The translations under genes were made by a program, and so were the position numbers. The notes under the pieces were generated by a model, which did not search any database, was not told the DNA's origin, and was given only the letters and a program-made list of their open reading frames with translations. A stretch of DNA of 57,239 bases from an uncultured Candidatus Saccharibacteria bacterium (GTDB lineage: Bacteria > Patescibacteriota > Saccharimonadia > Saccharimonadales > Saccharimonadaceae). Positions 1 through 57,239 of this stretch are shown in pieces. Every line of letters begins with the position of its first letter. Positions within the stretch are counted from its first letter, which is position 1. The stretch covers positions 1 through 57,239 of the forward strand of contig CAUTSQ010000001.1 of the NCBI GenBank assembly GCA_963541395.1, in the 5' to 3' direction.

Positions 1-97
1 TTACTATAGCAATAATTAGCGTGAATTGCAAGAACTGCGCGGGCGATAAGACGTGTTAAGGTTTAATCTTATCGGTGGTTGCTAGTTGCAGACAATA

Positions 98-127
98 AAA
101 GCACCCCCGATAGTCCGGAGGTGCTTT
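98..127 (-). terminator. Intrinsic terminator after tuf
   Basis: Inverted repeat aaagcacc...ggtgcttt just past the tuf stop, followed by a U-run on the - strand. Confidence 0.7.
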
Positions 128-151
128 CGGTAGTAACTTACAGAGTGTAAA

Positions 152-1336
<1,185 letters not shown>

Positions 1337-1467
1337 AGAAGTAGTTCTCCTAACGTTAGTATTATGTTATTCACGACGCGAGCAATTATCGAAAGTGTTA
1401 CCACCTCGACAAAACGCGTCGCGCGTTATTTCTTATTATAGTTGAAAGCTCTGCGGGTGTAAAGTGG

Positions 1468-2088
1468 CTACTGGCGTAAACGCTTATCAATATGCCGGCA
1501 AACGATAAACAACCAAATAGCAGCCAGCAGTCCCAATATAGCTTCGATAATCACAAACCAAAAGCTTCGCAAGATGTAGCCCTGAGCTGCCAGAATTGCT
1601 GCAAAAATCGGAAAGCCGAATGACAACAGCCGCTCGCGCTGTGTCAAATAATTAAGGCTCGACGGTAAAGTCAGCATCATTAACACCATAGCGACAATTA
1701 TCCCGCGCGAAAAAACAAAATGCGCTGCGTGCATAGTGTCATTCGGACAAAGTGCTACGCCAACCATACATACAGACAAAGTAATCATCAGCCAAGCTGA
1801 CAATTTGGCGGTGCGCGATTGCTGAAGCTTAGCATAGCTTCGGGTCATGCAAATACCGATAGCAGTAAGTATCAATCCTGAGGCAAAAACACCAGTATTA
1901 AAGGCTAAAGCCGACTGGCGGTTGGTACTAGTCTCGCCCAACCGGCTGAGACTCCAGCTTGTCCAGTGCGAATCATCAGACAGTATGATTGAGACCATCA
2001 CGCCAGAAGTTAAAATCACTACGTATAGCGCGCAGAGTGCCTGCAAGCGATTATGCCTGTAAAATTGAACAGCTAGCTGGTAGCTCAT
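1468..2088 (-). CDS. Multi-pass membrane protein, DUF998-like
   Basis: About 6 hydrophobic segments, SLSRLG and HxxH motifs; TATAAT 6 nt before the ATG. Confidence 0.65.
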   Translation of the reverse strand: MSYQLAVQFYRHNRLQALCALYVVILTSGVMVSIILSDDSHWTSWSLSRLGETSTNRQSALAFNTGVFASGLILTAIGICMTRSYAKLQQSRTAKLSAWLMITLSVCMVGVALCPNDTMHAAHFVFSRGIIVAMVLMMLTLPSSLNYLTQRERLLSFGFPIFAAILAAQGYILRSFWFVIIEAILGLLAAIWLFIVCRHIDKRLRQ

Positions 2089-2104
2089 ATATCTATTATA
2101 GCAG

Positions 2105-2133
2105 TAAACGCGCCTTGGTGAGAGACGCGTTTA
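2105..2133 (-). terminator. Hairpin after fusA
   Basis: taaacgcg...cgcgttta inverted repeat. Confidence 0.5.
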
Positions 2134-2171
2134 CGTATTTAGCGAAGTTCTCGCTAGAGCTAATTATCAAA

Positions 2172-4259
2172 CTACTTGTTGCGTTTTTCGATAATCTCAG
2201 CAGCAACGTTTGGCGGGACTTCCTCATAGTGAGCTAGCTCCATCGTCGATGCAGCACGACCTTGGCTCATCGAGCGGATGTCTGATGTATAGCCGAACAT
2301 GTTGGCTAGCGGCACGATTGCTTTGATTAGTTTAGCGCCGCCCATTAGATCGTCCATGCTTTCGATACGGCCGCGGCGGCTGTTGAGGTCGCCGATGATG
2401 TCGCCCATGAACTCCTCGGGAGTAGTGACTTCTACTTTCATGACTGGCTCGAGCAAGACTGGGTTGGCTTGTTTGATGCCAGCGCGGGTCGCGATATGCG
2501 CTGCCAAGCTAAACGCCAGCTCGCTAGAGTCAACGTCGTGGTACGAACCATCGTAGAGTGTTGCCTTGACATCCACCACTGGGTAGCCGGCAATAACGCC
2601 GCCGTCTAGAGTTTCGCGAATACCTTTTTGTACGGCCGGGCGATATTCTTGCGGCACCACGCCGCCTTTGATTTCATCGATGAATTCAAAGCCTTTGCCT
2701 GGCTCGTTCGGCTCAAAGCGTACCCAAACATCGCCGTATTGGCCGCGGCCGCCAGATTGCTTGGCGTGCTTGCCTTGAACCTCGGCGGTACCTTTGATGG
2801 TTTCGCGGAAGGCAACCTGCGGTTCGCCGACATTAGCTTCAACATTGAATTCGCGCTTCATGCGGTCAATTAGAATCTCGAGATGCAACTCGCCCATGCC
2901 CGACATAATTGTCTGCCCGGTCTCTTCATCGGTGTGAATGCGGAAGGTTGGGTCTTCCTCGGCGAGGCGCTGCAAAGCAATGCCCATCTTCTCTTGGTCG
3001 GCTTTGGTCTTTGGCTCGACAGCAATTGATACCGGCGGTTCTGGGAACTCAATAGACTCCAGAGCGATTGGATGACTCAATTCAGCTAAAGTATTACCGG
3101 TGAAAGTATTTTTCAGCCCGACCACTGCAGCGATATCGCCGGCGCCAACACTATCGATTTCTTCGCGTTTGTCGGCGTGCATTCGGACGATGCGGCCGAT
3201 ACGCTCTTTCTCGCCAGTGGTGGTGTTAAGGACGTAGCTGCCAGCTTTCAGTACGCCAGAGTAGACGCGGATGAAGATTAGCTTGCCGACGAACGGATCA
3301 GCGGCAATCTTGAAGGCCAGCGCAGCCATTGGTTCTTTGTCGCTTGGTTTGCGGCCGACTTCGTCGCCAGTTTTTGGATTTTTACCCCAAATTTCGTCGA
3401 CGTCGAGCGGACTTGGCAAGTAGTCTGCCATCAAATCAAGTAGTTTTTCGACAATCACGCCGCGGCCGTCGCCGCCAGTTACCAAATAGAAGTCGCCAGC
3501 CAGCACGCGTTTGCGCAGCGCACTCTTGAGTTCGTCGATGGTAATTGCTTCCTCGCCCTCGTCGAAGAACTTCATCATCAGGCCGTCGTCGGCTTCAACA
3601 GCGTTCTCGACCAACAAGCTGCGCGCATGCTTGGCTTTTTCGAGCATGTCAGCCGGGATCTCGCCGACTTTCAGCTCGTGGTCAGTGTAATTATCGTAAG
3701 TATAAGCCTTCATATCGATCAGATCGACCACGCCGCAAACATCCTTCTCAAAGCCAATCGGCAAGTGGATCGGAAACGCTTGCTTGCTGAGGCGGTTGTG
3801 GATTGATTCGACAGATTTGTAGAAGTCGCCGCCAGTCTGGTTGATCTTGTTGATGAAGCAGATACGCGGTACGTTGTATTTGTTGGCCTGGCGCCAGACA
3901 GTTTCGCTTTGCGCCTCGACGCCCATTTTGCCGTCGAAGACAGTAACAGCGCCGTCGAGCACGCGTAGCGAACGCTCAACCTCTGCCGTAAAGTCGATGT
4001 GTCCTGGCGTATCGATAATATTAATCTTGTGGCCTTTCCAGAAGCAAGTCACCGCCGCCGAGGTAATAGTGATGCCCCGCTCCTTTTCCTGCGCCATCCA
4101 GTCGGTGGTGGCGCCGCCGTCATCACCCTTGACGGTACCGATTTTATGCGTCAAGCCGGTACGGTACAAGATACCCTCAGTGGTGGTTGTTTTACCGGCG
4201 TCGATATGGGCAATAATGCCGATATTTCTAAAGTTTTGTAATGGAACGGTTGCTGCCAT
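2172..4259 (-). CDS. fusA: Elongation factor G
   Basis: [47 protein letters not shown]. Confidence 0.99.
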
Positions 4260-4438
4260 TGTTTTTCCTCTATTAAGTTGATTTGTCGAGATTCTTGGTT
4301 ATTTTTTGGCACCAAAAAACTACTCTTAACGACAATTATATCAGATAATTTACAAAAATGATAGCTAAGTTTAACTTTCGCAAAACCGCTCCTATGTATA
4401 GCGTAGGAGCGGTTCTGTATTTGCATGAAAAGAAATGA

Positions 4439-4918
4439 TTAGCTGCGAGCAAAATGAGCGAAAGCACGGTTGGCTTCGGCCATTTTGTGAGTGTCTTCTT
4501 TCTTCTTGAAGGCGATGCCAGTTTCGTTGCAGGCGTCGACGATTTCTGTCGCTAAGCGCTTGCTGTACGGCATGCCGCTTTTGCTGCGAGCAGCTTGTAC
4601 TAGCCAAGTAAAGGCAAAGTGCTGCTGGCGATGGCCTTGAATTGGAAACGGAATTTGGTAGTTAGCACCGCCAACGCGGCGAGACTTAACCTCGAAAGCC
4701 GGGCTAATATTGTTAATTGCCTTTTCGAAAACCTCTAGCGGTTCCTCGCTCTTGAGAGTTTTAGCAGCTTGTGCTAGAGCATCATAGACAGCCCGCTCGG
4801 CTGCTAATTTCTTGCCGTTGAGCATTGACTTGTTGATGAGGCGCTGCACCAAAATCGACTGGTATTTGCGATCTGGCTGCAATTGGCGCTGGAGCTTTTT
4901 GGTAACTTTGCGAGGCAT
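4439..4918 (-). CDS. rpsG: 30S ribosomal protein S7
   Basis: EVKSRRVGGANYQIP, HKMAEANRAFAH; position in the str operon. Confidence 0.98.
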   Translation of the reverse strand: MPRKVTKKLQRQLQPDRKYQSILVQRLINKSMLNGKKLAAERAVYDALAQAAKTLKSEEPLEVFEKAINNISPAFEVKSRRVGGANYQIPFPIQGHRQQHFAFTWLVQAARSKSGMPYSKRLATEIVDACNETGIAFKKKEDTHKMAEANRAFAHFARS

Positions 4919-4920
4919 GA

Positions 4921-5334
4921 TTACTTATCCTCCTTCTTGGTGCCGTATTTACTACGGCCTTGTTTGCGTTTGGATACGCCTTGCAAGTCAAGCGCACCGC
5001 GAACGACATGATAGCGCACACCTGGCAAGTCTGGTACGCGGCCGCCGCGAACTAGCACCACGGCGTGTTCTTGCAAGTTGTGGCCTTCGCCGCCGATATA
5101 AGCCCAAACCTCGTGGCCGTTAGTCAGGCGAACGCGGGCGACTTTGCGCAGCGCCGAGTTCGGCTTCTTTGGCGTTTTGGTGGTAACCTTGACGCAAACG
5201 CCGCGTTTGAGCGGTGCGTTCTGGTTGTAATAGCGCACCTTGAGGGCATTGTGGATACGGCCTAGCGCCGGCGACTTCGATTTTTTGCTAGCCGTCTGGC
5301 GAGGTTTGCGTACCAGCTGATTGATAGTTGGCAT
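4921..5334 (-). CDS. rpsL: 30S ribosomal protein S12
   Basis: [40 protein letters not shown]. Confidence 0.99.
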
Positions 5335-5483
5335 TCAACTTCTCCTAATTACGATGATAATAAACGAGCTTGCTAAAGGCTCATGGCGCAAGCGGCAATG
5401 CAGCAAACATCCGCCTGCATCTCGAGAGCTGCGGCTTTATCACACCGATAACCCCGCTTTACCCGAGAGAAACTCTATATTCT

Positions 5484-5512
5484 ATTATAGCAAAAAACCT
5501 ATTAAAAAGCAA
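5484..5512 (-). promoter_or_regulatory. Sigma70-type promoter of the str operon
   Basis: TTGCTT-17bp-TATAAT with extended TG. Confidence 0.65.
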
Positions 5513-5675
5513 GGTTTGCTCGTCTTCTGGACGACGGAGTCAGGAATGAACTCAACTGGTGATGTTTGGCAAAAGTTCGCTTTCGTCGTTTCCGACTCAT
5601 CAGCATAGATACGCATCTATGGAGCGAACATGACAAGCAGAGACTTTGACAGAGGTTCGCTGGAGACTGGTATCG

Positions 5676-6371
5676 CTACAGCATCTTGGCGATATTGATC
5701 ACCAAGTAGGCTACTGCTGCGACAGCAATGAGACTCAATGCTATGACGTTGTACAACGTATGCAACGTCGTAGCTGCCGCTGTAGCGACAACCTGGCTAC
5801 GGTATTTGCGATAGTACCACAAGTACACCAGCAAAAAACCGAAGCCAGTCGCGGACAGGGCGACCCCTGCCGCCAGGCTGTACCAGATGTTTGTGATGTG
5901 CAGGAGTCCAAAGCACACACTAGCGCGTGCTCGTTCGCGCCAGCTCCACTTTTCGCTCCCGGAGCGAAAAGCTTGCTCCTCTAGTAGCGCGAAGAGCAAT
6001 AGCATGTTGTATGCCTCGCATCTGGTAGCTTTAGCATTGTGAAGAGATCTCTGCGATGACGTGTAGTTCGTGAAGTCTCCTATGAGGAAAACTCCCGCTG
6101 CACCAACAAACCAGGCAGCCCCTGTTGCCCATCTCGCGGGGAGGAACGTCTCAAAGATACTAGTCAGCAGCTCGACTACGGAGCTATCAAGCCCCGGAAT
6201 CATCAGTAGCACTTTTATCGTGGCGATTGTCACGATAATCAATACTGTTGCGATAGCGGTGAGCCATCGCTGATCAAAGTATCTGGCATCTCCGATTGCG
6301 CGGGCCAGATTAGGCCAAACAAAAGTTGGCCTAGTGTCTCGGGGCATAGCTCTTCTGAAGAGCCATGCCAT
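5676..6371 (-). CDS. CPBP (CAAX protease/Abi) family intramembrane metalloprotease, orphan cassette payload
   Basis: EEQAFR, FGLLH and HTLYN motifs plus hydrophobic helices; start uncertain (ATG 6371 after GAAAGGGGG, alternatives up to 6455). Confidence 0.75.
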   Translation of the reverse strand: MAWLFRRAMPRDTRPTFVWPNLARAIGDARYFDQRWLTAIATVLIIVTIATIKVLLMIPGLDSSVVELLTSIFETFLPARWATGAAWFVGAAGVFLIGDFTNYTSSQRSLHNAKATRCEAYNMLLLFALLEEQAFRSGSEKWSWRERARASVCFGLLHITNIWYSLAAGVALSATGFGFLLVYLWYYRKYRSQVVATAAATTLHTLYNVIALSLIAVAAVAYLVINIAKML

Positions 6372-6492
6372 GACCCCCTTTCGGGGTCGATGCACTATCA
6401 TAAGTTCCGAGTGCACGAAATGAACACCTCTTTCAAAGGTTGGTCGGCTTGTCAAAGTGCGCTTTCATACAAGAATCTACTCCCTGTCAATG

Positions 6493-6533
6493 AAAGCTGA
6501 TATAGATATATCACATATGAATGTGTAAGTCAA
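6493..6533 (-). promoter_or_regulatory. Cassette-type promoter and AGCTTT start motif
   Basis: - strand TTGACT-17bp(...catatgtga)-TATATC tatatc AGCTTT, nearly identical in form to 54788-54830 and 27877-27916. Confidence 0.7.
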
Positions 6534-6679
6534 TGTATCAGGCAATTTTATTGAATTTTATGCAAAAAAGCGCAAAAATAACGAAAAACAAGCATTTTCA
6601 CCTGTTTGCGACGTTTGCAGCTGCGGATAAACTTAGCTCTATATTTATAACTAGGAATTGAAACAAATGATAGCAAGAG

Positions 6680-6817
6680 CTATTTGTCGTCGCTGCTTGA
6701 TTTCTTGTCGTTTCGAATAAACCATCGAATCAAAGCGATAGCGGCTACTACGGTTGCAATTATTACTATATACGGTATAGCTACGGTGATATAGGCTATG
6801 ATGATTTCTTTACTCAT
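6680..6817 (-). CDS. Small single-pass membrane protein (45 aa, below ORF-track cutoff)
   Basis: MSKEIIIAYITVAIPYIVIIATVVAAIALIRWFIRNDKKSSSDDK*; TTGACA upstream. Confidence 0.55.
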   Translation of the reverse strand: MSKEIIIAYITVAIPYIVIIATVVAAIALIRWFIRNDKKSSSDDK

Positions 6818-6930
6818 AGCTATATTGTTTAATTAATATTGTCTACATGTCAATACTTTCGCCGTATTTTTTGTACTAAACTTGAACCGCTATCGCATTA
6901 AAAACGCAAGCAATATAGTATAATAAACGT

Positions 6931-7920
6931 ATGAATCCGCTAAACGACAATGATATCCAATACGCTGGCCATCCTGAACAGGCACCGCGTCCCGATCCGT
7001 TAGTGCCAGAACCGCAGCGCCGGCCGCCGCGCGACCCTTTCCGTAAATTTCGCCTGATTATGATTGGCGCTGGCGTTGCTGCCGTTTTGGTGATTGTTGT
7101 TGCGATCGTGGTAATGACGCTCGCTCGCTCGTCAACGGTTAAGACAGATGAAAAGAAAAAAACTGACGAGACCAAGGTAGCTCACTTGACTGCTGCCGAA
7201 ACCATCAAGCACGTCAACGTTTATTTCAAAGGCAAGGAAAAAGCCAAATCGTCAATCACCACTCCGGTGAGAGTTAAAGGAAGGAAATTTTACACCGTGG
7301 TGCCCGACCTTGATCAAGTTCAGAGTTTGGCTGGTTACGTTCCTAAGGATAAATCAACTTCGCAGCGCGAATCAATCGAGAAAAACATGGACTACGATGG
7401 CTTTACCCGCAAGGTCTTCTCGGAGGGCAACAGAGCAAATTATTTAGCTGATTTCACGCGCGACGATGTCACTTGCCAGCTGAGTACCGATATTTCGCAG
7501 CGTGACAAGCTCGGCGATTGGATGGAGATTCGCTGTCTCGACACTAAAGTTTACGCTGAATACGCTGAGGCGCAGCAGCCGGTGGTTTCGGTTTATACCC
7601 CAGCCGTGAGTGCCGCTGGACAGTACGGTTTCATCGGTAAGCCAGCCCCGTTCAAGGGTGCGCTGAAAGGTTATCAGCTGCTAGAAATTCCAGTCAGCAC
7701 AGTGTTGTATCAGCGAATGACTGCGCCTGACAATCTAGGATTATTCTATCAGACGCCAGACGGCTTGTGGCATTATTTCCAAGATCGTAATCGCAACATA
7801 CTGGTCGCCTGCACCCTTTACAATAACCGCGAATTACGGATGGCCTACGCTGACCAAAAGTGCCAGCCGATTGGCGGCAGTACTAGAGATACGGTGACAT
7901 ATTCTGGCAAACGAGATTAG
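6931..7920 (+). CDS. Membrane-anchored hypothetical protein
   Basis: Pro-rich N-terminus, one TM helix, extracytoplasmic domain with Cys pairs; TATAAT 6 nt before the ATG. Confidence 0.8.
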   Translation: MNPLNDNDIQYAGHPEQAPRPDPLVPEPQRRPPRDPFRKFRLIMIGAGVAAVLVIVVAIVVMTLARSSTVKTDEKKKTDETKVAHLTAAETIKHVNVYFKGKEKAKSSITTPVRVKGRKFYTVVPDLDQVQSLAGYVPKDKSTSQRESIEKNMDYDGFTRKVFSEGNRANYLADFTRDDVTCQLSTDISQRDKLGDWMEIRCLDTKVYAEYAEAQQPVVSVYTPAVSAAGQYGFIGKPAPFKGALKGYQLLEIPVSTVLYQRMTAPDNLGLFYQTPDGLWHYFQDRNRNILVACTLYNNRELRMAYADQKCQPIGGSTRDTVTYSGKRD

Positions 7921-7986
7921 ATCTCGCCTTATTCTGGCTGTTGGAATATGCAAAGATACAGCGCGCCAAAAAATTAGCTGCAAAAA

Positions 7987-8018
7987 TAATTACCGCTCAT
8001 CTATGCGAGCGGTAATTA
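7987..8018. terminator. Bidirectional terminator between convergent genes
   Basis: taattaccgctc...gagcggtaatta perfect inverted repeat. Confidence 0.75.
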
Positions 8019-8036
8019 TAGTTTAAGCGGGTCTGC

Positions 8037-11000
8037 CTACGACTCAGCATCGACATCTGGTGTAATGTCGTCGGCCTCCTCGTCAACGCTTTCGGCGTAC
8101 TCGTCGGCTGGTGAATCGTCCTCGCTAGTGTCGAGCGAACGGACGCCAGTACCCACCGGAATCTTGCGGCCGATGATGACGTTTTCCTTTAGGCCGTGCA
8201 AGTGGTCGGCGCGGCCGCTGGTGGCAGCATTGATTAATACGCGGGTAGTATCCTGGAAGGACGCGGCGCTTAGCCACGAGTCGCTCCAGATACTCACCTT
8301 GGTGATACCCAAGAGCATTTGCGCGTATTGCGCTGGCTCTTTACCATTAGCGACCAAAGTCTTATTCTCGGCAACGACGCGCGCTTTCGAAACGATATCG
8401 CCCATAACAAAGTCGCTGTCGCCTGGGTCCTCGATCTGGACGCGGCTAAACATCTGGCGAACAATGATCTCGAGATGCTTGTCAGCCACGTCTTGGCCTT
8501 GCGCGGCGTAGATGCGCAACACTTCGTTGATGATATAGCGCTGAGTTGCCTCGGTGCCCTTCAAACGCATCAGGTCGTGCAAGTTGAGCGAGCCGATTGT
8601 CAAGCGGTCGCCTGCCTCAACGTGGTCATTGGCCGATACCACTAGCTGCGCAGTACCTGGAATCTCGTAGCGGACTGGCGCGGCAGCGTTAGCGGCAATG
8701 ACGATAGTGTCTTCGGCGGCTTCGACAACACCGTCGAATGGCGCCACTAGCGAACGGCTATTATCGAGACCTTCGGCGAGGATATCGCCAGCCTTGACGC
8801 TAGAGCCGTCTTGCAATAGCGGTTTGCGACCTTCGAGTGGCAAGCGCTCAACGCGGCCAGCCTCTGGCGTGACCTGGACGATATATTTCTTGCCGTCTTC
8901 CCAGACATCGACAGTACCAGCCACCTCAGTGATGTAAGCTTGACCCTTCGGATTGCGCGCTTCAAAGAGTTCCTCGACGCGCGGCAGACCCTGAGTGATG
9001 TCGCTACCGGCCACGCCAGAGTTGTGAAAGGTACGGAGTGTCAGCTGAGTACCTGGCTCGCCGACCGACTGAGCAGCGATAACGCCAACTGGTTGAGCCG
9101 CGCCAACTAGCTCGTTAGTTGCCATATCGATACCGTAGCTGCGGCGCGGAATACCCTCGAGATTGTTGGTCGAGAGGATCGACTGAATCTTGACCTCGTT
9201 GATATTAGTGTCGGCTTCGATTTTGTTGGCGATTTCGCGGGTAATCAACTCGTTAGCACCGATATAACCTGGCACAGCATCACGCGTATAGCGTCCGTAC
9301 AAGCGATTACCGAAGCTGATCATCGTTTCTTCAGTCTCTGAACGATAAATCATGTAGCCCTCGTCGTCACCCTCTTCGTCCTCAACAGTGAAGACATCTT
9401 GCGAGACATCGACCAAGCGGCGCGTTAGGTAGCCTGAGTCGGCTGTCTTTAGCGCGGTATCGATTAAACCTTTACGCGAACCGCGGGTAGCGACGAACGA
9501 TTCCAAGCTCGACAAACCGCGGGTGTAGTACGAGCGAATTGGCAGCTCGATTTCGCGGTTGGCGGCGTCGACCTGGATACCAATCATGGCGCTAGCTAGC
9601 TTGACGTTACTAATATCACCGCGGGCACCCGAGTTAACCATGATCGAAATACTAGTGTCGATTTGGTGCAAGTTGTCTTGGAGTAACTTAGTAACTTGAT
9701 TGTCAACCTTGCGCCAAGCTGCTACCGTCAAATTGTAACGCTCGTCGTCGGTGATCAAACCCTGGTCGTATTGATCGGCAATCAACGCTGCATGCTTATC
9801 GCCTTCCTGGATTATCTCCTCGGTTTGATCAAGGTGGACATAGTCGTCTTTACCAGTCGATACTGCGGCCACGGTAGCGAAGCGGAAAGCTAAGCCTTTC
9901 ATGCGGTCGGCCGTCTTGGCGGTTTCTTCGGCGCCATAACGATCAAAGATTTGCGCCAAAACTTTCTTCAGCTCTTTCTTGGTCTGGACGTTATTATTGT
10001 AAGGAAAATCGTCCGGCAAGATTTCGTTGAAGAAGACGCGGCCCAGCGTGGTGTTGTGAATCTCGCCCTTGGCGCGAACCCGAATTGGGCTTTGCAAGTG
10101 AAGTCGGCCCATATCGTAAGCCAGCTCAGCGTCGCGGCTATTAGCAAAGACAGCGCGATGCTCGGTCTGGACGCTCGGCTTTTCGTAGGTCAAGTAGTAG
10201 TTACCAAGCACGATATCCTGGCTGATACTAAGCACTGGACTGCCATCGGCTGGCTTAAGCAAGTTGTTAACAGCGCTCATCAGCTCGCGAGCTTCAGCCT
10301 GAGCGTCATCGGACAACGGCAAGTGGACAGCCATCTGGTCGCCATCAAAGTCGGCGTTGAAGCCGGCGCAAACTAGCGGATGCAGCTGAATCGCCTTGCC
10401 CTCGACTAATTTCGGCTGGAAAGCTTGGATACTCAAACGGTGCAGGCTTGGTGCGCGGTTAAGCAAGACGTACTTGCCCTTGATGACCTCGTCGAGTGCG
10501 TCCCAAACCACTGCTTCGCTCGACTCGATCAGACGTGTAGCGCTGCGGATATTATGCGCGTAATCATGCTCAATCAACCAGCTGATGACAAATGGCTTAA
10601 ATAGCTCGATCGCCATTTGCTTTGGCAAGCCGCACTGATTGATCTTAAGCTTTGGACCAACGACAATTACCGAACGGCCAGAGTAATCGACGCGCTTACC
10701 GAGCAGGTTCTGACGGAAGCGGCCTTGTTTACCCTTAAGCATATCGCTGAGACTCTTCAAGCGTCGGCGGTTGCCAGTGGCGTTGACAGCCCGACCGCCG
10801 CGCGCTGATGAATTATCAATCAGGCTATCGACAGCTTCTTGCAGCATGCGTTTTTCGTTGCGCTGAATCACTTCTGGAGCGTTTAGCTCAATTAGCTTCT
10901 TGAGGCGATTGTTGCGGTTAATGACGCGGCGGTAAAGGTCATTCAAGTCGCTCGTCGCGAAACGGCCGCCTGCCAGCGACACCATCGGCCGCAGGTCTGG

Positions 11001-11906
11001 CGGGATCACCGGCAGAACCGTCATGCACAGGCTCGACGGCTTGATGCCAGCTGCTTGCATGCCTTCTAGAACCTTAAGTCTTTTTAGTAGCTTTTTCTCG
11101 CGCTGGCCCCTGGCGTCCTCGGATTCTTGTTGCAGATCAGCGATTAGCTTGTCGAGGTCAATCTCGTCGAGCATTGCCTTGAGCGCGGTGCCGCCCATGG
11201 CTATTTCGACTAATTCTTCGTAAGCTTCCGGCAAGTTGCGGTAATCAGTTTCGCTCATTAGCGCGTGCTTTTGCAAGCTTTCCAGCTGCGATTTCTTGGT
11301 GGTAAATTGATTTTCTAGCTCTTCGAGCTCTTTGCTCTGTTCTTCAGCCAAAGCCTTGACGTCAGCGCCGTCGGCGCCAGCTTCGCGTTCGTAACGAATT
11401 TTGATAGCGGCGCGAGCAGCTTCAGTCTCGGCTTCGAGATCGGCTAGTAATTGGTCGCGTTTTTCTTCGTCAACCTTCAGAATTACGTACGTAGCAAAGT
11501 AAGCAATCCGCTCGAGATTACGTACTGTGATGCCTAGCAGTAAGCTCATAGCACTCGGCGTGCCACGCATGAACCAGATGTGTGCCACTGGCGCGGCCAG
11601 TTGAATGTGGCCCATGCGCTCGCGGCGGACAATGGATTTGGTGACCAGTTCGCCGTTTTTATCGACGGCAGCTTCGCGCGAACGCACGCCCTTGAGCTTG
11701 GAATCATGCGGATTGATATCCTTAACCGGACCAAAGATTCGCTCGCAGAACAAGCCGTCGCGCTCTGGCTTTTGGGTGCGATAGTTAATCGTTTCCGGCT
11801 TAGTGACTTCGCCGTGGCTCCATTTTAGGATATCTTCCGGGCTGGCAACCACCAAGCGCACTGCGTCAAAATCTGCGATACCAGATGTCGAGACTACTCG
11901 TGCCAT
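8037..11906 (-). CDS. rpoC: RNA polymerase beta' subunit
   Basis: NADFDGDQM catalytic motif, GKRVDYSGRS; start moved to MARVV (GGAGG SD, 1 nt after the rpoB stop). Confidence 0.99.
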   Translation of the reverse strand: MARVVSTSGIADFDAVRLVVASPEDILKWSHGEVTKPETINYRTQKPERDGLFCERIFGPVKDINPHDSKLKGVRSREAAVDKNGELVTKSIVRRERMGHIQLAAPVAHIWFMRGTPSAMSLLLGITVRNLERIAYFATYVILKVDEEKRDQLLADLEAETEAARAAIKIRYEREAGADGADVKALAEEQSKELEELENQFTTKKSQLESLQKHALMSETDYRNLPEAYEELVEIAMGGTALKAMLDEIDLDKLIADLQQESEDARGQREKKLLKRLKVLEGMQAAGIKPSSLCMTVLPVIPPDLRPMVSLAGGRFATSDLNDLYRRVINRNNRLKKLIELNAPEVIQRNEKRMLQEAVDSLIDNSSARGGRAVNATGNRRRLKSLSDMLKGKQGRFRQNLLGKRVDYSGRSVIVVGPKLKINQCGLPKQMAIELFKPFVISWLIEHDYAHNIRSATRLIESSEAVVWDALDEVIKGKYVLLNRAPSLHRLSIQAFQPKLVEGKAIQLHPLVCAGFNADFDGDQMAVHLPLSDDAQAEARELMSAVNNLLKPADGSPVLSISQDIVLGNYYLTYEKPSVQTEHRAVFANSRDAELAYDMGRLHLQSPIRVRAKGEIHNTTLGRVFFNEILPDDFPYNNNVQTKKELKKVLAQIFDRYGAEETAKTADRMKGLAFRFATVAAVSTGKDDYVHLDQTEEIIQEGDKHAALIADQYDQGLITDDERYNLTVAAWRKVDNQVTKLLQDNLHQIDTSISIMVNSGARGDISNVKLASAMIGIQVDAANREIELPIRSYYTRGLSSLESFVATRGSRKGLIDTALKTADSGYLTRRLVDVSQDVFTVEDEEGDDEGYMIYRSETEETMISFGNRLYGRYTRDAVPGYIGANELITREIANKIEADTNINEVKIQSILSTNNLEGIPRRSYGIDMATNELVGAAQPVGVIAAQSVGEPGTQLTLRTFHNSGVAGSDITQGLPRVEELFEARNPKGQAYITEVAGTVDVWEDGKKYIVQVTPEAGRVERLPLEGRKPLLQDGSSVKAGDILAEGLDNSRSLVAPFDGVVEAAEDTIVIAANAAAPVRYEIPGTAQLVVSANDHVEAGDRLTIGSLNLHDLMRLKGTEATQRYIINEVLRIYAAQGQDVADKHLEIIVRQMFSRVQIEDPGDSDFVMGDIVSKARVVAENKTLVANGKEPAQYAQMLLGITKVSIWSDSWLSAASFQDTTRVLINAATSGRADHLHGLKENVIIGRKIPVGTGVRSLDTSEDDSPADEYAESVDEEADDITPDVDAES

Positions 11907-11907
11907 C

Positions 11908-14900
11908 TTACGCCTCCTCCTCTTCATTATCGTTTGTATCGTCGTAATTATCGTAATCGCTTTCCTCTTCCGAGATTTGACCGTCATCGTCAATATCGCG
12001 CACGCTCATGCCGTCGTCGATATTGCCGATGCCGTCAGATTCGTCAAGGTAGGTTTCTTCGTCGTCATCGTCGCCGGAATTATCGCTACCATTGTTATCG
12101 TCGCTTGCTGGCACAGTTTTGTCAGCCGGGCCGCTAGTAGCGATGAGATTTTCGGCATCGATATTGTTGGTGTGTTCGTCAACCAGATCGACGCGCAGCC
12201 CCAAACCTTGCAGTTCTTTCACCAAAACATTAAAGCTTTCTGGCAGCTTCGGGCCGGTGATGACGTCGTGCTTGATAATTGATTCGTAAGCTTTAGCGCG
12301 GCCGTAAACGTCGTCGGACTTGATAGTCAGCATTTCCTGCAAAGTAGTCGCCGCACCGTAAGCTTCTAGCGCCCAAACCTCCATTTCACCGAAGCGCTGG
12401 CCGCCGTTTTGCGCCTTACCGCCGAGCGGCTGCTGAGTGACCATGGTGTACGGGCCGGTCGAGCGGGCGTGAATCTTGTCGCTGACCATGTGGTGCAGCT
12501 TGATCATGTGCATGACGCCAACAGTAGTGCGCTCCTCAAAAGCTTCGCCGCTGCGACCGTCGAAGAGCTGACTCTTGCCGTCTTTGGCAAAGCCGGCTTT
12601 CTCGAGTTGTTCTTCAATCGTTTCATTACTGACACCGTTAAATGGCGGCGTAGCGACTTTGTAGCCGAGAGCGCGAGCAGCCATGCCCAAGTGTGTCTCG
12701 AACAGCTGACCCAAGTTCATACGGCTTGGCACGCCTAGCGGGTTAAGCACCACATCTACCGGCGTACCGTCAGCCAAATACGGCATATCCTCGACTGGCA
12801 AAATACGCGCTACCACGCCCTTGTTGCCGTGACGGCCAGCCATCTTGTCGCCGACACTGATTTTGCGTAGTTGTGCGACATAAATCTGGATCTGCATTAG
12901 CACGCCAGCCTTTAATTCGTGGCCGTTTTCGCGGCTGAAAATCTTGACACCGACAACTTTGCCGCCGCCAGCATTATTCATACGCTGCGAAGTATCGCGT
13001 ACGTCCTTGGCTTTTTCGCCGAAAATAGCGCGCAGCAAGCGCTCCTCAGAACTTAGCTCTTGCTCGCCCTTTGGCGTAATCTTACCAACCAAGACATCAC
13101 CGGCGCGTACTTCAGAACCAACCTGTACGATACCGTCTTCGTCGAGGTGACGCAAGCTGTCTTCCGATACATTCGGGATATCGCGAGTAACAATCTCTGG
13201 ACCGAGCTTAGTTTCGCGAACTTCAACTGAGTAATCCTTGATATTAACTGAGGTCAGCGTATCATCTTCGACCAAGCGGCGGCTGATGACGATAGCATCC
13301 TCCATATTGTAGCCGCCCCACGGCATGAAGGCCACCAACAAGTCTTTACCGAGCGCCAATTCGCCGTCAGCGATTGACATGCCCTCGATCAAGATATCGC
13401 CCTTAGCGACCTGCTCACCGCGCTGGACTCGAACTTTCTGGTTGATGCAGCGATCATCGTTGCTCTTGGTGAAATGAATTAAGTCGTATTTTTTGACGCC
13501 GTCGGCGTACTTGACTTCGATGCTATCGCCATCGGCACGGATAACTTCGCCATCAGCTTCAGCGACAACCAGTTGGCTGGAATCGCGAGCAATATTAGCC
13601 TCGATACCAGTACCGACAGTTGGCGACTGCGGCTGCAATAGCGGCACTGCCTGGCGTTGCATGTTCGAGCCAGTCAAAGCGCGGTCGACGCGGTTTTTCT
13701 CGATGAATGGCACCAGGCTAGCGGTCGAGCCGAGGATTTGCTTGTGCGAAGCGTCAATCAACGTCACTTCCGAAGCATCGACGCGGGCCGGCTGCAAGAA
13801 CTTGCGGGCCGAAACACGCGGGCTTTTCAGATTATTATTCTCGTCGAGCTTGACGCCAGCGTCGGCAATCACTTCGTTAACTTCTTGGGAAGCGTCGAGA
13901 TATACAACTTCATCGGTGACATGGCCGCCAACAACCTTGAGATATGGTGTCTCGATGAAGCCGTATTCGTTAATCCGCGCATAAGTCGCCAGGTTCAACA
14001 CCAAACCGATATTAGCGCCCTCTGGCGTCTCGACCGAGCAGATTCGTCCGTAATGTGTCGGGTGAGCATCGCGCACTTCGAAGCCAGCACGCTCGCGACT
14101 CAAGCCGCCTGGCCCCATTGAGCTCAATCGGCGTTTGTGGCTAAGCTCTGAAATCGGGTTGACCTCGTCGAGCAGCTGGCTGAGCTGACTAGAAGCAAAG
14201 AATTCGCGCACCGCTGCCACGACCGGACGGGCGTTTATCAACTGGCTTGGCGTAACACTTTCGAGATCAGACATTGACATGCGGTCCATAGCGTTGCGCT
14301 GCATGCGCAGCATACCGACGCGGAACTGGCGCGCCACTAGCTCGCCGACTAGCTTAATGCGGCGGTTGTCGAGTGCGTCGATGTCATCGCCTGGCTCTTG
14401 AGTGTTATTCATGCGGATCAATTCGCGAATGATAGCCACCAAGTCGCTCTTTTGCAGAGTACGATTCTCGGCGATATTTGGCACATCTAGCCCCAAACGC
14501 TTGTTCATCTTGTAGCGGCCGACACGGCTGTAGTCGAAGCGTTTGAAGTCAAAGAACATTCGTTCAATCATCTGGCGCGCGTTATCGGTCGTTGCCAGGT
14601 CGCCCGGGCGCAAGCGGCGGTAGACTTCAATCAATGCTTCGTTGACGCCATGAGCTGGATCTTTCTCGAGCGTAGCGTCGATATATTTGATATCGCCAGT
14701 ATCAATATCTTCGAATAGTTCTTTGATCTCGGATACTTTACTGTAGCCAAGCGCTCGCAGGAACGTCGTCACGGCAATTTTGCGGCGGCGATCGATCTTG
14801 ACGTATATAGCGCCGCTAGCGCTGGTCTCGAACTCCAACCAAGCACCGCGGCCTGGAATCAACTTAGCGCTGTATAGACTGCGCCCAGCACCCTTTTCTG

Positions 14901-15345
14901 CAGTGTAGAAGACACCCGCCGAGCGAATCAGCTGGCTAACAACCACCCGTTCCGTACCATTAATGATGAACGTTGCCCGGTCGGTCATCCACGGATAGTC
15001 GCCCAGATAGATTTCTTGTTCTTTGACCTCGCCAGTCACCTTGTTGGTCAGTTCGACCGTTACCGACAGCGGCGCTTCAAACGTCAGATTATTCTCTTTG
15101 GCGAATTTCTCGTCATTTTTTGGATCCTCAAATTTATAATCCTTGAATCGTAATTCAAGTTTTTGGCCGGTGTAATCCTCGATTGGGTTGAGTTCTGCGA
15201 AGATCTCGCTTAGGCCCGTCTCGACGAAATCTCTCCATGATTCCTTTTGATGAGCCAAGAGGTTCGGCACCTCGACCGCTGTGTCATCATTGGTGAAGAA
15301 GACACGTTTGGCCGGGGTGTGTTGCGCCGTTGTTGCTTGTGGCAT
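11908..15345 (-). CDS. rpoB: RNA polymerase beta subunit
   Basis: GDKMAGRHGNKG, GGQRFGEMEVWALEAYGA, ETPEGANIGL; acidic C-terminal tail. Confidence 0.99.
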   Translation of the reverse strand: MPQATTAQHTPAKRVFFTNDDTAVEVPNLLAHQKESWRDFVETGLSEIFAELNPIEDYTGQKLELRFKDYKFEDPKNDEKFAKENNLTFEAPLSVTVELTNKVTGEVKEQEIYLGDYPWMTDRATFIINGTERVVVSQLIRSAGVFYTAEKGAGRSLYSAKLIPGRGAWLEFETSASGAIYVKIDRRRKIAVTTFLRALGYSKVSEIKELFEDIDTGDIKYIDATLEKDPAHGVNEALIEVYRRLRPGDLATTDNARQMIERMFFDFKRFDYSRVGRYKMNKRLGLDVPNIAENRTLQKSDLVAIIRELIRMNNTQEPGDDIDALDNRRIKLVGELVARQFRVGMLRMQRNAMDRMSMSDLESVTPSQLINARPVVAAVREFFASSQLSQLLDEVNPISELSHKRRLSSMGPGGLSRERAGFEVRDAHPTHYGRICSVETPEGANIGLVLNLATYARINEYGFIETPYLKVVGGHVTDEVVYLDASQEVNEVIADAGVKLDENNNLKSPRVSARKFLQPARVDASEVTLIDASHKQILGSTASLVPFIEKNRVDRALTGSNMQRQAVPLLQPQSPTVGTGIEANIARDSSQLVVAEADGEVIRADGDSIEVKYADGVKKYDLIHFTKSNDDRCINQKVRVQRGEQVAKGDILIEGMSIADGELALGKDLLVAFMPWGGYNMEDAIVISRRLVEDDTLTSVNIKDYSVEVRETKLGPEIVTRDIPNVSEDSLRHLDEDGIVQVGSEVRAGDVLVGKITPKGEQELSSEERLLRAIFGEKAKDVRDTSQRMNNAGGGKVVGVKIFSRENGHELKAGVLMQIQIYVAQLRKISVGDKMAGRHGNKGVVARILPVEDMPYLADGTPVDVVLNPLGVPSRMNLGQLFETHLGMAARALGYKVATPPFNGVSNETIEEQLEKAGFAKDGKSQLFDGRSGEAFEERTTVGVMHMIKLHHMVSDKIHARSTGPYTMVTQQPLGGKAQNGGQRFGEMEVWALEAYGAATTLQEMLTIKSDDVYGRAKAYESIIKHDVITGPKLPESFNVLVKELQGLGLRVDLVDEHTNNIDAENLIATSGPADKTVPASDDNNGSDNSGDDDDEETYLDESDGIGNIDDGMSVRDIDDDGQISEEESDYDNYDDTNDNEEEEA

Positions 15346-15512
15346 AGTACTCCTGCTTGATGGTTAAGTTTTATGAAACCGCATTAGGGGTGATGATCCC
15401 CGCTCGCGATTGGCACCGAAGCTTTACTAAATGTAGATACCGCATACCAAAAACGCCGCGCCACAGGCGCAGTACACAACCAACCCACATTACACAATCT
15501 TCATTATCTCTA

Positions 15513-15541
15513 ATTATAATCGCGCGAAGCCGCTAAGTCAA
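15513..15541 (-). promoter_or_regulatory. rpoBC promoter
   Basis: TTGACT-17bp-TATAAT. Confidence 0.7.
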
Positions 15542-15639
15542 GAGTTTTGGCAATAAAAACAAGGAAAATCCCCGCCAGTTTTACCTGGCGGGGCGGCTAG
15601 AGATGGCTCCCCCTAGCTGGAGCGCCTCGTTAAGAGGCG

Positions 15640-16002
15640 TTATTTGAGGTGAGTGGTGTCGCGCTGTGAGTCATTCCAGACTTTGGCGGCTTTGGCCATC
15701 GCGTAAGCAAAGGCTATCATAGCGCAGCTAGCCAGCGCAAACAAGGCAGCAAAAACCGCTACCCAGATCGTACCAATCACTAGGAGTCTGAGCACTACAA
15801 GCGCCGCAGCTGTGGCATAAAAAAACCACGCGGCTGCGCCCAACTTGCAGTACCGCACCCTGTGCGTAGTATACACGCTAGTCGAGACGGGGCTATAAAT
15901 CCCCTGGCTCTCCGACTGCAGGAACGCCCTGTGGGCGAGCGCAGCGGCAATAGTACCGCTGCTAAACGAGGCCAAAATCATAACCTCGACGATTCTAATC
16001 AT
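15640..16002 (-). CDS. Orphan hydrophobic protein (cassette-like)
   Basis: TGTGGTATAAT promoter, CTGAGGAGG SD, about 3 TM segments, three hairpins downstream (15569-15639). Confidence 0.6.
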   Translation of the reverse strand: MIRIVEVMILASFSSGTIAAALAHRAFLQSESQGIYSPVSTSVYTTHRVRYCKLGAAAWFFYATAAALVVLRLLVIGTIWVAVFAALFALASCAMIAFAYAMAKAAKVWNDSQRDTTHLK

Positions 16003-16158
16003 CTCTCTTTCACCTCCTCAGGTCGAAACGACTAGAATATCTAAAATTATACCACAGCGTCTCTCAAGGCGCGACCTTCTGCCTAGAAATCGCAAATCTG
16101 CTAAAATCATCGCCGTTATCGTGCGGCTGTCAAACTAGTCAACCGCTTCTTCAGCGGA

Positions 16159-16788
16159 TTATTTTCCAGATTTCCCTGGTTTGCTGTCTTTGTTGTTTTT
16201 GTGGCCGATTACTTCGTCGACTATGCCGTATTGCAGCGCTTCGTCGGCGCTCATCCAGTAGTCGCGCTCCATGTCAGCTTTGACCTTGTCAAGTTTCTGG
16301 CCAGTGTTGCCGGCTATGATTTTCGCTAACCGCTCTTTTAACTCTATCGCCTCGCGCAGGCTGATTTCTTGGTCGGTCACCTTGCCGTGAGTGCCGCTCG
16401 ACGGCTGGTGAATCATCACCCGGGCGTTCGGTAGCAAATAACGCTTACCCTTGGCGCCGCTGCTGAGCAAGAAAGCGCCCATACTGGCCTGCAACCCAAT
16501 GCCGATCGTCTGGACGTCAGGCTTGATATATTGCATAGTATCATAAATCGCCAAGCCATCGTACACCACGCCGCCTGGGCTGTTGATATAGAGTTGGATA
16601 TCCTTTTCGGGATCTTCATTGGCTAAGTGCAGCAGCTGAGCCACGATGACGTTGGCTGTAGCTTCGTTGACTTCCTCGCCTAGGAAAATGATGCGATCCT
16701 CGAGCAAGCGCGAATAAATGTCGTAACCGCGCTCGCCGTCGCGCGTACGGACGATTACGTTGGGCACTAAGTAATTCGATGGTTTCAT
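16159..16788 (-). CDS. clpP: ATP-dependent Clp protease proteolytic subunit
   Basis: [19 protein letters not shown] (catalytic Ser), MIHQP, MERD. Confidence 0.98.
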
Positions 16789-16809
16789 AGTCTGATTGTA
16801 GCGTACTAA

Positions 16810-16836
16810 TTAGCACTCGTCAAGGCAGAGTGCTAA
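16810..16836. promoter_or_regulatory. CIRCE operator (HrcA) over the clpP -35 box
   Basis: TTAGCACTC-N9-GAGTGCTAA perfect consensus; - strand TTGACG-17bp-TACAAT. Confidence 0.92.
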
Positions 16837-16933
16837 TAACTTGCTATTTAACACGAAATGTAGTATAATAAAAAGATGGATGGCGCAATCCCGCGCTGTC
16901 TAGCTCCGTTTTTTAAGAGAGAGGGGGTACGCT

Positions 16934-17371
16934 ATGAGCGTACCTATCCCACCACCCGACCAGACGCCGCTGTGGCGGCGTCTCCTAGCCATCCTCCTGC
17001 TGGCCGTTTGGCCGGCGGGAGCGTTTTTCCTCCTCCTCGGCTCCGCAGCCGAGGAGAGTAGCCTTCTCGGCCGGGGCTTCATTGCCCTAGTCGAGGCGCC
17101 GTGGTGGGCGCTGACCAGCGCCGTGATGGCTCTGGTCACCGTCACTCTGCTGTGCGTCCCAGCCACCCTCAGGGTGGCTGGAGATTTCATCATCGGAGCG
17201 AGTTCGCTCGCCCTGGAGATAGCTTGGGCCGTCGACCCTGCGACGACCCAGGTAGCAGGCACTCCCCTTTGGGGATGTCTGCTATTTACCACCGGCATCG
17301 CCCTGATTGATGCCGGCCACAACCTTCAGGAGCGGCGGGCTCGCCCGCCGCAGAGCGAGAACGGGTCATAA
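16934..17371 (+). CDS. Orphan GC-rich multi-pass membrane protein (cassette-like)
   Basis: TTGCTA-17-TATAAT promoter, GAGGGGG SD, about 4 hydrophobic segments. Confidence 0.65.
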   Translation: MSVPIPPPDQTPLWRRLLAILLLAVWPAGAFFLLLGSAAEESSLLGRGFIALVEAPWWALTSAVMALVTVTLLCVPATLRVAGDFIIGASSLALEIAWAVDPATTQVAGTPLWGCLLFTTGIALIDAGHNLQERRARPPQSENGS

Positions 17372-17383
17372 GCCCCGCCCCGC

Positions 17384-17426
17384 CAGACTAACAGTCTCGC
17401 CGGGGGCGGGGCTGTTAGTCTTTTTT
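17384..17426 (+). terminator. Intrinsic terminator
   Basis: agactaacagtctcgcc...gcggggctgttagtct followed by a T-run. Confidence 0.8.
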
Positions 17427-17534
17427 GGCAATATTTCTTACGCTAGCACCCCGCTTTTCTTTTAGTCTTAGTCTCATATTCAAAATACCCCGCTTACGCT
17501 AGCGAGGTATTTTTTGGCAGGCGTGTTATTACTG

Positions 17535-18977
17535 CTACTTGCTTGCCGCTTCTGATTTCTTTGCTTTGGCGCTAGATTTTTTGCCAGCTGGTTTCTTGGC
17601 GGCTGGTTTGCCGTCTTTGCTATTTTTACCAGCCTTAGCAGCCTTGTCCGTCTTGCTTTTGTCAGTTTGCACAGTTTTTGCTTTCTTAACATCTGGAGTG
17701 TTTAGCTCAACCAATTTATCAACAGTCTTTTCGGTGATCAAACGATTGGCGATTTCGCGCTGGGCTTCTGGCTGATCGAAACGTTTAGCCATTTCGGTGT
17801 TATTAGCGTATTGTTGCTTGTAAGCATTGATGTGCGCTGCCAGCTCGTCGGCGGTTGCTTCGATTGCCAGCTCTTTGCTCAGTTCGGCTAGTACCAACCC
17901 AGCTTTGATACGCGCCTCGGCTGTATCGTTAGCTTCTGCTTCGACCCAAGCGTCGCGGTTGGCAAACCCGCGCGATTCGTAGTATTGATCCAGCGTCATG
18001 CCACGGTACCGCAAATTTTGCACCAAATCCTGCTCCAGCGAGCGGATCTGATCTTGACGCAGTACGTCTGGCACAGCCACATCGCTGGCTGCTACTAATT
18101 GCTTAACCAAATCGTCTTTTAATTCGTCTAGCGCTTGGCGCTCTTGCTGCGCAGTGATTTCGGCTTCAATATCTTGGCGCAAATCGTCCATCGAAGTATA
18201 AGGGCCAGCCTTGGCAGCAAACTCATCATTCAGCTCGGGCAACTCCACCTTATTAACCTTCTTGATAGTCGTTTCAAACACTACGTCGGCGCCCGCCAAA
18301 TCTTTGGCATGATAATCTTTCGGGAACTGCAGGGCGACGTCCTTTTTATCGCCCGCCTTGAGGCCAACTAGCGCTTCTTCAAAACCCGGGATAAAAGCGC
18401 CGCTACCGATGGTCAGCGGATAATCTTTGCCGGTGCCGCCCTGGAAAGCTTTGCCGTCGCGCTTGCCAACGAAATCAATAATCACCTCGTCGCTGTCTCG
18501 CGCTGCTTCGGTGGTTTCAGTCTTTTCAGCCAAACCTTTACGAATGCGTTCAATTACTTCTTCGACGTCTTTTTTGTCAACTTTGATTGCCTTTTTGGTT
18601 GCTTTGAGTTTCTTGTAATCGCCAAGCTTAATCTCGGGCATGATATCAGCCTCGGCCGTAAATTCCAGCGTCTCGCCAGGTACGAATTTCTTCAGCTCAA
18701 CTTCTGGGCGGTCAAGTACTTGCAGTTTGTTGCTCAGGAACGCCTCGGCGACAGCGCGATTAATTGCCGCCTCTAATGTCTCTTGGCTAAGCGTGTGCGG
18801 GTCGGCGTGCTTTTTGACTACCGCAATCGGCACGTGGCCCTGGCGAAAGCCATTAACTTTGATTTTTTTAGCCATTCGCTTGAGCGCAACTTGTTCTGCT
18901 GTCTCAAGCTCTGGCTGGCCTGCCGCTACCGTTACCAGGACGCGGGTGGCCGATAATTTCTTCACAGTCGTCTTCAT
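17535..18977 (-). CDS. tig: Trigger factor
   Basis: GFRQGHVP ribosome-binding motif, FKBP domain (FIPGFEEAL, FPKDYHAKDLAG); Lys/Ala-rich tail. Confidence 0.96.
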   Translation of the reverse strand: MKTTVKKLSATRVLVTVAAGQPELETAEQVALKRMAKKIKVNGFRQGHVPIAVVKKHADPHTLSQETLEAAINRAVAEAFLSNKLQVLDRPEVELKKFVPGETLEFTAEADIMPEIKLGDYKKLKATKKAIKVDKKDVEEVIERIRKGLAEKTETTEAARDSDEVIIDFVGKRDGKAFQGGTGKDYPLTIGSGAFIPGFEEALVGLKAGDKKDVALQFPKDYHAKDLAGADVVFETTIKKVNKVELPELNDEFAAKAGPYTSMDDLRQDIEAEITAQQERQALDELKDDLVKQLVAASDVAVPDVLRQDQIRSLEQDLVQNLRYRGMTLDQYYESRGFANRDAWVEAEANDTAEARIKAGLVLAELSKELAIEATADELAAHINAYKQQYANNTEMAKRFDQPEAQREIANRLITEKTVDKLVELNTPDVKKAKTVQTDKSKTDKAAKAGKNSKDGKPAAKKPAGKKSSAKAKKSEAASK

Positions 18978-19025
18978 AACGACGTATTATAACAGATTAT
19001 GCTCAGGCTGGCTATTTTGGACAAG

Positions 19026-20204
19026 CTACAAGATATCTGACAAGTCGAAAACATCGTCGTCTTCGTCGTACTGCTGATGATGACGGCGATCGCTGACAGC
19101 AGTGACAACCCGCTCGAAGCTGACTTGCTGTTCGCTGTTTTCGCGAATATTTTGTAGATTATACAAGCCCTTGGCGACAGACTGCTCATCAACCGTCATC
19201 ACGTAGCGGACGCGCTTTTTAATGGCTTCTTTGACCTGGCGGTCAATCGGTCGGCCAGTATAATCAACTTCGACTGAAACCCGTTCGCTGCGCAGCTTTT
19301 CGGCGATTCGTTCAGCGTCGTCAAGTACATTGCCTACGGTTACAATATAAGCCTGAGTAGCGCTCTCGAGGTGGCGCATACCAGTATGGCGCGCCAGCAG
19401 CTCAATAATATTCGACATGTCTGATTGGCCGCCGACCGAACTTTGCAAGTCGTTATTGACGTAGCGTCCGCCCTTATAGAGTAAGGCACTATGTGTAGCA
19501 TCAGCTTCGGTGAAATCGAAAATAATGCCGCCAGTGTATTCTGGATGTGCCAACGTGATATCAAGGATAACGTTATCAATTCCCAGCCGCTCTAACCGTT
19601 CATATAATGCCACTAAATTCACATAACATTCACTATGGCGGATAACTTCTGGTAAGTCTTCGGCCGATCTGGCGGTCAAAAGCTTAGATAATTTTTGTAG
19701 AACTTCACTAGAGTGCGACAACCCGACGATATCAATTGCGCGGTCGCGAAACTTATCTGGGGCTAATGTTCGCTTCTGCGCTAGTAGGCGCGCCATCAGG
19801 CTAGTCTGGACGGCGTCAAGATCAAGGTACTCGCTCAGTAGCAAATCGAGCATCTCTGAGTCATTAATACGTAAATTATAAGCCGAACGCTTGATGCCCA
19901 TAGCGTCGAGGCCGCGCTTGGCGATAGCGATTGCTTCGACATCAGCTCGCGGCGACTCGCAGCCGGCATGTTCGTAGCGCAGCAGATAAGATGCGCTCGG
20001 GTAGGCCGACACGCCGAAAGCGCCCGCTACGATGTCGTAACGGCGACGATTCTGTAATTTTGACTCAGTGTCAATATCATATTCTTCATAGCCGTACAGT
20101 GTTGCCGTATTGCGCCACGATTGCTCGACTAGCTGGCAAGCGCGCACGGTATTCGGATAGTGCACGTCTGTATCGGCGGTTACATTGGATGCTGGTGCCA
20201 TCAT
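19026..20204 (-). CDS. Degenerate histidyl-tRNA synthetase paralog (HisS/HisZ-like)
   Basis: YGYEEY, YTGGIIFD, GGRY and a C-terminal anticodon-binding-like domain; class II motif 2 appears missing. Confidence 0.65.
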   Translation of the reverse strand: MMAPASNVTADTDVHYPNTVRACQLVEQSWRNTATLYGYEEYDIDTESKLQNRRRYDIVAGAFGVSAYPSASYLLRYEHAGCESPRADVEAIAIAKRGLDAMGIKRSAYNLRINDSEMLDLLLSEYLDLDAVQTSLMARLLAQKRTLAPDKFRDRAIDIVGLSHSSEVLQKLSKLLTARSAEDLPEVIRHSECYVNLVALYERLERLGIDNVILDITLAHPEYTGGIIFDFTEADATHSALLYKGGRYVNNDLQSSVGGQSDMSNIIELLARHTGMRHLESATQAYIVTVGNVLDDAERIAEKLRSERVSVEVDYTGRPIDRQVKEAIKKRVRYVMTVDEQSVAKGLYNLQNIRENSEQQVSFERVVTAVSDRRHHQQYDEDDDVFDLSDIL

Positions 20205-20438
20205 ATACCCCTATTATAGCATAAATAGAATTATTTTGCAAGAGTGTTATCAAGCTTATGGCGACATGCTCACTCATACACGGCAATATCAGATGTCGCG
20301 CCGATATTTCGCGGACGAATTGAATCGAATTGTGTATGATCTAAATTGTAAAATTTTTGCAACTGTCTGTCTACAAACTCTTTACAGGCGCACCTAAATC
20401 AGCTAGAATGGGTTTGCGCGCTAGATATGATTATGCGC

Positions 20439-20665
20439 GGCGACTATGTAGGTAGCGAAGTGCATGTAGACGCGTAGCGCGTTAGGTCTCTAGAGATTAA
20501 TATAGATAATCGCGATATAGTACTTTACAATCACACTCAGATGTGGCGACTGCGTGGGCAACGCAAGTATGCGTAGACGCGCTGCGCGTTGCTAAGAATC
20601 GGTAGATGTCGCGATATAGTACTTTACAATGACACGCAGATGTGGCGGAATTGGTAGACGCGCTA
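20439..20665 (+). repeat. Degenerate ~100-bp tandem repeat overlapping the tRNA 5' end
   Basis: tcgcgatatagtactttacaat at 20510 and 20609; ggcg...gtagacgcg recurs at about 20439, 20545 and 20644. Confidence 0.75.
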
Positions 20666-20722
20666 GCTTCAGGTGCTAGTGCCTTTCGGGGCGTGGAGGT
20701 TCAAGTCCTCTCATCTGTACCA
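20636..20722 (+). tRNA. tRNA-Leu(CAG)
   Basis: GCAGATG/CATCTGT acceptor stem, anticodon arm ctagc-TTCAGGT-gctag, long variable arm, GGTTCAAGTCC, encoded CCA. Confidence 0.96.
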
Positions 20723-20754
20723 TAACTTGTATTTAGTGGAACAACGTTAATGCT

Positions 20755-20782
20755 GCCCGCTCAGGCAAAGCGGGCTTTTTTT
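20755..20782 (+). terminator. Terminator after tRNA-Leu
   Basis: gcccgct...agcgggc followed by T7. Confidence 0.8.
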
Positions 20783-20831
20783 GTTGAGCAAATAGTTGCC
20801 TCGCAGCTAAAGTTTGTGTTTAAATAGAAGC

Positions 20832-21296
20832 ATGACGAACGAAGAACTAGCGATCAAGATCGACAACCTAAGCGATATCGTTGCTAATCTAGCAAAAACG
20901 ATGGACGAACGGTTTAAGCAGATTGACCAAAGGTTTAAGCAAATTGACGAACGTTTCGAGCAGATCGACCGCAGGTTTGAGCAAGTTGACGAGCGTTTTG
21001 AGCAAATCGATGAGCAGCTTGCTGATATCCGCAAAGACCACAAGACTCTGGTTGATATCGTGAAAGATATGGATCTGGCGGCAGATGAACGGTTCCAGGA
21101 ATTAAAGGCTGGGCAAGCCGAGCTGGCGGCTAACCAAGAGAGTCTGCGGGCCGACCTTGCTGTTGTTCGCCGCGAGCTGTACCATGAGTCTGGCAGCCGC
21201 GAGATGGTAGACGACACGCTTTATAACTCGCTTGATAAGCGCTTGCGCCGAGTAGAGGCAAAGTTTCCTGATTTAGCGTCGAGCCAAGCGGTCTAG
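20832..21296 (+). CDS. Coiled-coil heptad-repeat protein
   Basis: Five tandem D(E/Q/R)RF(K/E)Q(I/V) heptads (21-nt repeats, 20904-21008). Confidence 0.8.
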   Translation: MTNEELAIKIDNLSDIVANLAKTMDERFKQIDQRFKQIDERFEQIDRRFEQVDERFEQIDEQLADIRKDHKTLVDIVKDMDLAADERFQELKAGQAELAANQESLRADLAVVRRELYHESGSREMVDDTLYNSLDKRLRRVEAKFPDLASSQAV

Positions 21297-21471
21297 CTGT
21301 TCCGCTCAAAATACGATTGCTCTTCTCTTCTCCTACGCTAGTTTTAAATAAGTGTAAGCGATAGCGTGCATATATTTGGTCTGTTAATCGATTAAGAGGC
21401 CACTTTTTGCTAGCGGCGTTAACAATTATAACAAGCCATTTGTAGAAAATATAATTTTTGGCAGTATCTGC

Positions 21472-23070
21472 CTATACCTGCGGCAAAACATCGCCGTTGA
21501 CACTAGCGGTAAGCGATCGCAGATTGTCGCCGACTTTGACGCCTGGATTCATAATACCGAGCGGATCAAAAACTTTTTTGATAGCCGCGTACATCTCGCG
21601 AGTGCGAACGTCAAGGTGTTTATACGCGAAATGCGCTGCGATCCGACCCTCGGCTGCTTGGCCAATGAGCGCGCCGTCATACTTAACAGCCAAATTAGAC
21701 AATTCATCAAAAATCTTGAATAATTTTTGCTTGTCTCCAACTTGACGCAGCGACAGTACCGGATGAACCGTGTAAGTTTCGGTTAGCACGTGCCCAGAAA
21801 TAGGCATATTACAATGCAGACGACCAGCCAAAACTGTTAATGCTTTGGTAAATTCATCGAAACGCGCAGCTGGAATATAAATATCACTATACAAATGCGG
21901 CGCAAAAGCTGGGTTTTTGTCAGGCAATTCGGCATAGCGAGCAATATTAAGTGCTGATAATAGCGCGTCATCGTCCGTGTCTTCGCTAGAAACTAATTTG
22001 ACTCCCTCGGTGTTGCTGAATGTCTTCTGGATTTTTTTGAGGTTACGAGCGCGAGTACGAGCATTGAAATCGTCAAATCCGGCGATAATAACCGCCTGCG
22101 GGTCGGCTCCGTCCAAGCCAAACCAGTCAAAGTGCCGGCCGGCAGCAGCGGCAGCGCTAAATAGCTGAGCGTCAAAATACTCGGCAAAAGCTGCGCCGCT
22201 ATCACGCAGTATGCGCATAGCGTCATTAGCTACGCTAGCTGAAGCAAATACTAGCGCAAAAACCTCGTTGCTCTGGCTACGAAATTCGGTGCGCAAAATC
22301 ATCTCGCTGATAATACCTAGTGTACCCTGCGCACCGATGAATAGCGGTGTCAAGTCGAACTGATTTCCTCTCTTGACAGAGGCTATAGAGCTATAGCCAG
22401 ACTTATCATATTCTGGCAGAGCAGTAATCACGTCGTGGTATTCGTCAATGATTGCGTCAATGCCGCGGTAAATATCGCCCTCTAGATTCTGCAAACCTTT
22501 CTTGCGGCTAAGTTCGCGCCGGCCAAGCGGGCCTGTCTGCAAAATATCGCCATTTGCCAAAACGATCTCGAGCTGGCTGACAAAGGCGCTCGAGTCGCCG
22601 TATTTACCGCTAGCCAGTCCAGCCAGATTGTCGGCGATAGCTCCGCCAACTGTTCGACGCGCATCTAGGCCGTCGAGCGGCGGGATGTTAACGCCCTGCA
22701 GGCTTAGCGCTTGGCGCAGGGTTCCAATGGTTGTGCCAGGCTGCAAGCGAACTAACCGCTGCTTGGCATCGTATTCAAAAACATTATTCATGTGCCGCGA
22801 CATATCGGCTATCGTTCCGCGGCCAATTGCACCGCCTGTAGTTCCGCGGCCTGAACCGCGGGCAGTTATTGCCTGAACATGCCCGCGTTCAGCCAACTGC
22901 CATGATAAACGCGCCGTTTTGCGGATGTCGTCGGTGTTGCGCGGCGCAACGATCATCTCTGGCGCTAGACTCAATACTCCAGCATCGTTAATATAAGCCT
23001 GCCGTACATCGGGCCGGAAGTCAATCTCTCCTAGCAAATGTCCGCGTAGGTAATTAGCAATTTTGCTCAT
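21472..23070 (-). CDS. FAD-binding oxidoreductase (GlcD/D-lactate dehydrogenase-like)
   Basis: ARGSGRGTTGG, TVGGAIADN, GAQGTLGIISE, C-terminal FDPLGIMNPG. Confidence 0.85.
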   Translation of the reverse strand: MSKIANYLRGHLLGEIDFRPDVRQAYINDAGVLSLAPEMIVAPRNTDDIRKTARLSWQLAERGHVQAITARGSGRGTTGGAIGRGTIADMSRHMNNVFEYDAKQRLVRLQPGTTIGTLRQALSLQGVNIPPLDGLDARRTVGGAIADNLAGLASGKYGDSSAFVSQLEIVLANGDILQTGPLGRRELSRKKGLQNLEGDIYRGIDAIIDEYHDVITALPEYDKSGYSSIASVKRGNQFDLTPLFIGAQGTLGIISEMILRTEFRSQSNEVFALVFASASVANDAMRILRDSGAAFAEYFDAQLFSAAAAAGRHFDWFGLDGADPQAVIIAGFDDFNARTRARNLKKIQKTFSNTEGVKLVSSEDTDDDALLSALNIARYAELPDKNPAFAPHLYSDIYIPAARFDEFTKALTVLAGRLHCNMPISGHVLTETYTVHPVLSLRQVGDKQKLFKIFDELSNLAVKYDGALIGQAAEGRIAAHFAYKHLDVRTREMYAAIKKVFDPLGIMNPGVKVGDNLRSLTASVNGDVLPQV

Positions 23071-23216
23071 ACACCCTCATCTTCATATAAATCTATTTTA
23101 GCATAAGCTGCAGCAATTTTTCGCGAATTTGTTAGAAGTTTGCTATAATTATTTGTGCAAGCAAAATACGTGCGATTTGCACGACAGCGGTGTGCCGCTA
23201 GAGCTTGCAAACGCTC

Positions 23217-23301
23217 GCGGATGTGGTGGAATTGGTAGACACGCATGCCTTAGGAGCATGTGCTTTCGAGCGTGAAGGTTCAAGTCCTTTCATCCGCACC
23301 A
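23217..23301 (+). tRNA. tRNA-Leu(TAG)
   Basis: GCGGATG/CATCCGC acceptor stem, catgc-CTTAGGA-gcatg anticodon arm, GGTTCAAGTCC, CCA. Confidence 0.96.
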
Positions 23302-23381
23302 ATGAGATTCGATACACACTCTGAGGAAAATACGCATAAAAAATAACCCGTATATCGCGGGCTATTTTAATTCCCCAAAAA

Positions 23382-23945
23382 TCACGAATCACACGATTCT
23401 CGGCGGAAAGAGGTGAGATAAGCATTTCCATAACTACGATTGTCCACCACAACAATTTCGTTTCCCAGATTTGGTTCCTCACCTCTTCCTGGATGTGATA
23501 ATACCATAAGCCCGCCCGGTTTGAGAAGCCCAAAAAGTTTGCTGACTGTGGAAAACTGCGGATTTTTGTATGGCGGATCGGCAAAGATTATGTCATACTT
23601 GCCTGCGCCGCCAGACTCAATCCACGAATTGACAGGGGCGCTAATAATTTTTGCTTCATTTTGAACGCCTAGCGAGGACACATTATTGCTTAAGATTTTT
23701 TGAGCAATTTTATCGCGTTCGATGAACGTTACGCGGGCAGCACCGCGGCTGAGAGCTTCGAGGCCAACCGCGCCAGTACCAGCAAAAGCGTCTAAAACCT
23801 GTGCGCCGTTAATCTCGTTGCCAATGCTATTAAACATAGCGTTGCGAATCCGCTCGCCCATCGGCTTGGTGCGAGTGTTGCTCTCTCTAGGCGCATCTAG
23901 TAGCCGCCCGCCGAAACGCCCGGCGATTACTCGGATCGAGCTCAT
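23382..23945 (-). CDS. rsmD: 16S rRNA m2G966 methyltransferase
   Basis: IRVIAG, LDAFAGTGAVGLEALSRGA, DPPY; ATGA overlap with the upstream gene. Confidence 0.93.
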   Translation of the reverse strand: MSSIRVIAGRFGGRLLDAPRESNTRTKPMGERIRNAMFNSIGNEINGAQVLDAFAGTGAVGLEALSRGAARVTFIERDKIAQKILSNNVSSLGVQNEAKIISAPVNSWIESGGAGKYDIIFADPPYKNPQFSTVSKLFGLLKPGGLMVLSHPGRGEEPNLGNEIVVVDNRSYGNAYLTSFRRESCDS

Positions 23946-24748
23946 TGGTGCGCCTCGCGGTAGGCGCGGTACCAAAAATACGTGATGACATTAGCAATTA
24001 GCGGGATCAGCGTTTGCCGCGTCTGTTGCGCTAGATGAGTCGTCCAGCCGCGCTTCCAGAATTCCTCGTACATGCCTAGCGCGTAAACTTGCTGCACTGC
24101 ATCGAGAAATACCGTCTGCAAATCCTTATCATCTGCTAGTTTGAGCCAGATTGAATTTGGCGCCGAATCGGGAAACTTGGTCGTCTTGATGCTGGTCGCT
24201 ACGCCTAGCTCAAATAACACATGCGTCGCAAACACACCCTTGGCACCCCAATACTCCCAGTTTTTACTAAGAGTCTCGCGCATGGTCGAGCCTCTGATGA
24301 TGCCTTTTTCGGCGATCGACGCCCGCTCGTTTTGAGGCCGCCCCCATAGCTCCTCGATCTTTTCGCCTAGCGGATAATGATGAGCTGGCGTTAGACCGTC
24401 GGTAATGGCATGAGCCATCCAAGCCGCCTCAAAGGCTGCCCGCACATTATTACGCTTCTTAAGCGCCTGCACCAAATTGGTATAATGATCCATAATCATC
24501 TCGACTAGCGCCGTATCGCTGGGGTCGCTGGGGTCGATAAAATGCCACGGCTCATCGACGCCTGGACTTTTGCGCTTGATGCCGTCGGGGCCGTTGTTGC
24601 CTTCGAAATGCAAAATATCCTTGGCAGAAGGAAAACCGCGGCCAACCCTTGATATTTTGCGCAAATCGCGGCGAGCAATCCGGTCGATTTTCTGGTGCAC
24701 GCCGATAAAATTACCCGAATGCGAACGAAATGTTGTCCCGCTGTACAT
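23942..24748 (-). CDS. Zn-dependent phospholipase C / S1-P1 nuclease-like protein
   Basis: N-terminal His, GPDG, WHF, AHAITDGLTPAHH and HVLFE ligand pattern. Confidence 0.55.
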   Translation of the reverse strand: MYSGTTFRSHSGNFIGVHQKIDRIARRDLRKISRVGRGFPSAKDILHFEGNNGPDGIKRKSPGVDEPWHFIDPSDPSDTALVEMIMDHYTNLVQALKKRNNVRAAFEAAWMAHAITDGLTPAHHYPLGEKIEELWGRPQNERASIAEKGIIRGSTMRETLSKNWEYWGAKGVFATHVLFELGVATSIKTTKFPDSAPNSIWLKLADDKDLQTVFLDAVQQVYALGMYEEFWKRGWTTHLAQQTRQTLIPLIANVITYFWYRAYREAHQ

Positions 24749-24900
24749 GAATTGTATTATAGCACGCCGTTTGGCAGCGGCTCGGCAAAAGGCAAAAGAC
24801 AGATAGGACTTGCCAAAACATAAGCATTGTGCTATATACTCGGTTTTAAGTTACAGAGAGCCTACAGATACAAAACATCAGCATTCCTCGGAGGTTAAGT

Positions 24901-25104
24901 ATGCGAAACAGCAAAACCAGCAAACAAACTATAGTCATATCGATTATCGCCGTATTGACAATTATCAATACGATTCTGATAGCTGTAATATTTTTTATTC
25001 AGAGCAACAAGTTTTGGTCTACTGACTACATAACCGAAAATCACACGAGGCGCATAATCAATCTAGAAAAAACAATTAAAAAACTCGAAAATAATTCTAA
25101 TTAA
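24901..25104 (+). CDS. Small single-pass membrane protein
   Basis: TTGCCA-17-TATATA promoter, GGAGG SD, one TM helix plus short coiled coil; overlaps the recG stop. Confidence 0.6.
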   Translation: MRNSKTSKQTIVISIIAVLTIINTILIAVIFFIQSNKFWSTDYITENHTRRIINLEKTIKKLENNSN

Positions 25105-27301
25105 GCGTCGTCACCCGCTGGTTGTGGCGGACGCGTGCTTCTAGCGCTGGATATTTCGATAAACTTTCGCCGCTATCGATGAAGCGTATGGCGGCTTTCT
25201 GAGCGCGAGCAATCAGCTGCGTGTCGGCTAGCGTGGCAATCTGCAGATTAAGCGCGCCGTGCTGCATGCGTCCGTAAATCTCGCCAGGGCCGCGCAAGCT
25301 CATATCGACCTCTGCTAGATGGAAACCGTCGCTGGATTTTTCTATTTCCCGCAAACGCTGCGACGGTTTGTTATTCGTACTCATCATCAAATAGCAGAAG
25401 CTTTGGTGCTGACCGCGGCCGACCCGCCCGCGCAGCTGGTGCAATTGCGCTAAGCCAAATTGGTCGGCGTCCTCGATCATCATAATTGTAGCGTTTGGCA
25501 CGTCGACACCAACTTCGATGACGGTAGTGCTAACCAAGATATCGTATTTTTGATCTTTGAAAGCTTGCATGATTTGATCTTTTTCGCTAGCAGTCATCTT
25601 GCCGTGCAGCATAGCGATGCGGCGGTGGCCAAAAATGCTATTTTTGAGTCGCTTGTATTCGGCTTCGACGCTTTTGCGGTCGCTAGAATCGCTATCGGCA
25701 ATCAAGCTGCAAACTACGTAAGCCTGGCGGCCCTGAGCAATTTGCTGGTCGATAGCAGTATAAGCAGCCTCGCGCGAGGGCGGCGAAATAATCTTAGTAA
25801 GAATCGGCCGCCGGCCGCGCGGCTGCTCGTCGAGGACGCTGACGTCTAGCTCGCCGTAAACAGTTAACGCTAAGCTGCGCGGAATCGGCGTAGCAGTCAT
25901 CGCTAAGAGGTGCGGCATAGCGGCAGTTATCGATGTTTTTTTTGCGTTTAGCGGGGCGCTCGATATACTTTCCTCACCTCCGTGTCTCGCTCGCGAGCCT
26001 GGGGCTGCGCGCCCGGTCTCTCGAGACGAGCCAGCGGCAATCGTCATAGGTTCAGAAAGTGTATCAAGCGCCCCCGACCCCACTTTCTCGTCCTTAACCT
26101 TCATCAGCAGCCTCTGCCGCTGCTCTACGCCGAAGCGATGCTGCTCATCGATAATCACGAAGCCCAAGCGGTGAAACTCTACTTTATCCTGAATAAGCGC
26201 GTGCGTGCCGACGACCACATCAACCGCGCCGCTTGCAATTTGCTGGTAGAGCGTTTGGCAGGCTTTACCCTTGACGCTGCCGATCAGCAACCCGACCGTC
26301 ACGCCGAACGGCTCGAGCAGCTTAGCCAGCGTCTGGGCGTGCTGCCGCGCCAGAATCTCGGTCGGCGCCATAAACGCCGTCTGATAACCAGCGCTCGCCG
26401 CCTGCCGCGCTGCCAATCCGGCCACCACTGTCTTGCCGCTACCAACGTCGCCTTGCAGCAAGCGATTCATCGGCCTAGCATTTTCGAAATCTTGCAAGAT
26501 GTCCCAGGCAGCGCGGCGCTGGGCGTTGGTTAGCGCGAACGGTAATTTCTTGACAAAATCCTGCACGACAGAATTTTCAAACGGAATAGCAAAGCCAGCC
26601 AGCTTCTGGTTGTCAATTTTGTTGAGCTGGCTAGCCAAAACTAGCTCAAATAGCTCTTCGAAGGCTAAGCGCTGACGAGCCTGCTCAACTTCCCTTTCGT
26701 TGCGCGGAAAATGCATCGCCGAAATTGCCGCCGCGCGGTCGAGCAACTTCTCGTTCTTGACGACGCTTGGCGGCAGAGTCTCGGGCAAAACGCTCATCAG
26801 CGGGCGCAATTGCTCGATAACTTTGCGTACTGTTTGCGATTTTAGCCCGCGCACCGCATGGTAAACCGGCAGCAGCCGATCGGCTTGTACTGGCAGCTCC
26901 TTGGCGAGCTCGGCCGTCGGATTGGTTAGCTGGTAGCGGCCGTAGTTATACTCGAACTCGCCGCTAAAATAAAACCACTCGTCGCTGCCGCCCAGCTGCT
27001 GCGCTCGGTACGGCTGATTGAACCAAACCGCGTTGAGCTTGCTGGTATCGTCAGCCAGTACCGCTGTCGTCAAGCGCAAACCGCGGCGGACTGGCCGAGT
27101 GCTGATTTGCTGGCAGCGGGCGCGAATTGTTACTTTGCCAGGGCGCAGCTCGGCAATCGGTGTCACGTTGGTGAAATCCTCGTGCTTGCGTGGCAAAAAC
27201 AGCAAAATATCGCTAACCGTTTCGAGCCCCGCCCGCCGCAGCTCGGCTGCGGTTTTCGGGCCGACACCTTTGATTTGGTAGAGGCTAGTTGCGAGATTCA
27301 T
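25097..27301 (-). CDS. recG: ATP-dependent DNA helicase RecG
   Basis: LLQGDVGSGKT, DEQHRFG, MTATPIPRSL, QLRGRVGRG, RGPGE. Confidence 0.97.
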   Translation of the reverse strand: MNLATSLYQIKGVGPKTAAELRRAGLETVSDILLFLPRKHEDFTNVTPIAELRPGKVTIRARCQQISTRPVRRGLRLTTAVLADDTSKLNAVWFNQPYRAQQLGGSDEWFYFSGEFEYNYGRYQLTNPTAELAKELPVQADRLLPVYHAVRGLKSQTVRKVIEQLRPLMSVLPETLPPSVVKNEKLLDRAAAISAMHFPRNEREVEQARQRLAFEELFELVLASQLNKIDNQKLAGFAIPFENSVVQDFVKKLPFALTNAQRRAAWDILQDFENARPMNRLLQGDVGSGKTVVAGLAARQAASAGYQTAFMAPTEILARQHAQTLAKLLEPFGVTVGLLIGSVKGKACQTLYQQIASGAVDVVVGTHALIQDKVEFHRLGFVIIDEQHRFGVEQRQRLLMKVKDEKVGSGALDTLSEPMTIAAGSSRETGRAAPGSRARHGGEESISSAPLNAKKTSITAAMPHLLAMTATPIPRSLALTVYGELDVSVLDEQPRGRRPILTKIISPPSREAAYTAIDQQIAQGRQAYVVCSLIADSDSSDRKSVEAEYKRLKNSIFGHRRIAMLHGKMTASEKDQIMQAFKDQKYDILVSTTVIEVGVDVPNATIMMIEDADQFGLAQLHQLRGRVGRGQHQSFCYLMMSTNNKPSQRLREIEKSSDGFHLAEVDMSLRGPGEIYGRMQHGALNLQIATLADTQLIARAQKAAIRFIDSGESLSKYPALEARVRHNQRVTTLN
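25953..26074. repeat. Palindromic element inserted in frame in recG
   Basis: Arms ggggcgctcgatatactttc (25953-25972) and gaaagtgtatcaagcgcccc (26055-26074), 18/20 complementary; coincides with an extra ~55 aa between motifs II and III. Confidence 0.75.
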
Positions 27302-27323
27302 AAGTTTATTGTACTAGTTTTCA

Positions 27324-27807
27324 GGGAAATTGCGAAAAAGTATTGACAATTTCATCACTCTATGCTATATTAATACTAGCTTTTCGCTCAAGGTTAAGTA
27401 AAAGGGCGGAAAGTCGCCCTTTGCCTTGAGCATGATTTCTAGGAGGAATCATGAGCGCCACATTCGCTATCGTCTCAGCTTCTCTCATCACCGTCGTCGT
27501 TTGTGCGGCGACGTGCGCACTGATGATTCCGTCAGCCCAGACCCACCGGGTCTGGGCGGCCCGGTGGGCTCAGGCCCGAGCGGCCTGGGCTCAGTCCCGG
27601 GCCAACCGGGCTCAGTCCCGGGCTCAGGTCCGAACCGCCCGGGCTCGGGCAGCTCGGAGGGAGGTCTTCAAGGGCTAACAGCCCGCCAGAAAATAGCTCG
27701 CCGAATTGGTTCAACACTGGTTGAGACACTTAATCATTAAGTGTTTCCCGGGTTGATATAAAACCCAATTCCGGTTTGAGCCATTTCGGCGGGCTATTTT
27801 CTTTGGT
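27324..27807 (+). other. Framed expression cassette A (promoter, hairpin leader, ORF, terminator)
   Basis: Flanks shared with 46621-47119 and 54774-55410. Confidence 0.85.
27451..27678 (+). CDS. Cassette A payload: 75-aa protein, hydrophobic N-terminus and Arg/Ala-rich repeats, ends KG
   Basis: AGGAGG SD 4 nt before the ATG; GGGCTCAG repeats; ends AAG GGC TAA. Confidence 0.75.
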   Translation: MSATFAIVSASLITVVVCAATCALMIPSAQTHRVWAARWAQARAAWAQSRANRAQSRAQVRTARARAARREVFKG

Positions 27808-28072
27808 GAGGTTTTTGTTAAGTTATTTATTTTACTTTGAAATTTTATAGATTTTATGGGAAATTGCGAAAAAGCGTTGACATTCCTGTTCCAGTATGAT
27901 ATATATATCAGCTTTTGTTGACGAGTCGAGCAAATCCTTGTCCAAAAGAGTTTTTTGATAAGCGAGGCCCACCGTGCGAGATACTTGCCCGAGACTTAGT
28001 CGCGAGCAGACATCTCGCATGGTGGCACAGATGACCACCCACGTTGCGAGAGAGATCGTTCTAGGAGGAACG

Positions 28073-28345
28073 ATGGCTTATTTTGACGAGGAGGCCGCGC
28101 TTGATTTGCTCGAACGCGGTATCCGACTCGCTCAGGACAACCCTGGGGAGGTTGTCCGCGTTGAGTTCACAAAACTCAACGCGTGCGTTGATCTCTCGGT
28201 AGACTGGGATGACAGGCGGGACCCGACGTTCCTCGCCTCCCTGGCATTGTCCGCCGTTGAGGACCTTAAGCGTCATGCACGAGGTCTCGAGCCGAGGTTT
28301 GGTACTAGCGTCCACCCCCTGTGCAGTCTGGTCCTTCGGGGCTGA
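28073..28345 (+). CDS. Cassette D payload: 90-aa soluble orphan protein, ends RG
   Basis: ctAGGAGGaacgATG; promoter 27858-27916 resembles that of cassette A; GC hairpin 28359-28405. Confidence 0.7.
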   Translation: MAYFDEEAALDLLERGIRLAQDNPGEVVRVEFTKLNACVDLSVDWDDRRDPTFLASLALSAVEDLKRHARGLEPRFGTSVHPLCSLVLRG

Positions 28346-28444
28346 CCTACCGCAGTGAGCGCCGCCCCGGCGCGAGATTTTCCCCAATTTCTCGCGCCGG
28401 GGCGGCCCGCCTCGCTTATCACTTTCCCTTGATTGATTTTATCA

Positions 28445-28474
28445 AAAACACCCGGTTAGCTAGCCGGGTGTTTT
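28445..28474 (-). terminator. Terminator after tyrS-HAD genes
   Basis: aaaacacccgg...ccgggtgtttt. Confidence 0.75.
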
Positions 28475-28499
28475 GTTGGCTTGAATTTTGCTCGAAAAT

Positions 28500-29258
28500 C
28501 TATTCGGTCACGGCGATGATGCCCTCTATCGCGTAAGCCGTATCCTGCCAGCGCTCCACAGCGATGCAGTCGATGCCTAGGTTTTTGACCGGGAAGTCGT
28601 TGCCGCCTTCTTCTATTTTGTCGCCAAAGAACAAGATCTCCTCTTTGCTCACACCAGTGGCTTCCATCAACTTTTTCATGCCGTAGGCTTTATCGACGCC
28701 GATTTTGGTGATGTCGACGCTGGTGGTGCCGCCCAGGCGCACTTCGAATTCCGGCAATTTAGCAGCAACGTCGTCGCGCATTTGCTTGCGGACAACTTTG
28801 TTGGCTTCCGCCCAGGCGTATTTTTTCTCGGGCGAGGCTTGCTGGCCTAGCGCCGAATAAGTCACCTGGCTCAAGCGGTCTTCGATAATTTCGCCGTCGG
28901 GATTTGCTTCCCACAAATCAAATTTGCGCGCCGATTCTTCCAGAACCTGAGTGATTTTCTGCTTTTGTTCGTCGGTGAAATCTTCTTTATAATGCGTTTG
29001 CCACTCGCCGGCATTAATGTCAAAAGTATAATAACGCGTGCCGCACGTCGGCATCATGTGGAAGCGCGCCAGCAATTCCGGTGAAACATTCATCTGGTCG
29101 ATGACCTGCTTTTGAAATTGCTCAAATTTGCCGCCGGAAATGACGCAAACTTGATAATTTTCCAGCAATTTAGCGAGCAAACCCGCCATGCGCGGCGAAA
29201 TCGCCGATTTGCTAACCGCTAGCGTGTCGTCCAAGTCAAAACCGATAATTTTCTTCAT
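28500..29258 (-). CDS. HAD-IIB hydrolase, phosphomannomutase-like
   Basis: DLDDT, ISGG, EDR, GGTTSVDIT, FFGDK..GGND. Confidence 0.88.
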   Translation of the reverse strand: MKKIIGFDLDDTLAVSKSAISPRMAGLLAKLLENYQVCVISGGKFEQFQKQVIDQMNVSPELLARFHMMPTCGTRYYTFDINAGEWQTHYKEDFTDEQKQKITQVLEESARKFDLWEANPDGEIIEDRLSQVTYSALGQQASPEKKYAWAEANKVVRKQMRDDVAAKLPEFEVRLGGTTSVDITKIGVDKAYGMKKLMEATGVSKEEILFFGDKIEEGGNDFPVKNLGIDCIAVERWQDTAYAIEGIIAVTE

Positions 29259-29276
29259 GATTTCCTCCTATTCTGA

Positions 29277-30488
29277 TTATTTTACCAGCAAGAAGTCATT
29301 CTTGCCTCTTTTAATTAAGCTAGTTTCGGTTAGCGGCATATCGCCGGCAATCTTCGCGCCGTTGACGCTGATCGCGTTATTGTGGATCAGCCGGCGCGCT
29401 TCGCCGTTGCTAGTACATAAGCCAGCAGTGGCCAGCGCTGCCACGACCGTCGTCTCGAGATCAACCGTCGGGATTTCGTTAGCCAAAGCGTTCAAATCGT
29501 CGCTGTTAAGCGCCGCAATATCGCCGCCGCCAAACAACGCAGCCGTTACCCGCTCGACGCTTTCGCGGCGCTGGCGGCCGTGCACCAAATCAGTAACTTC
29601 GCGCGCTAAGGTTTTTTGCAAGGCGCGCTCGCCTGGATTGGCTCGATGATTGTCAATCAGCGCTTCGACGGTTTCGCGGTCGAGCAGCGTGTAGATTTTG
29701 ATAAGGTCCTCGCTGGTTTCGTCGTCGCAGTTGAGCCAGAATTGATAGAACTTGTACGGACTAGTCATCTCGGGATCGAGCCAGATGGCACCGCCCTCGG
29801 ATTTGCCGAATTTAACACCAGTTTGCTTATTGATAACCAGCGGCGCGGTCAGCACGTGCGCTTCGCTGCTCTCGAGCTTGCGAATCAGCGACACGCCAAT
29901 GATGCTATTGCCCCACTGGTCAGCGCCAGCTAGCTGCAAAGTGGCGCCTTTTTCGCGGTACAAGTGTAAAAAGTCATACCCTTGAATCAGCCCGTAGCTA
30001 AATTCGCCGTAGCTGATGCCAGCGCCGCCCTCGCCGATACGCTGCTGCACGAATTCGCGGTCGAGCAGCTGCGTCATGCTGATATGCTTGCCGATTTTGT
30101 GCAAGAAATCAATGTAATTAATCTGCGAGAACCAGTCGGCATTATCAACAATTTCAAAATCCTGGCCGCGGAAAACTTGGTGGAATTGCGCCGCCAAACC
30201 TTTGACATTACGCGCCACTGTTTCAGCATTGCGCAGGTCGCGCTCTTGCTTTTTGCCATCTGGATCGCCAATCATGCCGGTGGCGCCGCCGACTAACAGC
30301 AGCGGTTTGTAGCCGTGGTCGATAAAATGCCGGCACAACATCATCGCTGCCAAGTTGCCGATAGTCATGCTCGGCGCACTCGGATCAACGCCAAAATAGA
30401 ACGTTCGCGGCTCGTTTATATCTTTGATATCAGCGAACGTCGTCTGATTGATGAGTCCGCGCCACGTTAGTTCTTCTGCTAGCGTCAT
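29277..30488 (-). CDS. tyrS: Tyrosine-tRNA ligase
   Basis: GVDPSA, GGATGMIGDP, QGYDF, GADQWGN, KFGKS, S4-like C-terminus; start at MTLAEEL after AAAGG. Confidence 0.97.
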   Translation of the reverse strand: MTLAEELTWRGLINQTTFADIKDINEPRTFYFGVDPSAPSMTIGNLAAMMLCRHFIDHGYKPLLLVGGATGMIGDPDGKKQERDLRNAETVARNVKGLAAQFHQVFRGQDFEIVDNADWFSQINYIDFLHKIGKHISMTQLLDREFVQQRIGEGGAGISYGEFSYGLIQGYDFLHLYREKGATLQLAGADQWGNSIIGVSLIRKLESSEAHVLTAPLVINKQTGVKFGKSEGGAIWLDPEMTSPYKFYQFWLNCDDETSEDLIKIYTLLDRETVEALIDNHRANPGERALQKTLAREVTDLVHGRQRRESVERVTAALFGGGDIAALNSDDLNALANEIPTVDLETTVVAALATAGLCTSNGEARRLIHNNAISVNGAKIAGDMPLTETSLIKRGKNDFLLVK

Positions 30489-30597
30489 CTGAAACCTTTC
30501 TTTATTTAATAGTGAGATAGTAACATATTTGCAAATTATCAGCAAAAGCACTAGCCGTCGTGATGCGAACAGTGCTATAATGGTGGAAATATTGCTT

Positions 30598-33312
30598 ATG
30601 GGAAGAGTGAAAGTGGGAAACAAGAAACGAAAAGTAGCTGGCGGCGTCAGCGCTTATGCTAATTTAGCCAATAAACGCCGAGTCAAGAAAGACGCGCGAG
30701 CGCGCAAAAAAGCCGAATATCTGGCAACTTTGCCGAAGCATCCGGTCAAGCGCTTACTATACCGCTTGCATCCGAAACGCCTAGCCAAATACTGGTTTAG
30801 CCGCGACGGCGCAATTATGGCGCTGAAGGTTGTCGGCATAACTTTGCTGCTAATCGTCATCGGGATAGCTTCGCTATTCGCCTATTTCCGCAAAGATCTC
30901 GACAAAATCAACCCTGACACATTGGCGCAGCGCGTTAAAACGACAGTCACCAAATATTACGACCGCAACGACAAATTGCTCTGGGAAGATAAAGGCACTG
31001 GCGACTATACGCTAGTAGTCGACGCCAAAACCATCGCGCCATGCATGGGTAAGGCTACTATAGCTATCGAGGACAAAGATTTTTATAAGCACAGCGGCAT
31101 CAGCGCTAGCGGTATTGTTCGCGCCTTTATCAGCAACTCGCAGGGCAACGCCGTGCAGGGCGGCTCGACGCTAACGCAACAGCTAGTCAAGAAAGTGTTC
31201 TTTACTAAGGACGAAGCTATGCAGCGGGGCTTGTCGGGTATTCCGCGCAAAATCAAAGAGATGATTCTAGCCATCGAGGTCGAACGAATGTACAGTAAAG
31301 ACCAAATCCTCGGCTTGTACCTCAACGAATCGCCGTACGGCGGCCGGCGCAACGGCGTCGAATCGGCCGCGCAAACTTACTTCGGCAAATCATCCAAAGA
31401 TTTAACCTTGCCAGAATGCTCGCTACTAGCCGCTATCCCGAACAACCCGTCGCTTTACAATCCGTACAATACTTACGGCCGCAAAGCGCTTGTCGAACGC
31501 CAGCACAAAGTACTGGACGACATGGTGTCGATGAATTACATATCCAAACAAGAGGCAGCGGCAGCCAAGAAAGTCGACATTATGGATACCATCAAACCGC
31601 TGGCCGACCAATACGCCAACGTCAAGGCGCCGCACTTTGTGCAGATGGTCAAGAAACAGCTAGAGGAAGAGCTCGGCAAGACTATCGTCGGCGAAGGCGG
31701 TTTATCAGTCAAGACAACACTCGACCTCGACGCGCAAACAACCCTAGAAACCAATATAGCCAAATTATTTAACGGCGAGATTACCGATGGTAACTGCGGT
31801 TATCGCAACTGTTCACAATTTGCTGGCTTCTCAAACGGTGCAGCAGCTATTGAAGACACCAAGACTGGCCAGCTTATCGCCCTAGTCGGCAGCCGTGACT
31901 TCAATTATGCTGGCTTCGGGCAGGACAATGCAGCCACCGCTTTCATTCAGCCGGGTTCGTCGATCAAGCCGCTTGTTTACGCCCGCTTATTTAGCAACCA
32001 AGGCGGTAATAACGCCAATTACGGCAGCGGCTCGATTCTAGCCGATTCCAAGACAACTTTCCCGGGCAATTATAGTCCGAACAACGCCGACAACAAATTC
32101 CAAGGCAATATTACCCTGCGCCAAGCATTGGCCCGCTCTCGCAATATTCCAGCTATCAAAGCTATGGCCATCAACGAGAAGAACAACAGCGGCAGCACCT
32201 GGTCGCTGATACGCTCCGCCGGTGATTTGCAGTACTGCACGCAAGGCGCCGACGCGCAAGCTGGTCTATCGAGCGCTATCGGCGGCTGCGGCACGCGCTT
32301 GGTTGACCACGTTAACGCTTTCGCAACACTGGGGCGAATGGGTACTTATAAACCGCAGACGACTATCCTGAAAGTCGCCAACAGCAATGGACAAACCCTC
32401 AAACAATACAAAGAATCTAGCAAGCAAGTCATTGACCAGCAAGCAGCTTACATCGTTAGCGACATCCTTGGCGACAGCAAGGCGCGCGCTGGATTGGCGG
32501 GCCGCGATTACCTAGTCAACCTCGGCCGCGCCGGCGTCAAGGCAGCCGTCAAGACTGGTACCAGCAACAGCGAAATTAATGGCAGAGTCAGCGCCAAAGA
32601 TATCTGGGCTGCCGGCTACACGCCGAACCTATCGATGGCGGTGTGGCTAGGCAATTCTGACACCTCGCCGCTGCGCAATGGCAACTCGCTGATTCCAGCT
32701 ATGTTCTTCGATCGTACGATGGCCGATATCTCCAAGATGTATGCCGACCAAGGTAAACTAAAATTAAGCGACTGGTATACCGCGCCGAGCGGCATCCAGA
32801 CAATCAAGGGAGAGATTTATCCGTCGTATTACAACAAAGCTAGCGCTGCTACCAATGCCAAGATGACTTTCGACCGCGTCTCGAAAAAGAAAGCTACGTC
32901 TTGTACTCCTGAAGCTGCCAAGATTGAAATCGATGTCATGAAAATGGCTGATCCAATCACCAGAAAAGAGATAATCACGCCTAACGACTCTAGCTACGAT
33001 GCTGAGAAAGAGGATGACGCACACAAGTGCGACGATCCGAAGCCGAATGTTACGTTAACGGTGACTAGCGGCGGCGTATCCATCGTCTATACCAGCGGCC
33101 GTTACAAACTACAAAACATCGAATTATTATCTGGCAGTACCGTTGTCGCCAGTAAGCAAGTCGACAGCAGCGGCATCTGGAATATTCATAAAGGCAACCT
33201 GTCAGCAGCCAGTAGCGGCACGCTAACCGCCAAAATTACCGACACTGGCTACTACACGGCGACTAGTAGCGCCAGCTACAATCCAAACAGTAGCAGCGAT
33301 GACGACGATTAA
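30598..33312 (+). CDS. Class A penicillin-binding protein (transglycosylase/transpeptidase)
   Basis: EDKDF, GGSTLTQQL, RKIKE; SSIK, SRN, KTGT. Confidence 0.95.
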   Translation: MGRVKVGNKKRKVAGGVSAYANLANKRRVKKDARARKKAEYLATLPKHPVKRLLYRLHPKRLAKYWFSRDGAIMALKVVGITLLLIVIGIASLFAYFRKDLDKINPDTLAQRVKTTVTKYYDRNDKLLWEDKGTGDYTLVVDAKTIAPCMGKATIAIEDKDFYKHSGISASGIVRAFISNSQGNAVQGGSTLTQQLVKKVFFTKDEAMQRGLSGIPRKIKEMILAIEVERMYSKDQILGLYLNESPYGGRRNGVESAAQTYFGKSSKDLTLPECSLLAAIPNNPSLYNPYNTYGRKALVERQHKVLDDMVSMNYISKQEAAAAKKVDIMDTIKPLADQYANVKAPHFVQMVKKQLEEELGKTIVGEGGLSVKTTLDLDAQTTLETNIAKLFNGEITDGNCGYRNCSQFAGFSNGAAAIEDTKTGQLIALVGSRDFNYAGFGQDNAATAFIQPGSSIKPLVYARLFSNQGGNNANYGSGSILADSKTTFPGNYSPNNADNKFQGNITLRQALARSRNIPAIKAMAINEKNNSGSTWSLIRSAGDLQYCTQGADAQAGLSSAIGGCGTRLVDHVNAFATLGRMGTYKPQTTILKVANSNGQTLKQYKESSKQVIDQQAAYIVSDILGDSKARAGLAGRDYLVNLGRAGVKAAVKTGTSNSEINGRVSAKDIWAAGYTPNLSMAVWLGNSDTSPLRNGNSLIPAMFFDRTMADISKMYADQGKLKLSDWYTAPSGIQTIKGEIYPSYYNKASAATNAKMTFDRVSKKKATSCTPEAAKIEIDVMKMADPITRKEIITPNDSSYDAEKEDDAHKCDDPKPNVTLTVTSGGVSIVYTSGRYKLQNIELLSGSTVVASKQVDSSGIWNIHKGNLSAASSGTLTAKITDTGYYTATSSASYNPNSSSDDDD

Positions 33313-33402
33313 ACCCGCTTCGCATTGCAATAGTTTGCCGCCAATACCCAGCAAAATAGCACGCTCCTAGTAGCGTGCTATCTATATATCGCGCTGGCGA
33401 TT

Positions 33403-34452
33403 TTATTGGTTATTGACGAGATCGATCAAGTCGCTCTCGTGGTCGGGGCGGCGGCGAGTACTCTGGCGCCGGGTCGCTGAGACAGCTGGCTTCAACTGCG
33501 GTTTTGTTTTCGGCGAATTAGCTTTTTTGCTGGCTGGTTTAGCTTGAGTTTTGGTTTCGCCTGATGCCTTTGCCTTGACCAAATCACGGTTGCTAGCACT
33601 GCCAGCTGACGATTGGCCGCGGGCGCGACTGGCAGGACGCTGTTTAGCAATAGTAGTGCTTTTTGCGGAAGTTTTCGATGCTGCTGCGGCTGCGATTTTT
33701 GCCGTTTTTTGAGTTTTACCCGCGGCTTTGGCGGTCGATTTGAGGGGTTTACTAATGGTCTCTATTTTCTTAGCAAAGATCATCCGGCCGGCTGCGGTCT
33801 GCAGATTACGGATAATTTCGACATTTAGCGTCTGGCCTATCTGAGCGCTCGCCTGCTCGACGACAACCATTGTGCCGTCTGGTAGGTAGCCCACGCCCTG
33901 ATGTGCGTCCTGCCCCTTCTGAATAAGCTCTAACGTGATTTTCTCGCCGGGTAGATGCTCCATCCGGATGCTCTGTGCTAATTCGTTAAGGTTTAGTACT
34001 TCGGTACCCTCGACGGCGGCAACCTTGTTTAGATTATAATCTAGCGTCATGATCACTGCGCCGTGCTGCTTAGCTAGCTTGAGCAGGCGGTCGTCGACAC
34101 CTTCGCGAGCGTGGCTGCCGTCTTGCAGCAATTCGACGTTGACACCCTCCATAGCTTGCAGCTCGGTGACCACATCAAGCCCATAGCGAGCACGAGCACG
34201 TTTATCAGCATCGGCGTGGTCAGCTAGAAACTGCAGTTCGCCGATAACCGAGCGTGGAATCACCAGCGTACCGCCGATAAAGCCAGTTTGCGCTACCGGT
34301 ACAATTCGCCCGTCCATCAGCACCGAGGTATCTACCAAGATAGCCCGATCTTTTGATTTGATGGAGTTCTTGGGCAGGCGCGCTAATAAGTACGACACCT
34401 CGCCCAAAATAAGCAGCGTTACCGCCAATAATATTAAGTCTTTGGTTTGCAT
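33403..34452 (-). CDS. PIN/TRAM domain protein (YacL-like)
   Basis: VDTSVLMDGRI, DYNLNKVA, GVGYLPDGTMVVVE, QTAAGRMIFA; basic tail. Confidence 0.9.
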   Translation of the reverse strand: MQTKDLILLAVTLLILGEVSYLLARLPKNSIKSKDRAILVDTSVLMDGRIVPVAQTGFIGGTLVIPRSVIGELQFLADHADADKRARARYGLDVVTELQAMEGVNVELLQDGSHAREGVDDRLLKLAKQHGAVIMTLDYNLNKVAAVEGTEVLNLNELAQSIRMEHLPGEKITLELIQKGQDAHQGVGYLPDGTMVVVEQASAQIGQTLNVEIIRNLQTAAGRMIFAKKIETISKPLKSTAKAAGKTQKTAKIAAAAASKTSAKSTTIAKQRPASRARGQSSAGSASNRDLVKAKASGETKTQAKPASKKANSPKTKPQLKPAVSATRRQSTRRRPDHESDLIDLVNNQ

Positions 34453-34486
34453 ATTTTCCTTTCTTTTTGCCTTGATTGACTATTGA

Positions 34487-35842
34487 CTACTTGAGATAAC
34501 CGATCAAAGCTTGGCGTAAATCTTTGACACCTTTTACAAATGAATTCTTTTTGCCAGAGGTTGCTGGCGCAATCGCTTGGGTGAAGCCAAGCTTTTTGGC
34601 TTCGTTCAGGCGCTTATCGGCGCCTTGTGCCGAGCGAATCTCGCCGCCTAAGCCCACTTCGCCGAATACCACCAGGCCATCGTCGAGTTTACGCCCAGCC
34701 GCCGCGCTAGCAATCGCCATCGCCACCGCCAAGTCTGCTGCCCGGTCGGCGAGCTTCAAACCGCCAACCACATTCACATAAATATCTTTATCGGATAAAT
34801 TCAATTTGGTGCGCTTCTCTAGCACCGCGATGAGCAGATTGAGGCGGTTGAGATCGAAACCGCTGGCTGTCCTCTTAGGATACCCGAAATTAGTCGAGTT
34901 GACAAGAGCTTGGATCTCAACGAGAATCGGACGGTTGCCTTCAAGCGTCGCCAATACCACCGAACCATCGGCGTTTTGGCGCTCGGCTAACAGCGCGGCT
35001 GACGGATTTTCGACGACCCGCAAACCCTTATCGTTCATCTCGAAAATCGCCGCTTCGCTAGTCGAGCCGTAGCGATTCTTGACGGCGCGCACCACTTTGA
35101 AGCCGCCGTAACGGTCGCCTTCGAATTGCAAGACCACATCGACTAAGTGCTCGAGAACTTTCGGCCCGGCGATCGAGCCCTCCTTGGTAACGTGGCCAAC
35201 TAAAATTACCGCTGCACCCGAAGCTTTTGCCGCCCGGATAATGACATTACTTGAGTTGGTAATCTGGCTAACGGTACCTGGCGCGCTGGCGATTTCCTCG
35301 AGACTAAGCGTTTGGATGCTGTCGATAATTACCAATTTATACTGGCCGCTGCGGATTGTTGCAGCAATGTCGTCAGCGCTAGTGCTAGCGACAAACTGCA
35401 GATCATCGCCAGAGGTCGCACCTAGGCGCGTAGCGCGGAGCTTAACCTGAGAAGCGCTTTCCTCGCCGCTGACATATAGGACCGATGATTGCTCAGCAAC
35501 ATACGCTGCTACCTGCATCAATAGTGTCGATTTACCGATACCCGGCTGCCCCACTAACAGCATTACGCCTGCCGGCAGAATCCCGCCGCCTAGCACTGCG
35601 TCGAGGTCGGCGATACCGGTCGGCAAACGCTTCACTGAATCCTCGGCAGCGATTGAACGCATCGACTGCGGCTTTAGAATCTTACCGCGCGAATGGCTGC
35701 GCGCTACCGCCGAAGCGTCCTTGGTTTCGACTATCTGTTCGACGAGCGTGTTCCACTCGCCGCAATTCTCGCACTTGCCCGTCCATTTCGGATAGCTGGC
35801 GCCGCAATTTTGGCAGACGAAATTACTGCGCGCTTTGGCCAC
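34487..35842 (-). CDS. radA: DNA repair protein RadA/Sms
   Basis: C4 zinc finger, GQPGIGKSTL, KNRYG, Lon-like C-terminus. Confidence 0.97.
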   Translation of the reverse strand: MAKARSNFVCQNCGASYPKWTGKCENCGEWNTLVEQIVETKDASAVARSHSRGKILKPQSMRSIAAEDSVKRLPTGIADLDAVLGGGILPAGVMLLVGQPGIGKSTLLMQVAAYVAEQSSVLYVSGEESASQVKLRATRLGATSGDDLQFVASTSADDIAATIRSGQYKLVIIDSIQTLSLEEIASAPGTVSQITNSSNVIIRAAKASGAAVILVGHVTKEGSIAGPKVLEHLVDVVLQFEGDRYGGFKVVRAVKNRYGSTSEAAIFEMNDKGLRVVENPSAALLAERQNADGSVVLATLEGNRPILVEIQALVNSTNFGYPKRTASGFDLNRLNLLIAVLEKRTKLNLSDKDIYVNVVGGLKLADRAADLAVAMAIASAAAGRKLDDGLVVFGEVGLGGEIRSAQGADKRLNEAKKLGFTQAIAPATSGKKNSFVKGVKDLRQALIGYLK

Positions 35843-36845
35843 TATTTACTCCGGCCGGCGCGGCTACGCCGTTGATGCTTTGATTGAGCTGATCGGCTTT
35901 AACGGCCAAGCTTTTGAGAGTTGCCACATCGTCATTGTAAGCTTTAATCCGCGAATTGAGCGAACCCTGCCGAGCATTGATAGCACTAATTCGCCGCTGC
36001 AATGCCGAACGCGCCACTGCGAAATCAGCTTGCGAACTAAACTCACCGCTCCTAGCCCGCTCATTAAAACTATTAATATCAGCGTTAATTTGCGATAAAT
36101 CGGACTGATAAGTTTCGACATCTTGTTTGATTTGCTTAGCGGCTGACTGCAGCTTGGATTGCAACGCTTCAGCCCGGGCGTTGACTCGGGTAAATACTGC
36201 CGTGTAAGCTTGATTTTTGGCGATAATTGACGCTCGATCAGTGAAATAACGCGCATAATACTGTTCAAGGTCGGAATCAAGCTCGCCAATCGTGGTACCG
36301 ATAATCGAATGTAACTCATCTAGTTCGGCGCCTGGCTCGGCCTCGCGGTAGTATTCCATAGCTTTGGCAATTTCCGGATCATTTTTGACCTTTTGATAAG
36401 CCTTTTTGATCATAGCGTCGACTTTAGGCCGCTCGAAGATATTCAGCCGTGCATACTGGGCGTGCAGCAATTCGTGCGCTGCTGTTACTTCTTTGGCGCC
36501 AGCTAATTCGGCATTTTCGACGTCAAAAAGATAAATCTTATCGCCATAATAGCAGCCCAAGATTGCTGCGGTACGTTCGGTACTTTTGCAATGAGTATTG
36601 AACTGGTCGCTGGCCTCGATAGCTGGCTGAGTTGCTCGGAAGGTGCGCTGCGCCGCCGGAGTCAGCTTGATTGAATCTTCAACCGCGGCAACAGCTGCCG
36701 GCGGCGTGAAAGTCGACGCTCGATAAGTATCAAAGGCTGTCTGCCCGTAGAAAAAACCGCCAGCAGCAATACTTATCACTGCCAACAAAGCGATGATTTT
36801 CGAGACGATATTACGTCTGGCTATCGGTTTCGCTGCGCCGTTCAA
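35823..36845 (-). CDS. Exported protein with HExxH motif and C-terminal coiled coil
   Basis: Signal/TM segment, AAHELLH, DELHS; TTG start after AAAGGAG. Confidence 0.75.
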   Translation of the reverse strand: MNGAAKPIARRNIVSKIIALLAVISIAAGGFFYGQTAFDTYRASTFTPPAAVAAVEDSIKLTPAAQRTFRATQPAIEASDQFNTHCKSTERTAAILGCYYGDKIYLFDVENAELAGAKEVTAAHELLHAQYARLNIFERPKVDAMIKKAYQKVKNDPEIAKAMEYYREAEPGAELDELHSIIGTTIGELDSDLEQYYARYFTDRASIIAKNQAYTAVFTRVNARAEALQSKLQSAAKQIKQDVETYQSDLSQINADINSFNERARSGEFSSQADFAVARSALQRRISAINARQGSLNSRIKAYNDDVATLKSLAVKADQLNQSINGVAAPAGVNSGQSAQ

Positions 36846-39291
36846 TCGCTATCGCTCCTTTCTTGATCCCTACTTCTAGAATATCACCTTTAGCATAGGC
36901 GCCGTCAAGTACTTGCTCAGCAATAGCATGCTCAACCTCGTCCTCGATGACACGGCGCAGCGGACGGGCGCCGTATTTAATACTGTAACCCTTGTCGATA
37001 AGGAATTTTTTGGCACTAGGTTTAATCGTAAGGGCCAGGCCTTTGCGCACCAAACGCTGGCGCAGCTCGCCGATCAGCGGGTCGAAAATTTTGCCGACCT
37101 CGGCGCGAGTCAACGCTCGGAAAGTGATAATCCCGTCAAAGCGATTAATCAGCTCGGGGCGCATAAACTTATCGAGAGCATCGCGAGCAAATTTAGCGTT
37201 GCGGCGGTGCAAATCGTCAATTTCGCTGCTTTTGTCGCGGCTAGAATGAAAGCCGAGTTCCGACTCTTTGGTCATCTTGTCGGCGCCGAGATTGCTAGTC
37301 AAGATGATAATCGTATTGCGAAAGCTAACTTCGCGCCCCTTAGCATCAGTCATCGTCCCATCTTCCAGTAGCTGCAGCAACAGGTTGAATACGTCTGGAT
37401 GCGCCTTTTCAATTTCGTCAAAAAGCACCACGCTGTACGGCTGGCGGCGAACTTTGTCAGTCAATTTACCGCCGTCCTCGTAACCGACATAACCAGCTGG
37501 CGCCCCGAGCAGGCGCGATGTATTATGCTTCTCGCCGAATTCGCTCATATCGATTTTGATAAGCGCTTCTTCGCTACCGAAAACTTCTCGTGCCAACACT
37601 TTAGCCAGCTGCGTTTTGCCGACACCAGTCGGCCCCATGAAGACGAAACTGCCAATCGGTCGCTGGCTGCTAGCCACACCGCTACGGCTGCGGCGGATTG
37701 CACGCGCTACCTTACCGATAGCCTCGCGCTGGCCAATGACGTACTTGCCGAGATGCTTTTCGAGCTGGCGCAGCAACTTCGCTTCGCTAGTCTGGACTTT
37801 TTCGACTGGAATATTGGTCATCACAGCGATAGCATGCGCCACATCGTCATCAGTTAGCTGGATAGCGCGGCGGCCTTTTTGGGCAGCAACTTCTGTCTCG
37901 AGCTTTTTACTAATCTGGCTAATGCGCTGTTTGTACATAGCAGCTCGCTGGTAATCTTCGTGCAGGACAGCGTCCTCCATGCGCTCATTGAGGTGCTTGA
38001 GCTCTTTGAGATATTCGCGCTCGCGGCTTGGGCGGTGGCCTCGCTTGACGCGAACTCGGGCAGCTGCCTCGTCGAGCACGTCAATCGCTTTATCAGGCAT
38101 GAAACGGTCGCTGACGTAGCGGTCGCTCATATACACTGCTGATTCGATCACTTCGTCGGTAATTTTGACGCCATGATGCTTTTCGTAATAATTTTTAAGA
38201 CCTTTCAAAATAGCGATTGTCTGCGCCATAGTTGGCTCTTTGACGACGATCGTCTGGAAACGCCGTTCTAGGGCCGTGTCTTTCTCGATATGTTTGCGAT
38301 ATTCATCGAGAGTCGTCGCGCCAATCATGTGCAGCTCGCCGCGCGCCAACGCCGGCTTGAGGATATTCGCCGCATCCATCGAGCCTTCCGAGGCGCCAGC
38401 GCCAACCAGCAGGTGCAATTCATCAATAAAAAGAATAATATTACCCTGCTTTTTGACTTCAGCGATTACCTTTTTCAGCCGATCCTCGAATTCACCGCGA
38501 TATTTAGTACCGGCAATCATCGCCGCCATATCTAACATAACCACGCGGCGATCTAGCAAATGGCCTGGTACGTCCTCGCGAACGATCCGCTGCGCCAGCC
38601 CCTCAACGATGGCGGTTTTGCCAACGCCTGGGTCGCCAATCAATACTGGATTATTCTTGGTGCGGCGGCTAAGGATAGTAATCATTCGCTCTAGCTCTTT
38701 GTCGCGGCCAATCATCGGGTCAAGTTCGCCGTTAGCTGCCCGCGCCGTCAAATCCACGCCAAAGGCGCTAAGCGCCCCGCCGCGCGTATTGCCGCGGCGC
38801 CGCGGCTCGGTAGCAATATCGCCATGTTCGCCGCGATTCTCTTCGAACGACTTCTCGAGTTCGCTGATTATCATATCGACGTTGATACCCATTTCGCGCA
38901 GCAGTGCTGTCGCTCGGGCATTACCTTGTCGCAAAACACTGTATAGAATGTGCTCTGTACCGAGATAATCATGGCCATACTCGCGCGCCGCTTCCCACGC
39001 CATGCGCAATGTCAACAAGGCCGTCTCGCTAAGGCCCACCATGCCAGTACTAGTAACCACTCGCGACGGTTTGATATCCAGAATCATTTCAGCTTGTTGC
39101 AAGGTTACGCCAGCATCAGTCAATACTTGCGCCGCCGAGCTCGACCCTTGCGCCAAAACGCCGAGCAGTAAGTGCTCCGTCCCAATGTAATTACTACCGT
39201 TACCGCGAGCAATCGCGTCAGCATGCTGGACGCTAGCGCGCGCGTTGTCGGTCAATCGCGAAATAAAATCTGCAAAGTCTTCTGGCATCAT
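36811..39291 (-). CDS. clpC: ATP-dependent Clp protease ATPase ClpC
   Basis: Two Clp-N repeats (GTEH), [11 protein letters not shown]-like middle domain, GPTGVGKT; start MMPEDF after GGAG. Confidence 0.95.
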
Positions 39292-39343
39292 TAGTTCTCC
39301 GTTCTGAGCGTATTGCCCATTGCAGCCAATTATACACAACAAA

Positions 39344-39370
39344 TTAGCACTCGTCAAGGCAGAGTGCTAA
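39344..39370. promoter_or_regulatory. CIRCE operator over the clpC -35 box
   Basis: TTAGCACTCgtcaaggcaGAGTGCTAA; - strand TTGACG-17bp-TATAAT. Confidence 0.92.
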
Positions 39371-39392
39371 TTTACTAAACTCTTCGAGGAGT

Positions 39393-40508
39393 CTAATCTT
39401 GATTTTCGATAGCGCTAAACAAATCTTCCTCAACGTTCTTGCGCGGTTTTTTCTCGGCTGATTTCGGCGCTGTGGTCTCGATATTCAATTCGTAGCCAGT
39501 CAGGCGGCTCGCCAAACGCACATTTTGCCCGCCGCGGCCGATAGCGATTGATTGCTGGTCTTCAGTAACGTAAACATTGGCGGTTTTTTTGTCCTTATCA
39601 ATCTCGACTTTAACAATCTCAGCCGGGCTAAGAGCATTGCGGATATACGTGTCTATATTATCATCATAAGTAACGATATCGATTTTCTCTTGCTCGCCGA
39701 TTTCGCTCATCACCGCATTGACGCGCGCGCCGTGACCGCCGACGAACGTTCCGACCGGGTCAACGCCTGGCACCGTGCTAGCAACCGCTAGTTTAGTGCG
39801 GCGGCCAGCTTCGCGGGCGATACCTTTGATCTCGACGGCGCCAGTTTCCATCTCAGGTACTTCTTGGCGGAAGAGATATTCGATAAAGTCCTCGCTGCCG
39901 CGGCTGAGAATCAGCTGCGGGCCGCGGCCTTCGCGTTCGATGTCTTTGATTAGTACTTTGATCCGCGAGCCAATTTTGTAAAACTCGCCTTGAATCTGCT
40001 CGCTCTGCGGGATAATACCGGTGGCCTTGCCTAACTCGACACGCACCACGCGCGGCTCGACACGCTGCACCATACCGGTAACGACCGTGCCGATTTTGTC
40101 TTCGAACTCTGCCAGAACAACTTCGCGCTCGGCTTCGCGCAGGCGCTGCATAACGACTTGCTTGGCAGTCTGGGCGGCCACTCGGCCAAAGGACTTAACT
40201 TCATGAGCTTCCTCGACAGTATCCCCTAACTGAGCATCTGGCCTCTCTGCCTGAGCATCCGCCAAGCTGATTTCAGTGGCCGGATTGACAACATCCTCTA
40301 CGACTTCGCGCTGGACAAACACCTTGGCGGTACCATCGTTGATATTGAGTTCGGCGCGCACATTTTGCTCGCGCTCACCATTATCGCGGCGCCAGGCAGC
40401 AGCGATTGCCTGCTCGATTACGTTTAATACGGTTTCTTCGGGCAACGCCTTTTCATCAGCAATCGCCCGCACCGCTAGCGTCAACTGCTTGATATTCAAA
40501 TCTTCCAT
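39393..40508 (-). CDS. nusA: Transcription termination factor NusA
   Basis: FGRVAAQTAKQ, S1 and KH domains, AREAGRRTK, AIGRGGQNVRLA; start MEDLN after AAAGGA. Confidence 0.97.
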   Translation of the reverse strand: MEDLNIKQLTLAVRAIADEKALPEETVLNVIEQAIAAAWRRDNGEREQNVRAELNINDGTAKVFVQREVVEDVVNPATEISLADAQAERPDAQLGDTVEEAHEVKSFGRVAAQTAKQVVMQRLREAEREVVLAEFEDKIGTVVTGMVQRVEPRVVRVELGKATGIIPQSEQIQGEFYKIGSRIKVLIKDIEREGRGPQLILSRGSEDFIEYLFRQEVPEMETGAVEIKGIAREAGRRTKLAVASTVPGVDPVGTFVGGHGARVNAVMSEIGEQEKIDIVTYDDNIDTYIRNALSPAEIVKVEIDKDKKTANVYVTEDQQSIAIGRGGQNVRLASRLTGYELNIETTAPKSAEKKPRKNVEEDLFSAIENQD

Positions 40509-40637
40509 ATAATTCCTTTCTTTTAGTTCCAATACGAAAACAACCGACCTGCCGGCCGGATGAGTACGTATTTAATATAACACGCGAGAGCTGGCGTCGT
40601 CAAGGCCAGCAGTGCAATACAAAAATATTTCACAAAG

Positions 40638-40685
40638 AGTTGAGTTGGGGACGGGACGGCGAAATAAATCGCACATCCCGCCCCG
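40638..40685 (-). repeat. Conserved 3' hairpin, second cassette family, copy 1
   Basis: agttgagttggggacgggacggcgaaataaatcgcacatcccgcccc, homologous to 51900-51947. Confidence 0.8.
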
Positions 40686-40689
40686 CACC

Positions 40690-41115
40690 TCATGCGTCTG
40701 TGCCCGGGCTCTCTGGGCTCTCTGGGGAATATCCCTCACGGGGTCCCCAGGCCTGATCTGGCAGGCTCAGTTGTGTTTCCGCCATCTTAACGAGGGCAGA
40801 GATTTTCTGGCTCTGCGCCCTACGAATCCACAGCCTGGAGATCCAGGCCAGAACCCTGAGCCTGTACTCTGCGGCGGCGAGTATCGCCGCCACCGTGTAG
40901 GCGGCCAGCGCCGCCCATGCAGCAGCCTCATAATTTTTATAAACGCTGCCATGACGAACGGTCGCAGAGTACAGATAAATCACGGTAAACATCACTCCTA
41001 AGAGTGACGCGTGGGTGCTCCCCACTCTCCGCTGCCGCCACAGGGAGGCGGTGAGAAAGATAGACAGGACCATAGCCGAAAGGCTGGCCACTACAGTGAG
41101 CATGAGCATAATCAT
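40690..41115 (-). CDS. Orphan membrane protein (cassette-like)
   Basis: TTGACG-17-TATAAT promoter, three-hairpin leader, GAGAGG SD, about 3 TM segments. Confidence 0.65.
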   Translation of the reverse strand: MIMLMLTVVASLSAMVLSIFLTASLWRQRRVGSTHASLLGVMFTVIYLYSATVRHGSVYKNYEAAAWAALAAYTVAAILAAAEYRLRVLAWISRLWIRRAQSQKISALVKMAETQLSLPDQAWGPREGYSPESPESPGTDA

Positions 41116-41204
41116 ACCTCTCTGATATAATTGAGGTGCGGCCTATCCAGACCGCTACCTCGGACGCATGCGGACTTTCCGCGCGTCAGGCAGCCTTTAT
41201 CTGA

Positions 41205-42566
<1,362 letters not shown>

Positions 42567-42612
42567 AACAGAGCTTCACCACAATCGAACGCCGCCGAGA
42601 CAAGCCAAGCAA

Positions 42613-43281
42613 CTAATTCACCAGGTATTTCGCTGGTTGCTCGAACGTATCCAATTTTTCATACTTTTTCACGCGGTCAATCAAGCGCATCGTCAGCGGC
42701 GAGACCATAATCTCTACTGCCATCTTGATCAAAAACACCGTGACGATAAGCTGCCAAAAGCTGGTCATCGGCATAGTCCCAGCAAAAGCAATTGTCGAGA
42801 AGATCGCCGTATCTAGCGCGTTACCCGCCAATGAGCTGCTAACCATCCGCCGCCACAAACCGCGGCCGCGGCTAGCAACCTTCATCCGTCCCATTACGTA
42901 AGCATTCATGATCTCGCCGACGAATAGCGCCACTACTGAACCGATAGCCAACCGCCAGACTACACCTAACGTCGATTCAAACGCCGCCTGGCCCGTCCAG
43001 CTACTATCTGCCGGCAATAATTGCACCACCCAAAAAGTCAACGTCATCAGCATCAAGGCCGCCACACTGCTATAAATCAGCCGGCGCGTCCGGCGATAAC
43101 CATAAACCTCAGTGATTATATCACCCACGATATACGCTAGCGGAAACAAAACCGTACCAGCATCAAAAGTCAGCCAGCCAACAGATACAATTTTGACGCT
43201 GACAATATTACTAACCAATAGTGTCGTTACAAAAAGTACCGTAAATATATCATAGAGAGAATACTGGTGTTGCTTTGTCAT
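42613..43281 (-). CDS. Queuosine precursor transporter (VUT/YhhQ family)
   Basis: SNIVSVK, FPLAYIVGDIITEVYG, LDTAIF; adjacent to tgt. Confidence 0.88.
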   Translation of the reverse strand: MTKQHQYSLYDIFTVLFVTTLLVSNIVSVKIVSVGWLTFDAGTVLFPLAYIVGDIITEVYGYRRTRRLIYSSVAALMLMTLTFWVVQLLPADSSWTGQAAFESTLGVVWRLAIGSVVALFVGEIMNAYVMGRMKVASRGRGLWRRMVSSSLAGNALDTAIFSTIAFAGTMPMTSFWQLIVTVFLIKMAVEIMVSPLTMRLIDRVKKYEKLDTFEQPAKYLVN

Positions 43282-43294
43282 ATCTTAGATTATA

Positions 43295-43999
43295 TCACGC
43301 CGGCAAGCGCTGTTCCGGACAACTCGCCAAAATCCGCTCCATAGCCGTGCGTTCCGGCGGTGTCACCCACAGCGAGTATTTTTTCTTGACGGCAATTTGA
43401 CGGGCAATGTACTGGCAGCGAAACGGTTTATTTGACGGCAGCCAAGTCGCCGCATCGCCGTCGCCCTTCTGCTGGTTGGCTGGTCCGTCGACAGCTAGCA
43501 GCTCAAGCGGATCGTTAGCCAGACTGATTCGCTGTTCGCTAGACAACTGCTGAGCGCCAGTCTGCCAAGCGTTGCTCAGCGCCACTACGTGGTCAATCTG
43601 CACAGCGCCGCTAGAATTAGCACCGCGCTTGAAAGCGATCCGCTGCCCAGTGTACGGGTCGCTAAGAGCGCCAGCCTGTACTTTGCAATTGTCGTCGCCC
43701 AAGACAGCGTTTGCCAAGTCACGCCGCAAAATAACATTGCGCGTATCGCAGCCGCCTGCCTTGGCCCAGCCGTCGCCGAACTGCGAGCGTTTGTAGCCAG
43801 TCTTGGGAGCGCGGCCCTTGGTTAGCAATGCCGCTAAGGCGTCGCGCGCTATTTCGCCAGAGCCAGAAACCAGCTCCGGCTGCTGAGACTGCGAATCTGG
43901 CAGCATCAGCAGCAAATTCGGCCGCTCCTTAATAACAATCCATCCGAAAGTACCTATCAAAACTACCGCTACTAATACCATTCTGCGCCGCCGCTGCAT
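43295..43999 (-). CDS. Membrane-anchored HNH endonuclease (DUF1524-type)
   Basis: GYKRSQFG, CDTRNVIL, IDHVV, ANDP, NQQKGD; N-terminal TM. Confidence 0.85.
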   Translation of the reverse strand: MQRRRRMVLVAVVLIGTFGWIVIKERPNLLLMLPDSQSQQPELVSGSGEIARDALAALLTKGRAPKTGYKRSQFGDGWAKAGGCDTRNVILRRDLANAVLGDDNCKVQAGALSDPYTGQRIAFKRGANSSGAVQIDHVVALSNAWQTGAQQLSSEQRISLANDPLELLAVDGPANQQKGDGDAATWLPSNKPFRCQYIARQIAVKKKYSLWVTPPERTAMERILASCPEQRLPA

Positions 44000-44032
44000 A
44001 AGCATATTATACCACCCTGCTATAATGGGTGT

Positions 44033-46540
44033 ATGGACAGACTATTTTCTCAATTTCAACCAGAACATTACGACATTCAATGGGATTTGCGTCAAGCGAA
44101 GAGCAATCGCTTAATCCGCGGCACGGCAACTATCCGCGGCCAACATCTAGCAGCCGAACCAATTCGCTTGCACGCCAAAGATTTGCAGATTGAAGAAGTT
44201 ACTGTCAACGGCCAAGCAGTCAAAGCATCAATCAACGGCGACATTTTGACGCTTGACAATACCGACGACAGTCCAGTGCAAATCACTATCAAATTCTCAC
44301 TAGCACTAACCGACGCTATGCACGGTATTTATCCTTGCTATTACCAACACCAAGGCCAGAAATGCGAGCTATACGCCACTCAATTCGAAAGCCACCATGC
44401 CCGCGAAGCCTTCCCATGCGTCGACGAACCAGAGGCCAAAGCGACATTTGCGATTTCAATATTATCAAATGAACCAGTAGTACTCAGCAATATGCCAGTC
44501 GTTTCGCAGCAGGAAAGCAGCGAGGGAACGCTAACCGCCTTTGAGCAAACACCGCGCATGAGCACTTACCTGGCGGCTTTTGTCGCTGGCGATTTGCAGC
44601 GCGCGACTACTGCCACCAAGAGCGGCGTCGAGGTCAACGTCTACGCCACACCAGCGCAGTCAGCCGACAGCTTGAACTGGGCGCTCCAGCACGCAGCACA
44701 AACAATTGACTTTTTCAACGAGTATTTTGGCGTGCCTTACCCGCTGCCGAAATCTGACCATGTAGCACTACCTGATTTTTCTAGCGGCGCTATGGAGAAT
44801 TGGGGCTTGGTGACCTACCGCGAAACCGCCCTGCTGGCCGATCCGGCAACCGCTAGCGTTTCAACCCGCCAATATATTGCGACGGTTATCGCCCACGAAT
44901 TAAGCCACCAATGGTTCGGCAATCTAGTGACTATGAAGTGGTGGAATAACCTGTGGCTGAACGAGAGTTTCGCTACGCTGATGGAATACCTAGCAACCGA
45001 CGCGCTGCATCCGGATTGGCGGCAATGGGACGAGTTCGCCAACAATGAAGGTGTCGCTGCCCTGCGCCGCGATAGCATCGACGGCGTACAGCCAGTTCAA
45101 ACCGACGTATCGAGCCCAGCCGAAATTAGCGCGCTGTTTGATGGAGCGATTGTCTACGCCAAAGGCGGCCGGCTGCTGCGAATGATGCAACTATGGATCG
45201 GTGATGAAGCGTTCCGCGCTGGCCTCAAGCAGTATTTCACCCGCTTCAAGTATAGCAACACTACTGGCGACGACCTCTGGGAATGCCTAAGCCAAGCTAG
45301 CGGCAAAGACGTCGGAGCGCTAATGAATACCTGGATTTCACAGCCAGGTTACCCGGTAGTCTACGCATCGCTCGACAATGGCGAGTTGACGCTCCGCCAA
45401 GAACAATTCTTCACCGGGCCGCACCAGCCGTCTGATCGTTTGTGGCCAATTCCGATTGACGCCAACGACCAGCGCCTGCCCGAAATTCTAAAAGAGCGCG
45501 AACAGCATCTCTCGCCAGCGCCAGACGGACTATTGCTACTCAATCATCAAAACGCCTCGCACTTTATCACTTGCTACGACGACACTCTACGAGCACGCAT
45601 ATTGCAGGCCATCACCGATGGTATATTAACGCCAGCACAACGAGCCCAGTATCTCAACGAGCAAATCTTGCTAGCCCGTGGCGGTCTAGTCGCTAGCAGC
45701 ACGCTAGTCGAAGCGCTAGCCGCCTTTCAAAACGAAGACGATCAGACCGTCTGGGAAATCATCTCGCTAGCCATCAGCGATCTCAAGAAATTCGTTGACC
45801 AAGACGAAGCCGCCGAAAAGCTGCTGCGCCACCTATCGGGCAAGTTAGCTCGTCCGCAATTCGAGCGCCTAGGTTGGAATAAACACCCCGGCGAGCCAGA
45901 AGCTGACAGCAAACTGCGCGCCGCCATCATCGATTGCATGCTATATAGCGAGGACGCAGCGGCAATCAGCACCGCGCGCCAGCTCTACCAGAATACACCT
46001 CTAGCCGAGCTCAGTGCCGACCTGCGCCCGTCAATCATCGGTGCCGCCGTCCGCTACAGCGATCAGCCGGCAGATATAGTCAGCCAGCTACTCGAAGCCT
46101 ACCAAGCCACGCAATCAGCCGACCTGCGCAGCGACATCGCCGCAGGGGTCGCCACGACACGCGACGCCGAGCAGCTAGCACGCTTGATCGGGCTACTCAC
46201 CAACACCGACATCATCCGTAGCCAAGACACCGTTCACTGGTTCGTCGACCTGCTGCGCAATCGCTACGGCCGCGAAGCCGCCTGGCGCTGGATGCGCAGC
46301 CAGTGGAGTTGGATCGAGCAAACTTTCGCCAGCGACAAAAGCCACGATTATTTCCCGCGCTACGCCGCCATGCTGCTGATGACGCGCCAGCAGCTAGCCG
46401 AATACCGCGAATTTTTCACGCCGCTGCGCCGCGACCAGTCGCTCGTCCGCGCCATCGACATGGGAATATTAGATTTAGAGGGCAAACTAGACCTAATCGA
46501 CCGTGACAAAGCGGCAGTCATAGCAGCGCTGGCAAAGTAA
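44033..46540 (+). CDS. pepN: M1 family aminopeptidase N
   Basis: GAMENWG, HELSHQWFGN...E, YAKG, ERAP1-like C-terminus. Confidence 0.95.
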   Translation: MDRLFSQFQPEHYDIQWDLRQAKSNRLIRGTATIRGQHLAAEPIRLHAKDLQIEEVTVNGQAVKASINGDILTLDNTDDSPVQITIKFSLALTDAMHGIYPCYYQHQGQKCELYATQFESHHAREAFPCVDEPEAKATFAISILSNEPVVLSNMPVVSQQESSEGTLTAFEQTPRMSTYLAAFVAGDLQRATTATKSGVEVNVYATPAQSADSLNWALQHAAQTIDFFNEYFGVPYPLPKSDHVALPDFSSGAMENWGLVTYRETALLADPATASVSTRQYIATVIAHELSHQWFGNLVTMKWWNNLWLNESFATLMEYLATDALHPDWRQWDEFANNEGVAALRRDSIDGVQPVQTDVSSPAEISALFDGAIVYAKGGRLLRMMQLWIGDEAFRAGLKQYFTRFKYSNTTGDDLWECLSQASGKDVGALMNTWISQPGYPVVYASLDNGELTLRQEQFFTGPHQPSDRLWPIPIDANDQRLPEILKEREQHLSPAPDGLLLLNHQNASHFITCYDDTLRARILQAITDGILTPAQRAQYLNEQILLARGGLVASSTLVEALAAFQNEDDQTVWEIISLAISDLKKFVDQDEAAEKLLRHLSGKLARPQFERLGWNKHPGEPEADSKLRAAIIDCMLYSEDAAAISTARQLYQNTPLAELSADLRPSIIGAAVRYSDQPADIVSQLLEAYQATQSADLRSDIAAGVATTRDAEQLARLIGLLTNTDIIRSQDTVHWFVDLLRNRYGREAAWRWMRSQWSWIEQTFASDKSHDYFPRYAAMLLMTRQQLAEYREFFTPLRRDQSLVRAIDMGILDLEGKLDLIDRDKAAVIAALAK

Positions 46541-46620
46541 TTTCGGTTTTTTGAGATAAGTAATTTTGTGGCTTTTACAGAGGTAGTAAAATTATTATGA
46601 CACATTTTTCGTTAAAACGA

Positions 46621-47119
46621 TTAACATTTATACGATAATGTGCTATATTCATAATAGCTTTTCGCTCGAGTTTAGTCTAAAGGGCGAGAAGTGCCCTTTA
46701 ACTCGAGTGATGATTTTCTGAGGAGGAAATCATGAGCTTCATCATTGTCGTCTCCATCACTTTTGCTCTCGTCGCCCCCTGGGCGACGAAGTCTGTTTTC
46801 GACGCCGCCGGCCCGTTGGCCAGCTGGGGGTGGGTCGCGACGTTTGTCGCGGCCCACATCTGGGTCTGGAAGTGCATCTCATACGCCATCTCCAATGGCG
46901 CCAGTGAGATCATTTACATGCCAGCAATCATGCTGGCAGTGTACGAGCTTATCGTTATCGGCTTCGTGCCGATGACCTTCGAGGATGAGGACACATGCAG
47001 GTGCCTTACATGTGAGCAGCACCGCCACAAGGCGGTGAAGAAGGGCTAACCGCCCGCTGAAAATAGCTCGCTGAATTAGCGTTCAGCTTGAGCTCGTTCG
47101 GCGGGCTATTTTCTTTGGT
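46621..47119 (+). other. Framed expression cassette B
   Basis: Same promoter, leader and terminator frame as cassettes A and C. Confidence 0.85.
46732..47049 (+). CDS. Cassette B payload: 105-aa membrane protein with CxCxxC..H tail, ends KG
   Basis: GAGGAGG SD, three hydrophobic segments, ends AAG GGC TAA. Confidence 0.75.
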   Translation: MSFIIVVSITFALVAPWATKSVFDAAGPLASWGWVATFVAAHIWVWKCISYAISNGASEIIYMPAIMLAVYELIVIGFVPMTFEDEDTCRCLTCEQHRHKAVKKG

Positions 47120-48154
47120 TTAATTTACTTCCACTACTGCTTGGACGGCTGGCGGGTCACCGCTCACGCTGGCGGCTAGCAGCTTGGCCGCCATGCCGCT
47201 GCATTCTGGTTTGTCCGCCAAAAACAACTCTGCCGCGAAACGCATCTGCCGCTGCTTTTTGGCGGTAATCGCCGCCAGTCCATCGCCGAAATCATCGTTC
47301 TTACGATACTTCACCTCGGTGAAATACAACACCTTGCCTTTCACGCTGACGATATCGATTTCGCAGTACCGCGTCCGCCAATTCCGCGCCACAATCTCAT
47401 GACCGTCCGCTGTCAGCCAATCTGCTGCCGCTTGCTCGCCTTTATCGCCAATTTGGCGAGTTGTCATTGGTTTACGTGGGCCCCTGATTATTTTCTGAGG
47501 ATATCCGACAGGCGGCTCGCCAGATTGAACGACTGTTTTCTGAGGCACTGCTCGCGGCTTCGCCTTGTTATCAGCATACTTCGCCAGCGGCGCGAAACTC
47601 AGCCGGTGCAGCGGCGTCACGCCCAGGCGCTCAATCGCCGCCCGATGCTTGGCCACGCCATAGCCAGCGTTCGACGCGAAACCGTACCCTGGATAAACCG
47701 CATCTTGCTCGGCCATGAACTGGTCGCGCGCCACCTTGGCGATGATTGATGCCGCCGACACGCTCGGAATCAAACCGTCGGCCTTAGGCATGGTCATAGC
47801 GAACTTCTCTAGCGCCGTGCCGCGCAGAAAATTCACCTTGCCATCGATGATAACTTCGCTAAAAGCTAGATTTTGCTGGCGGCATTGCGCTTGAATTTGC
47901 TCGACCGCTCGCCGCGTCGCCAGTCGCAGCGCTTCGCTCATGCCAGCCTCGTCTAACTCCTGGGCGCTCACCCAGCCCAGCGCCCAGACAGCCGCCTGCT
48001 GGCGGATTAACGCATCTAGAGTCTGGCGGCGCTTTTTGGTTAGCTTTTTGCTATCGTCCAAGCCGTCAATCTCGGCGCCGCCCAGAATCACCGCGCCAAC
48101 CACCAGCGGCCCTGCCCATGGCCCGCGCCCAACCTCGTCGATCCCCAAAATCAT
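47120..48154 (-). CDS. rnhB: Ribonuclease HII fused to a YraN (UPF0102) domain
   Basis: GIDEVGRGPWAGP, DSKKL, SAASIIAKVARD; then GDKGEQAA, RNWR..EIDIV, EVKYR (47120-47467). Confidence 0.92.
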   Translation of the reverse strand: MILGIDEVGRGPWAGPLVVGAVILGGAEIDGLDDSKKLTKKRRQTLDALIRQQAAVWALGWVSAQELDEAGMSEALRLATRRAVEQIQAQCRQQNLAFSEVIIDGKVNFLRGTALEKFAMTMPKADGLIPSVSAASIIAKVARDQFMAEQDAVYPGYGFASNAGYGVAKHRAAIERLGVTPLHRLSFAPLAKYADNKAKPRAVPQKTVVQSGEPPVGYPQKIIRGPRKPMTTRQIGDKGEQAAADWLTADGHEIVARNWRTRYCEIDIVSVKGKVLYFTEVKYRKNDDFGDGLAAITAKKQRQMRFAAELFLADKPECSGMAAKLLAASVSGDPPAVQAVVEVN

Positions 48155-48267
48155 AAGTTCATGATAACAAATGGCAGCGATAGGCTCAATCGCAGACACA
48201 GGTGGCGGAATTTGTGTTATAATATTGGTAAGCTAAGCACATTGACTAGAGAGGAGATGTTTAGCTG

Positions 48268-48507
48268 ATGAAAGGCAAAATTTTTGTCTTATTCATTATG
48301 GTCGGGATCCCGACCATCACCTGGGCCTTTCTGGCCTGGGTAGTAATGTTGGCACTGGGAGCGCTGCACTCGCTGTATAGCGCAATCCCATCGCTCTCCT
48401 TTCTTGAGAGCTTCCTTGCAACGTTGATGCTATTTGCTATAGTCATCTTTGCATTGTCCATGGCAACCGAGAACACGCGACCAGCCCGCCGTCACAACGG
48501 CCGCTGA
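48268..48507 (+). CDS. Orphan 79-aa hydrophobic protein (cassette-like)
   Basis: TGTTATAAT promoter, GAGGAG SD, two long hydrophobic stretches, basic tail, long 3' hairpin. Confidence 0.65.
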   Translation: MKGKIFVLFIMVGIPTITWAFLAWVVMLALGALHSLYSAIPSLSFLESFLATLMLFAIVIFALSMATENTRPARRHNGR

Positions 48508-48589
48508 CCTCTGCCCACGAGGAAGCGGCCCCCGGGCAGAAATCCTGCTTTGCTGTCAGCCTACTTCGGTGGGCGGTTTCCTCTCCGGC

Positions 48590-48657
48590 GCCCGCCGAGG
48601 CGGCTCGCGGAACACGCACGTTCTGCTTGAGCCGCCTCGGCGGGCACTTTCCTTTTC
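48590..48657 (+). terminator. Long GC hairpin/terminator
   Basis: gcccgccgaggcggctc...gagccgcctcggcgggc (17-bp perfect arms) followed by ctttcctttt. Confidence 0.75.
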
Positions 48658-48733
48658 ACGGTTATTTCGCTGGCAAAACAAAATCCCGCTCATCGGCGGG
48701 ATTTATCGTTAGTGCTAGACGCAGAGACTGCCG

Positions 48734-49255
48734 TTAATTTTCGGCGTGGCGAGCGGCTACTTCAGCGGCCTTGGCGTCCAATTCGGCTTGTTTAGCGTCT
48801 TCGGCGGCTTTCTTCTCGGCGGCTTCTTTGGCTTTTTCCTCTTTCAAGCGAGCGGCTTCTTCTTCGGCGTGTTTATCGCGGACGGCATTTACCGCCTCGC
48901 GGTCGAACTTAACAGCAGTCAGGCGGGCCGACTTGCCGCTGCGTTTGCGCAAGAAGCTCAAGAAGTTGCGGCGAACCTTGGCCCGGCGCACAATCTCGAC
49001 TTTTTCGACCAGCGGGCTGTGCAGCAAGAACGATTTTTCGACGCCGACACCCGAAGCAACTTTGCGGACGGTAATGCGGCTAGTGTGCTGGCCTTTGTTG
49101 TCAGTGCGGATAACCACACCTTCGAACATCTGAATGCGCTCTTTGTTGCCCTCTTTGATTTTCTGATACACGCGCACGGTGTCGCCGCTGCGAACATCGA
49201 CAACTTGCGCTTTCTTTTGCTCGTCGTTGACTTTTTGGATTAATGCAAAACTCAT
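48734..49255 (-). CDS. rplS: 50S ribosomal protein L19 with Ala/Glu/Lys C-terminal extension
   Basis: GDTVRV, KERIQMFEGVVI, GVGVEK, KVRR, GKSARL. Confidence 0.97.
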   Translation of the reverse strand: MSFALIQKVNDEQKKAQVVDVRSGDTVRVYQKIKEGNKERIQMFEGVVIRTDNKGQHTSRITVRKVASGVGVEKSFLLHSPLVEKVEIVRRAKVRRNFLSFLRKRSGKSARLTAVKFDREAVNAVRDKHAEEEAARLKEEKAKEAAEKKAAEDAKQAELDAKAAEVAARHAEN

Positions 49256-49463
49256 AATTTTTCCTATCTTTCGAACCGATTCTGGCTGGCCACGCAGTTG
49301 TACCTCTGCGGCTCCACACCGAACAAAGCCCGAATATTAACTCTCGTACAATGCAAGTATTCTAACACAATATCAAGCGGCAAGCAATAGTTGCAAAGGG
49401 AGAGCAGCCAGCAAAGCCCGCTAATTGCTAGCTGCTCTTGATCTTTATAAAAAAAGAAATAAT

Positions 49464-49970
49464 TTACGCTGTGGTCGATTGATTAATGCTATCGATATCG
49501 ACAAGAACTTGAGTATCGGGATTAGAACCGCCCGCCGTCTGGAAATCTGAGTCAGCTAACGGTTGAACATCTGGATTAATTTGAGTGCTAGTATCAGGAC
49601 ACACGAAACCGCGACCAATAAGTCCTTGCTCCTGCCATATATTGCAAACACCTACTCTAGAAGCTCCGTCTACCACTACTCTGTCCGAAGACTGATCAGT
49701 GCCAGTGTCAGTGTCAATAGAGTCGCCTGGCACCGCTGGCTGAGGCAAATTATCAGTCCTGTCTGTCACAGGAGTAGGATCTTCTTCTTCATTCGCAGCA
49801 AACTCCATAGATGCACGCACGGTAGAACAAGTTGCCACTACAACAATTGCAGAGAGAGCGCCTATCGGTTTCCTTAACTCCTTCTTGGGCAGCCAATCCC
49901 AATCTAAGCCAGTAGACCCCTCAGACGCTGCATGTCTCATAGCTGGCCTGCCAAATTCTAATATACCCAT
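49464..49970 (-). CDS. Orphan acidic exported/membrane-anchored protein
   Basis: Hydrophobic stretch followed by an Asp/Thr/Pro-rich region; TGTGGTATAAT upstream. Confidence 0.6.
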   Translation of the reverse strand: MGILEFGRPAMRHAASEGSTGLDWDWLPKKELRKPIGALSAIVVVATCSTVRASMEFAANEEEDPTPVTDRTDNLPQPAVPGDSIDTDTGTDQSSDRVVVDGASRVGVCNIWQEQGLIGRGFVCPDTSTQINPDVQPLADSDFQTAGGSNPDTQVLVDIDSINQSTTA

Positions 49971-50052
49971 CTCGTTATATTTTTACCTCGAAATTAAAAT
50001 TGGTATGTCTTTTTATTATACCACAAACTATACTAAAATGCAAGCAAAGCAG

Positions 50053-50670
50053 CTATTCATCAGTTGGGTCAAGAGCTTGACGCGGGGTCAACGAGTTTTC
50101 TGTTGAACTCTCTACATATACGACACGGTAGGGCTTGCCGTCAATAATCATAGTCGTCGGAAGCTCCGCTCCTGGCTGAAATCCGTCGACTGCCCCGTCA
50201 AATTTCACACAGATAACTGTATTTTCATCGACGCTATCCGACCGTCTGGCCGCCTTGGATGACGGAGGGTCTACTTCCACCAATTTGCCATCTTCAACGG
50301 CGTAGTATCTTACCTGTTCGTCACCCACCTGCCGCGATTCGCCAGGCTGCTGACATGTCGGGTCGCCGTTGACTTCAGCAGCTGGGCGTACAACAATCTT
50401 GCCGCTGTTTTCACCGTCTGTACTCTGTATGTAAGCAACTGGCGCGATCCAAACTGAATCACCCTCGCCAATTTTTTTGGCTAACTCCTCATAAGTTAGT
50501 GTCCCGGCAGTAGCGCTCTCGGAGGCAGTACTCCCGGCTGGCGTAGGATCCGGCGTCTGATGCTCAGCCGAGCACGACCCGACAAACGAGCTTAACGCTA
50601 AACTTCCAACTGCCAAAAATGTTGTCAACCGGTTTCTTATTGTGTCTAAAAACTCTCCATTTCTTCTCAT
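50053..50670 (-). CDS. Orphan putative lipoprotein
   Basis: Signal peptide ending VGSC, Pro/Thr linker. Confidence 0.65.
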   Translation of the reverse strand: MRRNGEFLDTIRNRLTTFLAVGSLALSSFVGSCSAEHQTPDPTPAGSTASESATAGTLTYEELAKKIGEGDSVWIAPVAYIQSTDGENSGKIVVRPAAEVNGDPTCQQPGESRQVGDEQVRYYAVEDGKLVEVDPPSSKAARRSDSVDENTVICVKFDGAVDGFQPGAELPTTMIIDGKPYRVVYVESSTENSLTPRQALDPTDE

Positions 50671-50745
50671 AAATATATTATGCTACAAACTGCCATTTAG
50701 ATCAACATGCGCGCCCAAAATGCCAAAACGCGCTATAATATACTC

Positions 50746-51879
50746 ATGGATTACAACAAACTAGCACTCGAACTACACCAAAAATATAAAGGCAAAATTA
50801 CCACCGCGCTGCGCGATAACGGCGAAATTGACCGCGATAAGCTTAGCGCTTATTACAGCCCAGGGGTTGGCGCGGTCAGCCAAGCCATCGCCGAGAACCC
50901 GGCGGATTTGCCGAAATACACTTGGACGAATAATTTGGTCGGCGTGATTTCTGACGGCTCGGCGATCTTGGGCCTCGGTGATTTGGGGCCGAAAGCCGCC
51001 ATGCCAGTCATGGAAGGCAAGGCGCTGCTGTTCAAGCATTTCGCTAATGTCGATGCCGTGCCAATCGTCTTGGATGTTCATGAGCCAGAAGAAATCATCG
51101 CTGCGATCAAGGCGATAGCGCCGAGCTTTGGGGCGATCAATTTAGAGGATATCGCTTCGCCAAAATGCTTCGAGATCGAGGAGCGTTTGAAAGCCGAACT
51201 AGACATTCCAGTATTTCACGATGACCAGCACGGTACGGCAATAGTAGTGTTAGCTGGGCTAATCAACGCCGCCAAGGTTGTCGATAAGAACTTGCGCGAC
51301 TGCAAAGTCGTTCTGGCGGGGCCAGGCGCGGCTGGCACAGCGATTATTAAGCTACTCAATCTGTACGGTATCAAAAACTTAATTGCGCTTGATCGCCACG
51401 GCGCGCTGAGCAGCGACCGCACTGACCTGTCGCCAGAAAAAACCGCCTTGCAGCAATATTTGAACACTTCAGAAAGCGGTACTCTAGCAGAGGTACTAAC
51501 TGGCGCCGATATCTTCATCGGCGTATCGGCCGCCAACTCGCTAGCGCCAGAAATGGTCGCCGCAATGGCCAGCCAGCCGATTATTTTTGCCCTGGCCAAT
51601 CCAGTGCCCGAAATCATGCCCAATGCCGCGATTAGCGCTGGCGCAGCTGTCGTAGCGACTGGCCGCAGCGACTTCCCAAATCAAGTTAATAATTCCTTAG
51701 CCTTCCCTGGTATTTTCCGCGGCGCGCTCGACAATGGCGTGCAGAAAATCACCGACCAGCACAAGTTAGCCGCCGCCGAAGCTCTAGCAGCGCTGGTCGA
51801 GAGCCCAACCGCTGACGAAGTTATCCCGTCGCCATTCGACAAACGCGTCGTACCAGCGGTGGCAAATGTCATAAAATAA
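50746..51879 (+). CDS. NAD(P)-dependent malic enzyme
   Basis: YSPGVG, DGSAILGLG, INLEDI, FHDDQHGTA, GPGAAG, ATGRSDFPNQVNN. Confidence 0.95.
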   Translation: MDYNKLALELHQKYKGKITTALRDNGEIDRDKLSAYYSPGVGAVSQAIAENPADLPKYTWTNNLVGVISDGSAILGLGDLGPKAAMPVMEGKALLFKHFANVDAVPIVLDVHEPEEIIAAIKAIAPSFGAINLEDIASPKCFEIEERLKAELDIPVFHDDQHGTAIVVLAGLINAAKVVDKNLRDCKVVLAGPGAAGTAIIKLLNLYGIKNLIALDRHGALSSDRTDLSPEKTALQQYLNTSESGTLAEVLTGADIFIGVSAANSLAPEMVAAMASQPIIFALANPVPEIMPNAAISAGAAVVATGRSDFPNQVNNSLAFPGIFRGALDNGVQKITDQHKLAAAEALAALVESPTADEVIPSPFDKRVVPAVANVIK

Positions 51880-51899
51880 ATCCTAAATCAAGACTAAGT

Positions 51900-51947
51900 A
51901 GTTGAGTTGGGGGCGGGACGGCGAACTAAATCGCGCGCCCCGCCCCA
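51900..51947 (-). repeat. Conserved 3' hairpin, second cassette family, copy 2
   Basis: agttgagttgggggcgggacggcgaactaaatcgcgcgccccgcccc. Confidence 0.8.
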
Positions 51948-52002
51948 GAGCAAAGGCGCGGCTCTGCTGGCTTGAGCTTACCTTTGCGACCGGTCAGCGA
52001 GG

Positions 52003-52416
52003 TTAGGGCGTGGTTGTTGGACTAGTATACCAGTCCAACATCCTTTCAAAGTATCCGCCCCAGCTATACGGCTCTGGGACCAAAATCTCTGGATACCGAC
52101 AGAAGTCTGTCTCGATATTGCCAGCGGCATCACAGTAAAAAAAAGCCAGCGTCGCTCCGCCCTGCCTGTCGTAAACAGCCACGACAAACGACATTTCTCG
52201 ATATACCGATCTGCAGCTGAAAACCTCTGTGTAGAATCCTGCCTCGCGGGCAGAGTTCATGAGGCCAAGAGCAGCGCAGGCCGCGACGCCCCTACCTCCA
52301 GCCGCCAGTTCGTGAAGCTGGCAATCTGGAGAGGTTGACCTATCCAGCCTATAATTGTCGCAGGCTTTAGAAGTAAGAGTAGTAGTCCTACCCATGATAG
52401 CACTTTTCCAGATCAT
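52003..52416 (-). CDS. Orphan Cys-containing protein (cassette-like)
   Basis: TGTGGTATAGT promoter, GGAAGG SD before ATG (MIWKS); shares its 3' hairpin with 40690-41115. Confidence 0.6.
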   Translation of the reverse strand: MIWKSAIMGRTTTLTSKACDNYRLDRSTSPDCQLHELAAGGRGVAACAALGLMNSAREAGFYTEVFSCRSVYREMSFVVAVYDRQGGATLAFFYCDAAGNIETDFCRYPEILVPEPYSWGGYFERMLDWYTSPTTTP

Positions 52417-52516
52417 CTCATACCTTCCTTCCGCCCCGTACCGGGGCCACTCGACGATGGATGTACTCAAACTCTACATCTTAGAGCCAGCACCCAATAC
52501 TATACCACAATTTGCG

Positions 52517-54142
52517 TTAAATCACCCGCGCTATCTCCTCGAGCGTGGTTTCGCCGCGCAAGGCCGCCAGCACGCCGACCTGCTCGAGCGTTAGCATACC
52601 TTCGTTTCGAGCGGTTTCTTCGATCGTCTCGGGGTGAACATCTTGGACATCACCGCGGATAAACTTCTGGATTTCATCAGTGACAACCAGCTGTTCCATG
52701 ATAACCACCCGGCCTTTGTAGCCAAACGGCGCATCTTCGCTAGGCACGGGGCGCCATAGCTTGAAATTATCCAGATCAGGCTTCTCGACATCATGCGGCA
52801 GCTTTTCGAGCACGCGCTGGACGTATTTACGTGTTGCTTCATCGGGTTCGTACGCTTCCTTGGTGTGATCGACTAAACGCCGCACCAAACGTTGAGCAAT
52901 CAACAAGCGGATAGCGCTTGAAAAGATCGGATTAACTCCAATCATATCAATCATACGGCTAAAGGCTGTACTGGTAGTATTGGCGTGAAAGCTCGATAAC
53001 ACCAAGTGGCCGGTGATTGACGCTTGAATAGCCGTGCGCGCCGTATCGACATCACGGATCTCGCCAACCATCACCACATCCGGGTCGAGACGCAAAACAC
53101 TGCGCAAACCATCAGCGAAACTCTGCCCGTGCGTCGTGTCGATCGGGATTTGCGACATGCCGCTCAGGCCATACTCAATCGGATCCTCGAGTGTAATCAG
53201 CTTGCGGTCGGTGGTATTCAACGCGTTGAGCATACTATAAAGCGTCGTCGACTTACCCGAGCCAGTCGGCCCGACCATCAGCACCAGACCGCGCGGGTGG
53301 CTGACAACTTCGTCGATTTCCTTGCGCTGGCGCGGCGGAATACCCAGCAAGTCCAAGTTCAACAATGATTCATCAAAATTAAACAAACGCAGCACTGCAT
53401 CTTGCCCGTACAACGTCGGCACAGTCTCAACGCGTAGGTTCAATAGATGCGTGCCTTGGTCGGTAGTGATTTCCATCTGCATATGGCCGGATTGCGACTC
53501 CATAGCTGCACTACTAACGCCAGCACGGCTAGCTAGCTCGCCCATAATAATCCGGTAGCGCGAACGTTCTAGCTGCGCCACCGGGTGCAGCGCGCCGTCG
53601 ACGCGCATGCGTACGCGGATAGAATCGCGCTCGTTTTCAATGTGAATATCGCTAGCGCCAAGCCTGTCCGCCTGCTTGATCAGGAAATCAAACAATTCCT
53701 CACTTGATACTAGATTCAACGTCTGGCTAACTTGAGCGATGGTGTTGCTATCGCCCTCTTTAGCAATCTCGATATCATCGTAAGCAGTGCGCTGCGGCGG
53801 ATCGTAACGCAGCATCATCGCCCGGTAGCCGCTGGCGCTGATCAGCAAAAACTGCAATTTGTCGCCGCGATCTTGATACTCGCGCTTGATCTTCTGCAAA
53901 ATAGATTGCGGCGTTTGCGAGGTTACGCCGATTTGGTACATCACTTCGTTGCCGCCCTTGGCTAGCGGCACGATGCGGTATTGGTGCATTTTCTCGATCG
54001 GAATCATGCCAGGGACTAGCGGTAGCGTATCCTCTAGATTGCGCATATCAACATACGGCAAACCCAAAATAGTCGCCCGCTGGCGGGTAGCTTTTTCGTC
54101 TTGTTCGCGCCGACGGCGCTGGACTTCTTCTTCATCCATCAC
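52517..54142 (-). CDS. pilB: Type IV pilus assembly ATPase PilB / GspE family
   Basis: ASDIHIE, GPTGSGKSTTLY, LEDPIE, LRLDPDVVMVGEIRD, TGHLVLSSFH, GYKGR. Confidence 0.9.
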   Translation of the reverse strand: MMDEEEVQRRRREQDEKATRQRATILGLPYVDMRNLEDTLPLVPGMIPIEKMHQYRIVPLAKGGNEVMYQIGVTSQTPQSILQKIKREYQDRGDKLQFLLISASGYRAMMLRYDPPQRTAYDDIEIAKEGDSNTIAQVSQTLNLVSSEELFDFLIKQADRLGASDIHIENERDSIRVRMRVDGALHPVAQLERSRYRIIMGELASRAGVSSAAMESQSGHMQMEITTDQGTHLLNLRVETVPTLYGQDAVLRLFNFDESLLNLDLLGIPPRQRKEIDEVVSHPRGLVLMVGPTGSGKSTTLYSMLNALNTTDRKLITLEDPIEYGLSGMSQIPIDTTHGQSFADGLRSVLRLDPDVVMVGEIRDVDTARTAIQASITGHLVLSSFHANTTSTAFSRMIDMIGVNPIFSSAIRLLIAQRLVRRLVDHTKEAYEPDEATRKYVQRVLEKLPHDVEKPDLDNFKLWRPVPSEDAPFGYKGRVVIMEQLVVTDEIQKFIRGDVQDVHPETIEETARNEGMLTLEQVGVLAALRGETTLEEIARVI

Positions 54143-54191
54143 CTTTATTTTAGCAAAAAGCTTGCGCTAAAAACAATGCTACAATAGAATT

Positions 54192-54752
54192 ATGCCAAAA
54201 ATCGTCGTCATCGCCCACAACATCCGCTCGACTTTCAATGTCGGGTCGATTTTTCGTACCAGCGAGGGGTTCGGCGTCGAAAAGCTAATTTTGAGTGGCT
54301 ATACGCCCTACCCAGATTTGAGTTTGTGCCGCGAAGCGCCAAATTGCGCGCTAATCGACGGTGAAATCGCGCGAGACGACCAGCGCCTGCCGCACATTCG
54401 TCAGAAAATCACCCAGCAAATTCACAAAACTGCGCTCGGCGCCGAGAGTTTGGTGCCGTTTGAGTATCACGAAGCACCGCCGCTAGACGAACTGCGGCAG
54501 CTGGGCTACCGTATCGCCGCTCTAGAACAAGCCGCCAATAGTACCAATCTGCGCGATTATTCGGCGCCAGACTGCATCGCGTTGCTGCTAGGCGAGGAAG
54601 TCAACGGTATCGCGCCCGAATGGCTGGCTTTGGCTGACGATATTATTGAGATTCCGATGTTCGGGCAAAAAGAATCGTTCAACGTGTCGGTAGCGGCCGG
54701 AATCGCGCTGTACGAGCTGGTAGCGAGCGGCAAAACCGCCAAAAATGCCTAA
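54192..54752 (+). CDS. TrmH/SpoU family RNA methyltransferase
   Basis: NIRSTFNVGSIFRT, LGEEVNG, IPMFGQKESFNVSVA. Confidence 0.92.
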   Translation: MPKIVVIAHNIRSTFNVGSIFRTSEGFGVEKLILSGYTPYPDLSLCREAPNCALIDGEIARDDQRLPHIRQKITQQIHKTALGAESLVPFEYHEAPPLDELRQLGYRIAALEQAANSTNLRDYSAPDCIALLLGEEVNGIAPEWLALADDIIEIPMFGQKESFNVSVAAGIALYELVASGKTAKNA

Positions 54753-54773
54753 AATTTGCAAATTTTACGAAAT

Positions 54774-55410
54774 AATTGCAAAAAGTATTGACTTCGCAGT
54801 CCATATGTGATATATATATATATTAGCTTTTCGCTCAAGTTTTCCACAAAAAAGGGCGTGAAGTTGCCCTTTTACTTGAGCGTGATTTCCTGAGGAGGAA
54901 TCATGAAGCGCTTTGTTGTTCGTGTCGCCCTTGAATTCGTGGCCATTGCGACCGCGGCCATTGTGGCCGCCCAGCTCGTCAAGTCGGGACACCCCGCCGT
55001 CGGCTTGGGGATCCTTGCCATCTACGGGATGATCGGCTTGTATAGACTGGGCGTTGAGAAGATCAATGCCCAGTACGAGAGGAATATCAAGGAGGCGAGG
55101 ATACGCCGCCTTGAGGCCGATTTGTCTGTCAAGGAGGCGCAGACGCGCCGCCTTGAGGCAGTACTCGTCGACGCCGCGACGAAGGCCTCGTGGGTCTCGG
55201 ATGTCAAAATCCGGGACAACAAGGCCGTCTATAAGATCGACGCGCCCGGCCGCGGGCGCATTGTCATCTATCTCCCCGCTACGGAGGAGGACGCCAAGAC
55301 CAACGACGCCCCCGTGGCGTCCAACAAGGGCTGACGCCCGCTAGAAAATAGCCCGCCTAGAGGCCACCAGCCTCGGCGCAAGGCCTTTCTGGCGGGCTAT
55401 TTTCTTTGGT
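54774..55410 (+). other. Framed expression cassette C
   Basis: Same promoter, leader and terminator frame as cassettes A and B. Confidence 0.85.
54903..55334 (+). CDS. Cassette C payload: 143-aa protein with two TM helices and a coiled coil, ends KG
   Basis: GAGGAGG SD, ends AAG GGC TGA. Confidence 0.78.
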   Translation: MKRFVVRVALEFVAIATAAIVAAQLVKSGHPAVGLGILAIYGMIGLYRLGVEKINAQYERNIKEARIRRLEADLSVKEAQTRRLEAVLVDAATKASWVSDVKIRDNKAVYKIDAPGRGRIVIYLPATEEDAKTNDAPVASNKG

Positions 55411-55430
55411 CAAAATTATCTCACCCTAAG

Positions 55431-57239
55431 TTATTTCACCTTGACGCATTCTTCGCCCAATAGTTCGGCCAGGCCAGCGCACAAGTTGCGCTGAGCATCG
55501 ACCCGAAACGGCAGACGGATAGCATTGGACTTATCTTCGCCCAAAATCATAATAATGTCATTATGACCGGGGTTTTGGCTGCACAGTTTCTTGAGCGAGA
55601 CTAGCAAGTCGCGGTCGCTCGGATTCTTGACCTTGACATAGACAGTTTCCAGCTTTTCTAGCGGCTTGACGATAATTGCTGGCGCCGCTTTGGCGCTGGC
55701 TGCAGCCGTCACAGCTGGCGCACCGTTAGCGTTTTTGCGCGGATAACGCTTGCTTTTGACGGCCGCGCGGCCTTTCGGCGCCGTCATTTTACGGCCGTGG
55801 CTTTGGTATTCGTTGAGTTCTTTGTCGGTGACGATATTGACTTCGTCGGCAATGACTTTGGCTTCATCAGTCATGTTGCCGTCGCGGTCGCGGGCGTTAA
55901 CAGTACCGCTAACTTTCAGCACGGCGTCTTGCTGCAGGCTGTCGCCTAGCTGTTCGTACAATCTCGGGAAGACAATCAGCTCCATTTCGCTAGTTTTGTC
56001 CTCGATACCGACAAACGCCATTTTGGTGCCAGCCTTGGTGACGATAGTGCGAATCGTCGATACCAAGCCGCCGACCGATACTTTCTGCCCATCAATTTGC
56101 GGCGTACAGGCATGCAGCGGAATGGTCTGCTCCTCGAAAAAGGCATCATAATTATCTAATGGATGCGCGCTAATGTAAAGGCCCAGTAATTCGCGCTCCC
56201 ACATCAGCTGTTCTTTGCTGGTGTATTTGACCGGCGAGGCCTTCAGCTCGACCGACGGCATCAATTTGTCGCCGCCGAGCGCCGCGAACATATCAACTTG
56301 CCCGCTGAGCGCTTCCTTTTGTAGCTTGCTAGCAAAAGCCAAAATCGTATCGAGATTAAATAGCAAATCGCTGCGATCACCCAGCGCGTCGAAAGCGCCG
56401 GCTTTGACCAGCGATTCCCAAGCTTTGCGATTAACTTTGCTGGTACTGACACGTTTGGCAAAATCCTCGACCGACTTGAACGGACCGTCGGCCTCGCGAG
56501 CGCGGATAATCTCTTCGACTGCACCGACGCCGACGCCTTTGACCGCTGCCATGCCGAAACGGACTTGCTTGGCAGCCGGCACCACGCCGAACTCAACATA
56601 AGATTGATTAACATCTGGCGCCAGAACCTCTAAGCCCATATGCTTGCACTCGGTAATTTCAATCGCCAGGCGGTCGATATCGTCATGATCGCTGGTCATT
56701 AGCGCCGCCATGAAAGCATCCGGATAATGCGCTTTCAGATAGGCCGTCCAATAAGCAATCAAGCCGTAACAAGCGGCGTGCGACTTGTTAAAGCAGTAAT
56801 TAGCGAATTCCTCCAGCTGCGTCCAGAAGGTTTCCGCCATTTCGCGCGTGGCGCCGCCAACTTTGACCGCACCCTCGACGAACTCCGGCTTAACCTTTTT
56901 CATCAAGTCGATTTTTTTCTTACCGACGGCTTTACGCAGCGTATCAGCTTGACCGCCAGTAAAGCCGCACCATTCCTTAGAAATTTGCATAAATTGCTCT
57001 TGGTAGACCAGAATGCCATAGGTGTTTTCCAGCGAATTACGCATACCTTCGTGCAAGTAGGTAATCGGCTCTTCGCCATGCTTGCGGCGGATAAAGCTAT
57101 CGATAAACTGCATCGGCCCCGGGCGGTACAAAGCCACCATAGCGATGATATCCTCGAAATGCGTCGGTTTGAGCGCCCGCAGATAGCGTTTCATGCCCGC
57201 CGACTCTAACTGAAACACGCCGGTGGTGTCGCCGCGCTG
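55431..57239 (-). CDS. dnaE: DNA polymerase III alpha subunit (3' part; starts beyond the window)
   Basis: ALYRPGPM, YQEQ, FNKSHA, LKAHYP, HhH and OB-fold regions. Confidence 0.97.
   Translation of the reverse strand, partial: QRGDTTGVFQLESAGMKRYLRALKPTHFEDIIAMVALYRPGPMQFIDSFIRRKHGEEPITYLHEGMRNSLENTYGILVYQEQFMQISKEWCGFTGGQADTLRKAVGKKKIDLMKKVKPEFVEGAVKVGGATREMAETFWTQLEEFANYCFNKSHAACYGLIAYWTAYLKAHYPDAFMAALMTSDHDDIDRLAIEITECKHMGLEVLAPDVNQSYVEFGVVPAAKQVRFGMAAVKGVGVGAVEEIIRAREADGPFKSVEDFAKRVSTSKVNRKAWESLVKAGAFDALGDRSDLLFNLDTILAFASKLQKEALSGQVDMFAALGGDKLMPSVELKASPVKYTSKEQLMWERELLGLYISAHPLDNYDAFFEEQTIPLHACTPQIDGQKVSVGGLVSTIRTIVTKAGTKMAFVGIEDKTSEMELIVFPRLYEQLGDSLQQDAVLKVSGTVNARDRDGNMTDEAKVIADEVNIVTDKELNEYQSHGRKMTAPKGRAAVKSKRYPRKNANGAPAVTAAASAKAAPAIIVKPLEKLETVYVKVKNPSDRDLLVSLKKLCSQNPGHNDIIMILGEDKSNAIRLPFRVDAQRNLCAGLAELLGEECVKVK

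Follow-up and report, generated by a model that had tools for sequence, protein, structure and literature searches.

Dispersed cassettes with a shared promoter, structured RNA ends and variable small-protein payloads in Saccharibacteria

Among the closest described systems, the minimal mobile elements of Neisseria occupy a site between conserved chromosomal genes, in which whole-gene cassettes differ by strain; their exchange relies on transformation and on homologous recombination within the conserved flanks, and no mobility genes are involved. Integron cassettes consist of a variable ORF followed by attC, a structured imperfect inverted repeat of about 60–140 nt whose fold is conserved more than its sequence. 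Phage morons are single ORFs with their own sigma-70-type promoter and intrinsic terminator, lying between unrelated genes from which they deviate in base composition. Type I toxin–antitoxin loci (hok/sok, fst, aapA/isoA, ibs/sib and others; T1TAdb) combine small hydrophobic ORFs, structured mRNAs and a sequestered ribosome-binding site (RBS), occur in multiple intergenic copies, and have UTR features that are conserved more than the peptide.

The cassettes described here, found in a 57,239-nt stretch of DNA from an uncultured Candidatus Saccharibacteria bacterium (the window), resemble each of these in part. As in Neisseria, different whole-gene cassettes lie between conserved genes with no mobility genes; unlike there, one promoter, one set of 5′ UTR structures and one terminator recur in all cassettes, at several loci and in more than one genus, so that homology continues inside the unit and between loci, and the payloads are limited to proteins that are small and mostly of the membrane. 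The arrangement of a variable ORF ahead of an inverted repeat conserved in fold above sequence recalls integron cassettes, but each unit has its own promoter, there is no array next to an integrase, the crossover point is not fixed, and the 3′ structure reads as sense-strand RNA. The single-ORF unit with promoter and terminator, and with a base composition unlike its surroundings, is shared with morons; however, these units sit in a cellular chromosome between housekeeping genes, all with one homologous frame, and a search of 10 payloads found no phage families beyond one weak hit. The features listed above for type I loci recur here as well, but promoter scans and a search for leader complements revealed no RNA partner, antisense or trans, many payloads are of 90–194 aa with soluble domains, and unrelated families occupy one frame.

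The best reading is that the cassettes are carried by oral Saccharibacteria as a standard transcription unit, family-wide, for small membrane proteins. In the explanation favoured here, to which we assign a probability of about 0.6, the conserved ends of this unit would double as homology arms, by which cassettes are replaced through ordinary recombination.

Anatomy and RNA structure of the cassettes

Sequence comparison within the window identified a promoter predicted to be strong, a 5′ stem-loop, an RBS/start-codon hairpin and a 3′ terminator module common to cassettes A, B and C. These features, and two related units, are as follows.

27324–27377, + strand: cassette A promoter, with A-rich upstream motif GGGAAATTGCGAAAAAG, −35 TTGACA at 27343 and extended −10 TGCTATATT ending at 27371
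27378–27450, + strand: cassette A 5′ UTR, with an unpaired AGCUUUUC tail, two-tier 5′ stem-loop (27386–27431) and Shine–Dalgarno (SD)/start hairpin (27432–27452)
27451–27678, + strand: payload A, 75 aa, N-terminal hydrophobic helix and Arg/Ala-rich tail; GC3 0.74
27672–27807, + strand: cassette A 3′ frame, long form, with a small hairpin (27672–27684) holding the stop codon in its loop
27858–28420, + strand: cassette D, a related tandem unit downstream of A, sharing with A the upstream motif, the type of promoter and the design of the SD hairpin
46596–46655, + strand: cassette B promoter, TTAACA-17-TGCTATATT
46656–46731, + strand: cassette B 5′ UTR, with 5′ stem-loop (46663–46709) and SD/start hairpin (46710–46733)
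46732–47049, + strand: payload B (family B1), 105 aa, a small membrane protein of several passes whose charged tail is rich in Cys and His; GC3 0.79
47043–47119, + strand: cassette B 3′ frame, short form, with small hairpin (47043–47055) and terminator stem (47059–47113)
about 48230–48650: cassette F, a fifth and more distant unit, adjoining rnhB
54765–54824, + strand: cassette C promoter, TTGACT and TGATATATATAT
54825–54902, + strand: cassette C 5′ UTR, with 5′ stem-loop (54833–54881) and SD/start hairpin (54882–54904)
54903–55334, + strand: payload C, 143 aa, with two hydrophobic helices in a hairpin, one long helix and a beta unit of three strands; GC3 0.80
55328–55410, + strand: cassette C 3′ frame, second short form, with small hairpin (55328–55339) and terminator stem with a different loop (55340–55410)

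Every motif of the frame proposed in a preliminary description of this DNA was recovered in A, B and C, at the positions given there. The 20-mer closing each cassette, which had been reported as identical, occurs three times in the window (27788, 47100 and 55391) and in none of 100 shuffles; AGCTTTTCGCTCRAG has three exact copies plus one unrelated site with two mismatches, against a shuffle mean of 0.52. Measured over the longer sequence, the 5′ frames are 75–80% identical, whereas the ORFs of 75, 105 and 143 aa, described as dissimilar, cannot be aligned with one another as diverged paralogues (best BLASTP E 0.47). Each cassette does lie between housekeeping genes: RecG and HAD-PMM (A), M1 peptidase and RNase HII (B), SpoU methylase and DnaE (C). 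The reported lack of an integrase in the window also holds, as PF00589 is absent from the window's contig and its three hits are all on other contigs of the genome.

In a consensus scan the promoter of A (TTGACA-17-TATATT, TG upstream) matched at 11 of 12 positions and that of B (TTAACA-17-TATATT with TG) at 10 of 12; the promoter of C, with elements TTGACT and TGATATAT, was not called. Relatives at locus C have a −10 region either of cassette C's own type or of the A type, and the A-rich upstream motif of A also precedes D, C, C25 and E. In the hairpin at 27432–27452, the start codon's AU is paired, as is part of the SD sequence. At the other end, AAG GGC TAA is part of the 3′ frame, where it forms a small hairpin (GGGC-N4-5-GCCC) whose loop contains the stop codon; in other copies the ORF ends ahead of this hairpin. 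In A, a branched insert lies within the long stem (GAAAAUAGCUCGCC.../...GGCGGGCUAUUUUC), after which comes a U-rich tail. The loop in cassette B retains the 3′ part of this long form, and so reads as a deletion derivative. Its 3′ frame adjoins the stop codon of the convergent rnhB at 47120, and the convergent dnaE beside cassette C ends at 55431.

The 5′ UTRs fold with z-scores of −4.3 (A), −4.3 (B) and −3.7 (C). Across 48 distinct sequences of the 5′ stem-loop, 94.8% of cells are paired and nine of 15 pairs are compensatory, a result as high being reached in none of 500 shuffles. Of 42 distinct leaders, 34 have the SD/start hairpin (mean −9.6 kcal/mol), and its paired bases change in concert between variants. 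The long 3′ form of cassette A folds at −74.4 kcal/mol (z −9.9) and the 3′ frame of C has a z-score of −6.3; in 39 sequences of the long form, 96% of cells are paired and 19 of 38 pairs are compensatory, whereas 300 shuffles yielded at most 15. The 3′ element scores 128.6 bits on the sense strand and 42.9 bits on the antisense strand, which, together with the many conserved G-U pairs, argues for a sense-strand RNA. The frame matched no Rfam family, a known element having been one possibility raised at the outset. At locus C the 5′ UTR is no more conserved in sequence (Jukes–Cantor distance 0.28) than the synonymous sites of trmH (0.27); its conservation is structural, or has been blurred by module mixing.

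In the favoured explanation, each locus would be a self-contained unit following one plan, used for small proteins that are mostly anchored in the membrane. The unit opens with a near-consensus promoter whose extended −10 is accompanied by an A-rich upstream element; next come the conserved 5′ stem-loop, in two tiers, and a hairpin pairing the start codon and part of the SD sequence, then the ORF, its stop codon usually inside the loop of a small hairpin, and last a two-way, long-stemmed terminator, optionally with a branched insert. Both ends would act at the RNA level, on the sense strand. From sequence and predicted folds we infer that they provide strong transcription, a damped or regulated start of translation and protection of the mRNA ends, and that the terminator may serve both the cassette and its convergent neighbour. 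Counting against this explanation are the RBS hairpin, which would suit a gene under tight repression more than an abundant structural protein, the sequence divergence of the 5′ UTR at locus C, the unusual codon usage of the payloads, and the soluble payloads among them.

Further copies, taxonomic range and payload proteins

The pattern of a fixed frame with a variable payload, first seen in the window, extends to the rest of the genome and to relatives, in which copies and between-species payload variation are plentiful. The genome itself has eight leaders, seven of them with the 3′ module. Cassette D has a longer 5′ UTR, different from that of A, and a terminator of its own; its ORF (28073–28345, 90 aa) is acidic, lacks a hydrophobic segment and lies between the arms of an 11-nt inverted repeat. 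The D unit is present at locus A in 18 of 20 species, with three payload types. Among 60 other species of the genus the leader was found in 40, and among 40 genomes of other families in none; the 3′ module was found in 88 of 105 genomes of the genus and 24 of 148 from the family's other genera. Complete frames occur at four loci in two other genera, and one genome of another genus (G187) has a tandem array of three units with the 3′ module.

The payloads are not arbitrary captured genes: each is a member of a conserved, lineage-restricted family, and all but one of 52 (51) contain a hydrophobic segment, starting within the first 15 residues in 49. None of the 52 belongs to a known family. Payload A, whose family is also at locus A in four other species (L112, L116, L123 and L127), matched no Pfam or PADLOC family. 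Payload B falls in 15 database clusters, every one unnamed or ‘hypothetical’, and has a diverged paralogue on contig C7 (12534–12794). Payload C, modelled by AlphaFold2 with a mean pLDDT of 77, falls in 74 clusters, none named or with a Pfam domain, and its Foldseek search of the PDB gave no match at E ≤ 0.001. A second clade of the genus has hydrophobic peptides of 23–30 aa as payloads, many others are of 90–194 aa with extra-membrane domains, and soluble payloads exist (a 57-aa protein on contig C7, D, and that of L110). A C-terminal K/E-G is present in 33 of 52, unrelated families ending in frame on the same two frame-encoded codons.

That these are type I toxin–antitoxin-like loci, encoding small hydrophobic membrane toxins from stable, highly structured mRNAs, is unlikely. 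The SD/start hairpin would hold off translation until processing, or loss of the RNA antitoxin, released it, and as selfish or defensive modules the loci would be multicopy, intergenic and fast in turnover. Consistent with this are the near-universal hydrophobic segment, the 23–30-aa peptides of the second clade, the sequestered SD and start codon in 34 of 42 leaders, a whole A transcript folding far below shuffles (z −11.6), and multiple dispersed, intergenic copies with rapid payload turnover; the inverted repeat around the ORF of D is loosely like the 5′–3′ pairing of hok mRNA. However, no antitoxin was found: promoter scans gave no antisense promoter that was consistent, whether within the cassettes or downstream, the downstream sequence is unlike between loci and includes a convergent housekeeping gene at B and C, no complement longer than 12 nt to the A, B or C leaders occurs elsewhere in the genome, and the 34 twelve-mer complements are by estimate at about chance level. 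The conserved G-U pairs speak against the 3′ element having a functional antisense copy, the type I toxins known to us are shorter than the many payloads of 90–194 aa, and some payloads are soluble.

Payload GC3 is 0.73–0.81, against a genome mean of 0.52 and a maximum of 0.70 among 329 long ORFs, and payload CAI ranges from the 16th to the 87th percentile. Other GC3-rich small genes, with different frames, lie at 16934–17371 in the window and on contigs C15 (11277–11699) and C35 (1120–1839). The payloads use AAG, GAG, CAG, CCC and TCC at 0.88, 0.86, 0.89, 0.45 and 0.27, compared to 0.52, 0.54, 0.50, 0.03 and 0.01 in the EF-Tu and ribosomal protein genes; this pattern, unlike that of highly expressed genes, may indicate a foreign origin. 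It would then be supposed that the payloads, like phage morons, were imported from phages, plasmids or high-GC actinobacterial hosts, landed in intergenic sites, and were fitted with, or selected for, a local promoter and terminator. We regard this as improbable, although the promoter–ORF–terminator modules between unrelated genes of different base composition, the C-/G-ending codons throughout, typical of a GC-rich genome and not of this genome's own highly expressed genes, and the GC3-rich genes with different frames would agree with it. No contig with a homologue of B (15 clusters) or C (74 clusters) exceeds 836 kb, Candidatus Saccharibacteria MAGs account for all six named loci of C, and the 10 payloads searched gave one weak hit in PHROGs and none in PADLOC. 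GC3 stays high across alleles at dS ~1, which points to a continuing force rather than recent import, and the shared frame-encoded ending of unrelated families (33 of 52) is likewise against it.

Payload replacement at orthologous loci

Comparison of orthologous loci between relatives, which the preliminary description had proposed, revealed different payload families and empty sites. At all three loci, different families are present in species whose flanking proteins are 93–100% identical. The 20 cassette-bearing species at locus B comprise six with B1, seven with B2, six with T and one T/C chimera, and B2 and T are each found with the short and the long 3′ form, assorting independently. Locus C has 24 cassettes, of which 16 carry the C superfamily, five the K family and three others, while at locus A 14 species have A plus D, four have D only and two are empty. 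One payload family may also occur at several loci, as T does at loci B and C; likewise, locus B has the C-terminal domain of the C type. Mapped on the flank tree of 20 species, payload type requires 11 changes against a shuffle mean of 10.4, and thus has no phylogenetic signal, a result not convertible to a rate because the flank tree is itself prone to recombination.

Breakpoints vary, falling after the 5′ stem-loop (G057 versus G000), at the transcription start (G010 versus G000) or upstream of the −10 (G029), and gain or loss of cassette A is flanked exactly, on either side, by direct copies of the promoter motif, both as expected from ordinary homologous recombination. The idea of a gene capture or swap system, put forward with the original observation, is therefore only partly supported: the observation is confirmed and payloads are indeed swapped, but the varying breakpoints give no sign of dedicated capture machinery.

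A dedicated integron-like or MITE-like system, in which a site-specific recombinase sees the terminal hairpins as folded DNA and ORFs are inserted or exchanged there, is very improbable, for although the 3′ module, an imperfect inverted repeat, spans 60–130 nt with a conserved structure, a variable centre and a size recalling attC, the genome has three tyrosine recombinase genes, G187 has its tandem array of three units, and the ORF is in phase with the 3′ frame in 33 of 52, the breakpoints are not fixed, the cassettes have their own promoters and are dispersed singly with no array beside an integrase, the PF00589 scan found no recombinase gene on the window's contig, strand asymmetry and G-U pairs point to RNA and not DNA folding, no target-site duplications or solo frames were seen (empty sites being too diverged, or replaced wholesale, for junctions), and no reverse transcriptase was found in the 89% complete genome.

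With a standard transcription unit replaced by ordinary recombination, the frame ends, as the only sequence common to otherwise unrelated alleles and loci, would also be homology arms. Homologous recombination within them, between species of the clade and between loci of one genome, would replace whole payloads, reshuffle modules, and add or delete cassettes. Alleles of C differ by dS 0.95 and dN 0.47, against 0.27 and 0.033 for the adjacent trmH, and the two are uncorrelated (rho −0.01); the payload alleles are far older than their flanks. As old lineages kept circulating, they point to diversifying or balancing selection on cell-envelope proteins.

A common frame at three loci

Three loci in the window hold small ORFs, termed payloads, enclosed in one frame of promoter, 5' leader and 3' module. 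The preliminary description had proposed this frame from reading the DNA, and it is borne out by a closing 20-mer with three copies in the window, absent from all 100 shuffles, and by a leader 15-mer with exactly three occurrences. The payloads of 75, 105 and 143 aa are mutually dissimilar, as had been claimed (BLASTP best E 0.47), with 5' frames 75-80% identical, and the flanking genes do encode housekeeping proteins: RecG, a HAD/PMM hydrolase, an M1 peptidase, an RNase HII-UPF0102 fusion, a SpoU methylase and DnaE. The shared promoter stands for A and B, which match the sigma-70 consensus at 11/12 and 10/12 positions with an upstream TG; in C the consensus scan made no call, and TTGACT and TGATATAT are present by reading. 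The cassettes are as follows.

27324-27807: cassette A (75 aa), between recG and the HAD/PMM gene
27858-28420: cassette D, in tandem with A
46596-47119: cassette B (105 aa), between the M1 peptidase gene and rnhB
~48230-48650: unit F, adjoining rnhB
54765-55410: cassette C (143 aa), between the SpoU methylase gene (trmH) and dnaE

Parts of the predicted cassette RNA
5' tail: 8 nt from the predicted transcription start, unpaired, then a two-tier stem-loop
Shine-Dalgarno (SD)/start hairpin: 9-10 bp; the 3' half of AGGAGG and the start-codon AU are paired to a pyrimidine stretch; 5' UTR fold z -3.7 to -4.3
Small 3' hairpin: after the ORF; GGGC-N4-5-GCCC; stop codon in the loop in A, B and C
Terminal stem: 17-20 bp; GAAAAUAGCYCGCC / GGCGGGCUAUUUUC; U-rich tail; last in the RNA

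The apex of the two-tier stem-loop resembles a small terminator hairpin (AAAGGGC-loop-GCCCUUU). As the stop codons of A, B and C lie within the loop of the small 3' hairpin, the AAG GGC at which similarity had been seen to resume is encoded by the frame; in other copies the ORF stops before this hairpin, leaving it untranslated. The A and U runs flanking the terminal stem suggest a two-way terminator, and the end of a convergent gene lies 1 nt (B) and 21 nt (C) beyond the stem. The loop of the stem has three forms: a long one in A, with a branched insert of ~100 nt (z -9.9), a short one in B that is an apparent deletion derivative of it, and a second short one in C with a different loop. Pairing of the tail AGCUUUUC with the 5' arm of the terminator, for anti-termination or circularisation, was rejected, as inspection found no joint change in the second clade of the genus.

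Cassette D shares the upstream motif, promoter type and SD hairpin design of A, with a longer leader and its own terminator. Its ORF is bracketed by an exact 11-nt inverted repeat (GATAAGCGAGG / CCTCGCTTATC, 27961-27971 and 28410-28420), through which the 5' UTR and 3' end of the D transcript could pair. On the minus strand the conserved upstream motif (27308-27336 and 27842-27870) supplies the -35 TTCGCA of weak divergent promoters (9/12), one directed toward recG and the other giving a predicted RNA antisense to the A 3' element; these are found only in the A/D arrangement. Unit F has a promoter-like sequence of its own and a 79-aa ORF (48268-48507), judged hydrophobic by eye. Its terminator (~48583-48640) scores 24.6 bits with R2, a model of the cassette 3' module to which it is related, and resembles the terminator of a mini-gene at locus B in the genome G053.

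Across the genome (822 kb, 63 contigs, 48.2% GC, 89% complete) there are eight strong leader matches, each before an ORF; seven are followed by the 3' module, and the eighth (contig C7, 12457) by a different terminator. The GC content agrees with that of the G1 group in PMC7427843. Of 60 other species of the genus, 40 have matches to the leader model, with 1-10 copies each; 40 genomes from 40 other families gave no match. The 3' model has matches in 88 of 105 genus genomes and in 24 of 148 from the family's other genera; since it scores on both strands, its match counts are inflated. In two other genera, four loci follow the full plan, from promoter, 5' stem-loop and SD hairpin through a small ORF to the 3' element. 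At a locus of another genus (L109; genome G187, contig C3, 1200-3600), a three-unit tandem array has a 3' element ending each unit; the 5' stem-loop is missing from these units and their promoter is different, one of them is an operon of two genes, and the payloads include several soluble, acidic proteins. The literature consulted, which includes text passages of PMC11623550, PMC10768705 and PMC7427843, does not describe the cassettes, whose genes may appear as hypothetical proteins in the supplements of these three papers.

Both ends of the frame covary as RNA. Among 48 distinct 5' leaders, 94.8% of cells are paired and 9 of 15 pairs show two-sided changes, which none of 500 shuffles equalled, and registers slid along the alignment are only 29-61% paired. 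For the long 3' form, 39 elements (9 of 48 rows having been removed, two short forms and seven reverse-strand matches) have 96% of cells paired. Compensatory changes are seen at 19 of the 38 pairs, and 300 shuffles reached no more than 15; the fitting of the alignment to the model favours structure. Several pairs are kept as G-U, and the element scores 128.6 bits in the sense orientation versus 42.9 in reverse; both argue for a sense-strand RNA over a DNA cruciform or an antisense RNA. RNAalifold gave no consensus pairs for the SD region alone because the register shifts, so sequences were folded individually: at least three SD bases are paired in 34 of 42 distinct leaders (mean -9.6 kcal/mol), and variants of the hairpin change paired bases in concert.

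The frame matches no Rfam family: at gathering thresholds only two tRNAs pass in the whole window, and a permissive scan of 27300-28450 reached 22.7 bits at best against a threshold of 197 bits. The two covarying modules are candidate regulatory elements, a role that we infer from sequence and covariation; to our knowledge, almost no RNA regulation is known in this phylum.

Exchange of payloads at orthologous loci

The frame had been taken to belong to a gene capture or swap system, and comparison of orthologous loci upholds the swapping. The loci came from a close clade of the genus, in which identity is 97-100% over the C-terminal 120 aa of the peptidase and 93-97% over the C-terminal 110 aa of RNase HII; one genome was sampled per species, and kin are not independent. 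Both flanks were recovered at 29 of 30 loci for B, where 20 cassettes comprise six of family B1, seven of B2 (only distantly like B1), six of an unrelated family, T, with one helix and a coiled coil, and one chimera joining a T-type N-terminus to a C-family C-terminal domain. Both B2 and T are found with the short as well as the long 3' form. In nine species at greater distance this cassette is missing and the intergenic stretch measures 29-281 nt; in three further genomes the two stop codons abut.

At locus C (25 of 26 loci with both flanks), 16 of 24 cassettes carry the C superfamily, in several very different allele groups, five an unrelated basic family of 59-63 aa, and three others; the remaining site is empty. 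The 3' module is represented in all three forms, and the -10 region in two different versions. Locus A (20 of 25) has A and D together in 14 cases, D alone in four, a 48-nt empty site in two and A alone in none. The A position holds an Arg-rich family in five species and other families of helix plus Ala/Glu/Arg in nine, and D has three payload types. The lack of A without D would fit a toxin-immunity pair, in a count too small to carry meaning, and B and C have no D-like neighbour. In G010, the closest relative found (RNase HII 96% identical to that of the window), the payload differs at all three loci.

Conserved flanks (93-100% protein identity), differing whole cassettes and no mobility gene are seen together in 20 (B), 24 (C) and 18 (A) cassette-bearing species, a combination shared with minimal mobile elements. 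When payload families are placed on a maximum-likelihood tree, possibly itself recombinant, built from the flanks of locus B (1542 columns, 20 species), at least 11 changes are needed, against 10.4 +/- 1.1 for shuffled labels, leaving no phylogenetic signal in the payload. Alleles of the C family (16 alleles, 118 of 120 pairs usable) have a median dS of 0.95 and dN of 0.47, compared with 0.27 and 0.033 for the adjacent trmH, and payload and flank divergence are uncorrelated (rho -0.01); the alleles are therefore far older than their carrier genomes and have been passed around. Simple in-place divergence of paralogues is excluded by the locus comparisons and by the tempo of payload and flank. 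The overall dN/dS of the C family, 0.48, indicates relaxed or partly diversifying selection on proteins still functional, to which in-frame indels and invariant residues also point.

The points at which similarity breaks vary by species pair: some lie upstream of the -10 or at the transcription start, others past the 5' stem-loop or in the first codons of the hydrophobic helix. Where A is present or absent, the limits of the difference coincide exactly with two direct copies of the promoter-upstream motif. Both features favour homologous recombination with the frames as arms over a site-specific enzyme, and nothing points to the dedicated machinery that a capture system would imply. Natural transformation is known in Saccharibacteria.

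We consider it probable (about 60%) that the cassettes are a family-wide standard transcription unit for small envelope proteins. The conserved RNA ends would set expression, and the same ends would provide the homology that makes the units interchangeable through recombination.

Payload proteins and alternative readings

The payloads of 53 cassettes fall into at least 13 sequence clusters, C and T being joined through the chimera only. Lengths run from 23 to 194 aa; 51 of 52 payloads of at least 20 aa have a hydrophobic segment, beginning within the first 15 residues in 49, and 33 of the 52 end in the frame-encoded K/E-G. The relatives found in databases, 74 clusters for C and 15 for B, have no Pfam domain or informative name, and none of their contigs exceeds 836 kb. 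C was modelled with AlphaFold2 (mean pLDDT 77) as a helical hairpin together with a long helix and a three-stranded sheet, for which Foldseek returned no PDB match at E <= 0.001. Searches of the payloads against Pfam, PADLOC and PHROGs gave sub-threshold noise only, and the best ESM Atlas feature scores (0.80-0.81) lie within the range reached by shuffled proteins. For B, a single structural resemblance to a small phage holin family stayed below threshold and is no more than a lead. That the families are out-of-frame versions of one another was rejected, all cross-family nucleotide matches being short and in frame.

The main rival, which we regard as unlikely, is that the cassettes form a type I toxin-like system, a reading that would fit the hydrophobic peptides, the sequestered translation start and the structured mRNA. 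Type I toxins are small hydrophobic membrane peptides, usually under 60 aa, and many payloads would be too large. Their mRNAs are paired by an RNA antitoxin encoded in cis or nearby in trans; here, sequence scans of the cassettes found no consistent antisense promoter, and nothing over 12 nt complementary to the leaders occurs elsewhere in the genome.

Payload GC3 is 0.73-0.81, compared with a genome mean of 0.52 and maximum of 0.70 among 329 long ORFs. Highly expressed genes are also enriched (EF-Tu 0.68, S17 0.71), but the payloads have an ordinary CAI against these and favour codons that are avoided in the reference set, namely the G-ending ones for Lys, Glu and Gln together with CCC, TCC and GGG; translational selection was rejected as the source on these grounds. 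High GC3 is retained across alleles at dS ~1, which favours a continuing force over recent import, and the reading of the cassettes as imported foreign genes, fitting less well, is improbable. Such a force might be GC-biased gene conversion at a hot spot of recombination, or else selection for mRNA stability, and the excess could offer a test case for bacterial GC-biased gene conversion.

A long shot is that the frame is a natural plug-and-play expression platform, its RNA modules retained for giving any ORF inserted between them a defined fate and making ORFs interchangeable across loci, species and genera, in an integron-like cassette economy run by homologous recombination in a naturally transformable epibiont; the boldest and most speculative version would have the GC-rich codon usage, which departs from that of the highly expressed genes, reflect products or transcripts tuned to act in or on the high-GC actinobacterial host.

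Least credible is a dedicated integron- or MITE-like mobiliser, which fits less well: integron cassettes are promoterless, arrayed beside an integrase and attI and crossed over at a fixed site in the repeat, whereas these have their own promoter, stand singly or in pairs and break at varying points, and MITE or IS repeats have TIRs, target-site duplications and cargo-less copies, whereas all eight leaders precede an ORF. No flanking duplication was seen at the cassettes, where junction resolution is poor because the empty sites have diverged. The window does lack an integrase, as had been noted, the three tyrosine recombinase genes of the genome (PF00589) all being on other contigs, and no reverse transcriptase was found in this 89%-complete genome.

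Saccharibacteria live as obligate epibionts, and their very small genomes have few genes recognisable as serving host interaction. At three loci of otherwise high synteny, nothing varies more than the cassettes; with several per genome and products predicted to be envelope-located, these would be prime candidates for determining host range, competition, or exposure to phages or immunity. A native promoter-leader-terminator chassis accepting unrelated ORFs would be useful for genetics in these organisms, and the loci could serve as strain-typing markers.

Several side observations concern other genes. In the cassette locus L001 (genome G000, contig C4, 18858-19060), a 12-codon leader ORF overlaps the start of a 55-aa membrane ORF by ATGA, which suggests translational coupling; relatives (L016, L021) have a single 66-aa ORF instead. 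On contig C5 of G000, two identical copies (2891-3058 and 5047-5214) of at least 500 bp, 2.2 kb apart, share a 168-bp ORF with 200 bp upstream and 160 bp downstream, and are a recent duplication or an assembly repeat. At 16934-17371 (+) of the window lies an ORF of 145 aa (GC3 0.74) in which several hydrophobic stretches can be seen by eye; it sits in a different frame, with a promoter-like sequence and a GC-rich terminator of its own. Similar GC3-rich small genes on contigs C15 (11277-11699, 0.89) and C35 (1120-1839, 0.81) suggest, with it, a wider class of compositionally odd small genes. The 359-aa ORF at 47120-48199 (-) fuses RNase HII to a UPF0102/NERD-like nuclease domain; in many close relatives the two parts are separate matches within one open frame of 390-420 aa, with a gap or poorly aligned linker of ~20-40 codons between them.

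Follow-up and report, generated by a model that had tools for sequence, protein, structure and literature searches.

In Bacillus-type 5' mRNA stabilizers, such as those of aprE, ermC, and cryIIIA, a 5' end that is occluded and a strong Shine-Dalgarno (SD) sequence play a role (PMC3997798). In the hbs mRNA of B. subtilis, a structured 5' UTR, a strong SD, and pairing of the 5' UTR with the 3' UTR control RNase Y and RNase J1 (PMC5737220). We analyzed a window of 57,239 bases (positions 1 to 57,239 of contig CAUTSQ010000001.1 of an uncultured Saccharibacteria bacterium), in which a leader RNA at 3 sites resembles the stabilizers in having a stable stem-loop near the predicted 5' end and a strong SD, and in belonging to a host with RNase J and RNase Y in which RNase E was not detected. 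Unlike them, it has no sequence or Rfam relationship to the stabilizers, a predicted 5' tail of 7-8 nt, an SD partly locked in a hairpin, multiple copies, and a specific 3' arm with which it is paired. Its likeness to hbs lies in an mRNA that is small and presumably abundant and that combines a structured leader and a strong SD with a 3' UTR coupled to them in function, whereas the coupling of 5' and 3' arms in the cassettes described here is co-occurrence only. When 7 cassette transcripts were folded whole and searched for duplexes, the tail had no consistent partner for an hbs-like pairing between the 5' and 3' ends.

The same leader plan was common to all 3 window sites (Table 1). The leader comprises about 75 bases, running from a U-rich 5' tail (AGCUUUUCG) through an outer stem (P1), a bulge, and an inner stem (P2) to a third hairpin (P3), and each window leader begins with AGCTTTTCGCTC. 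The tail (7-8 nt) is predicted to be single-stranded and is followed by a P1 of 9 bp; the bulge lies always on the 5' side only, is mostly 5-10 nt long, and varies in sequence and length; P2, also of 9 bp (AAAGGGCG/CGCCCUUU), carries a polypurine loop of 4-6 nt. P1 and P2 stack with 0 unpaired bases on the 3' strand, and P3, directly after P1, encloses the SD and usually the AUG as well.

An earlier note on this DNA had written the outer stem as GCUCAAGG/CCUUGAGC in A (27386-27393/27424-27431), GCUCGAGU/ACUCGAGU in B (46664-46671/46701-46708), and GCUCAAGU/ACUUGAGC in C, and the inner stem as AAAGGGCG/(C/U)GCCCUUU with a GAA-containing loop, and all of these letters were found as written, the loops being GAAAGU, AGAAGU, and UGAAGU. 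The compensatory changes to which it drew attention, from A-U to G-C at stem position 5 in B and from G-C to U-A at position 8 in B and C, are real. It had also inferred a novel cis-regulatory, stabilizing, or protein-recognition RNA motif directly upstream of the SD. A putative cis-acting leader under structural selection is supported, but the P1-P2 hairpin is not immediately next to the SD, since that sequence and the AUG are contained in a second covarying hairpin, P3. P3, 5 further copies in the genome, and a coupled 3' element were absent from that note.

Single-sequence folding returned the same P1-bulge-P2 hairpin in 7 of 7 strong genome copies, with P1, P2, and P3 forming in all 7, at fold energies of -30.8 to -39.1 kcal/mol (z -4.0 to -6.2); in every one of these copies, 0 of 200 shuffles folded as well. 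RNAalifold on the 7 genome copies gave the same stems. Among 92 distinct hairpins, the tail A[G/A]CUUUU[C/U]G was nearly invariant, the P2 loops were always polypurine (for example AAGG, AGAAG, UGAAGU, and AGAG), and the energy of tail, P1, and P2 averaged -21.3 +/- 2.6 kcal/mol. Two other leader types were considered and rejected. A riboswitch would be expected to have an alternative expression platform and, within a conserved core of several helices, an invariant ligand pocket, but the leader has only 2 hairpins in series, its bulge differs between copies in both sequence and length, and no competing fold is prominent; as for a leader peptide, A and B have an upstream AUG, but it is not in frame, has no SD, and is unconserved, being GUG or CUUG in other copies.

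The genome examined comprised 822,038 bases in 63 contigs and was 89% complete, and 8 leader copies were identified in it. Besides those in the window, motif searches of the genome found 4 more strong copies on contigs C4, C7, C18, and C25, and a covariance model of tail, P1, and P2 (R1) found an eighth, weaker copy (H) at C7:10616; a fuller model (R2) also included P3. R1 matches (E<=1e-4) were present in 64 of the 105 genomes of the genus, with 6-10 matches each in 24 genomes and 1-4 in 40. Outside the genus, R2 matched 0 of 150 genomes of other genera in the order (120 other genera), and an earlier draw of 24 other families gave 1 weak match (E 6.6e-4), which was a plain hairpin without P2. 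Among the loci matching the leader pattern, R1 matched 66 of 66 titled Saccharibacteria and 0 of 14 with other titles; the latter were rejected as leaders, the 7 that were inspected being unrelated sequences. Viral contigs gave 0 matches to the leader pattern.

The proposal that the motif is novel was borne out by Rfam, which gave no family for it either at gathering score or at E<=10. Rfam 15 over the whole window returned no leader match at gathering score and only 2 tRNA genes (20636-20719 and 23217-23298), and a permissive scan (E<=10) of positions 27330-27480 returned 2 chance matches of 13-14 bits, against gathering scores of 40-55. No structured leader or RNA motif in Saccharibacteria was found in the main texts of the full-text literature, to which supplements might add transcript maps. 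The leader is new to Rfam and to the literature searched, and it is confined to 1 genus of Saccharibacteria. An exact 12-mer of the leader tail also occurs at 5962-5973 on the minus strand, within a coding region, where positions 5943-5973 (minus) form a plain coding-region hairpin (CUUUUCGCUCC/GGAGCGAAAAG) that is not a leader.

Table 1. Features of the 3 cassettes (A, B, and C) in the window, with promoters and structures as predicted
Feature	Position	Strand	Description
Promoter A	27343..27371	+	TTGACA, 17-nt spacer ending in TGC, TATATT; 11/12 consensus matches, TG extension
Leader A, 5' tail	27378..27385	+	AGCUUUUC; predicted single-stranded
Leader A, bulged hairpin	27386..27431	+	MFE and centroid structures, covariation
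Leader A, P1	27386-27394 with 27423-27431	+	
Leader A, bulge	27395-27400	+	
Leader A, P2	27401-27409 with 27414-27422	+	loop 27410-27413
Leader A, P3	27432..27452	+	AUGAUUUCU pairs with AGGAAUCAU; dG -6.8 kcal/mol, z -4.8; encloses SD AGGAGG (27441-27446) and pairs A and U of the start codon (27451-27453)
ORF A	27451..27678	+	75 aa, N-terminal hydrophobic helix, Arg/Ala-rich tail; GC3 0.75
3' arm A	27689..27806	+	long hairpin GAAAAUAGCUCGCCGAA ... UUCGGCGGGCUAUUUUC, U-rich tail; 153-nt stretch -75.2 kcal/mol
Promoter B	46621..46649	+	TTAACA, 17-nt spacer, TATATT with TG; 10/12 matches
Leader B	46656..46734	+	-34.8 kcal/mol, z -5.6; R2 score 63.9 bits
Leader B, tail	46656-46662	+	
Leader B, P1	46663-46671 with 46701-46709	+	
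Leader B, bulge	46672-46677	+	
Leader B, P2	46678-46686 with 46692-46700	+	
Leader B, P3	46710-46719 with 46724-46733	+	AUG 46732-46734
ORF B	46732..47049	+	105 aa, several hydrophobic segments; GC3 0.80
3' arm B	47059..47118	+	short form of the long hairpin; 94-nt stretch -42 kcal/mol
Promoter C	54788..54816	+	TTGACT, 17-nt spacer ending in TGA, TATATA; read from sequence
Leader C	54825..54905	+	-30.8 kcal/mol, z -4.1; R2 score 81 bits
Leader C, tail	54825-54831	+	
Leader C, P1	54832-54840 with 54874-54882	+	
Leader C, bulge	54841-54849	+	
Leader C, P2	54850-54858 with 54865-54873	+	
Leader C, P3	54883-54903	+	AUG 54903-54905
ORF C	54903..55334	+	143 aa, N-terminal membrane segments, charged C-terminal part; GC3 0.80
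3' arm C	55344..55410	+	100-nt stretch -52.7 kcal/mol

The leader is a real RNA structure under selection. This had been claimed in the earlier note from covariation, and the covariation holds with many more sequences (65 and 40 distinct leaders in 2 alignments) and partly also in an unfitted MAFFT alignment. The first alignment (A6) contained 86 matches, or 65 distinct leaders, fitted to R2. Because the pattern search that supplied most of its rows had held parts of P1 and P2 constant, a second set (A7; 48 matches, 40 distinct rows) was ascertained through the 3' arm alone. Both alignments lean toward the structure of the model and are made up of related rows, and the register of the outer part of P3 is still partly off (66.9% and 40.9% paired). 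In A6, 87.6% of cells were paired, compared with 78.9% in shuffles, and changes on both sides were found at 15 of 27 pairs, compared with 11.1 +/- 1.4 in shuffles (3 of 500 reached 15), with 170 doubly changed cells against 62.5. The covariation score of A6 was 0.333 against 0.190 when shuffled (0 of 500 shuffles reached it) and at most 0.129 with partners slid, and the covarying pairs numbered 4 in P1, 3 in P2, and 8 of 9 in P3. A7 had double changes at 16 of 27 pairs (reached by 0 of 500 shuffles) and a score of 0.294 against 0.204 when shuffled (0 of 500) and at most 0.128 when slid, with 7 of 9 pairs covarying in P1 and 7 of 9 in P3. One A7 row (L177) had a P1 that was almost wholly different yet still complementary. 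From the unfitted MAFFT alignment (A5, 62 rows), RNAalifold recovered 8 P1 pairs, 4 of them with double changes, and 4 P2 pairs, 2 with double changes; P3, the loop of which varies in length, was not recovered from this alignment. Further, G.U cells outnumbered A.C cells by 239 to 30, so that it is the sense-strand RNA that is under selection; on the opposite strand, these pairs would be 75.5% paired, compared with 87.6% in the sense direction.

The energy of P3 was computed over the interval between the end of P1 and the start codon. Over 65 distinct leaders it had a median of -8.4 kcal/mol and a mean z of -3.6, compared with a median of -3.7 kcal/mol in 483 other SD-bearing start regions of the genome. 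Values of -6 kcal/mol or lower were found in 76.9% of leaders and 26.5% of the background, though the background windows were longer. The 65 leaders contained 51 distinct P3 stems, and in 5 of them a convincing P3 was missing (dG above -4 kcal/mol). Two forms of P3 were identified. In most copies, the 3' strand reaches the AU of the AUG, whereas in the second form (UCACC.../...GGUGA) the whole SD is paired and the start codon follows after another 7-9 nt. In both, the SD and/or the start codon is paired in a conserved, covarying helix, as in SD-sequestering leaders. The 3' strand ends at the AU of the AUG in most copies, and the hairpin is therefore independent of the ORF. P3 resembles the fourU and ROSE RNA thermometers in its U/C-rich strand on the SD, frequent G.U pairs, and dG of about -8 kcal/mol; unlike them, it is a plain hairpin without their characteristic mismatches, and they have no counterpart of P1-P2.

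The -10 boxes of A and B end 7 nt upstream of the leader, a geometry that a transcription start at the A of AGCTTTT, as proposed in the earlier note, would fit. Promoter C has an 8-nt (TA)n discriminator after its -10 box and was not flagged by the consensus scan because TATATA fails the scan rule of T at position 6. Across the 67 upstream regions in which a promoter was called, the distance from the -35 box to the leader was 25 nt in 10, 27 nt in 13, 29 nt in 35 (a count that includes 4 regex artefacts, reassigned), 30 nt in 7, and 31 nt in 2. As this distance varies, the length of the tail may differ between copies.

The leader belongs to a cassette in which a strong promoter, the leader, a variable GC3-rich ORF for a small membrane protein, and a long 3' hairpin terminator follow one another. 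After the ORF comes a small hairpin, GGGC-N4-GCCC, and then a long hairpin, GAAAAUAGCYCGCC...GGCGGGCUAUUUUC, with a U-rich tail; folded between a point 25 nt ahead of the stop codon and the U-rich tail, with the long hairpin included, these stretches gave -42 to -75 kcal/mol. In its variable inner part, the 3' arm has either a short stem or a three-way junction. The conserved small hairpin with which the 3' arm opens, GGGC-UNAN-GCCC (at about 27669-27683, 47040-47055, and 55325-55340), holds in its loop the stop codons of ORFs A, B, and C, and the 3 proteins therefore all end in Lys-Gly. We identified 7 occurrences of the 3' arm in the genome, 7 of 7 behind a leader (the window sites and those on C4, C7, C18, and C25), and cassette E carries another terminator instead of the 3' arm. 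Out of 54 exact 3'-arm matches in other loci, 40 were preceded on the same strand by an R2 leader at most 1 kb away, 9 were too near the edge of the locus to be judged, and 5 were uncoupled, 4 of these in records not titled Saccharibacteria.

The 8 cassette products of the genome ranged from 55 to 155 aa, with 6 longer than 60 aa, and a hydrophobic N-terminus was identified in 7 of them, the product of copy H being without one. The ORFs belong to several families that cannot be aligned with each other. Their GC3 was 0.66-0.82, compared with 0.51 +/- 0.078 (99th percentile 0.666) in 647 non-overlapping ORFs of the genome; foreign origin, codon selection, or avoidance of A/U-rich RNase sites may be the cause. 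ORF C had 74 homologues at 53-100% identity, none of them named and none with a Pfam domain, and ORF A matched no Pfam or NCBIfam family. The cargo ORFs had only sub-threshold matches in Pfam, NCBIfam, PHROGs, and PADLOC, and protein atlas scores of at most 0.81, which serve as leads only.

The genes flanking sites A, B, and C were 90-96% identical across species, and the ORF between the arms was replaced or unalignable; in alignments across species, the ends were conserved and the middles could not be aligned. At site C, 11 of 18 loci had an ORF of 125-143 aa, 5 an unrelated one of 59-63 aa, 1 an ORF of 46 aa, and 1 no call. In 3 of 5 more distant genomes of the genus without the motif, the convergent neighbor gene follows directly, with no cassette between. 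At syntenic sites (loci L052-L124), the ORFs of different species range from unrelated ones to ones that differ in length, which suggests that cassettes are replaced or that diversifying selection is strong.

The genome encodes RNase J (476.7 bits) and RNase Y (594.9 bits), both over their cut-offs, and RNase III, and RNase E/G was not found in the genome at its 89% completeness; 5'-end-dependent RNase J and RNase Y are what a 5' stabilizer would be expected to meet in its host. Given these RNases, the failure to find RNase E/G and CsrA, and the stabilizer and hbs precedents, P1-P2 is read as a stabilizer and P3 as a gate. We tentatively regard this combination, a P1-P2 5' stabilizer with an ORF-independent P3 translation gate working together with the 3' hairpin, as the most likely function of the leader, with confidence that stays limited. 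A strong sigma-70-type promoter would start the mRNA, and its first ~75 nt would fold into 2 modules. The first, a stable bulged hairpin of tail, P1, and P2 (about -21 kcal/mol) a few nt from the predicted 5' end, would block 5'-end-dependent decay by RNase J and RNase Y, thereby prolonging the life of the mRNA. The second, P3, consists wholly of leader nucleotides; its anti-SD-like U/C-rich strand is predicted to pair with a portion of the SD and, in the majority of copies, also with the A and U of the AUG, and it would set or gate initiation to an equal level regardless of the ORF behind it. In combination with the 3' hairpin arm, which is very stable, the leader would then yield long-lived, evenly throttled mRNAs for variable small membrane proteins.

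Several observations count against this reading. The predicted tail of 7-8 nt, if transcription starts at the A of AGCUUUU, is rather long for a stabilizer, since 5' stabilizers usually tolerate only shorter 5' tails, and with the SD occluded by P3, ribosomes would protect the mRNA less. A pure stabilizer also leaves unexplained the near-invariant tail, the polypurine loop, and the 5'-sided bulge, which suggest a sequence-specific partner instead. Further, 5 of the 65 leaders are without a convincing P3, and the spacing between the -35 box and the leader varies.

Such a partner is central to the main rival explanation, in which the leader is an operator for a trans-acting protein or small RNA that reads the tail, bulge, and loop, and the whole cassette set is switched together, for instance on host contact, by opening or locking P3. 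The same leader on 8 dispersed genes, with 6-10 matches in each of 24 genomes, points in this direction, as do letters conserved where pairing does not need them (tail and polypurine loops) and a P3 stable enough to need help for efficient initiation. However, no candidate partner emerged: CsrA (PF02599) was not detected in the genome (89% complete), no exact antisense match to the tail was found outside the coding hairpin at 5943-5973, and nothing links any regulator gene to the cassettes. The bulge, which such a partner would read, is variable in sequence and in length (mostly 5-10 nt). We consider an operator possible, though unlikely. Control by CsrA in particular was rejected, with PF02599 not found and P2 loops often lacking GGA.

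A further proposal treats the arms as a plug-in cassette of epibiotic Saccharibacteria, with hypervariable ORFs for small membrane proteins exchanged between fixed chromosomal sites by recombination in the arms and the locked, stable mRNAs released together by a trans signal such as host contact. We hold this to be doubtful; if it were true, the RNA motif would be the handle of a host-interaction regulon and not only a stabilizer.

P1-P2 might instead be a processing site for RNase III, cleavage creating a new 5' end and thereby activating or destroying the mRNA. The stems stack to about 18 bp with a one-sided bulge, the 3' arm is likewise a long duplex, and the enzyme is encoded in the genome. 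For RNase III, however, 18 bp with an interrupting bulge of mostly 5-10 nt is short, and the rnc gene beside cassette E is a single case. We consider this explanation improbable.

It is more improbable still that the arms are important chiefly at the DNA level, serving ORF swaps as homology arms or recognition sites, with the RNA fold incidental. Such swaps would account for the replaced or unalignable ORFs between flanks of 90-96% identity and for promoter types reassorted between cassettes of the same leader and ORF (for example L052 and L111). Integron attC cassettes, Borrelia upstream homology boxes, and Mycoplasma vlp genes likewise have constant flanks and variable ORFs replaced at fixed sites; in contrast, the leader cassettes are single and dispersed with no linked integrase, and their constant 5' part is a covarying RNA structure. 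The excess of G.U over A.C cells and the loss of pairing on the opposite strand point to the sense RNA, the helices are kept by compensatory changes, no recombinase is linked to the cassettes, and viral contigs gave no match. A role of the arms as DNA can nonetheless coexist with an RNA function.

We regard as decidedly improbable, and slightly more so than the preceding one, the reading of the cassettes as type I toxin-like genes, in which a hydrophobic peptide would be silenced by a locked SD and an antisense RNA. They share with the hok, tisB, and aapA1 toxin mRNAs dispersed multi-copy loci, a locked SD, and hydrophobic products, and they are intergenic with strong promoters, SD-occluding leaders, and hydrophobic N-termini. 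However, the products are 46-155 aa long, many with large charged C-terminal parts, whereas type I toxin peptides are usually under 60 aa, a length exceeded by 6 of the 8 genome products. A consensus scan identified no shared antisense promoter in the 3 window cassettes, no consistent 5'/3' fold-back was found, and the length of ORF C is conserved across 74 homologues, as in an ordinary protein. In many copies P2 is a G+C-rich stem with an A-run on one side and a U-run on the other, as would suit attenuation of transcription at P2 and the U's that follow it. This reading is very improbable and was rejected: a scan for terminators flagged none at P2 in A, B, or C, the U's and the A's of divergent copies covary as pairs of the helix (for example UUGGAGCG/CGCUCCUG), and no alternative antiterminator fold stands out.

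To our knowledge, next to nothing is known of how Saccharibacteria and other ultra-small epibiotic bacteria control their genes after transcription. The leader is a genus-specific, multi-copy structured RNA that tags fast-changing small membrane proteins unnamed in databases, and its covariance model provides a simple search handle for all such genes. Different ORFs at sites with 90-96% identical neighbors form the pattern expected of genes for interaction with a host or competitor. The leader also offers a defined target for tests of how these organisms stabilize and gate mRNAs with a Bacillus-like RNase set, and it could serve as a native expression part in the emerging genetics of the group.

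A few minor observations were also made. A (TA)n tract (window 54811-54824 and its equivalents) forms the -10 box and discriminator and differs in length between copies; such length changes could shift the transcription start or the promoter strength by slippage. The RNase III gene (rnc, C7:12930-13583, minus strand) lies convergent to and directly after cassette E, a single case that may be coincidence. In cassette D (C4:19025-19060, minus strand), the SD is followed by a 12-codon ORF whose end overlaps, as ATGA, with a membrane ORF of 55 aa; this points to coupled translation or to a start that was misplaced.
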